Positions 1 through 64,000 of a DNA stretch of 64,000 bases are shown here, one piece after another. Numbering within the stretch: position 1 is the stretch's first letter; the number at the start of each line of letters is the position of its first letter. The translations under genes were made by a program, and so were the position numbers. This DNA is from Schmidtea polychroa (lineage: Eukaryota), in NCBI GenBank assembly GCA_044892525.1, contig CM097885.1:13952001-14016000 (forward strand), in the 5' to 3' direction. Below the pieces are notes generated by a model. It saw nothing but the letters and a program-made list of their open reading frames with translations. It ran no database searches and was not told the origin of the DNA.

Positions 1-811
1 AAGGAACTGGTATGTTTAATTAACGGTTGGAATTGAAATTGAGGACTTTATTTTTAACTTGTTACAACTTGCTTTAATATTAATTTTAATATACGAAATC
101 TTTTTTTTATCGACTTTTTTTAATTTTTCAATTTCCTATAGCGATAATTTACCATAGTAAATTATCGCTATATAGTTTTTCTGAAAATCTGGATTTTCCA
201 GATGGTGGTGATTTATGTTATAATATTCACGATTCCTAATCGTGAACGCTGAAATAAAAAAAATAACTATACATTACATTTACTAGAAAAATACACAAAA
301 ACAAATTCTAATAATAAAATTCTAACTAATAACGTTTATTAAAATTTACAAAAGAAAATCTTTAGATAGAGATCATAAAATCTTTCTAACGTTCATAAAG
401 TTCATAAAGTTCAAATTTTAATAAATTTAATTCTGCGATCGTTATTTTTTAATTCTTCCTTGACAATTTTTCCCATTGATTTTTTGTTTTTAAAATTTGA
501 AATTTTAATTTTAATTATGATAATAACAACAACAAACGTGTGACAATAAACATAAGGATCACGTACAGCACAGTCACCAACTAAATTGCAGCACTAACGT
601 CTCTTGCGAAGGGCATTTAGCATTAAAATCAATAGTTATGTGTAGTTACGAAGGGAAATATGGTAAAGTGTGAGCAACGGCAGGAAAAGGCCGTCATTTT
701 CAAGGATAAAAATAGATTGTTCTCCCAACTTGTAATCTACCTTTAGAAATAGAACTCACCTCCTTATTTATTTTCAACGACTGTGTACATTCTCAACCTG
801 GTGATTGAAAA

Positions 812-1518
812 GGTAACCCGTCAAAAGGGCCTCGATAATATGGCCCCAATATTACGGCCCCCAACATAAAGGCCCATGGCAAAACGGCCCTGAAAAAGGG
901 TCTCTGATATAAGAGTCTTTGGCAAAAACGATCCCTGTCAAAAGGGCCCACGCCAAAAGAACCGCGTAGATTGAAATATTTTTATGTAGATAAGAAATAT
1001 TGTACGTATGTTGACTTCAAAACGACGTCATCTGTAACTTTTTAAGACTGTTTAAAATATGTTCTATACGTTTGTTATTACACATGCATATAGTACCATG
1101 AAATTATTATCATATGGACCAGGAGAAGCCGGAATAGTAAATTTGGCACGAATTTGATCAATCTTGTTAGTGAAAAATTCACGGAATGCGTTTGCAAGAG
1201 TAGATGTATCAGGCTGGTCATGAAGAGAATATGTGTCGGTGAGATAAAATAGATTTTAGGGTTTTCCAGAGCGAGTGTGGATAAGTGTATAGTTCTTGAT
1301 CGTGTATGAAACTTCCGGAAACAGTGTGTTTTTGTATACTCAGTGTTGAAGTGGTTCTATTGGCGAGGGTCCTATTAACAGGGGTCGTTTTTGTCGGGGG
1401 CCTGTATATCATAGGCTCTTTTGCCCGAGGCCTTTATGTCGGAGCCGTTTTTTCAGACCCATAATATTGGGGTCCTTTTAAGGGGTCTTTTGCCCTGGGC
1501 CCTTTTTGACGGGACACC
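812..1518. mobile_element. Non-autonomous TIR element (MITE) with GGCCC-rich subterminal repeats
   Basis: Imperfect TIRs ggtaacccgtcaaaagggcc ... gggccctttttgacgggacacc. Absent from the paralogous segment at about 15060-15780. No clear TSD. Mirror copy at about 33728-34434. Confidence 0.65.
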
Positions 1519-2482
1519 TGTTGGCACGGGTATATTGATGATAACATAGTAAAATATTCATAAATGCTTTTAAGTAAGAGTTGATTACAAATCTATCAGC
1601 GACTCTAGGATATGGAAACAACACACATTCCAGATTCTGAGTTAACTGCCAACCGAAACTCTATTAATATCCAAAAATCTGTAATCTTGACTTGAACAAC
1701 CTTTTACTTCGGATGAACCTAACGAAATTCAGGTTCCAAAATATTTTCTTGTACTCTTTCGAGATCCACCTGGTTGTCTTATTATCTTATATTTTTCATA
1801 TCTTCAGGATTTCAAGATAAATTTCGTTGTTTGTTAAAAAGTAAAATTCATTCATAAAATTTATCATATTTGTGAATTTAAATATAAATTTTCATGAAAT
1901 CTTATTTGTTTAAATAATATTGTATTTGAAAATTTTGCGAATGAAAAAGTGAATAAATTAATGAAATGTTACTTTATTTAATATTAAATCAGGTCACTAG
2001 CTCTTAAAAAGGATCTCAATACAACTGCAAATGGTGGGCGAAGCAATACAGAGTAACTATAGTATTATTATTATTATTATATTAACAATAATATTATTAG
2101 TAAATCAGACCCGAGACCTTTAAGAGATCCAAATTTCATGAAAGATGCAAAGCATAAATTATTCAAAGTAATTCATTTCATTATTAAAAGAATTCGTAAC
2201 AGAATTTTATAGTTTCTAGAAAGCACCGATTACCCTCATCGAATCGACAGCTCTAATTTTGGTAAACTTACCCAAACAGATGTGAAAGCAATTTTCGAAC
2301 ATTTTATCAGTATTGTTGTTCCGGATTTTCGTTTAAATGCCTCACAAATAGCTGCCGAAGATCAAATTTGATGATGATGATGATGATGACCACAATAATA
2401 ATCTCATATAATAAATATAATAGAAAAAGGCAAACAGTAAAACAAATCAAAACCCAAAATAAATCAATTTTTCTTTAATTTG

Positions 2483-3974
2483 TCATAATTTTTCGATTCT
2501 GCGCCTGAGCAGCAATTTATCACTTTTGTCTGCTAATTGATAGATTGATCTGTCATCACCAATAGAATAATAACTGGCAATTGGATTATTTTTGTCATCT
2601 AACGGTTTCCCCCATCCGACATCATCAAACCAACCTGAATATTTTATTGACTTGCTCATATAAATGCTGCCATTTGCTGGATCGATCACATCGATTGTCA
2701 CGGATTGTTTGAACGGCCAATCCAATTGCTCATCATTTGCCCCACGCATCAAACAGAAACCAGCAAACACCCAATCATCCCCAATGCTCACCCACAAGCA
2801 CATTTTGTAACCGATTGGCCCCGAATAAAATGTGTCGCTGTAAATATCTTCTCTTCTCTTTTGTTGTGAAAATTTATCGATTTGCCATTCAAAAAATCCA
2901 TAATTTCTATATTTTTCATTCCCTTGTCGCTCGCATTTCTCTTTCATCTCATCAATTTCCTGTTGACATTTTGATTCAATCTGCCGAATTTCATTGGCGC
3001 ATTTCGCCATTTTAAGCTGCAACTGAATCTCAAATTCAAACATTTCAATAAATCAATAAATCACCTTTTTATTCCCCTGCTGAAGCCGCTGCTCGCATTT
3101 CTTTTTCATCGCATCAATTTGCTGTTGGCATTTTGATTCAATCTGCCGTATTTCATTGGCGCATTTCGCCATTTCAAGCAGCAACTGAATCTTAAATTCA
3201 AACATTTCAATAAATCAATAAATCACCTTGTCATTCTTCTGTTGCAGCCGCTGCTCGCATTTCTCTTTCATCTCATCAATTTGCTGTTGACATTTTGATT
3301 CAATCACATCAATTTGCTGTCTGATCTGCTTTGCATCAATAATAAATCAAATCAATAATCAAACTTGATTGATTGATCCAATATTTGTCTCCCTCTCCAT
3401 TCTCAGTGAGCGATTCTCATTCTTCAATGCCACCATTTCCTCATTCAATTCTTCTATTTCTCCTCTGTTCTCCGCCTCTTTCTTTTCTATATTGCACAAT
3501 TTCACCTACAATCACAGATATCAATTAAATTAATTACAAATACAATTTTACAATTTCGTTTTTATCCACCTCATTCATTTCGCATCCAATTCTATTGAAT
3601 GGACATTTTATTGGTTGCTTGTTGCATGTTCTCATGTGGCTCTCCATCACCTCTAATTCATCTTTGAATTGACAATTTTGCATTGGGCATCTCACTATCA
3701 CTTCTGAAATCCTTAAATTGGCTGCATGATCTTCAGAAACATCTTTATTGAAATTTATCATTTTCTTTCCACAATGTTTTGCTGCTCCTGGACAGAATTT
3801 CTCTTTTCCATCCAAATAATGTTCAATGCAATCAGAACAAAAGCCACAACCGCAAGGAGCTTGGCAAGCTTTTATCATTAAACATTTGCAAATTCTGCAT
3901 ATCAATTCATTGCTGATTTCATTATCAAATTCAAATTTATTCCGCCTCATCATTTCCCATACGTTTCCAAACAT
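2483..3974 (-). CDS. TNF receptor-associated factor (TRAF)-like protein, 5 exons, copy 1
   Basis: RING (CRIC...PCGCGFCSDCI...CP), TRAF-type Zn finger (CPMQNC...H...C), coiled coil, and MATH domain (FEWQI..FS, FYSGPIGYKMCL, LMRGANDEQLDWPF). Mirror of 31245-32736. Confidence 0.9.
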
Positions 3975-4657
3975 TTTATCTAAAATTAATAAAATTATCA
4001 AAATATTTCAACATTTTACAACATTCATAAATCATACTTATTATATTAATTACCTTGACAATTTCAATATTTATAATTTGTATTTTGATGTAGATAAACA
4101 AACATTTTATAAATATTGTATTTTAGCTTTAAATATTGTTAATGCTAATTTTCAGTGTTTTTCTCATTTATTTTAAATCTTACAAAATTATTTAAATTAC
4201 AATTTGATAACGAAATGTAAAATTTTAACATTTTTAACGGCAAACACAAAATAAAAATATATCAAAATATAAAAATAAATATTTTTCATAAAATATTAAA
4301 ATATTGATCTAATGATCTCGTTATGGTTACCAATATTTGTCTGGCATTTTCTGATGTGTACAAGTTTCCTGTGAGCCCCATATTGACATTTTCACATTTT
4401 ATTGTGACAAAGGTGCAATGATTAAATATAAAATTATAAAATGTCAAATGCACAAAGCAATACTGATAAATTGGATTAGATTTAACACAATAAAAATTAA
4501 ATTTTAACTAATTTTTTGTATGATTTTATGAAATCTTTAATCGGTGCAAGGCCTAATTGACACGTAATTTTAATTGATTCTATCCAATCTTATTGCAGTT
4601 CACATTGCTGGTACATGTGATGGATATATCTGCCTTATCAATTTATTATTAATGCTA

Positions 4658-4815
<158 letters not shown>

Positions 4816-5519
4816 AAATTTTAAACGACCCCGCTACAATCAGACCGATTCTAAAATGCTAAATTTTCTAATTTCATTCATTTCAAAAATATTTTTCGTA
4901 TGAGTAGTAAAAAGTTAGATTAGTAAATAGATTAATAAATAAAATATTAAATAGATTAACAAATAATTTATTGAATAAATAGAATTAATAGGTAGATTAA
5001 TTAATTAATAAATAGATAAATAAATTAATAAATAGATTAATGAATAAATTAATTATTAAATAGATAGATTAATAAATAATTTTATAAATAATTTAATGAA
5101 TAAATAAATTAATAAATTGATTAATAAATAAATTAATAGAATAAATAAATTAATAAAAATATTAATAAATAGTTTATTAAATTAATCAAAAAACAGATAA
5201 ATAAATTATTTTTACTTTTATTTATTTCACTCATTTATTTTTTTATTTTCTCTTTCTCTATTTTGACCTTTTCTACTTTTCATTTCTCACTCTGCTTTAT
5301 TTATATTATCCAAATTGCTTTCGATTTTTTTAATTCTTGTAGTAATTTCTGAAAAATTGCAAAACTTATCTGGCAGCTAATTCAGCCTCCAAACATTTAA
5401 TGGAGAATTAGTAAATTAGATTTAGAATTATTTTTAATTATTTAAAAATAAAAAAAATCTGAAATTAATTGTTAATTTTTTAGTTTAGAATAATAATTTA
5501 TAAAAATAATTTAATTGCT

Positions 5520-5708
5520 AATGAAATGGTCATTATATGCAGTTGTTGCTAAGGAATTGGTCATTATATGCAGTGGTTGCTAAGGGATTGGTCATTATAT
5601 GCATTGGTTGCTAAGGAATTGGTCATTATATGCATTGGTTGCTACGGAATTGGTCATTATATGCATTGGTTGCTACGGAATTGGTCATTATATGCTTTGG
5701 TTGCTAAG
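5520..5708 (+). repeat. 31-bp minisatellite, about 6 copies (about 4 copies in the mirror arm at 29549-29680)
   Basis: Unit ggtcattatatgcattggttgctaaggaatt. Confidence 0.9.
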
Positions 5709-5814
5709 AGGAAATTAGGTCCACAAAATCAAGCACGATAACTCATCTATTTTTTATTTATTTATGATTTCATATTGATTTGCTTGAGATATTCCTATCG
5801 ACTCGGTTTCCTAG

Positions 5815-8800
5815 GTACTCGGACACAATCAATCAGATCGAGGATTTCCAAGAGAAATTAGTGAGAAAGCGAGCGCAATTGCAGCAATCGAAATTGGAAA
5901 TGGAAGAATTTAAACAAACGACCCGATCGATGGAGCTCGAGATTGATGACGTGAAATTCCATTTGCAGAAAATATTTGCCGATGTTTATAATATTGTAAT
6001 TGGTTTATTTGTATTTTTATTTATTATTTACGTTACGGATGGAAATTTTGGCGCGATTTCATTGGCTCGCCACTTTGATTTTATTTTGCCGCATCCTAAA
6101 TTCGATAATATTTGCCCTTAATCGATTATTTTTTATCAATATTTTATTGATTATTTCAATAATAATCTACATTTTATTAATTTTTTTATTGATTATTTTT
6201 TATCCATATTTTATTGATAACCTTTTCTAATTATTTATTAATATTTTTCATTTTTTAATAAACACTTATCAATTATTTTTATTAATAATTTCACTGATTA
6301 TTTTTATCAATATTTTATTAATTATTGAGCGATTGAGGAAATCGATCGTAATCATCACTAGGAAATTATATTCGAATGGTCAGTGAAAGAATGCTAATGT
6401 CTAATTGTAAAAGCAGGTTAGGAAGTGTAAACAATTGGTTAAAGTTGTCGGGATATCGGTGCAACTTTCAAATTGATGTGCTAAAGTTTACGAGTTATTT
6501 AAAACGCAAAACAGTTTTGCATTGGAATGTTTAGAAGGGAATAATTAAAGTACGAAATAAAAAAGGATATTTTCTGTTGAATATGCAAAAAATGAATCCA
6601 ATGATGGCCTGAAAATGAAAGCATGAAGATATAAATGCGTTATAAAGAATTATTTTGAAGAAAATCGAGTAGAATGCAGGAGGAAATTAAAATATACTCC
6701 AAATAAGGCCTGGTAAAGCAAAATTATTTACAATAAAAATAGGTTGAACATGAACAAGAGCTTAGAGATCAAATTCCTGTTAAATGCGAACACATGAAGG
6801 TTTTTAAATCAAATATACTGAAACATGAAAATATGGAGACAATAAATGTTTGGACAATGAAGCTTCAGAGTAGAACGGAAGAGAGAATATTTCAGCGTAA
6901 TTATAATGAAATTAAAACAATTCCGAGTAGATCAGATGGGATTGTGATGGGGAGGAATAGTTGGGGGACGAGTTCGAGAAATAAAATGTAAAGGATGGTA
7001 ACAACAATAATCGAAGGAGATGAAATATTGAGACAAAAGTAGAACTAGCAGAATCGACAAGTTAGAAACCAAAAAACTAAAAAGATAAACGGAAATTAAA
7101 CTGGAGTAGCAGGAAGGACAATTCACCATATTATCCGATATTAATCCAATAAGTAGTTGTAATTCATACCTGAGAAAATGTGACTGAATTCAGACAGCTA
7201 GTATTTACATCTGTATAAAATAGTAATATTACTATTCAAATATCATTTATTAAATCAATTTATTATATTAATATCGATTCAATTTGTTATATATTCATGA
7301 AATTATATTTGTGCTAGAATTTATGTATTAACTTTTATGTTTTCATAATTTTTAATTATCCCCTTGACCTCTCCTGCTCTCCCTTCTTCCTGCAGTTGAC
7401 AGCGGCCCCCGTTGAGAAATGATTTCAATAATCATTTATCTAAATCAGAATCGCGATAAATATGCGGAAAACTATTACTCTATATCTGATTACCTAAATT
7501 TTATAGAATCTGCAAGAATTGGAATATTATAAATTCTATATAAAATCAAATGATATGTTTGTCGCAACTAATGGCAAATTTATATCGGGATATCAATTAA
7601 AAACCCCAAAAATAATAATGTACTTACAATCATTTAAAAGATTTATTTACAAAACTTAATCTCTGCAATTAACCCAGTGGCGTCTTCATTTTAAAATTTC
7701 TCTTGTTAACCTTGTATTTGTATTTTCCCATTAAAATTTGACATGTAATTGCCTGTGAAATGATTAATTGTTCCAGTTAGGCCTTAATATTTCATCGTTT
7801 TTAATAGCAACTGAATGCCGAGCAGAATTTCACAATTCATAACTGATCGAATTCAGCTTACAATTTATTCAATATAGATTATATAAGATTTATAGAGATT
7901 TCGATAAGATTATTTTATGGCAAAATTCCACAATAATTTATTCCATCGATAGCACATTTTAACTGCTTCCTTAGCATCACTTTCTCGCTAATCTTGGCTG
8001 TTATTTGTATAATTTCATGTATTTTTCATACTTACATTTTATATAAAACTGACTTGATAACCAAATCCTCTCATCTTTTGTTATTATAATATTATAATGA
8101 TTATTGTATTATCATTTAATAATCAATATTTTATATGATATAAAATGTTTGGCAATAGCTATTGGAGCTAATATTAATTGTGGATGCTATAATGACAATA
8201 ATGGCAAATGACCACCATACTTTCAATAGACTTGGACTTTTTTTTACCTCTCATTTCAGTTCCAAGGCTTAGTCAAAGAAGAAATTCGTCAAGAAATCAC
8301 GGATTTTAATTTCGAATATCTGCTAAATTACGATGGTCATTTGCGACCTTATCATTCAAACTTGATATCTGTTATTGAAGAGAAGACCCAAATCAGGCGA
8401 GAGGAATTACAGGAACACATAAGACAAAGCGAAGATTTAAAAAGGAACGCTGAAGTTTTGGTATGGGTAAATTGATATAAACCGAAGTTATTTAGTTCAT
8501 AGAAAAGTGATATAAAATTGTTGGAATTCGAGAATCGAATAGCTGTCAAGAATTTGAATGAAAATGAGACGATTTGCCTGACATTGCAGGAGGAATCTGC
8601 GGAACATTGTAAAGCCATTCAGAATTTAACGGATCAAGTTGGTCATCATCGCGATCTCAATGATTACATGGATCAGAAACTCGTCGAGATAAAGGTAGGG
8701 TTCAAGAATCAATAAGTCCTAAAAATGTAGAGATTTAGAAGCGATTCGAGGAAGAGAAAAGTACATTTCAGGAAGCAAGTCAATTCTATGAAGTTGATAT

Positions 8801-9014
8801 TGATTTGAAGCAAGATTGTGCTGACATTCGACTGCAAAGCCTCCAGGAAAGTCATGATTTTAGAGAATCAGTAATGAAAGGGAATACGGCATTATTTGAA
8901 GGAGAAAAAGAAAATAGTAAATCATTTGAAGATGGCCTAGAAAAGCGCAAAAGAGAACTGATGAAACATTTTACCAAGGAACTTGCAGTAATCAATGAAA
9001 AGTTTAAATTTTGA
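5815..9014 (+). CDS. Spliced coiled-coil protein gene, partial; exons about 5815-5983, 8260-8460, 8503-8694, 8739-9002
   Basis: E/K/Q-rich heptad ORFs joined in frame by GT-AG introns (8461-8502, 8695-8738). Start and end exons were not located. Confidence 0.65.
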
Positions 9015-9513
9015 TCTTGTTATTGATGTTACTTTGTTATAATACATGTTTTTATTTTTGTTATTTTATCATTTACTGAAGCCTTTTTTAATTTATTCAC
9101 TCAGATTTATTTACAATCTTTTTAATTAAAAATTATATATAAAATGCTTATTTAGGTGGTTAATAGTGAGCAATTTAATGAGATCATGATGTAAATGTTT
9201 TAGAAATAAAAACGTGCTGCTATCAGTCAAAATTTGTATAAAAGAAAAGCTGGTAAACAAAATAATATAATAAAAGTTTTTTACATAAAATTCTTAATTT
9301 TCCATTTTAAATATATCATTAATAAACTACTGATAAATTGTCAATATTATATATTGATTTTATTATATAAGAATTTATAGTGGCAAATAAACATTTAGAG
9401 TTAGATATGTACACAGCCACAATAAGATAACGATTGCATAATTTAACACCACACTTCGTCGATATTTGAATTCAGAGGGTCAGATTTACTATAGAAACGC
9501 TCTAAGAGTAATA

Positions 9514-12017
9514 CACCTAATTCTGTTTTTACGCGATAGATACGTTCCCCGAAAATACGCGTAAAAAAATTCGCGTTAAAAAAGATATGGTGTCCATATA
9601 AAAGTAGAGGATTGGTTCTTCATTTCCAAAATCAACCAAAATAATGTGATTAAAGTATACAAATTCATTGTTTTTACGTGTTTTATACACTTTTTAATTA
9701 ATTAAATATATATTTATGAATAAAATAACGAAAAAAAATACTAATTTAACAAAAAAAATTCATTATTTAACAAAAAATTCATTTTAGTAAAACAAAAAGT
9801 GGCAAAATATATCATTAAACATATTTCTATTGCTGTCACTTCCTGATGATATACGTATTCGTTTACGTGAGACTTGAACGCCACAATCACTGTCATCACT
9901 AGAAATATTTTCCACTTCATTTTCATGTTGAAGTGGTGTTGATGTTTTAGCGGTTCTAGTCAAAAATTCAGTAATCAATTGTTGTGGTCTGGGTTTGATA
10001 ATGCTGTTATGTAATTCGCGATAATTTCCCATTAATAATTTCACGTTGAAATTTCCGAGCTCTTTCCTCAATAGGATCATGCTTGCCAAATGATCGCTTA
10101 ATTTAGCTGCTAGTTAAAGTCCTTCTTTAATTAGATCTGCGGTGAGGGTAGGAACCTCTACGTCGTCATCTTCGCTAATTTCTTGCACATCAGGTGTCTC
10201 AAGCGCAAAAGCAATGATTTCATCACTGCTAAGTACCGTATCCACTAATAGTTCTTCTATATCTGCAGACGATAGATCATCAAAACCTTCTCCGCCTACT
10301 TCATGAGCTAAGGCTATGATATTGCTAAACTCGACTGCATTAGAAGGTATCGGATCTTTATTTTTGACGCATTCCGTTCCAACATGCGTTTAAAGTTGAT
10401 GGTTTTAGTTCGGATAGCGCTAATCCAGCATGTTTGATGCAGTCATTAATAGAAAATTTCTTCCACGCGTCCATAACTTTTAAATTGTCATCATTCAGTA
10501 ATTGATCTAAAATATACCGGAATGTTTGCTTAACATAATAGGTTTTAAAGGTTGCTATAATTCCTTGATCCAGTAGTTGTATCAACGAAGTAGTATTGGG
10601 TGGCAAAAAACAAAATTCGACATTTGGATGCTCCATATGGGGATGACCTGGTGCGTTGTCTATAATCAACAGAACCTTGAATTCAAGACCTTTATCGCTC
10701 ATATAGCGGCGAACTTCTGGGACAAAATTTTTGAGGAACCACTCCTTAAAAGTCTCAGTTGTCACCCAAGCTTTTTTATTAGCTGTCCAGTGAACTGGCA
10801 ATGTACTGAAATTTACACCTTTCATTGACCGTGGTTTTAGAGCTCGATTTACAAGTTAAGGTTTTAGCATTCGATCTCCTGAAACGTTAGAACAAAATAA
10901 AAAGGTCACACGATCCTTGACTACTTTAAACCCACTTGCAATTTTTTGGGATTTAGCTACGTATGTTCTGCTCGGCATTCGTTTCCAGAAAAGGCCGGTT
11001 TCATCTGCATTCCATACCTGATCAGCAGTGTAGCCACCTTCTTCAATTATTTTAGCCAATTTTTGGGGAAATTCTTTGGCTGCTAATTCACCCCTAATTT
11101 TTATATTATGCAGCGCGCTGCCTTAGCAGATAACCTGTCACCCAACCTGTACTTGCAGGAAATTCAATTTTTTTATCTCTCTGGCCTGATGTTTGTGGTT
11201 CCATTTCTTTCATCTGCTTATAGATCCGTAATGCCATCTGCTTTATGCCATTTCCGTCAACTGGTATTCGTTTTTGTGAGTAATCCTCCATCCATATTAC
11301 AAGAGCCTTCTCCATTTTCTCTTTTACAATGTCTCTTGTGTATGATGATGTATGAGCACTCATATTTGTTCCAGCAATCACAGGTTTTCTGATAGCTTCT
11401 TCATTTTTTTATTGTTCTTATGGTAGATTCTTTTAAATTAAAATATTTTCCTACAGAAATGGCACCTTCTTCAGTGGCTAGTCTATCCAAAATTTTGATT
11501 TTAACTTCCAAAGAAATAGCTTTTCTATTCGTTTGTTTTTTAGCTGACATTGTTAATTGTAATGAGGTCCCTATAAAAATAATTTATTTGCAGGTAATAA
11601 ATAAATGCACTTCAAATTATAAATTACCGTTAATTGAATTCAGGAATTGTATAAATCTCTTGATAAAATCTTCAAACGCAATTGATACCAAATTTGGATT
11701 GGTATTTTATACTAAAACACCTATTATAACACCTATTATCGAATAACTTTAAAATGTGAATGTAAATATTTTAGTTTTCTCACCTCAGAATTTTGATTAT
11801 TGTACATACATTAAAATAGAAATTGTTTTAAACCTAAACTACAAATTAGCAGTAAACTATAAAGAATTATGTACATACATGTACATACATGTTTTTTCTT
11901 GTTAAAAAAATGAATTTTTTTTAAGCGCGTTAAATCAAATCAAATCGCGTAAAAACAGAACGAAATAATTTTTTTGAATCGCGTTAAATCAAATTCGCGT
12001 AAAAACAGAATTAGGTG
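9514..12017 (-). mobile_element. Tigger/pogo (Tc1-mariner superfamily) DNA transposon, copy 1
   Basis: TIRs cacctaattctgtttttacgcga / tcgcgtaaaaacagaattaggtg with flanking TA. Contains a CENP-B-like HTH and DDE fragments. Confidence 0.93.
9784..11550 (-). pseudogene. Tigger transposase pseudogene (several frameshifts and stops)
   Basis: MSAKKQTNRKAISLEVKIKIL, MEKALVIW, VWNADETGLFW, LLIIDNAPGH and FLPPNTTSLIQLLDQGII are split over several frames. Confidence 0.9.
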
Positions 12018-12134
12018 TATAACTATTTTTTGTTGTGTCGTGTAATAATAAAAATAATAATATTAATTACATCAGATGAAAGAGGAGAATGACAATAATT
12101 ATTACTATTAATCTAATGTAATAAAATAATAAGG

Positions 12135-14190
12135 CAAGTGGCGTCGCTAAGCGGGTGAGGACCGAACCGGCTGACACCAAATGAAAAAAATTGCAAATTT
12201 TACAGAGCAGACGTTGCTCGGTTCAGTCGTATTTCATAAGTGGATAACCGATTATAGTTAAATAAATATATGACTAAAAGGCATAACTGGGCCTGAATGT
12301 CACCTTGGAGTTTGCAGAACATCGTTGGCTCATTTTAATGAGATTCAGGGCTGGTATGATCAAACTTTGAAGTTATTTACGAACGCGATAATTAACCAGG
12401 TAGAATAGATCAATAGACTTGAAAGATTTTCCATAGGCCGAGTGCTTGTGTTGTGACAAAGCAAGATGAAAAGGCTTAAAAAGACATGCGCAAGTTAACC
12501 AAACAATGGTTCTACATGATGATGACTTGTAGTGCATATACAGTAAAACCATTCGTTATTTACTTTTCACCAGAAACGTAAAATCAATTTATAAATGTCT
12601 TGGCAAATCAAGTAAATGAGATTCTTGTCAAAGATAAAAAAACTGCAAGGTATTTTGGAATTATGTTCGAGAGCACACATGACATATAACACCCTGACCA
12701 GATGTTTGAGGTTATCAGGTATGTGAAAATCCACAATGGGAAAGTTGAAGTAAAAGAAGTGTTCCACGGATTTTTCCCTTTAAGCGGGATAAAGCTGATG
12801 ACCTCATTTCTGATATTCTCAGTGCTCGAAGTGAGGCGGGATAGCTGGGATATTATCCCGGCATTGATTATGTAGGCGGAATTGCATCCCGGCACTACAT
12901 TTCATATAATCTATAGGTTTATCCCGGTACTTATTTCATTTTATAGGCACACAAATACTGCAATTAAGGTCACACATAGTACATCCATATATGTATGTAT
13001 ATATATATATATTCTTTATTCTCTATTCTCTATTCAATTAAGAATTTCCCAAGCAGCAGTAATGGATAGGTAGGTATATTCTCTTATTTATTTTAGTTAA
13101 ACCAGCAAGTTGTTTGTTGAGTTATTTATACTGAGACCCCCTCTATATATAATGTGTCTATATATAAAATTTGTTGGACACCCCCCAAAGTTTTGCAACA
13201 CACCCAACTAAAGATTTCTGCATAAAAGCCTGGAATCCCGGGTGCCACAGCATGCCTATCCCGGCACATATTTTGTTCCACTTCGAGCACTGGATATTCT
13301 TACAAATCTAAAACGCGACGGACTTGACATAATGATGTGCAGAGCTCAAGGCTACGAAATGCTGCAACAATGTGCGGAATCCATGGAGGTGTTAAAGCCA
13401 TTCTGAAAAGAAATAATAAGTAAGCGATTTTTATTGGGTGCGTGGACCATTAAGTAAACTTGTGTGGCCTACACTCTTTTGCCAACAATGCTTCTAGCGT
13501 TACATTTTTTGGTACTCTTGAGAGAATATTTTCATTCTTTGCTGCTTACACTCATCGATGGGATGTTTTGATTGAACACACTGGGATGTTGGTGAAAATG
13601 TTGTCAACAACACGTCGGAGTGCTCATTATGCTGCTGTTAAGTCAGTGAAAAATAAATTTGATGAATGTATAGCGGCGACTGAAGCTCTATGTGATATTA
13701 TTGAAAATCTGGACACAAGGGGTACAGTACAACGTCTTTTACATGCGGTCGGTGATTTCACGTTTATCTGCTACCTTTACCTCTCAGCTGATCTACTTGA
13801 GCAAGTCCATCTTACTCAGCAGAACCCTCAGACTAAAGGCTTAACTCTTGACAAATTTGTGATTAGGTTTCTGTACGAGAAACGCAGTCTCTTAGTTGAG
13901 CATGCAATTGATTAGGCACTTTTAAAATCAGACCAATATGAAATTTGGGTAGAAAGAAGATTAAGGTTCAAGAAGAGAATGGTGGGGGAACAACTGAGAG
14001 ACGTTGGACTTTCTGCGAGAAGAAAACAGTAGGGAGATGCTGAAATGTATTGATCCTTTTCATTAGGAACTCCTGATGAGATCAAGAAAATCCATCTAAT
14101 AGACAAAGGAAATGGATCCAGTCTATAAACGAATTTGATGCAAAGATAATGCAAAGATAAAAAATGTTTTAACTGTAATTATTCTAAATT
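12135..14190 (+). pseudogene. Decayed hAT (ZMYM1/Charlie-like) transposase remnant; mirror at about 19230-23080
   Basis: Fragments RYFGIMFESTHDI..DQMFEVIRYV, CRAQGY.NAATMCG, CVDH*VNL, RWDVL and LSTTR. The left end caagtggcgtcgcta is TIR-like. Confidence 0.8.
12820..13292. mobile_element. hAT-type MITE nested in the hAT transposase
   Basis: 14-bp TIR cagtgctcgaagtg / cacttcgagcactg and a perfect 8-bp TSD GATATTCT (12812-12819, 13293-13300). Confidence 0.93.
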
Positions 14191-15059
14191 ACAGTGGATC
14201 CTTCAATGGAGAAGTTTCGCCAAGATCTGATTCAATACACGGCTGAGGCAACAAAGCAGGTTAACAGGGCTCAAGCGTTGGTGCGATGACGAAGACGAAT
14301 GGAATTTTTATTGTTTCTTCCAAATTAGGCCAAAAGGTTACATTGGAAGATCGAATCAATACAGAACTGTGAGAGGAGAACCAATGAGTGATGCAAGATC
14401 TAAAGATTACCGTCCAAGAGCCTTACCAAGGAGCAATGGATATTCGACATGAGAGCAGGCATTCAAATGAATATAAACGTTCCGCCTATTCGGAGATCGA
14501 ACTGTTTCTCGTTATTGTCTTTGACATCACGAGGCTACCCAATCAATAACATTGACTTCCTCAACTGTAAACAAGAAGATAGCAAAGTTTCGTCCCAAAA
14601 AATACAAGTGAAAAGGACCCAGAAGCTGTACTCTTCGCGAACAAACCTATCCGATTGAAAATATTGATAATTTGATACTTAATGTAAATTTCCTTTTACT
14701 TATTTATTCATTTGATTCTGTCGCTTGCCTAATTTGAAATATAGTTTTTAATCCAAATAAAATTTAAAGCATATCTGTTTGAATCAAAATAAAGCTAAAT
14801 TCGCCATAAATGGAAATTAGCCACTAATATGAAACCACTGATAGCTTAATATTGCGTTTTCAACTTCAAATCTTCATTTATTTAAGTAAAAGTACAAATT
14901 CAAAGATTTGAGGTATCAAGTAACGACAAATAGATAGGTCAAGTGAACATAATGATGATAGGGACATATGAAATAGGGCCATACACCTTCTATGATATTT
15001 CTGTGAATCCAGAGACGCGTCAGGAAATTTGCACTCCATCTGAGAAGCTCACCTTTAGC

Positions 15060-15780
15060 TGATGGCCACTAACTTAAATGTAGCACCAGAGGTGTTTGCG
15101 ATGGGCATTTAGCGCTAAAGTCAATGGTATTTCGGAGTTACCAGGGGAATATGGTAAAGTGTGAGCAACGGCAAGAAAAGGTTAAACCTAGATTGTTCTC
15201 CCAACATGTAACCCGTTTTATAAATAGAGCCCACTGGCTTATTGATTTTCAACGACTGTACATAACCTACATGGTGGTTTGGATGTGTATATTGATGGTA
15301 AAAAGTAAAATAGTCATGAAGACACTAAAATAAGAGTTGATGATAACTTTATATCAGCGACTATATATCAGTTATATCAGCGTCTCCAGGACATCTAAAA
15401 AACACTCGCCAGATTCTGAGTTATTTCCCAACCAAACTCTATTAATATCCCAACACCTGCAAGTTTGACTTTAACAACCTTTTACTTCTGATGTACTTAA
15501 AGAATTTCCGGTTCCAAAATATTTTTTTGTTAAGATCCACCTGGTTGTCTTATTATCTCATATTTTTTGTATCTTCAGAACTACAAGATAAATTTCGTTG
15601 TTAATAAGTAAAATTTATCAAATTTGTGAATTTAAATATATATGGAATAATTTTTGTTTTAATAATATTGCATTTTCACAATTTAGCGAATGAAAAAGTG
15701 AATAAATTAATGAAATGTTACATTATTTAATATTAAATCAGGTCACTCTTTAAAAGAATCTCATTACAAATCCAAATGGT
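15060..15780 (+). repeat. Diverged direct paralog of about 570-2040, lacking the MITE
   Basis: Shared blocks atggtaaagtgtgagcaacggca, ccagattctgagtt, agatccacctggttgtcttattatct and aatattaaatcaggtcact. Confidence 0.85.
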
Positions 15781-17775
15781 TCGTGAACATTGCACGACAA
15801 CAAGATTATACCAGCTTAAGAAATGAGTCGATCCACTACGGATCTGTTTCACCTACAAATGCCGATTAAAAGGCAAATTCAGTCGATTTTAGTAATAAGA
15901 TTGTTGAAAAGTTCTATGGTATATATTTAAATATTTATATTTGAGTATTTGTGTAATGTACGATTGTATGTGAGAGGAGATTTGAAGAGCCTGATAGAGT
16001 CACCGATAAAAAGAGTGTGGCGGGACAATCGAAGTTCTTGTATGTAACTAAGGAATGTTTCTAAATGAGTATTTATAATTTCTAATAATTAAGAAAATTA
16101 ATAATAAACAACGTAATTAAATACAACTTTTAACTAATAAATATTATAAGACCTGTTTTAATCAGAATATTGTGAGTTCAGGCCAAACCTACAATAACTA
16201 TGTAGGTAGTAACTTGATCGAAGGAATTTGTTGTATTTGGATAGATATTGAAGGGTTGAGAACAAACGCGTAGGAGATTGCCTTTTTTCTCTTATATTAT
16301 AATTGAATTAATTATGTTTGGTTGATTGTGATTTGGCCAGTGATTGATCAGAATTATTTGATTAAGACGGTTGATATACAGATTCTTTTGATAGCTCGAG
16401 CTTGTAAAATTTCTCTGATTGTTTCCTTAGTTTAATTTTTTATTGATTTCTTTTAATTTTTAATTAGTTTTCGATTTGTGATTTTTAAAACTTTTTATTT
16501 CACGACGTTAAGGACACAGAAACGAGAGTAAAAACAAAACCTAATTGAGGTTCGGTTTTGAGTAATAATAATGATAAAAATGTAACATTCTACTACATAT
16601 ATGAAGCAATTAAAGCAAATGATTCTACATGATTGCATTAACAAATAAATGATTTTAAATATTTTTCATCCACACCATATTTTATTGAACCGCTAGAATT
16701 TGTGGGGAATTAACTTAATTAATCGATTTTCATGGGATTTTTTTTCATTTTTTCTATTCAATTCTTTTTGTAACGTTTTATCATACTTCCTTCGTATATA
16801 AATAAAAGCTATAACTTTCCTAATTAATTTAATTATTGTCCTTTTGCAAACACGACCAATAATTATTATCAATTTTCGATCTTACTAATTCCTTCTTTTA
16901 TGTATTATTCTTTCCATTTTGGAGTGGCAGATTTTTCAAATACGTAACTTCTTGCGTTTATCATTTTAATTATATCTATTTATTTATCATCCATATGTTG
17001 TGTACTTTACTTTATATTATTGATATATGATCACATATTTTGATTCAATTTATTGCAGGTTTTATGATACTTTTTTAGATAAATTCTAACAACCTCTTAA
17101 TTTCTTATTCTATCCCAAAAACAGTTGACGGCTACCAGATTAAGAATGTAATGTTGATCTGAGTCAAAATCAATCACCAACAATAATTCAAGGGTTTTAG
17201 GAGACAAAATTATTGCAAATTTACGGATGCTTTTATAATGTACTCAATGTTCAAAAATTCTTTTGAGTACAATCATTTGAAATTGCGTAAGACATGGTCC
17301 TATTTAACAATATATATTTCCCTGATAATTTTGTTTTATCCATAACTTCCTTGTTGATCGAATTGTTGGACTGAATAGTGTGAGTAATGAATAAGATCTT
17401 GTAAGTGGGGGACCTGAGTAAAAATTAATTTAAATTATTAAAAATAAATTTGGATTAATTATAATTAATAAGCCGAGACAAACTCACACAACATAGAGAT
17501 CGCACAAAATTATTTAAATTTAATAAAACACCAAGTAATAAAATTAACATGAAAAAAAATAAATAAAAAAACATAAAAAAGTAGACGCGTAACGAGTTCC
17601 ACAAGAAACATATTTTAATACAGAAAAACACAAAAAGTATCGCTGAAAAACAGATAGCAAAAATATATCGATATGAATGATGATGTCCTCTTCAACTTCG
17701 ACGACCTCCTTGTGGATGCCCAAGAGAATTCACATTGATGAGAAATAATAACTTTAATAATATAGTAATAATAAT

Positions 17776-18105
17776 GGCACCCCGACAAAATAGCCCAGGA
17801 CAAAATAGCCCCGTCATAATAGCCCCGTCAAAATAGCCTGCCCACAAAACAGCCCGAGTTAAAATAGCCCTGTCAAAATAGCCAACAAAGAATTAGTTAC
17901 CTAATACTATATATTATTTCTTTAAAGGTACCTACGTGACCTGATTGTGGCTTCACAATCGTCATCAGCCCAGCCACTTTTTTGGATTTTTACTTTGAGC
18001 CATTTTGATGGGGCTATTTTGACGGGGCTATTTTAACTCGGGCTGTTTTGTGGGCAGGCTATTTTGACGGGGCTATTTTGTCTTGGACTATTTTGACGGG
18101 TGCCC
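17776..18105. mobile_element. Mutator-like MITE with tandem caaaatagcc subterminal repeats
   Basis: Inverted ends ggcaccccgacaaaatagccc ... ctattttgacgggtgccc. 9-bp flanking direct repeat AATAATAAT (low complexity). Confidence 0.75.
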
Positions 18106-19876
18106 AATAATAATATTATATTAATTTTTGTTGTAATTTTTGTTGTCTTCTTTCATTATTATTAGAACTATAAGTTTTCTATTTGTTGAGGATACCTAAA
18201 TGAAAAATAACATAATAAATAAATTACCTGTTGGAAGATCGTCATGACAAACGGAACGATCTATGGGAACTCAGAAAAGAAAACGGAAGTAAAAAGAAAT
18301 TAAAAATGAGAAAAATTTAAATCAAATAAAAGGAAACAAACAAGAAATTAAAACAAAGGTCACTGTTAATTAAGAAGTACAAATGAAGGTGGAATTCCAA
18401 ATTCCAGAAAAACAAAATAAGGGAAAAAGCCGTATCTTGACAGATTGTCGGGAGAAGGCGGCATAACAAAAAAGGAGAATGGGAAAATATCTTGATATCT
18501 GTCAGAGATAAGGCTGACGTAGAGGAAAAGGAAAATGGAAAGCAGAGTGCAAATAAAATAACTATACAAAAGGAAACTGGGGGACACAAATTCAGATAAT
18601 TTGAGAGACAATAAGTGAGACAATTTGAGAGGCAAGTATAGAAATAAATTTGAAAGAAATTTTGGGAGATAAAATTATTTGAGAAAAATTAGACAACGTC
18701 GGACGAAACGTTGTTGGAGAAACGATTGTGAAAACGAATTGTAAAGAAAATAATTGTGAAAAATAATTGTTGGAGAAGATTTAAATAAAATAATTAGTTG
18801 AAAAATTAAACGAAAAGAAGTTACTTGAGTATTTGAATAAATTTGTGAAGAAGGTCAAAGAAAACAACCAGCTCAAAGTCCCAGTTGATAAACCAATCAG
18901 TAATTTGTGATCTTTTATTCCGGTGTTTTGTTACTAATAGAATTTGGAATAAATTTCCTTCATGAACTTTCGTTTCTTTCTTGAATGAGAGAATAATTTT
19001 GATTAAAAGCTTGTTTAGATCTTGCATCACTCATTGGTTCTCCTCTCACAGTTCTGTATTGATTCGATCTTCCAATGTAACCTTTTGGCCTAATTTGGAA
19101 GAAACAATAAAAATTCCATTCGTCTTCGTCATCGCACCAACGCTTGAGCTCTGTTAACCTGCTTTGTTGCCTCAGCCGTGTATTGAATCAGATCTTGGCG
19201 AAACTTCTCCATTGAAGGATCCACTGTAATTTAGAATAATTACAGTTAAAACATTTTTTATCTTTGCATTATCTTTGCATCAAATTCGTTTATAGACTGG
19301 ATCCATTTCCTTTGTCTATTAGATGGATTTTCTTGATCTCATCAGGAGTTCCTAATGAAAACGATCAATACATTCCAGCATCTCCCTACTGTTTTCTTCT
19401 CGCAGAAAGTCCAACGTCTCTCAGTTGTTTCCCCACCATTCTCTTCTTGAACCTTAATCTTCTTTCTACCCAAATTTCATATTGGTCTGATTTTAAAAGT
19501 GCCTAATCAATTGCATGCTCAACTAAGAGACTGCGTTTCTCGTACAGAAACCTAATCACAAATTTGTCAAGAGTTAAGCCTTTAGTCTGCAGGTTCTGCT
19601 GAGTAAGATGGACTTCCTCAAGTAGATCAGCCGAGAGGTAAAGGTAGCAGATAAACGTGAAATCACCGACCGCATGTAAAAGACATTGTACTGTACCCCT
19701 TGTGTCCAGATTTTCAATAATATCACATAGAGCTTCAGTCGCCGCTATACATTCATCAAATTTATTTTTCACTGACTTAACAGCAGCATAATGAGCACTC
19801 CGACGTGCTGTTGACAACATTTTCACCAACATCCCAGCGTGTTCAATCAAAACATCCCATCGATGAGTGTAAGCAG

Positions 19877-21673
19877 TGTTGGGCTAGAACCGAGAATCGA
19901 GAGCTTGTTTTAATGAATCAAAAATACATAACATAAAAATCGCACCAAGTTAAATCAAAACACCAATCAATACAAATTAAAGTACATAACACATTGATGA
20001 TAAATAAGACCCGGGTGATAAAATAAAGGAACGAAAATAAAGGTCGCAATCACTAACACAATTAGGAGAAACATCGCAATCGGAATATCTAACAACTAAA
20101 AATTAAAATAATAATAAATAAAATAATTGGTAATGAATTAATTAATAATATGGGAAATTTCTAAATAAATAAATTTAAAATTTAAAATAAATTATCTAGT
20201 AAACTGGAGAAATAATAAAAAATGTAGAATGAAAGTAGTAAAATTAGATAAACCATAAAATTTATAAAATTAAAACTAAAAATAAAACCAACAAAATTAT
20301 TTAAATTATACAACTTATAAAACCAAATTGTTTAAATTAATGAAACTAAAGTAAAATTAACTGAACTTATTTAAATTACAAAACTTGTAAAATTAAATTA
20401 AAATTAGCAAAAAACTATTTTGATTATAGAATTTATAAAAATAAATCTTAAAAGTTAATAAAAATTAGAATTTTGATTAACTAAATTAATTAAATTAAAA
20501 AAAAAACAATAATTGCACACATGCATGCATGCATGCAAAAATTAACCAGAATTGCCTCGCATTCTAATTGGATATAGTAGCAGAGAATGCGTAGGCGTAC
20601 AATTCAATCAGTATAAATACGGATTGAAATTTCAGTTGTTCAACTTGTTAAATTAGTTTTCAGTTTTACACTACAAATCGTTTGTCAGGTAACGAACATA
20701 TGCTCTCAATTTTCGATTTTATGCCCTTGTGGATTGGACTGGTAGTTTTATTTTAATATGAAATTTTAGGTAATGTTTTAAGTTAAATAAATTTTATATT
20801 CAATTTAGTTTAGTTTTTTTTTCATTATTGTTTAATTTCATTTAGTTTCAAGTTTGAAATAATAGTTTTTATTGAGTTCAATTATATTATTTGTTGATTG
20901 TGAACGATAGTAACGTGGAGTTGAGGAACTTCATGTCATGGCATGAGGTGCCTTCGGGAGCTCAGCCGGTGGACATGAGGTTCTTCAATCACGCAGCTGG
21001 ATTGGGCCGAAATGTGGGGGCTTCCTCACGGGTCCTATCGCTGGAAGTACTTTGGCCAAACATAGGTTAGGACTGAGAATACAGGCAGATCCCTGCTCAA
21101 ATTTTTTTGAAGTACAATTTAAATATTATGGGAAGCGCGGATTAACTTGGAAATAAGGGCCAATCCCTGCTCAAATTTTTCAAAGGATAATTTAGATATT
21201 GTAGGAAGTGTAGAACAATAATTATTAGCTGGAAAATAAGGGCCGATCCCTGCTCAAATCTTTTTGCGAGATAGTTTAAATATTCATAAATATCAAAAGA
21301 AATACCTAGCAACCTTTATTAATAGAAAAATAAGGGCGCATCCCTGCACAAAATTTTGAAAGGAAACAATAGAAAACAACTAGAAATGAAGACCATAACC
21401 GAATGAGATAGAAAAGTAAAAATAGAAAATGATCAATGACGTAAGACCTTCTATCGGCCGCCTAGAACCCGAAGAGAAAATACAATGGGGAGTAGTTTTA
21501 GCAATAGAGCTCACCTGCTCATTGTTTTTTCGCCTTTGTGTACAGTTCAACATGGTCGTCGCCATGGGTACACAAATGGTTAAATTGCAATAGTCATGGA
21601 GGTGCTGTGAATATATATGATTACCCTTAATGCATTTAAAAATTTAAAATGACACACCCCTAAGTAACCAACA
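19877..21673. mobile_element. Solo LTR (probably Ty3/Gypsy), present only in arm 2
   Basis: TGTTGG...CCAACA termini and 4-bp TSD GCAG. The empty site is visible in arm 1 at about 13540. Confidence 0.88.
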
Positions 21674-21926
21674 GCAGCAAAGAATGAAAATATTCTCTCA
21701 AGAGTACCAAAAAATGTAACGCTAGAAGCATTGTTGGCAAAAGAGTGTAGGCCACACAAGTTTACTTAATGGTCCACGCACCCAATAAAAATCGCTTACT
21801 TATTATTTCTTTTCAGAATGGCTTTAACACCTCCATGGATTCCGCACATTGTTGCAGCATTTCGTAGCCTTGAGCTCTGTACATCATTATGTCAAGTCCG
21901 TCGCGTTTTAGATTTGTAAGAATATC

Positions 21927-22395
21927 CAGTGCTCGAAGTGGAACAAAATATGTGCCGGGATAGGCATGCTGTGGCACCCGGGATTCCAGGCTTTTATGCA
22001 GAAATTTTCAGTTGGGTGTGTTGCAAAACTTTGGGGGGTGTCCAACAAATTTTATATATAGACACATTATATATAGAGGGGGTCGCAGTATAAATAACTC
22101 AACAAACAACTTGCTGGTTTAACTAAAATAAATAAGAGAATATACCTACCTATCCATTACTGCTGCTTGGGAAATTCTTAATTGAATAGAGAATAGAGAA
22201 TAAAAAATATATATATACATACATATATGGATGTACTATGTGTGACCTTAATTGCAGTATTTGTGTGCCTATAAAATGAAATAAGTACCGGGATAAACCT
22301 ATAGATTATATGAAATGTAGTGCCGGGATGCAATTCCGCCTACATAATCAATGCCGGGATAATATCCCGGCTAGCCCGCCTCACTTCGAGCACTG
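21927..22395. mobile_element. hAT-type MITE, mirror copy
   Basis: Same TIRs; TSD AGAATATC. Confidence 0.93.
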
Positions 22396-23197
22396 AGAAT
22401 ATCAGAAATGAGGCCATCAGCTTTATCCCGCTTAAAGGGAAAAATCCGTGGAACACTTCTTTTACTTCAACTTTCCCATTGTGGATTTTCACATACCTGA
22501 TAACCTCAAACATCTGGTCAGGGTGTTATATGTCATGTGTGCTCTCGAACATAATTCCAAAATACCTTGCAGTTTTTTTATCTTTGACAAGAATCTCATT
22601 TACTTGATTTGCCAAGACATTTATAAATTGATTTTACGTTTCTGGTGAAAAGTAAATAACGAATGGTTTTACTGTATATGCACTACAAGTCATCATCCTG
22701 TAGAACCATTGTTTGGTTTACTTGCGCATGTCTTTTTAAGCCTTTTCATCTTGCTTTGTCACAACACAAGCACTCGGCCTATGGAAAATCCTTCAAGTCT
22801 ATTGATCTATTCTACCTGGTTAATTATCGCGTTCGTAAATAACTTCAAACTTTGATCATACCAGCCCTGAATCTCATTAAAATGAGCCAACGATGTTCTG
22901 CAAACTCCAAGGTGACATTCAGGCCCAGTTATGCCTTTTAGTCATATATTTATTTAACTATAATCGGTCATCCACTTATGAAATACGACTGAACCGAGCA
23001 ACGTCTGCTCTGTAAAATTTGCAATTTTTTTCATTTGGTGTCAGCCGGTTCGGTTCTCACCCGCTTAGCGACGCCACTAGCCTTATTATTTTATTACATT
23101 AGATTAATAGTAATAATTATTGTCATTCTCCTCTTTCATCTGATGTAATTAATATTATTATTTTTATTATTACACGACACAACAAAAAATAGTTATA

Positions 23198-25708
23198 CAC
23201 CTAATTCTGTTTTTACGCGAATTTGATTTAACGCGATTCAAAAAAATTATTTCGTTCTGTTTTTACGCGATTTGATTTGATTTAACGCGCTTAAAAAAAA
23301 TTCATTTTTTAACAAGAAAAAACATGTATGTACATGTATGTACATAATTCTTTATAGTTTACTGCTAATTTGTAGTTTAGGTTTAAAACAATTTCTATTT
23401 TAATGTATGTACAATAATCAAAATTCTGAGGTGAGAAAACTAAAATATTTACATTCACATTTTAAAGTTATTCGATAATAGGTGTTATAATAGGTGTTTT
23501 AGTATAAAATACCAATCCAAATTTGGTATCAATTGCGTTTGAAGATTTTACCAAGAGATTTATACAATTCCTGAATTCAATTAACGGTAATTTATAATTT
23601 GAAGTGCATTTATTTATTACCTGCAAATAAATTATTTTTATAGGGACCTCATTACAATTAACAATGTCAGCTAAAAAACAAACGAATAGAAAAGCTATTT
23701 CTTTGGAAGTTAAAATCAAAATTTTGGATAGACTAGCCACTGAAGGAGGTGCCATTTCTGTAGGAAAATATTTTAATTTAAAAGAATCTACCATAAGAAC
23801 AATAAAAAAATGAAGAAGCTATCAGAAAATCTGTGATTGCTGGAACAAATATGAGTGTTCATACATCATCATACACAAGAGACATTGTAAAAGAGAAAAT
23901 GGAGAAGGCTCTTGTAATATGGATGGAGGATTACTCACAAAAACGAATACCAGTTGACGGAAATGGCATAAAGCAGATGGCATTACGGATCTATAAGCAG
24001 ATGAAAGAAATGGAACCACAAACATCAGGCCAGAGAGATAAAAAAATTGAATTTCCTGCAAGTACAGGTTGGGTGACAGGTTATCTGCTAAGGCAGCGCG
24101 CTGCATAATATAAAAATTAGGGGTGAATTAGCAGCCAAAGAATTTCCCCAAAAATTGGCTAAAATAATTGAAGAAGGTGGCTACACTGCTGATCAGGTAT
24201 GGAATGCAGATGAAACCGGCCTTTTCTGGAAACGAATGCCGAGCAGAACATACGTAGCTAAATCCCAAAAAATTGCAAGTGGGTTTAAAGTAGTCAAGGA
24301 TCGTGTGACCTTTTTATTTTGTTCTAACGTTTCAGGAGATCGAATGCTAAAACCTTAACTTGTAAATCGAGCTCTAAAACCACGGTCAATGAAAGGTGTA
24401 AATTTCAGTACATTGCCAGTTCACTGGACAGCTAATAAAAAAGCTTGGGTGACAACTGAGACTTTTAAGGAGTGGTTCCTCAAAAATTTTGTCCCAGAAG
24501 TTCGCCGCTATATGAGCGATAAAGGTCTTGAATTCAAGGTTCTGTTGATTATAGACAACGCACCAGGTCATCCCCATATGGAGCATCCAAATGTCGAATT
24601 TTGTTTTTTGCCACCCAATACTACTTCGTTGATACAACTACTGGATCAAGGAATTATAGCAACCTTTAAAACCTATTATGTTAAGCAAACATTCCGGTAT
24701 ATTTTAGATCAATTACTGAATGATGACAATTTAAAAGTTATGGACGCGTGGAAGAAATTTTCTATTAATGACTGCATCAAACATGCTGGATTAGCGCTAT
24801 CCGAACTAAAACCATCAACTTTAAACGCATGTTGGAACGGAATGCGTCAAAAATAAAGATCCGATACCTTCTAATGCAGTCGAGTTTAGCAATATCATAG
24901 CCTTAGCTCATGAAGTAGGCGGAGAAGGTTTTGATGATCTATCGTCTGCAGATATAGAAGAACTATTAGTGGATACGGTACTTAGCAGTGATGAAATCAT
25001 TGCTTTTGCGCTTGAGACACCTGATGTGCAAGAAATTAGCGAAGATGACGACGTAGAGGTTCCTACCCTCACCGCAGATCTAATTAAAGAAGGACTTTAA
25101 CTAGCAGCTAAATTAAGCGATCATTTGGCAAGCATGATCCTATTGAGGAAAGAGCTCGGAAATTTCAACGTGAAATTATTAATGGGAAATTATCGCGAAT
25201 TACATAACAGCATTATCAAACCCAGACCACAACAATTGATTACTGAATTTTTGACTAGAACCGCTAAAACATCAACACCACTTCAACATGAAAATGAAGT
25301 GGAAAATATTTCTAGTGATGACAGTGATTGTGGCGTTCAAGTCTCACGTAAACGAATACGTATATCATCAGGAAGTGACAGCAATAGAAATATGTTTAAT
25401 GATATATTTTGCCACTTTTTGTTTTACTAAAATGAATTTTTTGTTAAATAATGAATTTTTTTTGTTAAATTAGTATTTTTTTTCGTTTGTCGTTATTTTA
25501 TTCATAACTATATATTTAAATAAATAAAAAGTGTATAAAACACGTAAAAACAATGAATTTGTATACTTTAATCACATTATTTTAGTTGATTTTGGAAATG
25601 AAGAACCAATCCTCTACTTTTATATGGACACCATATCTTTTTTAACGCGAATTTTTTTTACGCGTATTTTCGGGGAACGTATCTATCGCGTAAAAACAGA
25701 ATTAGGTG
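23198..25708 (+). mobile_element. Tigger/pogo transposon, mirror copy (transposase pseudogene 23664-25430)
   Basis: Same TIRs, TA flanks and ORF breaks as 9514-12017. Confidence 0.93.
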
Positions 25709-26239
25709 TATTACTCTTAGAGCGTTTCTATAGTAAATCTGACCCTCTGAATTCAAATATCGACGAAGTGTGGTGTTAAATTATTACTTGTAACTTTTTA
25801 TTTATAATTACGATATGCAATCGTTATCTTATTGTGGTTGTGTACATATCTAACTCTAAATGTTTATTTGCCACTATAAATTCTTATATAATAAAATCAA
25901 TATATAATATTGACAATTTATCAGTAGTTTATTAATGATATATTTAAAATGGAAAATTAAGAATTTTATGTAAAAAACTTTTATTATATTATTTTGTTTA
26001 CCAGCTTTTCTTTTATACAAATTTTGACTGATAGCAGCACGTTTTTATTTCTAAAACATTTACATCATGATCTCATTAAATTGCTCACTATTAACCACCT
26101 AAATAAGCATTTTATATATAATTTTTAATTAAAAAGATTGTAAATAAATCTGAGTGAATAAATTAAAAAAGGCTTCAGTAAATGATAAAATAACAAAAAT
26201 AAAAACATGTATTATAACAAAGTAACATCAATAACAAGA

Positions 26240-29200
26240 TCAAAATTTAAACTTTTCATTGATTACTGCAAGTTCCTTGGTAAAATGTTTCATCAGTTCT
26301 CTTTTGCGCTTTTCTAGGCCATCTTCAAATGATTTACTATTTTCTTTTTCTCCTTCAAATAATGCCGTATTCCCTTTCATTACTGATTCTCTAAAATCAT
26401 GACTTTCCTGGAGGCTTTGCAGTCGAATGTCAGCACAATCTTGCTTCAAATCAATATCAACTTCATAGAATTGACTTGCTTCCTGAAATGTACTTTTCTC
26501 TTCCTCGAATCGCTTCTAAATCTCTACATTTTTAGGACTTATTGATTCTTGAACCCTACCTTTATCTCGACGAGTTTCTGATCCATGTAATCATTGAGAT
26601 CGCGATGATGACCAACTTGATCCGTTAAATTCTGAATGGCTTTACAATGTTCCGCAGATTCCTCCTGCAATGTCAGGCAAATCGTCTCATTTTCATTCAA
26701 ATTCTTGACAGCTATTCGATTCTCGAATTCTAACAATTTTATATCACTTTTCTATGAACTAAATAACTTCGGTTTATATCAATTTACCCATACCAAAACT
26801 TCAGCGTTCCTTTTTAAATCTTCGCTTTGTCTTATGTGTTCCTGTAATTCCTCTCGCCTGATTTGGGTCTTCTCTTCAATAACAGATATCAAGTTTGATA
26901 TATAAGGTCGCAAATGACCATCGTAATTTAGCAGATATTCGAAATTAAAATCCGTGATTTCTTGACGAATTTCTTCTTTGACTAAGTCTGGGAACTGAAA
27001 TGAGAGGTAAAAAAAAGTCTAAGTCTATTTTGAAAGTATGGTGGTCATTTGCCATTATTGTCATTATAGCATCCACAATTAATATTAGCTCCAATAGCTA
27101 TTGCCAAACATTTTATATCATATAAAATATTGATTATTAAATGATAATACAATAATCATTATAATATTATAATAACAAAAGATGAGAGGATTTGGTTATC
27201 AAGTCAGTTTTATATAAAATGTAAGTATGAAAAATACATGAAATTATACAAATAACAGCCAAGATTAGCGAGAAAGTGATGCTAAGGAAGCAGTTAAAAT
27301 GTGCTATCGATGGAATAAAATTATTGTGGAATTTTGCCATAAAATAATCTTATCGAAATCTCTATAAATCTTATATAATCTATATTGAATAAATTGTAAG
27401 CTGAATTCGATCAGTTATGAATTGTGAAATTCTGCTCGGCATTCAGTTGCTATTAAAAACGATGAAATATTAAGGCCTAACTGGAACAATTAATCATTTC
27501 ACAGGCAATTACATGTCAAATTTTAATGGGAAAATACAAATACAAGGTTAACAAGAGAAATTTTAAAATGAAGACGCCACTGGGTTAATTGCAGAGATTA
27601 AGTTTTGTAAATAAATCTTTTAAATGATTGTAAGTACATTATTATTTTTGGGGTTTTCAATTGATATCCCGATATAAATTTGCCATTAGTTGCGACAAAC
27701 ATATCATTTGATTTTATATAGAATTTATAATATTCCAATTCTTGCAGATTCTATAAAATTTAGGTAATCAGATATAGAGTAATAGTTTTCCGCATATTTA
27801 TCGCGATTCTGATTTAGATAAATGATTAATGAAATCATTTCTCAACAGGGGCCGCTGTCAACTGCAGGAAGAAGGGAGAGCAGGAGAGGTCAAGGGGATA
27901 ATTAAAAATTATGAAAACATAAAAGTTAATACATAAATTCTAGCACAAATATAATTTCATGAATATATAACAAATTGAATCGATATTAATATAATAAATT
28001 GATTTAATAAATGATATTTGAATAGTAATATTACTATTTTATACAGATGTAAATACTAGCTGTCTGAATTCAGGCACATTTTCTCAGGTATGAATTACAA
28101 CTACTTATTGGATTAATATCGGATAATATGGTGAATTGTCCTTCCTGCTACTCCAGTTTAATTTCCGTTTATCTTTTTAGTTTTTTGGTTTCTAACTTGT
28201 CGATTCTGCTAGTTCTACTTTTGTCTCAATATTTCATCTCCTTCGATTATTGTTGTTACCATCCTTTACATTTTATTTCTCGAACTCGTCCCCCAACTAT
28301 TCCTCCCCATCACAATCCCATCTGATCTACTCGGAATTGTTTTAATTTCATTATAATTACGCTGAAATATTCTCTCTTCCGTTCTACTCTGAAGCTTCAT
28401 TGTCCAAACATTTATTGTCTCCATATTTTCATGTTTCAGTATATTTGATTTAAAAACCTTCATGTGTTCGCATTTAACAGGAATTTGATCTCTAAGCTCT
28501 TGTTCATGTTCAACCTATTTTTATTGTAAATAATTTTGCTTTACCAGGCCTTATTTGGAGTATATTTTAATTTCCTCCTGCATTCTACTCGATTTTCTTC
28601 AAAATAATTCTTTATAACGCATTTATATCTTCATGCTTTCATTTTCAGGCCATCATTGGATTCATTTTTTGCATATTCAACAGAAAATATCCTTTTTTAT
28701 TTCGTACTTTAATTATTCCCTTCTAAACATTCCAATGCAAAACTGTTTTGCGTTTTAAATAACTCGTAAACTTTAGCACATCAATTTGAAAGTTGCACCG
28801 ATATCCCGACAACTTTAACCAATTGTTTACACTTCCTAACCTGCTTTTACAATTAGACATTACCATTCTTTCACTGACCATTCGAATATAATTTCCTAGT
28901 GATGATTACGATCGATTTCCTCAATCGCTCAATAATTAATAAAATATTGATAAAAATAATCAGTGAAATTATTAATAAAAATAATTGATAAGTGTTTATT
29001 AAAAAATGAAAAATATTAATAAATAATTAGAAAAGGTTATCAATAAAATATGGATAAAAAATAATCAATAAAAAAATTAATAAAATGTAGATTATTATTG
29101 AAATAATCAATAAAATATTGATAAAAAATAATCGATTAAGGGCAAATATTATCGAATTTAGGATGCGGCAAAATAAAATCAAAGTGGCGAGCCAATGAAA

Positions 29201-29442
29201 TCGCGCCAAAATTTCCATCCGTAACGTAAATAATAAATAAAAATACAAATAAACCAATTACAATATTATAAACATCGGCAAATATTTTCTGCAAATGGAA
29301 TTTCACGTCATCAATCTCGAGCTCCATCGATCGGGTCGTTTGTTTAAATTCTTCCATTTCCAATTTCGATTGCTGCAATTGCGCTCGCTTTCTCACTAAT
29401 TTCTCTTGGAAATCCTCGATCTGATTGATTGTGTCCGAGTAC
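26240..29442 (-). CDS. Mirror copy of the partial coiled-coil protein gene
   Basis: Reverse complement of 5815-9014. The substitutions seen keep the frame. Confidence 0.65.
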
Positions 29443-30432
29443 CTAGGAAACCGAGTCGATAGGAATATCTCAAGCAAATCAATATGAAATCATAAATAAA
29501 TAAAAAATAGATGAGTTATCGTGCTTGATTTTGTGGACCTAATTTCCTCTTAGCAACCAAAGCATATAATGACCAATTCCTTAGCAACCAATGCATATAA
29601 TGACCAATTCCTTAGCAACCAATGCATATAATGACCAATTCCTTAGCAACAACTGCATATAATGACCATTTCATTAGCAATTAAATTATTTTTATAAATT
29701 ATTATTCTAAACTAAAAAATTAACAATTAATTTCAGATTTTTTTTATTTTTAAATAATTAAAAATAATTCTAAATCTAATTTACTAATTCTCCATTAAAT
29801 GTTTGGAGGCTGAATTAGCTGCCAGATAAGTTTTGCAATTTTTCAGAAATTACTACAAGAATTAAAAAAATCGAAAGCAATTTGGATAATATAAATAAAG
29901 CAGAGTGAGAAATGAAAAGTAGAAAAGGTCAAAATAGAGAAAGAGAAAATAAAAAAATAAATGAGTGAAATAAATAAAAGTAAAAATAATTTATTTATCT
30001 GTTTTTTGATTAATTTAATAAACTATTTATTAATATTTTTATTAATTTATTTATTCTATTAATTTATTTATTAATCAATTTATTAATTTATTTATTCATT
30101 AAATTATTTATAAAATTATTTATTAATCTATCTATTTAATAATTAATTTATTCATTAATCTATTTATTAATTTATTTATCTATTTATTAATTAATTAATC
30201 TACCTATTAATTCTATTTATTCAATAAATTATTTGTTAATCTATTTAATATTTTATTTATTAATCTATTTACTAATCTAACTTTTTACTACTCATACGAA
30301 AAATATTTTTGAAATGAATGAAATTAGAAAATTTAGCATTTTAGAATCGGTCTGAATGTAGCGGGGTCGTTTAAAATTTTTATTATTACTAATAATAATT
30401 ATTACTATTTATTACTAATAATTATTATTATA

Positions 30433-30558
<126 letters not shown>

Positions 30559-31244
30559 CATTAGCATTAATAATAAATTGATAAGGCAGATATATCCATC
30601 ACATGTACCAGCAATGTGAACTGCAATAAGATTGGATAGAATCAATTAAAATTACGTGTCAATTAGGCCTTGCACCGATTAAAGATTTCATAAAATCATA
30701 CAAAAAATTAGTTAAAATTTAATTTTTATTGTGTTAAATCTAATCCAATTTATCAGTATTGCTTTGTGCATTTGACATTTTATAATTTTATATTTAATCA
30801 TTGCACCTTTGTCACAATAAAATGTGAAAATGTCAATATGGGGCTCAAAGGAACTTTGTACACATCAGAAAATGCCAGACAAATATTGGTAACCATAACG
30901 AGATCATTAGATCAATATTTTAATATTTTATGAAAAATATTTATTTTTATATTTTGATATATTTTTATTTTGTGTTTGCCGTTAAAAATGTTAAAATTTT
31001 ACATTTCGTTATCAAATTGTAATTTAAATAATTTTGTAAGATTTAAAATAAATGAGAAAAACACTGAAAATTAGCATTAACAATATTTAAAGCTAAAATA
31101 CAATATTTATAAAATGTTTGTTTATCTACATCAAAATACAAATTATAAATATTGAAATTGTCAAGGTAATTAATATAATAAGTATGATTTATGAATGTTG
31201 TAAAATGTTGAAATATTTTGATAATTTTATTAATTTTAGATAAA

Positions 31245-32736
31245 ATGTTTGGAAACGTATGGGAAATGATGAGGCGGAATAAATTTGAATTTGATAATGA
31301 AATCAGCAATGAATTGATATGCAGAATTTGCAAATGTTTAATGATAAAAGCTTGCCAAGCTCCTTGCGGTTGTGGCTTTTGTTCTGATTGCATTGAACAT
31401 TATTTGGATGGAAAAGAGAAATTCTGTCCAGGAGCAGCAAAACATTGTGGAAAGAAAATGATAAATTTCAATAAAGATGTTTCTGAAGATCATGCAGCCA
31501 ATTTAAGGATTTCAGAAGTGATAGTGAGATGCCCAATGCAAAATTGTCAATTCAAAGATGAATTAGAGGTGATGGAGAGCCACATGAGAACATGCAACAA
31601 GCAACCAATAAAATGTCCATTCAATAGAATTGGATGCGAAATGAATGAGGTGGATAAAAACGAAATTGTAAAATTGTATTTGTAATTAATTTAATTGATA
31701 TCTGTGATTGTAGGTGAAATTGTGCAATATAGAAAAGAAAGAGGCGGAGAACAGAGGAGAAATAGAAGAATTGAATGAGGAAATGGTGGCATTGAAGAAT
31801 GAGAATCGCTCACTGAGAATGGAGAGGGAGACAAATATTGGATCAATCAATCAAGTTTGATTATTGATTTGATTTATTATTGATGCAAAGCAGATCAGAC
31901 AGCAAATTGATGTGATTGAATCAAAATGTCAACAGCAAATTGATGAGATGAAAGAGAAATGCGAGCAGCGGCTGCAACAGAAGAATGACAAGGTGATTTA
32001 TTGATTTATTGAAATGTTTGAATTTAAGATTCAGTTGCTGCTTGAAATGGCGAAATGCGCCAATGAAATACGGCAGATTGAATCAAAATGCCAACAGCAA
32101 ATTGATGCGATGAAAAAGAAATGCGAGCAGCGGCTTCAGCAGGGGAATAAAAAGGTGATTTATTGATTTATTGAAATGTTTGAATTTGAGATTCAGTTGC
32201 AGCTTAAAATGGCGAAATGCGCCAATGAAATTCGGCAGATTGAATCAAAATGTCAACAGGAAATTGATGAGATGAAAGAGAAATGCGAGCGACAAGGGAA
32301 TGAAAAATATAGAAATTATGGATTTTTTGAATGGCAAATCGATAAATTTTCACAACAAAAGAGAAGAGAAGATATTTACAGCGACACATTTTATTCGGGG
32401 CCAATCGGTTACAAAATGTGCTTGTGGGTGAGCATTGGGGATGATTGGGTGTTTGCTGGTTTCTGTTTGATGCGTGGGGCAAATGATGAGCAATTGGATT
32501 GGCCGTTCAAACAATCCGTGACAATCGATGTGATCGATCCAGCAAATGGCAGCATTTATATGAGCAAGTCAATAAAATATTCAGGTTGGTTTGATGATGT
32601 CGGATGGGGGAAACCGTTAGATGACAAAAATAATCCAATTGCCAGTTATTATTCTATTGGTGATGACAGATCAATCTATCAATTAGCAGACAAAAGTGAT
32701 AAATTGCTGCTCAGGTGCAGAATCGAAAAATTATGA
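31245..32736 (+). CDS. TRAF-like protein, copy 2; exons 31245-31667, 31714-31854, 31894-31992, 32035-32154, 32197-32736 (about 440 aa)
   Basis: Four phase-0 GT-AG introns of 39-46 bp join the RING/Zn-finger ORF to the MATH ORF in frame. Nearby alternative acceptors would shift lengths by a few bases. Confidence 0.9.
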
Positions 32737-32844
32737 CAAATTAAAGAAAAATTGATTTATTTTGGGTTTTGATTTGTTTTACTGTTTGCCTTTTTCTATT
32801 ATATTTATTATATGAGATTATTATTGTGGTCATCATCATCATCG

Positions 32845-32879
<35 letters not shown>

Positions 32880-35403
32880 TTTGATCTTCGGCAGCTATTT
32901 GTGAGTCATTTAAACGAAAATCCGCAACAACAATACTGATAAAATGTTCGAAAATTGCTTTCACATCTGTTTGGGTAAGTTTACCAAAATTAGAGCTGTC
33001 GATTCGATGAGGGTAATCGGTGCTTTCTAGAAACTATAAAATTCTGTTACGAATTCTTTTAATAATGAAATGAATTACTTTGAATAATTTATGCTTTGCA
33101 TCTTTCATGAAATTTGGATCTCTTAAAGGTCTCGGGTCTGATTTACTAATAATATTATTGTTAATATAATAATAATAATAATACTATAGTTACTCTGTAT
33201 TGCTTCGCCCACCATTTGCAGTTGTATTGAGATCCTTTTTAAGAGCTAGTGACCTGATTTAATATTAAATAAAGTAACATTTCATTAATTTATTCACTTT
33301 TTCATTCGCAAAATTTTCAAATACAATATTATTTAAACAAATAAGATTTCATGAAAATTTATATTTAAATTAACAAATATGATAAATTTTATGAATGAAT
33401 TTTACTTTTTAACAAACAACGAAATTTATCTTGAAATCCTGAAGATATGAAAAATATAAGATAATAAGACAACCAGGTGGATCTCGAAAGAGTACAAGAA
33501 AATATTTTGGAACCTGAATTTCGTTAGGTTCATCCGAAGTAAAAGGTTGTTCAAGTCAAGATTACAGATTTTTGGATATTAATAGAGTTTCGGTTGGCAG
33601 TTAACTCAGAATCTGGAATGTGTGTTGTTTCCATATCCTAGATTCGCTGATAGATTTGTAATCAACTCTTACTTAAAAGCATTTATGAATATTTTACTAT
33701 GTTATCATCAATATACCCGTGCCAACAGGTGTCCCGTCAAAAAGGGCCCAGGGCAAAAGACCCCTTAAAAGGACCCCAATATTATGGGTCTGAAAAAACG
33801 GCTCCGACATAAAGGCCTCGGGCAAAAGAGCCTATGATATACAGGCCCCCGACAAAAACGACCCCTGTTAATAGGACCCTCGCCAATAGAACCACTTCAA
33901 CACTGAGTATACAAAAACACACTGTTTCCGGAAGTTTCATACACGATCAAGAACTATACACTTATCCACACTCGCTCTGGAAAACCCTAAAATCTATTTT
34001 ATCTCACCGACACATATTCTCTTCATGACCAGCCTGATACATCTACTCTTGCAAACGCATTCCGTGAATTTTTCACTAACAAGATTGATCAAATTCGTGC
34101 CAAATTTACTATTCCGGCTTCTCCTGGTCCATATGATAATAATTTCATGGTACTATATGCATGTGTAATAACAAACGTATAGAACATATTTTAAACAGTC
34201 TTAAAAAGTTACAGATGACGTCGTTTTGAAGTCAACATACGTACAATATTTCTTATCTACATAAAAATATTTCAATCTTCGCGGTTCTTTTGGCGTGGGC
34301 CCTTTTGACAGGGATCGTTTTTGCCAAAGACTCTTATATCAGAGACCCTTTTTCAGGGCCGTTTTGCCATGGGCCTTTATGTTGGGGGCCGTAATATTGG
34401 GGCCATATTATCGAGGCCCTTTTGACGGGTTACCTTTTCAATCACCAGGTTGAGAATGTACACAGTCGTTGAAAATAAATAAGGAGGTGAGTTCTATTTC
34501 TAAAGGTAGATTACAAGTTGGGAGAACAATCTATTTTTATCCTTGAAAATGACGGCCTTTTCCTGCCGTTGCTCACACTTTACCATATTTCCCTTCGTAA
34601 CTACACATAACTATTGATTTTAATGCTAAATGCCCTTCGCAAGAGACGTTAGTGCTGCAATTTAGTTGGTGACTGTGCTGTACGTGATCCTTATGTTTAT
34701 TGTCACACGTTTGTTGTTGTTATTATCATAATTAAAATTAAAATTTCAAATTTTAAAAACAAAAAATCAATGGGAAAAATTGTCAAGGAAGAATTAAAAA
34801 ATAACGATCGCAGAATTAAATTTATTAAAATTTGAACTTTATGAACTTTATGAACGTTAGAAAGATTTTATGATCTCTATCTAAAGATTTTCTTTTGTAA
34901 ATTTTAATAAACGTTATTAGTTAGAATTTTATTATTAGAATTTGTTTTTGTGTATTTTTCTAGTAAATGTAATGTATAGTTATTTTTTTTATTTCAGCGT
35001 TCACGATTAGGAATCGTGAATATTATAACATAAATCACCACCATCTGGAAAATCCAGATTTTCAGAAAAACTATATAGCGATAATTTACTATGGTAAATT
35101 ATCGCTATAGGAAATTGAAAAATTAAAAAAAGTCGATAAAAAAAAGATTTCGTATATTAAAATTGATATTAAAGCAAGTTGTAACAAGTTAAAAATAAAG
35201 TCCTCAATTTCAATTCCAACCGTTAATTAAACATACCAGTTCCTTATAAAAGCAGAGATCAATTCCAAACCTATTTGTAGACCAGGATTTGTGTTCAGAT
35301 ACGAGACAAGGATAAAGGTTGAAATCCCGAAAATAATAATAATAAAATTAAAGCAAGTTGCAGCAAATTGAAAATAAAGTCATCCATTTCAATTCCAAAC
35401 CTA

Positions 35404-36962
35404 TGTTGGTTACTTAGGGGTGTGTCATTTTAAACTTTAAATACGTTAGGGGTAATCACAGGTATTCACTCGACTCTTTCCTAAGCACCCCCATGACTTT
35501 GTACTTTAAACCATTTGTGTACCCATGGCGGCGACCATGTTGGTACTGTACACAAAGGCGAAAAAAACAATGAGCAGGTGAGCTCTATTGCTAAAACTAC
35601 TCCCCATTGTATTTTCTCTTCGGGTTCTAGACGGCCGATAGAAGGTCTTACGTCATCGATCATTTTCTATTTCTACTTTTCTATCTCATTCGGCTATTGT
35701 CCTCATTTCTAGATGTTTTCTATTGTTTCGTTTCAAAATTTTGTGCAGGGACGCGCCCTTATTTTTCTATTAATAAAGGTTGCTAGGTATTTTTCTTTAT
35801 ATTTATGAATATTTAACCTATCTCGCAAAAAATTTGAGCAGGGATCGGCCCTTATTTCCAAGTTAACCGACACTTCCCATAATATTTAAATTGTTCTTCA
35901 AGAAATTTGAGCAGGGATCTGCCTGTATTCTTAGTCCTAACCTATTTTTGACCAAGGTACTTCCAGCGACGGACCCGTGGAGAAGCCTCCACATTTCGGC
36001 CCGAAATCAGCTGCGCGATTGAAAAACCAGCATACCCACCAGTCTGAGCGTCCCGAAGGTACCCCAAACCATAATATGCTGGATCTCAATTCCACGGCAC
36101 CATCGTTCACAATCAACAAATAATATAATTGAACTCAATAAAGGCTATTATTTAGAACTTGAAACTAAATGAAATTAAACCATTAAAAAGGACAACAAAA
36201 GAAAATTTAACTGAGACATTAATTGCATATAAAATTTATTAATTAAAACACTTCGTAAAAATTACAATAAGAATAAAAATAAATTACCAAATCCACGATG
36301 GCATAAAATCGAAAACTGAGAGCTTTACTGTCTGCAAATTACATTGTGGTGCTGAAAAAAAAAGTTTTTCAAATGAATTTGTGATCAGTATTTATACTGA
36401 TTTTGAATGCGCATTCATGCATGCGCTGTCACTCTATCCAATCAGAGTGCGAGAAATTTTGACTTAATTTTGCATACATGCAATTATTTATTTGTTTTTA
36501 ATTTCATTAATTTAATTAATTAATTATTTAATTTTTATTAATTTTAATTTTATAACTTTTATAATTTAAATAATTTGAGTTATATTAATTTTTATTAATT
36601 TAAACATTTTTATCTTTAAATTTAATAAGTTACATAACCATTTAATTCTATAAACTTTACAATTTACATAATGCTAACTAATTTTATTATTTTGACGATT
36701 TAATTTTTATATTGTTTAAATAATTTTCAACTAATTCTATTTTACATTTTATTATTTTTCTATCGAAATTTTTAAGTGTTGAATTTTTTCTGTTAAATTT
36801 ATTTATCTCTTTATTCTATTATACGGGATTAATGTGTGATGTAATTTATTTTATTTATTTTATATTAAACCTTGGTCATAAATCTTTTCAACTTTGCCGT
36901 TTTTGTGTTAGGTATTTTCGATCGATTAAAACAAACTCTCAGTTTTCGGTTTCAGCCCAACA
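35404..36962. mobile_element. Solo LTR of the same family, opposite orientation, diverged
   Basis: TGTTGG...CCAACA termini and 4-bp TSD CCTA. Its start is the reverse complement of the end of 19877-21673. Confidence 0.88.
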
Positions 36963-38793
36963 CCTATTTGTAGACCAGGAATTTTGTTCGGATACGAGAA
37001 CAAGGATATAGGTTGAAATCTCGAAAATAATAATAAGAAATAATAAGAATCCTAAGTACGAGCTAAAGAGTCAAAACCCTACAATTAATTTATTGATTGA
37101 ACACAGTATTAAGACACAAGAAAGGAATCAAATTCAGATTAACCTATCTTAAACAACAAATTTCCAGTCCTATATCCAGGCAAAGGCCTATCTATCTTAA
37201 ACCGCAAATCTACAGTTCCTACTGACCTATATCCCGGCAAAGGTCTAGATTCAAATCCTAGTTAAACTACCCCCGGACTCAAGGTCTTAAAATTTTTATT
37301 TTGAATAAAACTTTTGTACCAATATATATTATCGTTTATTATTATTTTTTATTTTACTTGTTATTACACAACACGCACCCCGATTGTCACGCCACAAGTT
37401 TTAACGGAGACTCTTTCGGGCTCATCAAATTTCTAATCTAACATTACAAATTCATACCACTCACAAAAACAAAATAGTCAAAAACATAATATAACAAGTA
37501 GTATGATTGGTCACCGCTGGACCACGTATACCCCCTCCCCCCCGGAATTTTTTTTTTAGAACGATGTAACATATTTTTAGAACTATTACGTAATCAATGC
37601 CTAATATTTTTAGAACGATGCCTAATATTTTTAGAACTATTATGTAATTTTTTTAAAATTAATTGGTCCAGCGGTGACCTAATTTTTTTCATCCCAAAAG
37701 TAATGTTTCTATCATCTGAATTTATTGAACGATACCTCATCTTAAAGCTCGGTCCAAGACCTTTCGAATGAGCTATAGGTATTTTATATATCTTTAATAG
37801 TTTGAATGTTATTAACAATTGATGACCACCATCTTTTCAAAGTTAAATTATTATTATTTTCCAAAATATTATTAATTGGTCCAGCGGTGACCTAATTTTT
37901 TTCATCCCAAAAATTAATGTTCCCATTATCCGAATTTATTGGACGATACCTCATCTTAAAGCTCAGTGCAAGACCTTTCGAATGAGCTATTGAAGGTATC
38001 ATCATCATTAATATTAACAAAGAGAATGACTCACCCAATGACTCACCCAACGATGCCTAATATTTTTAGAATGATTACGTCATAATTTTAGAACGATGCC
38101 ACATATTTTTAGAATGATGTCTAATATTTTTAGAACTATTACGTAATCAATGCCTAATATTTTTAGAACGATGTCTAATATTTTTAGAACGATGCCTAAT
38201 ATTTTTAGAACTATTACATAATCGATGCCACATATTTTTAGAACGATGCCTTATATTTTTAGAACGATGCCTAATATTTTTAGAACTATTACGTAATCGA
38301 TGCCACATATTTTTAGAACGATGTCTAATATTTTTAGAACGATGCCTAATATTTTTAGAACGATTACGTCATATTTTTAGAATGATGCCTAATATTTTTA
38401 GAACTATTACGTAATCGATGTCTAATATTTTTAGAACGATGCCAAATATTTTTAGAATGGTGCCTCTTATTTTTAGAATGAATACGTAATCAATGCCTAA
38501 TATTTTTAGAATGATTACGTCATACTTTTTGAACGATGTCTAATATTTTTAGAACGATTACGTCATACTTTTAGAACGATGCCTAATATTTTTAGAACTA
38601 ATAATTTTGTTTTAATTATCGATTACATAATAATTTAATTTTGTTTAAATCGTTGATTATATAATTTGTTTAAATCATTGATTATATTTATTATTATATA
38701 CTCCGAGTTTATCCGACACGATATTCTGTCCCCCTATGGGTACTGCACACAAGGGTACTACTCACACTCAACAAGTCACATGGGTACTGTTCA

Positions 38794-38829
<36 letters not shown>

Positions 38830-38832
38830 TTA

Positions 38833-38902
<70 letters not shown>

Positions 38903-41900
38903 ATTATTATTATTGCAAATATTAGTCAAAAAGATAAATTATTTTTACACACACACACAACTCATTAACCATTATTATTATCAATATTAGTGAAAACCTA
39001 AAATATTTTCTACACACATATACAACCCATTAAACTTTTATTATTAATATTATTATCTATATTATGATTATTATCAATATCAGTCAAAAACTTAAAATAT
39101 TTTCTACCCACATACACAACCCATTAAACTTTATTATTATTATTAGTGAAAAACCTAAAATATTTTTTTACACACACACACACACACAACCCATTAAACT
39201 TTATTATTATTATTATTAAAATAATTTTTACACACTAGGTTATGGGGTAGAGAATTATTATATGTTTGCAGTATTCTGTATTTGCCTTTACATGAAATTT
39301 TCAATAAGGAGCGATAATTTTACACATACATTCTATATACACATACCTTGTTTAACATGGGTGTATATACTTCTAGTCTATCCGACAAGATATTCTGTCC
39401 CCCGATGGGTATTGCTAGCAAGGGTACTACTCACATTCAACATGTCGCAAGGGTATATTAATTAGGGTTAGTAAATAAAACTTATGACACATACTATTTT
39501 TAATAATTCTTTAAACTATAAAAATCAAGACAAGAGAGGACAAGGCAAAGTTTATGCATTTATTATTACCAGGCCTAATGAGCAGTGACCAAATATCTGT
39601 GCCTGAAAGACACGGTGGATATTTGTTCGCGTCCACAAGGGTCGTCTGTGCCTCCCCAAGTGGGGTCAGAAGAACCTGGGCATTATAGCTTTCCGTACGG
39701 AACATTACGCCTAGCATGGGTAGTCAACTACCAGCACATTCGAAACGTATAATTTCAAAATACATGCGTCATTGGCACTATAACCAAATTAATTAATGTT
39801 TTCACTAACACAAATATATATTTACAGAGGCCTCCCACTAGTTGGATTACAACCGCCCACCACGACGATCAGCTTGTAAATATATATTAATTAAGGGATA
39901 AAGAGGACCCACCCAACCCTATTATATTTAATTTACAAATTTTTCTCGCTCTTCTGCTGGTATTCTATCTCAAAATTATCATCTCCATCGGGCCATTTGG
40001 AATACATCTTGCAAATTGGATGTATTTCTTAGTTTCTGATGCGGCGTCAACAATCATTGCTAAAATTTATATTGATTTAAAAGCAATTAACTTACATTAT
40101 CTAACATTTTATCATCACAGGCTTGATAAATTAGGCAACTGTTATTTGTGGTATACTTTTCAATGTCATTTCCCACCATAAAACACAGATACCTAAATAT
40201 AATATATATATATTTTAAAGAATTAATTCATGTCTTACATTAATAATAATATTCTTCAGGTAGTACTTTACAATATCTAATTGCTAAAACATCGGTTTTT
40301 CCCATTTTTCTTGACATTCGTTGAAAGTTTACATAATTTAAGTCTGATAATTCATGTTGAAGGACACCCACAATCAGCTAATTCATTTAAAAAATCCAGA
40401 ACATAGCAATGTTTCACCATTTTGTCTGGTTCATTTTCTTCTATAATTCATGTTTTAATAAGAAATTTCTAAATCCAGAACATAAGTCATTTAGTGTTTC
40501 ACCATTTTGTTCATCTTCTTCATAATCATATAATTCATTTTCTTCATTACTAAGTAAAATAATTAAAATATTGTAGTAAATTCTTTATTTACTTACTTTA
40601 TGGATACTAAAACGAAAGAAATAAAGTTATTTGAAAAGTATATTTAAATAAATTAAATTTAAATAATTTAAATTTAGTTATTTAAAAATATTTAAACAAT
40701 TTAGTTATTTAAGCATATTTAAACATTAACATTATTATATAGTATAATTTTATATAATATTATAATTTTATGTACACTTATATATCCTTCATTTAATTTT
40801 TTAAATTCAAAAATTTATAATGAAGATTCTTTGAATTAAAAATATTCTGTTAGTATTTCCAGGCAGAAAACAACGAATTCAATAATTAAAATCTTAATTT
40901 TCATGTTGTTAGGGTTGTGGTCAGAAGTTAATCGCCATCTATTCGTTTGTTCTCAATTTCGCTCATTTTTGTTCAAAACATTCAGGTGAGTTGTTATCTG
41001 GAAAGTTTCTTTTAGCTCAGCTTTGTTAAAACACTCACGGTATTCTTGAAAGATGTGACACTGGAAATAAATTAACAATGGGTGGTCATCCATACATGTT
41101 GGTGGTCTGAGCGGTCGATTTATTTAGAAATAGGTATAGTAAAAACATTTACGGTATCATTCAGTAAAATAATATAGTATTTTTGAGTATGTTTTAGTTA
41201 ATTTATAAATAACAGTATTTTGATATATCAATAAAGACCATATACTCCGAGTTTATCCGGCAAGATATTCTGTCCCCCTATGGGTAATGGTAGCAAGGGT
41301 ACTGGTCACACTCAACATGTCGCAATATTAATCATTTAGAAATTCTTAGGTAAGATAATCAGAAATTTGTGAATATTTTAAATGTAACTTTACACTTATG
41401 TCGAGCGACTAATTTATTGGTTAACTTTGTAGTCATTTAAAGCAAAAGGTAATTTATTCATCTAATGTTCGTTACAATAGTTAATAATATGAGAAAAACA
41501 TGGTCTTTATTCATTGATAATTTTAAATTCTTTATCATTTGGAGTAAATTTGTTTGAGGCAAAAATAATTAAAGGAGTCATAATAGAAATATGGTTATCA
41601 TTTATCCAATTAAGGGGCTTATTAGTTAGAAATATATATTATAAAGTAACAATTATTTTCTAATTTAATTAGATGATCATTAGACGTAATATATCTTTGC
41701 GAGAAATTTAAGATGTTTGAGTAACCAAAACATGGATATTTTGTGCGATAAATTTATGAATATTGGTTAATTTTGTTATTTTTAGTCATTTAAAATAATA
41801 TTTAGCAAAGGTAATTTAGCAAAATATCATTGAAAGATTTATCCATCCGATAATAATATTCCTTCAATAGATTTTACCTTTAATATTCAATCGATTTAAT

Positions 41901-42719
41901 TTCTAGAAATCTAATTAAAATCATAAAATTCCTTCAATAAAGATCAATTTTCTTTAGCCGTTGTCGATTTCCAACTTTTAAGTCAATATTTCTCAAGTTT
42001 TGTCACTGATGTCCCCACAATGAATAAAATAACTTCTTAAGTAAATAATTTAAAGCAATAACCTTTGATATCAATCCCAATTAATTCTAAAGATTTCAAA
42101 TATTTCATTGTGAAAACCAAGTAAATTGATCATTAACCCTAAACGACTTAATAAAACAGTGGATAATTAATAAAAAACTGGTTCTAAAACATAAATCTAA
42201 ATTACTGTGCAATAACATTCATCACAACCTAATAAACCTCTAAAACGATATAATTTCACAGGAACTATTATTAATTCATAGCTAAATTTGCCTAAATAAA
42301 ACACACCAGTACCTTTACGACCAGTACCCTTACGAGCAGTACCAATTGTGAACAGTACCCATAGAGGGAGAAAATATCTTGTCGGATAAACTCAGAGTAT
42401 ATATAATAAAACGAATTAACAATAACTCCATCAAATTGAATCAGTCAAATTAACACAAATTTTGATAAAAAATCTTATTCTAAAATGGTAAGAAGCGTAA
42501 AGTCGAAAGATAATTTTAATAACACCGAGATAAATTAACAATATTATTCTCAGGTGGTAAGAATCTTCATTAAAGTTAGGAAATTATTTATTATTCTGTG
42601 ATAAATTAATAATAAACTTCAAAGGGGTTAAAATAAGTGTTAGAATAATTCATTTTTGGATTATGGAAGGTTAATGAAAATATACTGAGAAGTGGCATGG
42701 ATATATATTAATTGTATTT

Positions 42720-43798
42720 AGTAGTATGATTGGAGCTCCCCAGATCAGGAGCTCCCCGCATCACATATACCCCCTCCCCCCCCCCCCGGAAAAAAAAATT
42801 TTTAGAACGATGCCACATATTTTTAGAACTATTACGTAATCAATGCCTAATATTTTTAGAACTATTACGTAATTTTTTTTAAATTAAGTGATCTGGCGGG
42901 CTCACACTTTTTTTCATCCCAAAAGTTAATGTTCCCACCATCAGAGTTTATTGACCGATACCTCATCTTAAAGCTCAGTCCAAGACCTTTCGAATGAGCT
43001 ATAGGTATCTTATATATCTTTAATAGTTTTAATATTATTAACATTTGATGACCACCATCTTTTCAAAGTTAAATTATTATTATTTTCCAAAATATTATTA
43101 AGTGATCTGGCGGGCTCACACTTTTTTTCATCCCAAAAATTAATGTTCCCATTATCCGAATTTATTAACCGATACCTCATCTTAAAGCTCAGTCCAAGAC
43201 CTTTCGAATGAGCCATAGAAGGTATCATCATCATTATTATTAACAAAGAGAATGAGTCACCCAATGACTCACCCAACGATGCCTAATATTTTTAGAATGA
43301 TTACGTCATAATTTTAGAACGATGTCTATTATTTTTAGAACGATGCCTAATATTTTTAGAATGATTACGTCATACTTTTAGAGCGATGCCTAATATTTTT
43401 AGAACGATGCCAAATATTTTTAGAATGATTACGTCATACTTTTAGAATGATGCCTAATATTTTTAGAATGATTACGTCATACTTTTAGAACGATGCCTAA
43501 TATTTTTAGAACGATGCCTATTATTTTTAGAATGATTACGTCATATTTTTAGAATGATGCCTAATATTTTTAGAATGATGCCAAATATTTTTAGAATGAT
43601 TACGTCATACTTTTAGAACGATGCCTAATATTTTTAGAACGATGCCAAATATTTTTAGAATTAATAATTTTGTTTTAATTATCGATGATTATATAATTTT
43701 GTTTAAATCATTGATTATATAATTCTTTTGTTTTAATTATCGAATACGTAATAATATAATTTGTTTAAATCGTTGATTACATATTATTATTTTCTAAG

Positions 43799-43840
<42 letters not shown>

Positions 43841-43941
43841 CATATATACACCGAGTCTATCCGACAAGATATTCTGTCCCCCTATGGGTACTGCACACAA
43901 GGGTACTACTCACATTCAACAAGTCACATGGGTACTGTTCA
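42720..43941 (+). repeat. Left TIR of the Maverick, with about 21-bp tandem array (gatgcctaatatttttagaac)
   Basis: Reverse complement of 57719-58943, with internal repeat-number differences. Confidence 0.9.
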
Positions 43942-44298
43942 TATTATTATTATTATTTTTTTTTACAACGATATTTAGTTACATGCTCACTGCAAACTAA
44001 AGTAAATATGAACAGTATTATCAAATTAAATAAAACTTTATAAAAATTTAAATTCTTTTAATGGCTCAAAACAAAGTCCTAATCCATAATGACAACATTA
44101 CTAGTTTTCAATAATAAAACAATTTTTAATATACTTTCTATGTTTAAACACTTAAGGAATGTTTAATAATATTACACAATATAATGATTTTTATCCATAG
44201 AAAGAAATACGAAAACTTTTCATTAATAAAAATCAACACAAATCAATGTTTTTACAAAGTTATATTAATTTATCACAGGAAAAAGATATTAAAATCGC

Positions 44299-47200
44299 TT
44301 AATCACTCAATTGTACATCATCAATATCAATTTCGTCACTCAATTGTACATCGTCAATATCAATTTCATCATTAGGATCATCACCAGAATCGAAATCTGG
44401 ACTTAAACCATTGAAAAGTGGACCCACTTCCTCATCACCAGAAACAAAATCTGGACTTAATCCTCCGAATAGTGCCCCAACTTCTTCAAATATTTGATCA
44501 TCATTTATATCATCTAGTGCTAAATAATGACCAAATGCGAGACTGGAATTTTTCCCCACCCAAAACCGCTTGTCGTCGTTGTTTGACAACGCGATTTTAT
44601 TGTTTTTAAATGTGTACAATTGATGGTTCCGCGTCCCTATCTTACTTTGTGGCACAGAAAATACTACGTTGTTATTGTAGCATTCTAAATATGAATCGTG
44701 CCTAATTTCTGTACCTATTAACCTAACTCCTTTTGCCTTTAAATGATCTTTAGCCCCTAACAAACTAAGAAAACCCATTCCTTATACCCTAGACTTTTAC
44801 TTTCATCTTTAAATTTACCTATCACCGAATCAAGGTTTCTAGAGTATAAGGGATGTGCAGGGTCATAGTTGGAAGTGTCTAAAAGATTGTCACGAATCAT
44901 TGCCGGCAAAAGAATGTCAAGCTTACAGTGCCTAACCTCAAGAAAAAAGGAGTCAGTATCGCCGGCAACGATATTTATCTCACATTTAAATTCATTTCTA
45001 TATTTAGCCAATTCTTTATACTGTAACTGGTACATCCTCAGTTTAGACAGGTCTAGCACCGTTTGGCCAATGTAACTAGGCCTGTCTAAACATATAGAAT
45101 CCTTATATAGATGTGCAGCAATCAAGTCATCATCAATTTTGATAGATTTCTTGAAAGTCGGCTTTGAAGCATATACAATCATCTTTTCAGCTGAATTGCA
45201 TAGCCTCAAATTCATCCGTTTTTTAAGGTTTTCTACGGATTTCCCATACAGACTATTATTAAATAATTTGTATAGATCCCTATATAATTCGCATGTAGAA
45301 TTGGCTCTCAAATTAGTGTTTTTGTCTATGTAAGATTTGAAAATGGGTGCATGCTTAAATTTGATTGCTCTATGTACATTTTTAATAATAGCCCCCAATT
45401 CTATATACAACTTGAGAAGTCGCCAATGAAGAACATGGTTCTTCTTCGGCCAATGCGTGAGCATCAGCTTCTCAACTTTAGAATTTGGCGGGCACATCTT
45501 TTCCGGAGCAAGAGGAAAATCATTCAGAAAGTCATGCAAACAAACAGGTATATCGATATCTACTTCCATAGTATAGCCATATGGAAGGTTATCGATATCA
45601 GCATTTATACATTCATTCAAGACAGAATCAAGATCATCATACACCCAAACAAAGTCAGCATAAGGCAGATTTTGGCTTAAGGCCCAACCATACAAGTTAT
45701 TAATATCAATATACAAGAGTTCTGTGTCTTCAGAACTTGCAACATAATGTTTGTTAACAAATGTTAACCCACCCCGTATCCCTCCTTCATAGAAATTAAA
45801 CATTTCCATGTCCTGCAGAAGTTCAATGGGTTCCGTTAATGTCATAAGCGCAGAGGCCCAAGACATACCGGGAATGCCATAGAAATTAAGAGGCTCAAGA
45901 CCATTGTAAGCAATGGCCTTTGCACGGAATTGTTGGAAATAGTCTGCGAGGAGAAACACGTCTAATTTAAGGTAAGTTAACATGTAATCTAACATGTTAT
46001 TGCAGTTTTGCTGAGTCCAAATTACTTGAGCTAATGCATATTCATCATTAGACACAGAATCCCAGATAGGTGGCAATTCAAGAGTCGATTCCAGAACCTC
46101 AAGAGATGTGGCAAAGTCATAAGGAAAGATACCTTTGGCTCGAACAATTGCGCCATCGAAAACAGAAGAAGTTAAAGGCAGATCGGAAAGAGTCTTAACC
46201 GCTTTTGCTAAAGATGAATTAACAAACTGCATGCTGTCAATAAAACGAACAGACAATTTGTTAATGTACGCGATAAGAGAGATGAATTTCTCAGTAGTGG
46301 TCGGAATAATATTTAATTCCCAAGAAGGAAAATTATTCAAACCATACTTCAAAATATGATGAAGATCATACCCCCTCAAATTGTGAAAAACCACAGGTAA
46401 CTGTTTCTGAATTCGTCGAGAAACATTACATTTCCTACAGGCAGCACCAAGATACTTACCTGAAAAGTGACAATGATCCCTAACTCTATTTCTAATGAAT
46501 TTTTTACAAAGGTAGCAGGTTCTGGAATCACGAAAGGCCCGCTCTTCAGCGAAAGACAAGGTTTGCATGGGCTTTTTCCCATTAATTTCGTAATATGGCA
46601 GGACAATTGTCATAGCAATTTCCTCCACCTTACGCAAGAAAGATAAGATACAATCATCCCCAACAAACTCATAATAAAATTTAGAGTTATTATAATTATT
46701 TATTAATAATAAACCTGCTGTTATTGGCAAATGCTTTTGATGGTGTATTATATCCCCCGGTAAAATTGATTCAAAGTCTGCATATATCACGAATGGTGGG
46801 GTTATGGTTTTCGCATAATTTTGAAAAATTAAATTTTTATCTTTGGGTAGCGTGTATAATGTAGTTCCTATCTGGTTTTTAATGCATAAGGCGACATGAA
46901 TATCAAATGCATTTTTATGTCTAAATCCGTTAAGACAATGGGGGCACCAGTTCACTTGAAGTCTAACGCCACATTCACTGCTAGAGCGACAATTCATTAG
47001 TCTTTGTAAGTTAAAAACTGCAGTATAATGGAAATTATCACCGTCTTCCAATAAAAGTAAGTATATGGGTTCACCACCTATAACCTTAGATCGGTGAATA
47101 ATATCTAATTGAGGATGATGTGGAATATAATTATCGTCAACTATATTTTCAAAAGGCTTAGCAGAGGTCGTTCTATAAGTTAAAACATTTATTGCTAAAT

Positions 47201-48305
47201 TTAAATCCTTATTTTTCATCTCGAATTTAGGAATATCACATAATTTCATTGGACAGTCGGAAATGGGGTCAAAATTTAACTCATCAAGATAATTTTCATA
47301 GGAACTAACTCTATTTCTATTTATATGTACAACATTACGTTTTAAAAGTGCTAAAATACTATATATAAAGCACATATCATCGGTGTTTTTGACGTTTACT
47401 ATTGCATTTTTAGATTTTAAAGATGATGGGGTGGGGATGTAACTATGTCCAGCTAGCCTATTCATATGTGTAAATTTTGTTAATATAAAATCTATTTCTT
47501 TGATTTTAACAACCCGCCATCCACTACCCAAATATGTGAATTTTTCTATTTTATTATTTAATTTGTGAACCCCCTCACTTAGAAAACTATCTGAAAAAGC
47601 CTCTGCCCTATTCGAGAAGAAATTATCTTTAATTTCACCATCTTTTTCAAATTGAATCAATACAGAGAATTGTATTTTCACCGACCCCATTCTGATTATT
47701 TCATGTTTTAACTTATTAACGATTTTATCGGTTATGGATATTTGAATGATGTTATCCTTTTCTACATTAAATCTTAGATTCTTTCGAACCCCCTTAAAAT
47801 CAATTTCGATTTCAGGTTCATCGTCAATATCGACTGAACCGCCTACTTGAATATTATTAACCACAGTTATTTGTTCTAATTTATTAATTTTAGAGGGAGC
47901 ATCAGACCCAATACTAACAGCAGGTCTTTTTAAATTATTATTTACATTAATAACATTATTAATTAGAGGTTTTGTAATATTATTTACATGTTTTGTATTA
48001 TTATTTACAGGTTTTGTAATATTATTTACAGGTTTTGTAATATTATTTACAGGTTTTGTATTATTATTTACAGGTTTTGTAATATTATTTACAGGTTTTG
48101 TATTATTTACATTAGTTTTAATTATAGGTTTTGCAGTATTTCGTAGTTTGTTAAATAAATCCTTTTTATTTAAAGAGAACTGATTTAAATGGGATTTATG
48201 TATACTGTAAAACTCTAAATATTTAATGCTATGGGAAGTCTCGCATATTGGGCATATATAGTACTTGATGCCATAAAATTTACGACCATAATATTTTTTC
48301 ATCAC
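44299..48305 (-). pseudogene. Protein-primed family B DNA polymerase (pPolB), frameshifted at about 44765
   Basis: Exonuclease motifs YADFES, FHNLRGYD and YLKLDV. Polymerase motifs YIDINNLYG, KLFNNSLYGK, GDTDS and GKFKDE. KAKGV and DDKR lie in another frame. An EndoVII-like RDHCHFSGKYLGAAC..CN motif is present. Confidence 0.93.
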
Positions 48306-48754
48306 TTTGTGACATAAATTTGAGTGACCAGTTGAAGCCTGGCAGTAATGTGGATAAAATTTGCCTGTTAATTATATTTATCAATTAATATTAATCATGA
48401 AATTAATATATCATTTATAGTTCTTTTATCATTTAGTTCTTATATGGATTTTACAATTATTGATATATGTTTCATTTAAATACAATATAAAAATGAAATA
48501 AATATTAATAATTGTAAAATATTAATAAAGTCTTGTAAACTATAATAGGGATTTTATTATTATTATTATTATTGTTTCTGTAGTTACATGCTCACTGTAA
48601 CCTACATGTTTATATAATAAGAGTCTTTAGTTGCATGCTAACTAAACATATTAAATTATTAAAATAATATTATAAAGAGAGTATATGTATAGAATAAAAA
48701 TATTAGTATTATTATTATTGATGTAGCTGCATGCTCAAAGATTGTAATTATTGC

Positions 48755-49258
48755 ATAATAAATAGTTTGATGCAGCTGCATGCAGACTACATTTAATAAA
48801 GGGTATTTATTACGTAATAAATAGTTTGATGCAGCTGCATGCAGACTACATTTAATAAAGGGTATTTATTACGTAATAAATAGTTGATGCAGCTGCATGC
48901 AGACTACATTTAATAAAGGGTATTTATTACGTAATAAATAGTTTGATGCAGCTGCATGCAGACTACATTTAATAAAGGGTATTTATTATGTAATAAATAT
49001 TTGATGCAGCTGACTGCTGACTACATTATTGGGACAATCATAATAAAAGAGATATGTAGCTGCATGCTGACTGCAGACTACATTTATTGGGGCAATCATA
49101 ATAAAAGAGATATGTAGCTGCATGCTGACTGCAGACTACATTTATTGGGGCAATCATAATAAAAGAGATATGTAGCTGCATGCTGACTGCAGACTACATT
49201 TATTGGGGCAATCATAATAAAAGAGATATGTAGCTGCATGCTCACTGCAGACTACAAG
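48755..49258. repeat. Two tandem arrays of about 60-bp units with (AT)GCAGCTGCAT / TAGCTGCATGC cores
   Basis: About 4 plus about 4 units read directly, upstream of pPolB. Confidence 0.9.
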
Positions 49259-49282
49259 ATATATTTTTATTACTATTTTTAA

Positions 49283-49322
<40 letters not shown>

Positions 49323-49397
49323 TTAACTAATGTAGTTGCTCATTGCAAACTACAAGGAATATTTTAAAACTATTGTTTCTTAAATACTTTTTAAACA

Positions 49398-49580
49398 TTT
49401 TCTTCATCATAATATTTTCATCATTTTCTTCATCATAATATTTTCATCATTTTCTTCATCATAATATTTTCATCATTTTCTTCATCATAATATTTTCATC
49501 ATTTTCTTCATCATCATAATATTTTCATCATTTAGTCAACATAACATTTTCAATTTCATCATAATATTTTCTTCATTTTC
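49398..49580. repeat. About 26-bp tandem repeat ttttcttcatcataatattttcatca
   Basis: Direct reading. Confidence 0.85.
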
Positions 49581-49682
49581 ATAATAAGTTTTTATAAATA
49601 AGTTTTTAAAGAAAATGTTTAAAAAGTATTTAAGAAATTTACAAGGTTTTTAAAAAAATAAATATATAAAAATAAATAAATA

Positions 49683-50247
49683 CTAACATCGTGATTCCAT
49701 GTCGGAATCTGATTCATTATCAGCAACCTCAATAGAAGTGAGGGCATTATCCACATTATCAAGCTCCTCGATTGTATTATCCACATAATTCAGCTCATCG
49801 ATAGAAGTCAGTGCATTATTCATCTCCTCAATAGAATCATTATTAATTGGAACATCGATTTCAGCGTCCATGTCAACATTAAACACTAAAATGATTTTTA
49901 AAAAATAATATACTAAAATAAAATAAATTTACTTTGTTCATTAAAAACATTGTTTTGCCTAACAAATAAGGCATCATTATCCGGGGCATCATTTTGCCCA
50001 ATAAACACGACATCATCATCGTCGCTAATTATAATAGAGGTTATAAATAAAATAATAATTTCATAAAAATTAAAATATTTAAATTTACCGAAAATCCTAT
50101 CAACATTCAAAATTGAATCATCTTCAGTCACTTGGTACCATAAATTCTCTAAAATAATAAATAAAAATAATAATAATAATAACTAAATAATTTACCATTT
50201 TCACCCATCAACATTGCATTCAAAATTTTGTGTAAATCAGCGTCCAT
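49683..50247 (-). CDS. Spliced acidic protein of unknown function (MDADLHKILNAMLMGEN...)
   Basis: ATG at 50247. Intron 50149-50195 joins in frame to ORF 49913-50131, and a further intron joins ORF 49683-49886. The middle junction is unresolved. Confidence 0.55.
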
Positions 50248-50479
50248 TTTAATTTAAAATTTGTAAATTTAAGAATAATTATGACAAATTTTAGAATTGT
50301 CAATGTTTATATAGAACAGGAATATTTCCATGTCTCAACCAATCAGAATTAAGACACATTCCTGAATACTTTTTCCTCTATCAGCCAATCAAATGGTAGC
50401 AAATGGGATTGCATATCTTTGTGCATGCACAATGTTTGTGTAGTTAGATAATAATATTTTTCAAAATAAATTTAATTAA

Positions 50480-50489
50480 AAATAATAAT

Positions 50490-50520
<31 letters not shown>

Positions 50521-50579
50521 TTAATAATAATAATAATAATGATATTAATAATAATAATAATATTAATAATAATAATAAT

Positions 50580-50610
<31 letters not shown>

Positions 50611-50621
50611 TTAATAATAAT

Positions 50622-50700
<79 letters not shown>

Positions 50701-50773
50701 TAATAATAATAATATTAATAATATTAATAATAATAATAATAATAATAAAATAATAATAATAATAATAAAATAA

Positions 50774-50804
<31 letters not shown>

Positions 50805-50805
50805 A
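50480..50805. repeat. (AAT)n microsatellite inside the Maverick
   Basis: Direct reading. Confidence 0.95.
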
Positions 50806-50834
50806 ACAACAACAAAGGATACAAAATACATTTA

Positions 50835-51246
50835 TTAATCATCAAATTTTTTATACAACAACCAAGCTAAACAATGTTGACCGCATGTTTGTGTCAAGGG
50901 ATTTTGAAACATTGTTTTATTATATACAATAGGTTTCCCCATTGTTTGTAGTTTTGATACCAACAAAGCAGGGTAATAGAAACCCATAGGATCGAACACG
51001 AATATATTACTAGGTTTCACATATATAGCAATCCAATGTTCTCCACCAAGATGAGACGATTGAGTATTGACGATTATGGCTTGATTATTGCTCAAATATG
51101 GGATTTTATCGAGAGGAAAAACTCCTACAAATTCATTTCCCAATATCTGTTTTCCAATTCTATTGACCTGAACAGAACTACTTTAATAAATTAAACAGTA
51201 TTGAAAAACTTACTCCATGACAACTTTTTGGTGTTTCTGTATACAT
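50835..51246 (-). CDS. Adenain-like (C5) cysteine protease; probable exon 1 at 51214-51246, intron 51168-51213
   Basis: FVGVFPLD, IVNT...GEHWIA, FDPMG and Q...TQTCGQHC give the H-D-Q-C catalytic set. Confidence 0.9.
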
Positions 51247-52470
51247 TTGTACTAGCACGGTTCTATTTGCAGTAATTTGAACTTCATTTTCAAATACTCC
51301 ATATATTATAACATGTACTGGTTCAGTAATGGCCTTTGCAAACTTTATATCCAGTCGTAAATTCCCGTTTTGTGGTAATTGACTCTGATTTAAATCAAAA
51401 TCGGGAGCTAGAACAAATGTGAAAAATGGGTATTTTCTTTTAAATTCTTCAAGAGTTATTCCGCAATTCAAGTTTTTATCTAAATAACCCAGATTTCTAA
51501 CAATACTCTGCATATATGTCGCACAGTAATTATCATTCTCGAAATCTTGAGTATATGTTTCTCTATAATCAGTATTTTTCGATAAAGTCAATGAAGTAAC
51601 ACCAAAATTTTTGAAAATTGAGCTGGAAGCAGTATACGATCCATTATATTGCGTTTCACTTTGAAATGTTACCAGAATAAAATTAGGCATTCTTCTGTCA
51701 CCAAATATTTGTTCTTTATAGAATGATGAAGCACCTTTAGCAATAGCAAATTGTACAATTTCCTTTGTTTTTAAAGGATAAATTGCATGTTTTGAATTAA
51801 GCCCCAATTGATGACCAGCTAATACTGACGGGTCTACTCGAACTCTTCTCACCAATAATTTTGCATCAACTAATTGACATATTGGTGCACCAGTTGCACT
51901 AGTAAGAGACAATGCAGAATCAGATCTTTTCAGTCTAATATGTATATTAACTCCCGGTAGTAAATATTTCGGTTGATCCAAAAAATCAAGTTGTAATGAT
52001 GAGCACATAGTGAATACTTTTGAACCTTTAACCCACTTTTTTCTTTCATCATCTGCTGCTGCATAACCCATAGGTGTAAGACAGGTATTTTTAGTATCTG
52101 AATTGTAATTTAAAATAGTTTCTATCAAAGCCTTGTGAATGAATGTATTATTTCCACCCTCAATCTTGATATTATTAAATCCCAACACTGCATCTTTAAA
52201 CAGAGTATGAAACATGAAATTGTTTGGTAATACATCCGCATTGGCATCCAAAACCTTTCTATCTTTATCTACAACCTTGATCTGAACAGTCAATAAAGTA
52301 TCGTTCAAATCTAAATATTCAGTTTGCGAACCATTAATATAAAACTCGATATCATTTCTACTATCAGTAATTGAATTCATAGGAAAAACTTCCTCAAAGG
52401 CACCAAATTCTATTACTGCCTGGGGCGACGGTCTATCAAATATACATAATTCGGATTTACCACAAATCAT
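51178..52470 (-). CDS. Major capsid protein (double jelly-roll, hexon-like)
   Basis: KSEL.IF..P..Q, IEFYI.G...YLDLNDTLL, LDFLDQPKYLLPGV.I.IRL.R and GNLRLDIKF are typical of Maverick MCP; gene position fits. Confidence 0.85.
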   Translation of the reverse strand: MICGKSELCIFDRPSPQAVIEFGAFEEVFPMNSITDSRNDIEFYINGSQTEYLDLNDTLLTVQIKVVDKDRKVLDANADVLPNNFMFHTLFKDAVLGFNNIKIEGGNNTFIHKALIETILNYNSDTKNTCLTPMGYAAADDERKKWVKGSKVFTMCSSLQLDFLDQPKYLLPGVNIHIRLKRSDSALSLTSATGAPICQLVDAKLLVRRVRVDPSVLAGHQLGLNSKHAIYPLKTKEIVQFAIAKGASSFYKEQIFGDRRMPNFILVTFQSETQYNGSYTASSSIFKNFGVTSLTLSKNTDYRETYTQDFENDNYCATYMQSIVRNLGYLDKNLNCGITLEEFKRKYPFFTFVLAPDFDLNQSQLPQNGNLRLDIKFAKAITEPVHVIIYGVFENEVQITANRTVLVQMYTETPKSCHGVSFSILFNLLK

Positions 52471-52829
52471 TTTGCAAATATAGTTCCATGTCCTTTCATT
52501 CGTTTGTTTATACGCGATATTCCATGTCCTTTACGTTTTGGCGCTGGGACTGGAGGTGTATCTTTTTGAAACATACCAGCAACTCCAGGTAGAACCTTCC
52601 CTAACTCAGCTAAAGCATTTGTTTTTAGGGATGGTAATATTTTCTGTTCATTCATAATCACATCTTTTGCAGTTTTCATGCCAAAACTACCAATACGTTT
52701 AAGAATGGGAAGTGCAAATCTCCCTATTGTTTTTAACCAACCTGATCCATACTGTTTACCAATAAAATATGGTAATTCACCACCAGATTGGCTATCACTA
52801 TACATACTAATAATATCGGAATTAGCCAT
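52467..52829 (-). CDS. Small basic virion core-like protein with an amphipathic helix
   Basis: QSGG, QYGSGWLKTIGRFALPILKRIGS, KRKGHG; lies between mCP and MCP. Confidence 0.7.
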   Translation of the reverse strand: MANSDIISMYSDSQSGGELPYFIGKQYGSGWLKTIGRFALPILKRIGSFGMKTAKDVIMNEQKILPSLKTNALAELGKVLPGVAGMFQKDTPPVPAPKRKGHGISRINKRMKGHGTIFAK

Positions 52830-53889
52830 CTACTTTACGAAAATGTAGTGTCAAATGAGTTTTTGAGTCTTTTGGGAAGTTTATAAGTTTTCCACTATCG
52901 TCACGAATATTTATTTCTATATTGTTTATACATGAGCTTGAAATTGGTAAATACATGGGATTATCTATATTTATATTGACAACTTCATCATGTTCATATT
53001 TTCCAATCCACACCGATTTCAATAGAGGAACACTGGAATCACCAACTATTATAGGCTCAATAATATTAGTATATATGAACATTTGTTGATGATGTTCAAG
53101 TATTCTTGGTTTACGTATACCAGCCGATTTTTCCCGATATTGCTGCTTCTCTAATCCAAGTGTATTTGTCAAATTTTTATCAAATGTAACTTCGCAAATG
53201 TCATCATTCAAACTGAAGGTAAATAACAAATCTTTCACAATATCCAAACTTTTAAATATGTGTGAACAATTATACTTTAAATATTTAAGTAACACATCAA
53301 GTTTATCAATATATAATTCGTCAGCGAAGGTGAATGATTCTTCAACTTCATTATTATACGACACTGAAATTTTGATTTCTTCTCTCATTACACTGTTTGC
53401 TTCAAATAGATCAAAGCGTAATAAATATTCTGTTTCCATAACTTCATTTTTCAACTTATTGCAACCCATTCGTCTGGCATCTTCAATATATTCGAATGTT
53501 ATTGTAAATGGTTTAAAATCACAACTGATATTTAATCCATCCTTGTAAAACATAGTGCAATGCTGATCTAATATTTGATTCGGAATATGATATGTTTTAT
53601 CATAATTACTGATAATAAAGATACCACTACATGTTTTCATAGCATTCCTTTTGAAATCAATCTTACATTGACTATAAAATGGGAATGTATTGTACACGAA
53701 TGTAAAATCTTGCAGTGCAACTTCCCAGTCACCATTTAAAGAAATCGGATTCTGGAGATTGACCATGAATTTACTGGCTTGATTATCTGGATGAATAAGC
53801 GGGCAACTATTGCTTGGTAAAATAGTATAAAAATTCACTTTACTAGATCCTTTTCTGATATCCATGATGGGTTTTGATAACCATGCCAT
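52822..53889 (-). CDS. Minor capsid protein (penton-like); start uncertain
   Basis: FYTILPSN...F.V.L..PI.L.G.WEVAL, YTNIIEP.IVGD..VPLL, IEINIRDDSG..I.F and LTLHFRK. Confidence 0.85.
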   Translation of the reverse strand: MAWLSKPIMDIRKGSSKVNFYTILPSNSCPLIHPDNQASKFMVNLQNPISLNGDWEVALQDFTFVYNTFPFYSQCKIDFKRNAMKTCSGIFIISNYDKTYHIPNQILDQHCTMFYKDGLNISCDFKPFTITFEYIEDARRMGCNKLKNEVMETEYLLRFDLFEANSVMREEIKISVSYNNEVEESFTFADELYIDKLDVLLKYLKYNCSHIFKSLDIVKDLLFTFSLNDDICEVTFDKNLTNTLGLEKQQYREKSAGIRKPRILEHHQQMFIYTNIIEPIIVGDSSVPLLKSVWIGKYEHDEVVNINIDNPMYLPISSSCINNIEINIRDDSGKLINFPKDSKTHLTLHFRKVDG

Positions 53890-54890
53890 TTGACATAGTA
53901 TTGTTTATCCTTGCCTTTATTTTTAGTTTTCAAAATCTTCTGAATTCTAAATACTTTTGGGGGAGGAATAACTTGTAATTCCTGCTCATAAAATTTTCCT
54001 TGTACAATATTGTTATCATTGTCTTCGATGACATACATTACAGGATTCTGTTTAGTATTTATTTTTGAAATTACAAAGACTTCATCACACCAATTCGTAT
54101 CAAAATTTTTAATAAATGGTGATGCACTAATTTTACTAATTCTAACATGGTCACCTACTTTATATTTCGGTTTTGTAATTTTTTCATGTTTTTTAGAATA
54201 GATTGTTTTTGACGTGATATCAATCGGCCTTAATCCATTCAGTCCTTGATGTGATGAGTGATTATAACTGGTTATTATTTTTGGTAAAACCGATACCCAT
54301 TTTTTATTACCTTGATGCACGAATAATTTCTTTAATCTATCTCTCAAAGTTCGGTTAAATCTTTCAACATGAGCAGCTTTGTATTGAGAATGTACTGAGT
54401 AATGGTTTATTTTCATTTTATTGAGGATTTGCTTGACTTTACTGTTGTAGAATTCTTTACCTAAAATAATAATAATAATAATAAAAATAATAATATTAAT
54501 ACCTAAATCAGTTTGCAAGTTTTTAGGATGTCCATCTTTAAATAAATGATTAACAGCTTTGGACATTTCATCTGCAGATTTTGCCTTGACGGGTATTGCT
54601 CGGGCAAACCGACTGAATACATCAATACATGTTAAAATATATTTATACCCATTGTTAATTTTCGAATAGGGTATCATCTCCATCAAATCCATTTGCCATA
54701 AATCATTTATTCCATATGTTTTATATGCTCTTGTTGGGAATCGTTTCTGCATTGGTTTGTTCAAACTGTACGCAAGCTGGTCTGATAACCACTTCTGAGT
54801 TTCCTTTTTCGAATTCGGAACTCTTTTCCTTAATTTTGCCACTCCACCAAAACCGGCTTCGTCTTCCGGGTTCGTCCAAATCTTCTCCAT
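53835..54890 (-). CDS. Retroviral-type (c-)integrase with C-terminal chromodomain; intron 54461-54502
   Basis: WQMDL, CIDVFSR, QTDLG/KEF, ERFNRT, YNHSSH and a chromo-like YYVKWHGY...SWI. Confidence 0.95.
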   Translation of the reverse strand: MEKIWTNPEDEAGFGGVAKLRKRVPNSKKETQKWLSDQLAYSLNKPMQKRFPTRAYKTYGINDLWQMDLMEMIPYSKINNGYKYILTCIDVFSRFARAIPVKAKSADEMSKAVNHLFKDGHPKNLQTDLGINIIIFIIIIIILGKEFYNSKVKQILNKMKINHYSVHSQYKAAHVERFNRTLRDRLKKLFVHQGNKKWVSVLPKIITSYNHSSHQGLNGLRPIDITSKTIYSKKHEKITKPKYKVGDHVRISKISASPFIKNFDTNWCDEVFVISKINTKQNPVMYVIEDNDNNIVQGKFYEQELQVIPPPKVFRIQKILKTKNKGKDKQYYVKWHGYQNPSWISEKDLVK

Positions 54891-54951
54891 TACAACAAGA
54901 AGATTTAATATTAAATTTAATGTCTGGTAATGAAGGATTAGCACCCATTGT

Positions 54952-55440
54952 TTATGATCGACTTCCTATTATTCCACCTAATAATGATATTGCTAAAGGT
55001 ATCAATGCACCGATAAATCCCCCTTGTTGTTTATATATAATTTTTCTCATTTGTTGACGATTTTTATTATTTACTAATGATAGCAAAGGTTTCCTATGTT
55101 TACTCAATAATTGCTTTTTAGATTTACTGATTTTAATCTTGCCTTTGACTACTTTAAGTATAATATCGAGTAAATCATCGACAACATAATTTGGAAATGA
55201 TTGCAAAATACTGTTTCTTTTCATACTTGGTGCCTTTAACAATGTATTGAAAAACGGGAAACTCCGATGATTTTTAACAACTTTTACTTTCTTAGTGGTT
55301 TTACTTTTAGGTTTAGGATTTTTCGAAATAAGATTCATTGCAGGAAAATTTTCTGTAATAAGTTCTTTAGATGGAGTATAACTAGTTGTTGGTGGAACTT
55401 TTGGTTGTTTTTTACCCGATATCCTTGTTTTTGAAAACAT
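54952..55440 (-). CDS. Basic Maverick structural protein with C-terminal QQGG-FIGALIPLAISLLGG hydrophobic peptide
   Basis: Lys-rich ORF between ATPase and integrase, with a GG/F adenain-like cleavage motif. Confidence 0.7.
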   Translation of the reverse strand: MFSKTRISGKKQPKVPPTTSYTPSKELITENFPAMNLISKNPKPKSKTTKKVKVVKNHRSFPFFNTLLKAPSMKRNSILQSFPNYVVDDLLDIILKVVKGKIKISKSKKQLLSKHRKPLLSLVNNKNRQQMRKIIYKQQGGFIGALIPLAISLLGGIIGSRS

Positions 55441-55453
55441 GATTTATATGTTT

Positions 55454-56092
55454 TCAACTTTGTTTTGAACTTTGTTTATATACCATGGCACCTTTTGGGT
55501 TGAAAATATCTGTTTTTACGCGTATATCATCAGGGCATTGTTGTGTGAAATCGAGAAATATATACCCATGCGGTATTTTCGTGGCATCTTGAAATGCACT
55601 GATAAGAAAATTACGGTTATTAGGGTATGCTTGTCGTCCAAGAAAATCAATGACAGTTGCATCTCTAGGATTCTTGAAAATAACTAAATATTGTACATTT
55701 AAATTACGTGTTCGATGTGCACCACCTTGATGAAATAGATTTTGTGTTATGAAAATAACTGTTACACCAACATGTCTGCTGATTTTTGTGAATAAATTAT
55801 TAAAGTCCTTTTCTTTATTGGCTTCTTGATACAAATCATCGATAATGATGACATCATCTTTCTTCAAACGACTTGACCAGTTTTTATCAAAGCCCTTTAC
55901 TATTTTCATGTTTTTCAACTGACAGAAACTTGATTGCGTCAATCCGTGTTCTTCGTCGGCGCCCCTATGCCAATAAATATTGTTGAATTTTGTTTTAAAC
56001 AAATTTGATTTTAGTAATTTACAAACAAATAAAGTTTTCCCGCTACCACTTGGACCAACGATTTGGTATACTGCATCATTTCGTAATTCCAT
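55454..56092 (-). CDS. FtsK/A32-like DNA packaging ATPase
   Basis: Walker A GPSGSGKT, Walker B IIIDD, FTKISRH...IFITQN and FKNPRD. Confidence 0.95.
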   Translation of the reverse strand: MELRNDAVYQIVGPSGSGKTLFVCKLLKSNLFKTKFNNIYWHRGADEEHGLTQSSFCQLKNMKIVKGFDKNWSSRLKKDDVIIIDDLYQEANKEKDFNNLFTKISRHVGVTVIFITQNLFHQGGAHRTRNLNVQYLVIFKNPRDATVIDFLGRQAYPNNRNFLISAFQDATKIPHGYIFLDFTQQCPDDIRVKTDIFNPKGAMVYKQSSKQS

Positions 56093-56202
56093 TTTTTAAA
56101 TTTAAACTATATAATTATTGTTTATATTGATAATTTAAATGAACTCTGTTTTTAAATACCTATATATATATATATCAAAGTTTTTAAAATTATTTCATTA
56201 AA

Positions 56203-56667
56203 ATGCTTTCAAATATAAATTACAGGGCAAAAACTGATGTATCAAAAATGGTATTTCCAATAGGGAAACCACAACAACTTATCAATAGAAGTAATAAATA
56301 TCCAATAATATATTTCAAAACTGGTAAATGTAGAATTATGGGGTGTAAGGAAATAATCAAAGCTAGTGAATATAATGTTTATGATTTAGAAATACAATCG
56401 ATAACCGTAACTTCCGATATAGGTTTTTCTTGTAATTTAAATAAATTAGCTAAATTAATACCATGCTTTTATGAACCAGAATTATTTCCAGCTTTGAGAT
56501 ATATAAAATATAACCCTATGTGTGTAAATATATTCGCTAGCGGTAAGATAGTAATTCTTGGAATAAAAAATATTGATTACAAATGTATAGTTGATAATAT
56601 CATATCTGAAATTAAATCAATAATTGAAGGAAAAGAATTTTTAGATTTTTTATTATCACTTAATTAA
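56203..56667 (+). CDS. TATA-box binding protein (TBP)-like protein encoded by the Maverick
   Basis: Two TBP repeats: LSNINYRA...IIYFKTGKCRIMGCK and IQSITVTSDIGF...LNKLA...YEPELFPAL...VNIFASGKIVILGIK. Confidence 0.88.
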   Translation: MLSNINYRAKTDVSKMVFPIGKPQQLINRSNKYPIIYFKTGKCRIMGCKEIIKASEYNVYDLEIQSITVTSDIGFSCNLNKLAKLIPCFYEPELFPALRYIKYNPMCVNIFASGKIVILGIKNIDYKCIVDNIISEIKSIIEGKEFLDFLLSLN

Positions 56668-56775
56668 TTATTTATCATTCAATTAAAACAAAAACATACT
56701 GCAATCTGATTGGATGATAAACAATAGTCATAGGTATAAAAACCCTGTACCATTTCATTTTAATCATAATTCACA

Positions 56776-57195
56776 ATGACCAAGAAAATTTCAAGCACTG
56801 AAAAACCAAAAGTAGTTCCAGAACTTGTACAACCTGTTCAAATGTTCCACAACTACAAAATGTATTTTTTAAAAGAAGAAATCAATATGAAATTGGTGTC
56901 ACCGATCAAGCTAATTCCTACCCAATTTCAATTCTTAACCGGCACGCTTTCAATGTTAGATATTAAAACCATAGATGATGTTTTCAAAAGGTTGAATACG
57001 AATCTATCATGCAATCAAAATGCATTTTTCAACAACCGATATGCAAAATTTTATGATTCCTTTGATGAAATCAGTTTCAAAGAAAACGAAAATTGGTATA
57101 TATCAATTACAATCCAAGGATATAAAGTTGATAATAATGATGTGTATTCTCCAATTTGGAAAATTATGTCTGCTAGACTTTCACAGTTATTTTAA
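56776..57195 (+). CDS. Hypothetical Maverick protein, 139 aa
   Basis: Clean ATG ORF, preceded by TATAAAA (about 56735) and a reverse CCAAT box (about 56710). Confidence 0.65.
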   Translation: MTKKISSTEKPKVVPELVQPVQMFHNYKMYFLKEEINMKLVSPIKLIPTQFQFLTGTLSMLDIKTIDDVFKRLNTNLSCNQNAFFNNRYAKFYDSFDEISFKENENWYISITIQGYKVDNNDVYSPIWKIMSARLSQLF

Positions 57196-57291
57196 TGTTG
57201 TATTTAATAAATGTATTTAGTCATATTTGTTTTCGCTTATATTCTATATTTTCTATAAACAAATATATACTATAGTTTTAAAATACTAATA

Positions 57292-57650
57292 ATGACTACA
57301 GAAAAAGGTTAATATGATTAGTTAATTATCGAATTATTTAATATTTAGAATTTATAATAAACTTTTTATTGGAAAAATTAGCAGAAATATCTGGTGTGAA
57401 AATGGCGGATATATTATCTGTTACAAACGCATTAAATATAGACTGGGTAGCAGAGAGTGAAGATTCGGAATTTGATGAAACAGATGAAGAAAACACTCAA
57501 GATGATGAGGAAAGCATTCAAGAAATTGATGAACCTATGGAGGAATTTACGGATACTGAACCGTGTGTATATAGGGATTGTATAGATCATGTTGTTGAAA
57601 ATGTTATGAACTGTGGAGATGATGAATGTGAATGTGTTAATAAATTTTAG
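57292..57650 (+). CDS. Spliced acidic protein (MTTEKEFIINFLLEKLAEISG...); intron 57308-57348
   Basis: A 41-bp GT-AG intron joins ATG 57292 in frame to ORF 57369-57650. Confidence 0.65.
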
Positions 57651-57718
57651 TGTATATTTAAAGAATAATATTTAGAATTTAGAAAGTTTTGTCTTGAATA
57701 TTTTTATCAGTAATTTTG

Positions 57719-57818
57719 TGAACAGTACCTTGTGACTTGTTGAGTGTGAGTAGTACATTTGTGTGCAGTACCCATAGGGGGACAGAATATCTTGTCGGAT
57801 AGACTCGGTGTATATATG

Positions 57819-57857
<39 letters not shown>

Positions 57858-58943
57858 CTTAGAAAATAATAATATGTAATCAACGATTTAAACAAAATTA
57901 TATTATTACGTATTCGATAATTAAAACAAAAGAATTATATAATCAATGATTTAAACAAAATTATATAATCATCGATAATTAAAACAAAATTATTAATTCT
58001 AAAAATATTAGGCATCGTTCTAAAAGTATGACGTAATCATTCTAAAAATATTAGACATCGTTCTAAAAATATTAGGCATCGTTCTAAAAATATGTGGCAT
58101 CGATTACGTAATAGTTCTAAAAATATTAGGCATCATTCTAAAAATATTTTTGAAAATAATAATAATTTTTTCATCAATCAGTGTCGGACTAAAAAATTAA
58201 TAACTTTTATACCACTAGTGATAAAAATTATTTCGATAGCTCAAAAGATTTGTCTCCGTCTGGTCTTCAAAATGATGTATAAATATTCAAATAAATTTGA
58301 AAACTCAAAAAGTTCTGGGAAGTCAAAAGGTAGGTCACCGCCAGCACAGTTAATAATATTTTTGAAAAATAATAATATGGCATCGTTCTAAAAATATGTG
58401 GCATCGATTACGTAATAGTTCTAAAAATATTAGGCATCGTTCTAAAAATAATAGGCATCGTTCTAAAATATTAGACATCGTTCTAAAATAAGAGGCATCG
58501 TTCTAAAATAAGAGGCATCGTGCTAAAAGTATGACGTAATCATTCTAAAAATATTAGGCATCGTTCTAAAAATATTAGGCATCGTTCTAAAAATATTAGA
58601 CATCGTTGGGTGAGTCATTGGGTGAGTCATTCTCTTTGTTAATAATAATGATGATGATACCTTCTATGGCTCATTCGAAAGGTCTTGGACTGAGCTTTAA
58701 GATGAGGTATCGGTCAATAAAATCTGATGGTGGGAACATTAACTTTTGGGATGAAAAAAAGTGTGAGCCCGCCAGATCACTTAATTTAAAAAAAAATTAC
58801 ATAATAGTTCTAAAAATATTAGGCATTGATTACGTAATAGTTCTAAAAATATGTGGCATCGTTCTAAAAATTTTTTTTTCCGGGGGTGGGGGGTATATAT
58901 GATGCGGGGAGCTCCTGATCTGGGGAGCTCCAATCATACTACT
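57719..58943 (-). repeat. Right TIR of the Maverick
   Basis: Mirror of the left TIR; carries an extra block at about 58150-58375. Confidence 0.9.
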
Positions 58944-61900
58944 GTATTTATTTAAAATTATTTCATAAAATTCATAAATTTCATAAAAATTCATAAAAAA
59001 CGTTCACTTTAATAAAAAAAAAATATTTAATACAATTTTAAAAGAAAAAAATTTGCCGGGAGAATATAAATGATAATAATTAGTAAGAAATCGAGAGTCG
59101 GCGGCTATAAGTGATGAGGATATATAAAATTATTTCTATTATATGAGCTACTAACGAATTAAAATATTTTAATAATGTGATAAACTTTTATTTAATAAAG
59201 TATTTAATCCCCAAATGATTATTTTATTACATAAGAAACCGTGAATTGTATTTGACAGAGTAATTATGATAAATTCATATTTTAAATTATTCTTTAAGTC
59301 CTTTAATATTAACAATTTATTATTAAATTTACTATTTTACACTAATTATTTCATTTTCAAAAACAAATATTCCAAAAGATAATTTAAGATACATTACTCT
59401 TTTTAATGAAAATGAGCACTGAAAGTTAAAAGGTACACTCGAAAACTCACTCAAATATAACCGAAAGTTATAAAACAACAAAACTAAATTCGTTTAAATA
59501 TTTTATAGCAATTGGTAGTTCTTATAATTTCCTAACTTTAATGAAGATTCTTACCACCTGAGAATAATATTGTTAATTTATCTCGGTGTTATTAAAATTA
59601 TCTTTCGACTTTACGCTTCTTACCATTTTAGAATAAGATTTTTTATCAAAATTTGTGTTAATTTGACTGATTCAATTTGATGGAGTTATTGTTAATTCGT
59701 TTTATTATATATACTCTGAGTTTATCCGACAAGATATTTTCTCCCTCTATGGGTACTGTTCACAATTGGTACTGCTCGTAAGGGTACTGGTCGTAAAGGT
59801 ACTGGTGTGTTTTATTTAGGCAAATTTTTGGTTATTATTTAGCATTAAATTCGTTGGTAATTTTTAGAGTTAGCGGGATTTTACTAACATTATTACTAAC
59901 CTTTTTGTGAATAATTGAAAGAATATTTTGAAATTTAACGTTTTAGTGTTAATTCTAAGACAAATTTAATTAATTTCTTGATAATTTGCTATATTTTATT
60001 GACTTGTTTTTAAATTTACTTTTAAATAAAAATTATTTTTAATGACAGTTAGGTTAATAATTAGAGTTTTTACAATAATCAAGTGATTATTATTTAATTT
60101 TTGTAAAATATATTGTAAAATATACTGAAATTTGTGATTTTGAAAGATATATCACGTTATAATTGCTATATAATTAACTGAATCGATGAAGAATTATGAT
60201 CAATCGATATATTTCATTTCTAGATAGGTATTTGATGGTAAATGTGGTGAAATATTTGTAGAAAATATTGATTTTAGTGAATTTTGATCTTTTAGTGGGC
60301 TCTTACTACATGAATTTAGATACTAAATTATTTCAATGGAAGGATGTCTGTAACAATTAAATAAAATTCATATTTTGAAGAATTTTCTATGGATTTTAAG
60401 AGAATTGATATATTAAAGTCGGTTGGTTAAGATGGTAATATATGATTTTTAAGGGGGTGTTTAAAATGATAGAAATATTTGGTGAGGGATCGGTTAAGGT
60501 GGAAATGTTTGAAATCTCTATTTAAATCGACAATGTTCTTATTGGTAAAATTTTAAAGGGAAATAGTCAGTATTTAGCTATGAATTAATAATAGTTCCTG
60601 TGAAATTATATCGTTTTAGAGGTTTATTAGGTTGTGATGAATGTTATTGCACAGTAATTTAGATTTATGTTTTAGAACCAGTTTTTTATTAATTATCCAC
60701 TGTTTTATTAAGTCGTTTAGGGTTAATGATCAATTTACTTGGTTTTCACAATGAAATATTTGAAATCTTTAGAATTAATTGGGATTGATATCAAAGGTTA
60801 TTGCTTTAAATTATTTACTTAAGAAGTTATTTTATTCATTGTGGGAACATTAGTGACAAAACTTGAGAAATATTGACTTAAAAGTTGGAAATCGACAACG
60901 GCTAAAGAAAATTGATCTTTATTGAAGGAATTTTATGATTTTAATTAGATTTCTAGAAATTAAATCGGTTGAATATTAAAGGTAAAATCTATTGAAGGAA
61001 TATTATTATCGGATGGATAAATGATATTTTCCTAAATTACCTTATTATATTATTATTTTAAGGACAAAATTAACCAATATTCATAAATTGATTGCACAAA
61101 ATATCCATGTTTTGGTTACTCAAACATCTTAAATTTCTCGCAAAGATATACTACGCCCAATGATCATCTAATTAAATTAGAAAATAATTGTTACTTTATA
61201 ATATATATTTCTAACTAATAAGCCCCTTAATTGGATAAATGATAACCATATTTCTATTATGACTCCTTTAATTATTTTTGCCTCAAACAAATTTACTCCA
61301 AATGATAAAGAATTTAAAATTATCAATGAATAAAGACCATGTTTTTCTCATATTATTAACTATTGTAACGAACATTAGATGAATAAATTACCTTTTGCTT
61401 TAAATGACTACAAAGTTAACCAATAAATTAGTCGCTCGACATAAGTGTAAAGTTATATTTAAAATATTCACAAATTTCTGATCATCTCACCTAAGAATTT
61501 CTAAATGATTAATATTGCGACATGTTGAATGTGACCAGTACCCTTGCTAGCAATACCCATAGGGGGACAGAATATCTTGCCGGATAAACTCGGAGTATAT
61601 GGTCTTTATTGATATATCAAAATACTGTTATTTATAAATTAACTAAAACATACTCAAAAATACTATATTATTTTACTGAATGATACCGTAAATGTTTTTA
61701 CTATACCTATTTCTAAATAAATCGACAGCTCAGACCACCAACATGTATGTATGACTACCCATTGTTAATTTATTTCCAGTGACACGTCCCTTAAAAATAC
61801 CGTGAGTGTTTTAACAAAACTGAGCTCAAAGAAACTTTCCAGATAACAACTCACCTGAATGTTTTGAACAAAAATGAGCGAAATTGAGAACAAACGATTA

Positions 61901-62239
61901 GATGGCGATTAACTTCTGGCCACAACCCTAACAACATGAAAATTAAGATTTTAATTATTGAATTCGTTGTTTTCTGCCTGGAAATACTAACAGAATATTT
62001 TTAATTCAAAGAATCTTCATTATAAATTTTTGAATTTAAAAAATTAAATTAAGGATATATTAAATTTACAATACATAATATTATAATATTATAATATTAT
62101 ATAAAATTATATAAAATTATACTATATAATAATATTAATGTTTAAATATGCTTAAATAACTAAAGTGTTTAAATATGTTTAAATAACTAAATTTAAATTA
62201 TTTAAATATAATTCTGATTTAACGTTATTTCTTTCGTTT

Positions 62240-62936
62240 TAGTATCCATAAAGTAAGTAAATAAAGAATTTACTAAAATATTTTAATTATTTTACTTAGT
62301 AATGAAGAAAATGAATTATATGATTATGAAGAAGATGAACCAGATAAAATGGTGAAACACTAAAAGACTTATGTTCTGGATTTAGAGATTTCTTATTAAA
62401 ACATGAATTATTGGATTATGAAGAAGTTGAACCAGACAAAATGGTGAAACACTAAAGGAGTTATAGTTCCGGATTTCTTAAATGAATTAGCTGATTGGGG
62501 GTGTCCTTCAACATGAATTATCAGACTTAAATTATGTAAACTTTCAACGAATGTCAAGAAAAAATGGGAAAAACCGATGTTTTATCAATTAAGTAAAGTA
62601 CTCGTCATACCTGAAGAATATTATTATTAATGTAAGATATGAATTAATTCTTTAAAATATATATATTATATTTAGGTATCTGTGTTTTATGGTGGGAAAT
62701 GACATTGAAAAAGTATACCACAAATAACAGTTGCCTAATTTATCAAGCCTGTGACGATAAAATGCTAGATAATGTAAGTTAATTGCTTTTAAATCAATAT
62801 AAATTTTAGCAATGATAGTTGACACAGCATCAGAAACTAAGAAATATGTCCAATTTGCAAGATGTATTCCAAATGGCCCGATGGAGATGATAATTTTGAG
62901 ATAGAATACCAGCAGAAGAGCGAGAAAAATTTGTAA
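62240..62936 (+). pseudogene. Multi-exon gene remnant in the outer element arm; mirror at about 39935-40610 (-)
   Basis: gtaagt...ttag short introns flank coding-like blocks (VLQHELSDLNYVNFQRMSRK; YLCFMVGNDI; CLIYQACDDKMLDN). Frames are disrupted. Confidence 0.4.
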
Positions 62937-64000
62937 ATTAAATATAATAGGGTTGGGTGGGTCCTCTTTATCCCTTAATTAATATATATTTACAAGCTGA
63001 TCGTCGTGGTGGGCGGTTGTAATCCAACTAGTGGGAGGCCTCTGTAAATATATATTTGTGTTAGTGAAAACATTAATTAATTTGGTTATAGTGCCAATGA
63101 CGCATGTATTTTGAAATTATACGTTTCGAATGTGCTGGTAGTTGACTACCCATGCTAGGCGTAATGTTCCGTACGGAAAGCTATAATGCCCAGGTTCTTC
63201 TGACCCCACTTGGGGAGGCACAGACGACCCTTGTGGACGCGAACAAATATCCACCGTGTCTTTCAGGCACAGATATTTGGTCACTGCTCATTAGGCCTGG
63301 CAATACTAAACGCATAAACTTTGCCTTGTCTTCTCTTGTCTTGATTTTTTTTCGTTTAAATATTAAAGTATTATTTACTAACCTTAATTAATATACCCTT
63401 GCGATATGTTGAGTGTGGGTAGTACCTTTGTGACCATTACCCATAGGGGGACAGAATATTTGGTCGGATAGGCTAGGAGTATATTCACCCATGTTAAACA
63501 AGGTATGTGTATATAGAATGTATGTATAAAATTATCGCTCCTTATTGACAACTTCCTGTAAAGGCAAACACAGAATACTGCAAACATAATAATACTCTAC
63601 GCCATAACTTAGTATGTAAAAATTATTTAAGGTTTTTTCACTAATAATAATAATAATAATAATTGTTAATGGGTTGTGTGTGTGTGTAAAAAATATTTGA
63701 GGTTTTCACTAATATTGATAATAATAATGGTTTATGAGTGTTTTTATGTTTTTGACTAATATTTGCAATAATAATAATGGTTAATGGGTTGTGTGTGTGT
63801 GTGTGTAGAAAATATTTTAGGTTTTCACTAATATTGATAATAATAATTGTTAATGGGTTGTGCGTGTGTAAAAAAAAAATTTTAAGTTTTTGACTAGTAT
63901 TTGCAATAATAATAATATTGATAATAATAATTGTTAATTGGTTGTGTGTGTGTTTTTATGTTTTTGACTAATATTTGCAATAATAATAATAATAATAATA

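Follow-up and report, generated by a model that had tools for sequence, protein, structure and literature searches.

The window analysed here is a stretch of 64,000 nucleotides from Schmidtea polychroa (contig CM097885.1, positions 13,952,001 to 14,016,000). It contains a Maverick/Polinton located between the two arms of a larger palindromic element that starts with the same type of end. The features of the inner element are the following:

42,720-58,943: inner Maverick/Polinton of 16,224 bp, with AGTAGT/ACTACT ends
42,720-~43,945 and ~57,719-58,943: inner TIRs, ~1.2 kb each
44,299-48,302, minus strand: protein-primed DNA polymerase B, interrupted near 44,766 by a frameshift (PF03175, E 3e-27)
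50,839-51,176, minus strand: adenovirus-type cysteine protease, open frame (Peptidase_C5, E 1e-6)
51,178-52,470, minus strand: double-jelly-roll major capsid protein, 430-aa ORF
53,835-54,890, minus strand: rve integrase with a chromodomain (rve, E 7e-8)
55,454-56,092, minus strand: A32-like packaging ATPase (Pox_A32, E 2e-7)
56,203-56,667, plus strand: short TATA-binding-protein homologue (PF00352, E 3e-15)

Both flanks of the inner element carry GTATTT, a 6-bp TSD with a chance probability of ~0.0008. The available part of PMC8097293 gives the end, TSD and gene criteria for Maverick/Polinton elements together with a definition of an intact copy. The ends, the TSD, the polymerase, the integrase, the ATPase, the protease and the capsid are all found here, and the likeness to a Maverick/Polinton extends to the (AGT)2//(ACT)2 form of the ends, the TIRs, the 16-kb size and the set of core genes. 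The inner copy departs from an intact Maverick, as defined in that part of the source, by its frameshifted polymerase, a lengthened capsid ORF and intron-like inserts; it also carries the TATA-binding-protein homologue. The search with the polymerase retrieved 1,280 relatives among 8,000 candidates, and the reading frame shifts at ~44,766 in the alignments to all six homologues compared. An intron splitting the gene is excluded, the homologues running colinearly through this position with a change of frame. An assembly error is a possible cause, and as assembled the core ORFs are not uninterrupted as they are in an intact Maverick.

The integrase gene carries a 42-nt in-frame, AT-rich GT..AG insert, and the protease gene may have a short intron. 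The capsid ORF exceeds its closest relative (407 aa, 98% identical) by 23 codons. Its structural model has a pLDDT of 91.9, with the extra tail modelled with low confidence, and the predicted fold matches iridovirus, PBCV-1 and mavirus capsids in Foldseek (E 2e-17). Candidate ORFs for the minor capsid, PZ and PW (52,822-53,889; 52,467-52,829; 54,952-55,440) gave no significant Pfam match, the capsid search found no relatives in viral contigs, and no sequences of solved structures were matched by the polymerase or the capsid. The preliminary description had suggested that this element could act as a helper for the outer one. This was not borne out: with its frameshifted polymerase the inner copy is, as assembled, no working helper but a passenger, unless the assembly is in error at this point.

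The outer element surrounds this Maverick on both sides:

37,491-37,496: ATAACA, predicted left TSD of the outer element, from the sequence of the left side
37,497-38,797, plus strand: outer left Maverick-type TIR of ~1.3 kb, with the AGTAGTATGATTGG end
38,798-42,587, plus strand: remainder of the outer left arm, gene-less, lacking 748 bp at 42,284
42,588-42,719: left part of the spacer, ending in a TSD copy, GTATTT (42,714-42,719)
58,944-59,523: right part of the spacer, opening with a TSD copy, GTATTT
59,524-64,000, minus strand: outer right arm, continuing past the window and holding the 748-bp segment (59,828-60,575)

A scan for AGTAGT/ACTACT and self-BLAST located the 14-base end AGTAGTATGATTGG at 37,497 and 42,720, where it begins, and its complement at 58,943, where it finishes; by chance the window would hold ~0.0007 matches to this end. 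The outer and inner left TIRs share 92.9% identity (1,025 matches and 78 mismatches), confirming a second Maverick-type terminus at 37,497 with a TIR related to the inner one, as had been claimed. The terminal 14 bases are identical in both and the divergence starts at base 15. A 214-bp duplicated unit, a 21-bp tandem array and an inner ~100-bp motif are contained in the outer left TIR.

The core of the two arms (39,200-42,587 against 59,524-63,640) aligns with 3,206 matches, 97 mismatches and 22 gaps, that is, the arms are 97% alike, and the inverted symmetry that had been described as reaching 42,587/59,524 has there its exact inner limit. Regarding the arms of over 5 kb proposed before, the mirroring is real for the 4,477 bp of right arm contained in the window, which corresponds to the left arm down to ~38,890, while a length above 5 kb is extrapolated. 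The outer right terminus should lie near 65,360, past the window edge, and would be expected as ...CCAATCATACTACT at 65.2-65.5 kb. With this predicted right end, the present copy minus its insert would measure ~11.6 kb, ~94% of it mirror arm, with arms of ~5.8 kb each. The preliminary description also mentioned some 745 bp extra in the right arm. The indel exists (748 bp, with a 4-base microhomology) but is not a gain of the right arm: in four of four public runs (see below) the segment has 1.2-2.3 times the depth of the rest of the arm, which rules out an insertion there and indicates that the left arm has lost it.

A scan of metagenomes with the terminus pattern gave no matches. In viral contigs the 14-mer end was found at 120 loci, none of them with a blastn match to the TIRs, the arms or the Maverick interior, and these are considered chance matches. 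A second giant palindrome, with arms 99.4-99.8% identical, adjoins the element described here, and the neighbourhood is rearranged.

Without the inner Maverick the spacer amounts to 132+580-6 = 706 bp, in agreement with the ~0.7 kb given previously. Its two parts show no symmetry to each other (92 of 300 shuffles reach the same score). The Maverick is therefore nested as proposed, but off-centre: the left arm lies at a distance of 132 bp and the right arm at 580 bp. The spacer is AT-rich and the insertion site has no special symmetry. The 706 bp represent 6% of the empty element, and hence a single insertion there requires no targeting. As to the order of events, the firm evidence is the TSD: the inner element has its own 6-bp duplication and thus arrived in the outer element afterwards. 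The inner TIRs, compared over non-tandem parts picked by hand, differ at 9 of 611 positions, and the outer arms at 97 of 3,303 (p 0.04). Leaving out the distal part of the arms, the divergence becomes 1.5% against 2.2%, a weak contrast, with which an inner Maverick younger than the outer arms would be weakly in line.

The absence of core genes from the outer element, noted in the preliminary description, was corroborated for the part within the window. A tblastn search with 240 capsid and polymerase relatives found no match outside the inner element, and reading through the right spacer and arm in all six frames produced nothing in Pfam below E 0.03. Matches between the arms and the inner Maverick are confined to the TIR, a ~90-bp motif and runs of ATT, indicating that the arms are not a deleted Maverick core. 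What looked by eye like a decayed LRR-like gene at 59,850-60,900 had no Pfam match in six frames, and one of the three plus frames of 59,844-61,043 had no match among 1.84 billion proteins; the candidate was discarded for want of support. No tRNA genes were found. Other structured RNA in the GC-richer part of the arm, the 7SL head described below aside, was rejected on z scores: among the 46 windows (150 bases each, both strands) the lowest value, -2.9, fell in an AT-rich repeat, and at 39,520-39,820 z was never below -1.5.

The arms do contain two kinds of small repeated features:

38,696 (plus), 39,365-39,455 (plus), 41,240 (plus) and 42,334-42,402 (minus): ~90-bp motif, left arm
59,709 (plus), 61,516-61,600 (minus) and 63,394-63,484 (minus): ~90-bp motif, mirrors in the right arm
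43,844 (plus) and 57,719-57,815 (minus): ~90-bp motif, inner Maverick
39,775-39,873 (minus), with mirror copy at 62,996-63,094 (plus): 7SL/SRP Alu-domain-like head, one per arm

Each Maverick TIR has the ~90-bp motif at its inner end. The visible arms contain seven copies of the motif against two in the inner Maverick; a scan of metagenomes with its pattern gave no matches. The 7SL head aligns with the first 44 positions of the Alu 5' domain of metazoan SRP (7SL) RNA (RF00017), including two hairpins and UGUAA, at 29.6 bits (E 1e-5 to 4e-4). It differs from the full SRP RNA in lacking the S domain, with ~200 model positions missing. Since the gathering score of 70 is not reached and the S domain is absent, a full metazoan SRP (7SL) RNA gene was rejected.

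The divergence between the arms is uneven. In their distal part (39,200-39,568) there are 32 mismatches in ~350 columns (9%), compared with 2.2% in the rest (p 1e-9), and this distal excess is the opposite of the pattern that would come from end-directed correction. Two mismatch-free tracts stand out, one of 574 bp surrounding the 748-bp deletion (283 of 20,000 permutations) and one of 452 bp surrounding the 7SL head (23 of 20,000), in both cases with clustered mismatches merged. Among 20 sites that vary in the arm, there are six where the left arm has the minority letter of the right arm, against 2.5 expected (p 0.02, or 0.08 on dropping one doubtful site). With only six of the 20 minority letters common to both, the arms are far from fully homogenised. 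The pattern agrees with patchy copying from arm to arm and disagrees with a fresh perfect hairpin.

The same observations bear on a different origin of the structure, namely a chimeric or truncated copy whose left end and right arm came from two insertions through ectopic recombination, in which case the right end would be absent or the flank beyond it unlike ATAACA. Arms that are 9% divergent distally and 2.2% inside, with identity patchy along their length, could have arisen in this way, all the more so in a rearranged neighbourhood with a second giant palindrome and in a family with many copies to supply recombination partners. There is also a precedent, 12 of 170 Galileo copies being chimeric with non-matching flanks in the accessible part of PMC3573991. 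However, the symmetry continues unbroken to the window end and reaches the ATT run adjacent to the left TIR, and next to the divergent part lie CA/ATT repeats and a copy of the ~90-bp motif that can exchange with other motif copies. We consider a chimera unlikely. Far less probable still is that the outer palindrome is a fold-back artefact of assembly or amplification around a real Maverick. The adjacent palindrome, with its nearly identical arms, might raise this suspicion, but the arms studied here differ by 97 substitutions, 22 gaps and the 748-bp deletion, the spacer is asymmetric, the outer TIR is a distinct variant and a contig from another sample spans the joint between spacer and arm.

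We also looked for the outer element in public sequencing runs. The left arm was found in part in 19 of them, with half or more of its words in six. Four runs (X1, X16, X17 and X18), three from one study and one from another, were mapped onto 58,610-63,600, and the low-share runs X7-X15 were left out; X16 may be the source sample. In the four runs 93,511, 13,190, 8,481 and 12,766 contigs were mapped and all 30 bins were covered in each. There are 199 variable places, and among the 40 listed 13 fall in the spacer. This dense and variable coverage in four runs indicates a family with many copies in the organism, to which both the arm and the spacer belong. The contig that spans the spacer-arm joint (59,486-59,614) has a depth of 388, other pieces of the same run being 5-770 deep. 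The ratio of arm to spacer in summed contig depth, which is not a copy number, is 2.0, 4.1, 3.8 and 4.2, on the side that two arms to each spacer would predict.

At 58,899, in the inner-type terminus, the summed depth is 250k in X16 and 6.9k in X1, and most of the listed places in the spacer are deeper (268-1,214k and 0.8-205k, respectively), so that many spacers probably lack this Maverick. The other two runs give no support to this, as in X17 and X18 the depth at 58,899 (76k and 8.4k) is above most of the listed spacer depths. Among the rows listed (24 of 3,580 loose ends, 15 of 278 joints and 32 of ~115,000 pieces) neither a joint expected of an empty site nor a loose end at 58,944 appeared, and no piece ran across the Maverick-spacer joint at 58,943/58,944, which is uninformative either way.

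These depths are relevant to a functional interpretation of the nesting, in which Mavericks would target the satellite loop or be kept in it, and the 27.9-kb composite would be copied as one unit. That the only insertion seen lies in a spacer making up such a small part of the empty element would be in keeping with it. Nevertheless, this is a single case, the site is off-centre, AT-rich and without special symmetry, the polymerase of the guest is frameshifted, and in X16 and X1 the spacer is mostly deeper than the inner terminus. Furthermore, with 27.9 kb the composite clearly exceeds the Maverick size range of 15-20 kb stated in the available text of PMC4046053. We regard such a functional association as very unlikely.

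The explanation that we favour, with a probability of roughly 0.7, is that the outer element is a ~12-kb, probably complete, non-autonomous fold-back satellite of Mavericks into which an ordinary Maverick inserted later. The related end, the lack of core genes and the many-copy arm and spacer in four samples support the non-autonomous or satellite derivative put forward in the preliminary description. Since the terminal 14 bases are common to both elements and their TIRs are 93% alike, the polymerase and integrase of intact Mavericks might act in trans on the satellite. A displaced strand would then fold back on its long arms and remake a duplex end or origin; the available part of PMC4046053 describes such a panhandle model for Polintons and casposons. 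Both the mismatch-free tracts and the 748-bp deletion with its microhomology may stem from patchy copying between the arms. One-sided insertions could be lost from the arms in this manner, enriching those in the spacer, and the present Maverick may have landed in the AT-rich 706-bp spacer largely by chance. The nesting is thus probably an ordinary insertion and the palindromic family the unusual part.

A bolder and, at present, doubtful extension of the satellite reading sees in the palindromes genuine satellites of a transposon resembling a virus, each folding into a single long hairpin, akin to snap-back defective genomes, with a high dose of the motif, a 7SL head and a loop that lodges the helper. 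The cis motif at the inner end of the TIR, with eight predicted copies against two in the helper, might win the polymerase or the packaging, and the 7SL Alu head might have been captured by the satellite. Arm-to-arm copying would purge one-sided insertions and leave the unpaired loop as the sole place for a helper. If true, nested pairs would be a predictable footprint of the replication mechanism.

The replication of Mavericks is still a model, with a single strand that folds back and protein priming. A gene-less derivative made nearly entirely of arms isolates what is needed in cis, that is, the end, the TIR and the ~90-bp motif, which the arms multiply. With it, the fold-back model can also be tested on genome sequences alone, through correction of one arm against the other and the pile-up of insertions in the loop. 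The nested structure is real, and being a single case with a broken guest it yields a date order and little more. The outer palindromic family is the variant worth study.

Like non-autonomous DNA transposons and MITEs, the outer element is gene-less, has many copies and shares its left end with an autonomous partner, but its interior is not a deleted Maverick. MITEs are a few hundred bases long, and the size of ~11.6 kb rules out this class. Non-autonomous Polintons have reportedly been described by Kapitonov and Jurka in 2006 and in Repbase. Their apparent absence in the anole is mentioned in the accessible part of PMC3014272, and the accessible part of 10.1101/2025.02.07.637071 contains nothing about them. 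No description of giant palindromic Maverick satellites was found in the literature searched, whose scope excluded Repbase and most subscription papers. The Foldback-like Galileo, in the available text of PMC3573991, also has non-autonomous copies consisting mostly of long, internally repetitive TIRs that recruit inner sequence, and chimeras. However, Galileo is a cut-and-paste element of the P superfamily with TIRs of up to ~1.3 kb and 7-bp duplications, whereas the outer element has a Maverick-type end and arms of ~5.8 kb; on account of this end, and with no transposase match, Galileo was ruled out. The likeness to Maverick/Polinton is limited in the outer element to the left end motif and the related TIR, the difference being the lack of core genes and the mirror arms. 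Nesting is known in polinton-like viruses (PMC12220804, available part), where the guests are retrotransposons, while here the guest is an autonomous relative. Structures built from Polinton TIRs are known as well from eri-6/7 of C. elegans (10.1101/2024.01.15.575659, available part), in which TIR rearrangements invert host genes, while in S. polychroa the host is itself a gene-less palindromic derivative.

Each Maverick TIR is marked at its inner end by a motif of ~90 bp, which was found at nine places across the window (38,696-63,484). Seven of these are in the visible arms of the outer element, the gene-less palindromic structure with a Maverick-type left end, for which eight are predicted in all, versus two in the inner Maverick inserted in its spacer. 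The copies contain two to four GGTACT-type boxes each, and 19 of the 32 hexamers of this type present in the window fall within them. The motif is a candidate for a binding or packaging signal.

The two TIRs of the inner Maverick (42,720-43,945 at the left and 57,719-58,943 at the right) are built differently. A duplicated unit of 214 bp is shared by the left one and the Maverick-type left TIR of the outer element but is missing from the right one, which carries an unrelated piece of ~220 bp (58,150-58,370). The polymerase gene has two neighbouring tandem arrays, 59 and 58 bp, on its upstream side (48,744-49,256). The genes of the inner Maverick include:

56,203-56,667, plus strand, TBP homologue

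The integrase gene (minus strand) contains a short AT-rich GT..AG insert of 42 nt, in frame, at ~54,460-54,500, and there is perhaps a further short insert of the same kind at the start of the protease gene (minus strand, ~51,170-51,215). These inserts are possible introns, which would be a difference from the intact vertebrate Mavericks, which lack introns (PMC8097293).

Both outer arms carry one head similar to the Alu domain of 7SL RNA:

39,775-39,873, minus strand, 7SL Alu-domain-like head
62,996-63,094, plus strand, 7SL Alu-domain-like head

This head sits within a stretch of 452 bp without a single mismatch between the two arms, and a T-run is found on the transcribed strand ~110 bases downstream of its start.

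The left part of the window is occupied by a second giant palindrome (1-13,546 versus 21,673-35,245) that extends beyond the left edge. Its arms are 99.4-99.8% identical over three aligned blocks and both contain TRAF-like exons (RING, zf-TRAF and MATH) and a piece of a DDE_1 transposase. Further inside there is another pair:

13,542-14,404 and 19,014-19,876, inner inverted pair of the second palindrome

An older inverted repeat pair (35,404-36,806 versus 20,165-21,673, 73-87% identity), situated between both palindromes, probably represents two copies of another mobile element.

Follow-up and report, generated by a model that had tools for sequence, protein, structure and literature searches.

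Results

A TBP-like gene in the core of a Maverick/Polinton-type element

The window, a stretch of 64,000 nucleotides, contains at 56203..56667 on the plus strand an intact ORF of 154 aa with an ATG start and zero internal stops, for which splicing is unnecessary. This TBP-like gene sits in the core region of a Maverick/Polinton-type element ~25 kb long, where it adjoins a packaging ATPase gene and lies between two long inverted arms (~39261-43931 and ~57728-63588, ~4.7 and ~5.9 kb) that are 91-100% complementary, bearing out the original prediction of an intact, intronless 154-aa ORF inside such arms. Mirrored terminal tandem repeats place the probable arm ends at ~38880 and ~63916, and the right arm may run on past the end of the window. 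The features of the element are given below; homolog counts refer to 81 metagenomic loci, most of them short, that were fetched through the TBP-like gene.

38880..43931, no strand: left terminal inverted arm (probable outer end); inverted pairs I1-I11 and tandem repeats, including arrays of a 21-bp AT-rich repeat; no long ORF
44299..44778, minus: orf159, small conserved gene downstream of the polymerase; homologs in 8/81 loci
44757..48305, minus: family B DNA polymerase of the protein-primed type, 1182 aa, carrying an insert that resembles Endonuclease VII; from motifs and Atlas
51178..52470, minus: probable double-jelly-roll major capsid protein, 430 aa; from Atlas leads; homologs in 12/81 loci
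52467..52829, minus: orf120, small conserved element gene; homologs in 7/81 loci
52822..53889, minus: orf355, conserved element gene; no Pfam match; homologs in 14/81 loci
53835..54944, minus: rve-type integrase with a C-terminal chromo-like stretch; from Pfam; homologs in 19/81 loci
54952..55440, minus: orf162, conserved element gene; no Pfam family; homologs in 8/81 loci
55454..56092, minus: A32/FtsK-type packaging ATPase, 212 aa; from Pox_A32; homologs in 27/81 loci
56093..56202, no strand: 110-bp divergent promoter region shared by the ATPase and TBP-like genes; read from the sequence
56203..56667, plus: TBP-like gene, 154 aa; from ORF, Pfam TBP, AF2, Foldseek, VIA and hhalign
56776..57195, plus: orf139, co-conserved neighbour of the TBP-like gene; homologs in 20/81 loci
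57369..57650, plus: orf93, acidic small ORF; ORF call
57728..63916, no strand: right terminal inverted arm (probable outer end); inverted pairs and tandem repeats, with the same 21-bp arrays as the left arm

A family B polymerase, an rve integrase, an FtsK/A32 ATPase and terminal inverted repeats, which are among the marks of Maverick/Polinton (adintovirus-like) elements, are present, and the element encodes no RNA polymerase. The integrase matched rve in Pfam at 33.0 bits (cut-off 32.6), with a Chromo match (20.4 bits) under its cut-off of 25.1, and the packaging ATPase matched Pox_A32 at 31.1 bits (cut-off 22.8). Since Pfam returned no DNA_pol_B_2 for the 1182-aa polymerase ORF, only a sub-threshold Endonuclease_7 match (20.6 bits), and PDB gave no sequence match, its identity was settled from the motifs DFES (509), KLFNNSLYG (1012) and GDTDS (1113), read as Exo I and Pol B/C, and from Atlas leads, 25/30 of which were DNA_pol_B_2 + Endonuclease_7 clusters. 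The capsid candidate had no Pfam match; 13 of its 30 Atlas look-alikes fall in PF21738 DJR-like_dom clusters (score 0.98), and we take this as a lead only; PF21738 is carried by 30-65% of the members of those clusters. Pfam identified no protease (adenain-type) family among the element ORFs, and orf355 might encode a minor capsid protein or another protein of the virion.

The AF2 model of orf139 (pLDDT 88.6) points to a possible gp2.5-type OB-fold ssDNA-binding protein: its top four VIA matches were phage DUF2815, ASFV CP312R, Enc34 SSB and T7 gp2.5, at middling Z scores of 6.6-7.0, and Foldseek gave zero matches at E<=0.001. Frames resembling orf93 occur in loci L106 and L111, and in none of the metagenome loci. 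A 133-aa 'ORF' at 50444-50845 was rejected as a gene because it is a TAA microsatellite.

The predicted protein is a reduced, asymmetric TBP

Pfam TBP (PF00352) matched the 154-aa ORF at 56.4 bits (E 2.8e-15; curated gathering cut-off 22.9), and the same family appears in the precomputed annotation of all 97 homologs. Among distinct PDB sequences matched by the protein, 35/38 are TBPs, the best being 2z8u (1.5e-16). By plain sequence this similarity is confined to residues ~55-146, a stretch to which both repeats of every solved TBP align. The second repeat (YEPELFPAL ... NIFASGKIVILG) aligned closely to cellular and archaeal repeats, in agreement with the original prediction.

Structural comparison, which had been proposed as a check along with the Pfam profile, gave the same assignment. 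The AF2 model (pLDDT 93.8) aligned in VIA with human TBP 163-337 over 142 residues at Z 12.2 and rmsd 2.5 Å; 38 TBP entries spanned Z 9.9-12.2, and the next, unrelated entry stood at Z 6.5. In Foldseek against the PDB, all 44 matches at E<=0.001 (the top 44) were TBPs. The saddle fold is thus superposable on solved TBPs, but the protein lacks two complete S1-H1-S2-S3-S4-S5-H2 repeats. Residues ~60-153 form a canonical, complete repeat 2, and residues 1-59 a helix-less remnant of repeat 1 that retains, in the AF2 model, strands E2-10, E25-28, E35-38 and E42-48 without H1 and H2. Profile-profile alignment with hhalign was collinear (prob 99.4%, E 1e-21), with repeat order conserved and a 13-residue gap at the place of repeat 1 H2; only through this alignment and the structure is the N-terminal half recognisable as repeat 1. 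The earlier claim of two TBP repeats therefore holds in full for repeat 2 and only for the strands of repeat 1. Likewise, repeat 1 is reduced, as had been noticed, but the main loss is that of its helices, beyond a shortened stirrup. Strand S1 starts at residue 2, so that the N-terminal tail is absent, as predicted. Because repeat 1 is without helices, we file the protein as a reduced derivative rather than a canonical TBP. In cellular TBP, H1 and H2 of repeat 1 presumably provide much of the upper surface for regulators.

Three of the four Phe residues of canonical TBP/TRF, which we take to be those that intercalate in and kink DNA, are kept: F38, F95 and F111 pair with TBP Phe positions in the profile-profile alignment and are invariant, and the remaining position, the first in order, pairs with the family-invariant P23. 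Repeat 2 thus has both of its Phe positions and repeat 1 has one of two. The count of three is the one originally read from the sequence. With one Phe gone and repeat 2 carrying Ser in place of the 'IQN' Asn, canonical TATA binding cannot be assumed. Alignment of 30 family members (37-60% identity) revealed 20 invariant columns, with both halves constrained; these include I5 N6 Y7 and F38 G41 C43 R44 M46 G47 as well as E91 P92 E93 F95 and F111. Within the stirrup E-P-E-L, L94 is nearly invariant too; we assume from cellular TBP that these residues contact TFIIB-family factors. Both the sequence matches and the predicted structure indicate that the ORF product is a true TBP-superfamily protein.

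The gene belongs to a large lineage and appears to be under purifying selection

Searching metagenomes, we found a family of 62 representative clusters at E<=1e-30, syntenic with the core genes of the element. The original prediction had proposed that homologs be examined for linkage to the polymerase and capsid genes. Across the 81 TBP-bearing loci, linkage was seen to the ATPase (27), orf139 (20) and the integrase (19), and less often to the capsid candidate (12) and the polymerase (8), in loci that are mostly short.

Within its own genome, the gene occurs in three diverged intact subfamilies (154, 156 and 170 aa), adjoining the ATPase in 8/8 sampled loci of the three. Between subfamilies dN/dS was 0.17-0.36, with dS saturated at 1.0-2.2, as the proposed selection analysis returned; within subfamilies the ratio depends on 1-9 differences per pair and is uninformative. 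All 150 scored matches, out of 4137 first-look candidates, encode a 100% identical, stop-free protein, and for this reason the element looks very recently active. Twelve copies compared at the DNA level were 95.1-99.6% identical; these had been picked as the best protein matches, so their perfect protein identity reflects ascertainment and is no evidence of selection.

In the phylogeny that had likewise been called for, the 37 short forms and the 10 two-repeat TBPs lie on opposite sides of a 100/100 branch, with the host TBP paralogs among the eukaryotic TBPs, which argues that the gene was not captured from the present host. A single locus, L001, was recovered from IMG/VR with the alignment of TBP-like proteins; we rejected it as a family member, as this fragment of a large DNA virus encodes a TBP with the usual two repeats (124 bits). 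Scans of viral contigs with the ATPase, the capsid candidate and the ATPase alignment found no relatives, and so no TBP-free sister elements. Taken together, the sequence comparisons indicate that the TBP-like gene is a standing gene of a large Maverick/Polinton-type lineage, under purifying selection.

A TATA-like word is placed upstream of late genes

When every 8-mer at -70..-15 of 410 ORFs from 80 metagenomic loci was scored without prior choice of motif, a TATA-like word, YATAAACR, emerged in sense orientation upstream of start codons. The top-ranked 8-mer was TATAAACA (69 observed vs 4.9 expected), followed by ATAAACAA (54 vs 4.6); the word had first been noticed in the window itself, for which the metagenomic scan served as an independent test. 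After de-duplication, 40/107 TATAAAC occurrences start at -40..-31.

The placement of the word differed sharply between gene classes. The core ATAAAC was found upstream of 49/75 morphogenesis/integrase genes vs 3/64 TBP-like genes (de-duplicated, Fisher 9e-15) and TATAAAC at -70..-8 of 24/75 late genes vs 0/64 TBP-like genes (Fisher 7e-8), p-values that overstate independence because the metagenomic loci are related. The antisense control gave 0/75 late genes. Integrase genes had the full TATAAAC in 0/14 and ATAAAC in 6/14 cases, and polymerase genes had the word in 1/6. A canonical TATA box, of which TATAAAAG is an example, was searched as TATAWAW and was present at 27/64 TBP-like genes vs 12/75 late genes (p 0.001), and 25/30 canonical boxes of TBP-like genes fall at -50..-31, bins that the late word also occupies. 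Since the word is absent from TBP-like genes (0/64) and nearly so from polymerase genes (1/6), the elements appear to have two promoter classes, an arrangement that suggests an early-to-late switch.

In the window, ATAAACAA is enriched in placement only: the total is 12 vs 13.6 expected, and 9/12 lie inside a 4.8-kb gene block, all sense and upstream of genes. The following ATAAACAA words precede annotated genes:

52504..52511, minus: 41 nt upstream of the capsid-gene ATG
52922..52929, minus: 100 nt upstream of the orf120 ATG
53901..53908, minus: 19 nt upstream of the orf355 ATG
54948..54955, minus: 65 nt upstream of an integrase ATG at 54890
55472..55479, minus: 39 nt upstream of the orf162 ATG
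56118..56125, minus: 33 nt upstream of the ATPase ATG
56717..56724, plus: 59 nt upstream of the orf139 ATG

The word at orf139 is followed by an ATTGG-context and TATAAAA at -41. In the 110-bp divergent region, TATAAACAA is directed toward the ATPase and a (TA)n run lies ~-43 to -28 of the TBP-like ATG. With a TATA-type element 31-50 nt from the ATG and initiation ~30 nt downstream of it, leaders would be very short, which is unusual for animal mRNAs.

The locus was found in no sequencing run recorded as RNA; contigs of four runs (three guessed to be RNA, one of unspecified kind) cover the gene block and are silent on transcription. Complex prediction for the TBP-like protein with a host Brf1-like cyclin exon (the L112 frame) yielded no answer (score 0.00), which speaks neither for nor against binding. 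In the gene for host TFIIB proper, an intron interrupts cyclin repeat 1.

Discussion

Taken as a whole, the explanation that we favour, with slightly better than even confidence, is that the sequence and model data reflect a selected TBP-superfamily gene of the Maverick lineage, a private promoter word and an early-to-late switch. Transcription of the TBP-like gene would start at a promoter of host type, bearing a canonical TATA box and often a CCAAT box. Its product would then bind YATAAACR, a private TATA-like core element positioned in sense, mostly ~31-50 nt upstream of packaging, capsid, integrase and other 'late' gene starts, and the conserved stirrup would nucleate host RNA polymerase II initiation at the word. 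The outcome would be an early-to-late switch independent of the regulated TFIID of the host. The original idea of a private basal factor for late genes gains indirect support from an oriented word at a fixed distance that is absent at the TBP-like gene. A more specific version, which we regard as tentative and somewhat short of even odds, is an autonomous two-step programme in which the canonical half reads 'TATA' and recruits TFIIB, the helix-less half has co-evolved with the altered 3' half of YATAAACR, and the loss of surfaces for host TBP regulators would allow escape from host control of TFIID.

What ties the TBP-like protein to YATAAACR is co-occurrence and mutual exclusion, and host TBP or another host factor could be the reader. 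The word would then be an off-consensus TATA for host TBP or a forkhead-type site, ATAAACA fitting what we take to be the forkhead core RYAAAYA, and the TBP-like protein would have a different or general role, such as boosting initiation at all element promoters. We consider this fairly unlikely. The word does mostly begin with TATAAA, which host TBP may well bind, and the tie of protein to word is one of co-occurrence; however, the strict sense orientation (antisense 0/75) and the clustering of 40/107 occurrences at -40..-31 are core-promoter-like, not enhancer-type. Host TBP would also leave unexplained why position 7 is a conserved C followed by a purine even between elements with TBP-like proteins no more than 33-55% identical, and a host reader sits poorly with a word systematically missing at TBP-like genes (0/64) and nearly so at polymerase genes (1/6). 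Alternatively, as the original prediction also allowed, the protein could be a decoy or competitor that occupies host TATA boxes or titrates TFIIB-family factors. For want of repeat-1 helices, the complexes that it forms would be unproductive or free of regulation, and would lower host transcription or avoid repression by the host. This is quite unlikely: an invariant stirrup motif (E91 P92 E93 F95) beside deleted repeat-1 helices is what a decoy might look like, but it would not explain the private word or its exclusion from the promoter of the gene itself, host shut-off would be costly for an element with thousands of candidate places (4137 first-look candidates), and invariant DNA-face residues in the reduced half (F38, G41-G47) speak for a continued role on DNA of both halves.

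The same TFIIB-contact stirrup would be needless in an architectural protein that bends AT-rich DNA at the 21-bp arm arrays or near the ATPase target during replication or packaging, and the enriched word is absent from the 21-bp unit. For these reasons such a role seems to us very unlikely, even though the TBP-like gene has its 110-bp divergent region in common with the packaging ATPase, its neighbour may be an ssDNA-binding protein and the arms carry AT-rich 21-bp arrays. The chance that the gene is a recently captured, neutrally evolving and functionless host TBP fragment is practically negligible; small size and partial loss of repeat 1 speak for it and nothing else does, against full-length conservation in three diverged subfamilies and a large metagenomic family, dN/dS of 0.17-0.36, conserved synteny and a 100/100 branch apart from host paralogs. 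The one-off capture that had been named as the refuting case is therefore not what we find.

A private late-gene factor of this kind would matter beyond the locus. Most double-jelly-roll DNA viruses of eukaryotes are considered to descend from Mavericks/Polintons or to be closely related to them, and these elements are assumed to be wholly host-reliant for gene control; to our knowledge, almost nothing has been established about gene control of their own. A TBP derivative and a private word carried by the element make it testable with one small protein, an 8-bp word and two promoter classes, and because the element looks recently active, an experimental system is plausible. The protein also offers a natural 'minimal TBP', deleted for the repeat-1 helices, for finding out what parts of the TBP surface DNA bending and TFIIB recruitment require. 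Should the two-step programme hold, no smaller TBP would be known in nature, and the protein would be the first basal transcription factor to be assigned to a virus of the Polinton class.

The YATAAACR word from the unbiased 8-mer scan is new here. As to whether the gene itself had been described, we found no treatment of it in text, though a label exists: the Figure 5 legend of Starrett et al. 2021 marks 'TBP' in a midsize linear dsDNA virus with adintovirus-like PolB (PMC8502044), a virus of the same broad class whose 'TBP' is known from that label alone. The passages of that paper on TBP/TATA and its section 10 hold no discussion of structure, distribution, selection or promoters, and one of its supplementary texts has zero occurrences of TBP or TATA. 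In a literature search that covered main texts, nothing on TBP in Polintons/Mavericks was found beyond this legend and the preprint of the same paper. PMC10675990 mentions TBP genes in mirusvirus-like elements, and PMC10558129 deals with promoters of the host and counts Polintons as repressed transposons. The 'TATA' of PMC12220804 was rejected as a relevant mention, being the name of an author.

Comparison with known systems

Cellular and archaeal TBPs (PF00352; PDB 7egb_P, 2z8u, 1mp9) have the same core fold and repeat order as the element protein, which shares with cellular TBP a canonical repeat 2, the YEPELFP stirrup and both repeat-2 Phe positions. Unlike cellular TBP, it is ~35 residues shorter, has H1/H2 of repeat 1 deleted, one Phe replaced by an invariant Pro and no N-terminal tail, and is encoded by an intronless gene borne by a mobile element; a 100/100 branch separates its family from all two-repeat TBPs sampled.

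Nucleocytoviricota likewise encode TBP-fold proteins, and Foldseek against BFVD gave 20 matches at E<=0.001 (best 2.6e-7), with examples in Heterosigma akashiwo virus, Terrestrivirus, Marseillevirus and an asfarvirus B263R homolog. Those proteins are full two-repeat TBPs or larger, in cytoplasmic viruses with their own RNA polymerase, whereas the element family is reduced and resides in small integrating elements without an RNA polymerase gene. The two-repeat TBP of L001 groups with eukaryotic TBPs, unlike the element family.

Closest in logic are the TBP-like late-gene factors of the BcRF1/UL87/ORF24 class in beta- and gammaherpesviruses, which recognise a non-canonical TATT motif at late promoters; in these cases a DNA virus of the nucleus pairs its own TBP-fold factor with a TATA variant reserved for late genes. 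We draw this likeness in logic only, the fold matches in Foldseek being weak (BcRF1 E 6.4e-3; elephant herpesvirus U58 E 1.7e-3). Herpesvirus vTBPs are far bigger proteins that function as part of a viral complex of several subunits, in contrast to a protein of 154 aa whose repeat 2 is near that of cellular TBP. Late-gene vTBPs of herpesviruses and TBPs of giant viruses may have a design principle in common with the much smaller and older elements described here.

Identity and fold of the TBP-like protein

An uninterrupted ORF of 154 codons with an ATG start occupies 56203–56667 on the plus strand, and Pfam TBP (PF00352) matches its product at 56.4 bits (E = 2.8e-15; curated cut-off 22.9), which bears out the original prediction of an intact TBP gene. 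In a PDB sequence search, TATA-binding proteins made up 35 of the 38 distinct sequences matched, led by the archaeal TBP 2z8u (1.5e-16), and the other three were chance-level (E~1), so the TBP match is far beyond chance. Repeats 1 and 2 of every solved TBP both align to query residues ~60–140, with the single sequence as with the family profile; by sequence alone, therefore, the protein has a single canonical C-terminal TBP repeat.

The AlphaFold2 model (30-sequence alignment) has a mean pLDDT of 93.8 and a pTM of 0.82; its residues 60–153 run S1-H1-S2-S3-S4-S5-H2, the order of a TBP repeat, and residues 1–59 form four strands with a helix of one turn only. Foldseek, which had been proposed together with AlphaFold as a check, returned TBPs for all 44 PDB matches at E ≤ 0.001, the next being unrelated (2.4e-2), and VIA-align superposed 142 residues on human TBP 163–337 (Z 12.2, rmsd 2.5 Å), with Z of 9.9–12.2 across 38 TBP entries and at most 6.5 for unrelated entries. 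Profile–profile alignment with seven two-repeat TBPs is collinear across both halves (probability 99.4%, E = 1e-21): the N-half matches S2–S5 of repeat 1 with a 13-residue gap at the position of helix H2, and the first 12 residues already stand for S1, leaving no space for H1. Model and alignment together thus indicate a TBP core from which both repeat-1 helices have been deleted and which, as had been claimed, has no N-terminal tail. The claim of two TBP repeats therefore holds for repeat 2, canonical by sequence, whereas repeat 1 is recognisable only as a helix-less half in the model and the profile–profile alignment. Three of four phenylalanines are kept, as predicted: F38, F95 and F111 align with the TBP positions that we take to be the DNA-kinking ones, and the family-invariant P23 aligns with the fourth.

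Two library proteins of the family, P0163 and P0201, seem more reduced still: their N-half is apparently only the strand pair F-x-x-x-K-C-R-L-M-x-C-K, with a long stretch of low complexity linking it to repeat 2. In the tree the two proteins pair at 100/97 within the short-form family.

The element and its surroundings

The ORF was correctly placed inside terminal inverted repeats: arms at ~39261–43931 and ~57728–63588, 91–100% complementary, flank it, and mirrored terminal tandem repeats suggest that they reach ~38880 and ~63916. The element is of Maverick/Polinton type, adintovirus-like and about 25 kb long.

Features of the element and of the rest of the window
Unique core: A32-type packaging ATPase (Pfam 31.1 bits, cut-off 22.8)
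Unique core: rve integrase (Pfam 33.0 bits, cut-off 32.6)
Unique core: polymerase ORF, 1182 aa (family-B motifs DFES, KLFNNSLYG, GDTDS)
Unique core: capsid candidate ORF, 430 aa (look-alikes include double-jelly-roll clusters; lead only)
56776–57195 (+): orf139, neighbour of the TBP-like gene
38049–38598, 43275–43661, 57997–58102, 58418–58607: arrays of a 21-bp unit, terminal arms
2483–3043 (MATH) and 3534–4001 (zf-TRAF): TRAF-like frames in the giant inverted duplication, mirrored in its other arm
10358–10825: DDE_1 transposase frame in the giant inverted duplication, mirrored in its other arm

Atlas look-alikes of the polymerase ORF were DNA_pol_B_2 + Endonuclease_7 clusters in 25 of 30 cases; Pfam and PDB sequence searches with it gave nothing above threshold. 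No protease was identified among the core ORFs. The TBP-like gene and the ATPase share a divergent region of 110 bp. The orf139 model is confident (pLDDT 88.6), and its best structural matches are viral ssDNA-binding proteins of the gp2.5 type, with middling Z scores (6.6–7.0) and no Foldseek match at E ≤ 0.001; as an ssDNA-binding candidate, orf139 would fit a grouping of 'early' replication and transcription functions at this element end, which is only a lead.

The arrays in both terminal arms repeat ATGCCTAATATTTTTAGAACG or variants of it, an AT-rich unit that spans two helical turns, and may serve as origin, packaging signal or enhancer. Between polymerase and capsid gene, ~2.9 kb (48306–51177) hold no real ORF; 58/59-bp tandem repeats with palindromic cores lie at 48744–49256, and an apparent 133-aa ORF was rejected as a mimic formed by the (TAA)111 microsatellite at 50477–50806. 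Near its N-terminus the polymerase ORF contains a 21-bp tandem repeat (47934–48107, minus strand, 7.2 copies) encoding a reiterated TKPVNN(I/N) peptide. Elsewhere, positions 1–35245 form a giant, near-perfect inverted duplication (arms 1–14404 and 19014–35245, 98–100% complementary, ~4.6-kb centre) that extends past the window start.

Conservation and origin of the gene

At E ≤ 0.001, word-indexed searching returned 97 proteins, mostly 145–160 aa long and 33–60% identical to the query, for the majority across about 90% of its length. Their sources are without exception metagenome or read-archive assemblies, and JGI's pipeline annotates 13 of them as TBP. When 1.84 billion cluster representatives were searched exhaustively with a profile, 62 matched at E ≤ 1e-30 and 800 at E ≤ 1e-10; short forms of full length still occurred down to ~1e-18. 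For synteny, 266 pattern matches in metagenome contigs yielded 135 that encode a relative, from which 80 loci were kept; with one IMG/VR locus (L001) this makes 81, most of them short. Alongside the TBP gene these carry the ATPase (27 loci), orf139 (20), integrase (19), orf355 (14), capsid candidate (12) and polymerase (8), and the long loci L007, L013, L040, L051, L056 and L057 hold most of the core set. L001 is a large DNA virus fragment (1–20273) with both ribonucleotide reductase subunits, a family-B polymerase and a heliorhodopsin-like gene; its TBP is an ordinary two-repeat protein (182 aa, 124 bits).

In the planarian's own genome (781 Mb, 1012 contigs), all 150 places scored from 4137 first-look candidates encode a 100% identical protein without stops, and a Pfam-TBP search found additional short frames of other lengths, eight of which were compared. 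They sort the TBP-like protein into three intact subfamilies (154, 156 and 170 aa), and at all eight loci the gene divergently adjoins the ATPase in an unchanged core gene order. Between subfamilies, dN/dS, another check that had been proposed, was 0.17–0.36 (Nei–Gojobori; dS saturated at 1.0–2.2), in keeping with purifying selection on the conserved protein; within them, changes were too few for useful values. Compared with window 55454–56667, five 170-aa loci (L105, L107–L110) are 93–95% identical in the ATPase and only 56–58% in the TBP-like protein, which suggests either that element lineages have swapped their right-end module or that this end evolves far faster. In these loci orf355 is 87.7–96.4% identical by piece, and orf139 was not detected.

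In a maximum-likelihood tree of 47 rows, a branch with 100/100 support sets 37 short forms apart from 10 two-repeat TBPs. The host's own two-repeat paralogs without introns (214 and 202 aa) group with eukaryotic TBPs (92/99), and metagenomic members are interspersed among the three genomic subfamilies. By this topology the gene is old within the element lineage and not recently captured from this host, and its conservation beside core genes answers the one-off capture against which the original prediction was to be judged.

The host genome also has an intron-bearing TBP locus (L094/L101); its intronless paralogs and a partial one (L097/L098, L100/L103, L099/L102) are divergent, on long branches. 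Intronless frames of ~301–310 aa matching the TFIIB cyclin domain occur at 13 places (G000 C1:23.85–24.19 Mb and C3:38.2–39.1 Mb; L120, L121), the 301-aa ORF of both loci having a Cys-rich, zinc-ribbon-like start. A Maverick polymerase fragment lies ~2 kb away in L120, and the frames may stem from expansion of a host gene or be cargo that a different element carries.

Two promoter classes

Within 120 nt upstream of capsid, orf120, orf355, integrase, orf162, ATPase and orf139, the window carries (T)ATAAACAA. Across the entire window the word is no commoner than expected (12 found, 13.6 expected), but 9 of the 12 occurrences fall in the 4.8-kb gene block, all in sense orientation upstream of genes. 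Because it was picked after viewing the window, the 80 metagenomic loci served as the test set; their non-coding DNA cannot be aligned with the window. There, the −120 to −1 sense regions of ORFs ≥ 90 aa long (49.5 kb) held ATAAACAA 72 times, a density of 1.45 per kb compared with 0.235 overall. An unbiased 8-mer scan of −70 to −15 of 410 ORFs put TATAAACA at the top (69 occurrences for 4.9 expected), followed by ATAAACAA (54 for 4.6), most other top words being overlapping variants.

After removal of upstream regions at least 85% identical within a gene family, ATAAAC stood at −70 to −8 of 49/75 'late' genes (ATPase, orf162, integrase, orf355, orf120, capsid) and 3/64 TBP-like genes (Fisher 9e-15; since the loci are related, this and the following p-values overstate independence). 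Full TATAAAC preceded 24/75 and 0/64 (7e-8), as well as 1/6 polymerase genes, and the antisense word none of the 75 late genes. Of 107 TATAAAC occurrences, 40 start at −40 to −31 and 20 at −50 to −41; with flanks the word reads Y-ATAAAC-R-W. TBP-like genes more often carry canonical TATAWAW (27/64 vs 12/75, p 0.001) and a CCAAT/ATTGG box (17/64 vs 8/75, p 0.025). Their canonical boxes lie at −50 to −31 in 25/30 cases, the bins in which the late word peaks (32/72). There are thus two promoter classes at equal distance from the ATG, a host-like one on the TBP-like gene and a private one on genes for morphogenesis and integration. The window's orf139 likewise has TATAAAA at −41 together with an ATTGG box. 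Boxes at −31 to −50 imply very short leaders.

Proposed mechanism and comparison with known systems

On balance we lean, if slightly, towards a mechanism in which the TBP-like protein is made early from its host-type promoter, binds YATAAACR as a TATA equivalent and, through the invariant stirrup E91 P92 E93 L94 F95, would recruit a TFIIB-family factor to switch on the late genes; we take the E-P-E-L stirrup to be the contact for such factors. Loss of the repeat-1 helices would remove surfaces presumably used by host TBP regulators. In crystal structures TBP lies on the box with its C-terminal repeat over the 5′ half and its N-terminal repeat over the 3′ half; if this polarity holds here, one may speculate that 'TATA' would be read by the conserved half of the protein and the altered 'AACR' by the reduced one.

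Host TBP or a forkhead-type factor could instead read the word, and ATAAACA fits RYAAAYA, which we assume to be the forkhead core, but a word kept in strict orientation at a fixed distance points to a core-promoter element. Reading of the word by the element's own protein aside, a decoy role is possible, as is an architectural one on the AT-rich arrays of 21-bp units in the arms. Sequence evidence, as far as it reaches, excludes a neutral captured fragment.

We found one precedent, a 'TBP' gene label in the Figure 5 legend of Starrett et al. 2021 (PMC8502044; preprint 10.1101/697771), for a midsize linear dsDNA virus with an adintovirus-like PolB; the available parts of PMC8502044 do not discuss the gene in the main text, and those of the supplementary text do not mention it. 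Our literature search found no paper linking a promoter word of the YATAAACR kind to Polintons. The finding is upheld in a more general form than first proposed: this is a reduced variant of virus-encoded TBP, shared by an entire lineage of Maverick/Polinton-type elements and paired with a conserved private promoter word, whose function in late-gene transcription is proposed. Giant viruses encode TBP-fold factors too (BFVD matches). The closest analogue in logic is found in beta- and gammaherpesviruses, whose own TBP-like protein recognises a TATT promoter on late genes.
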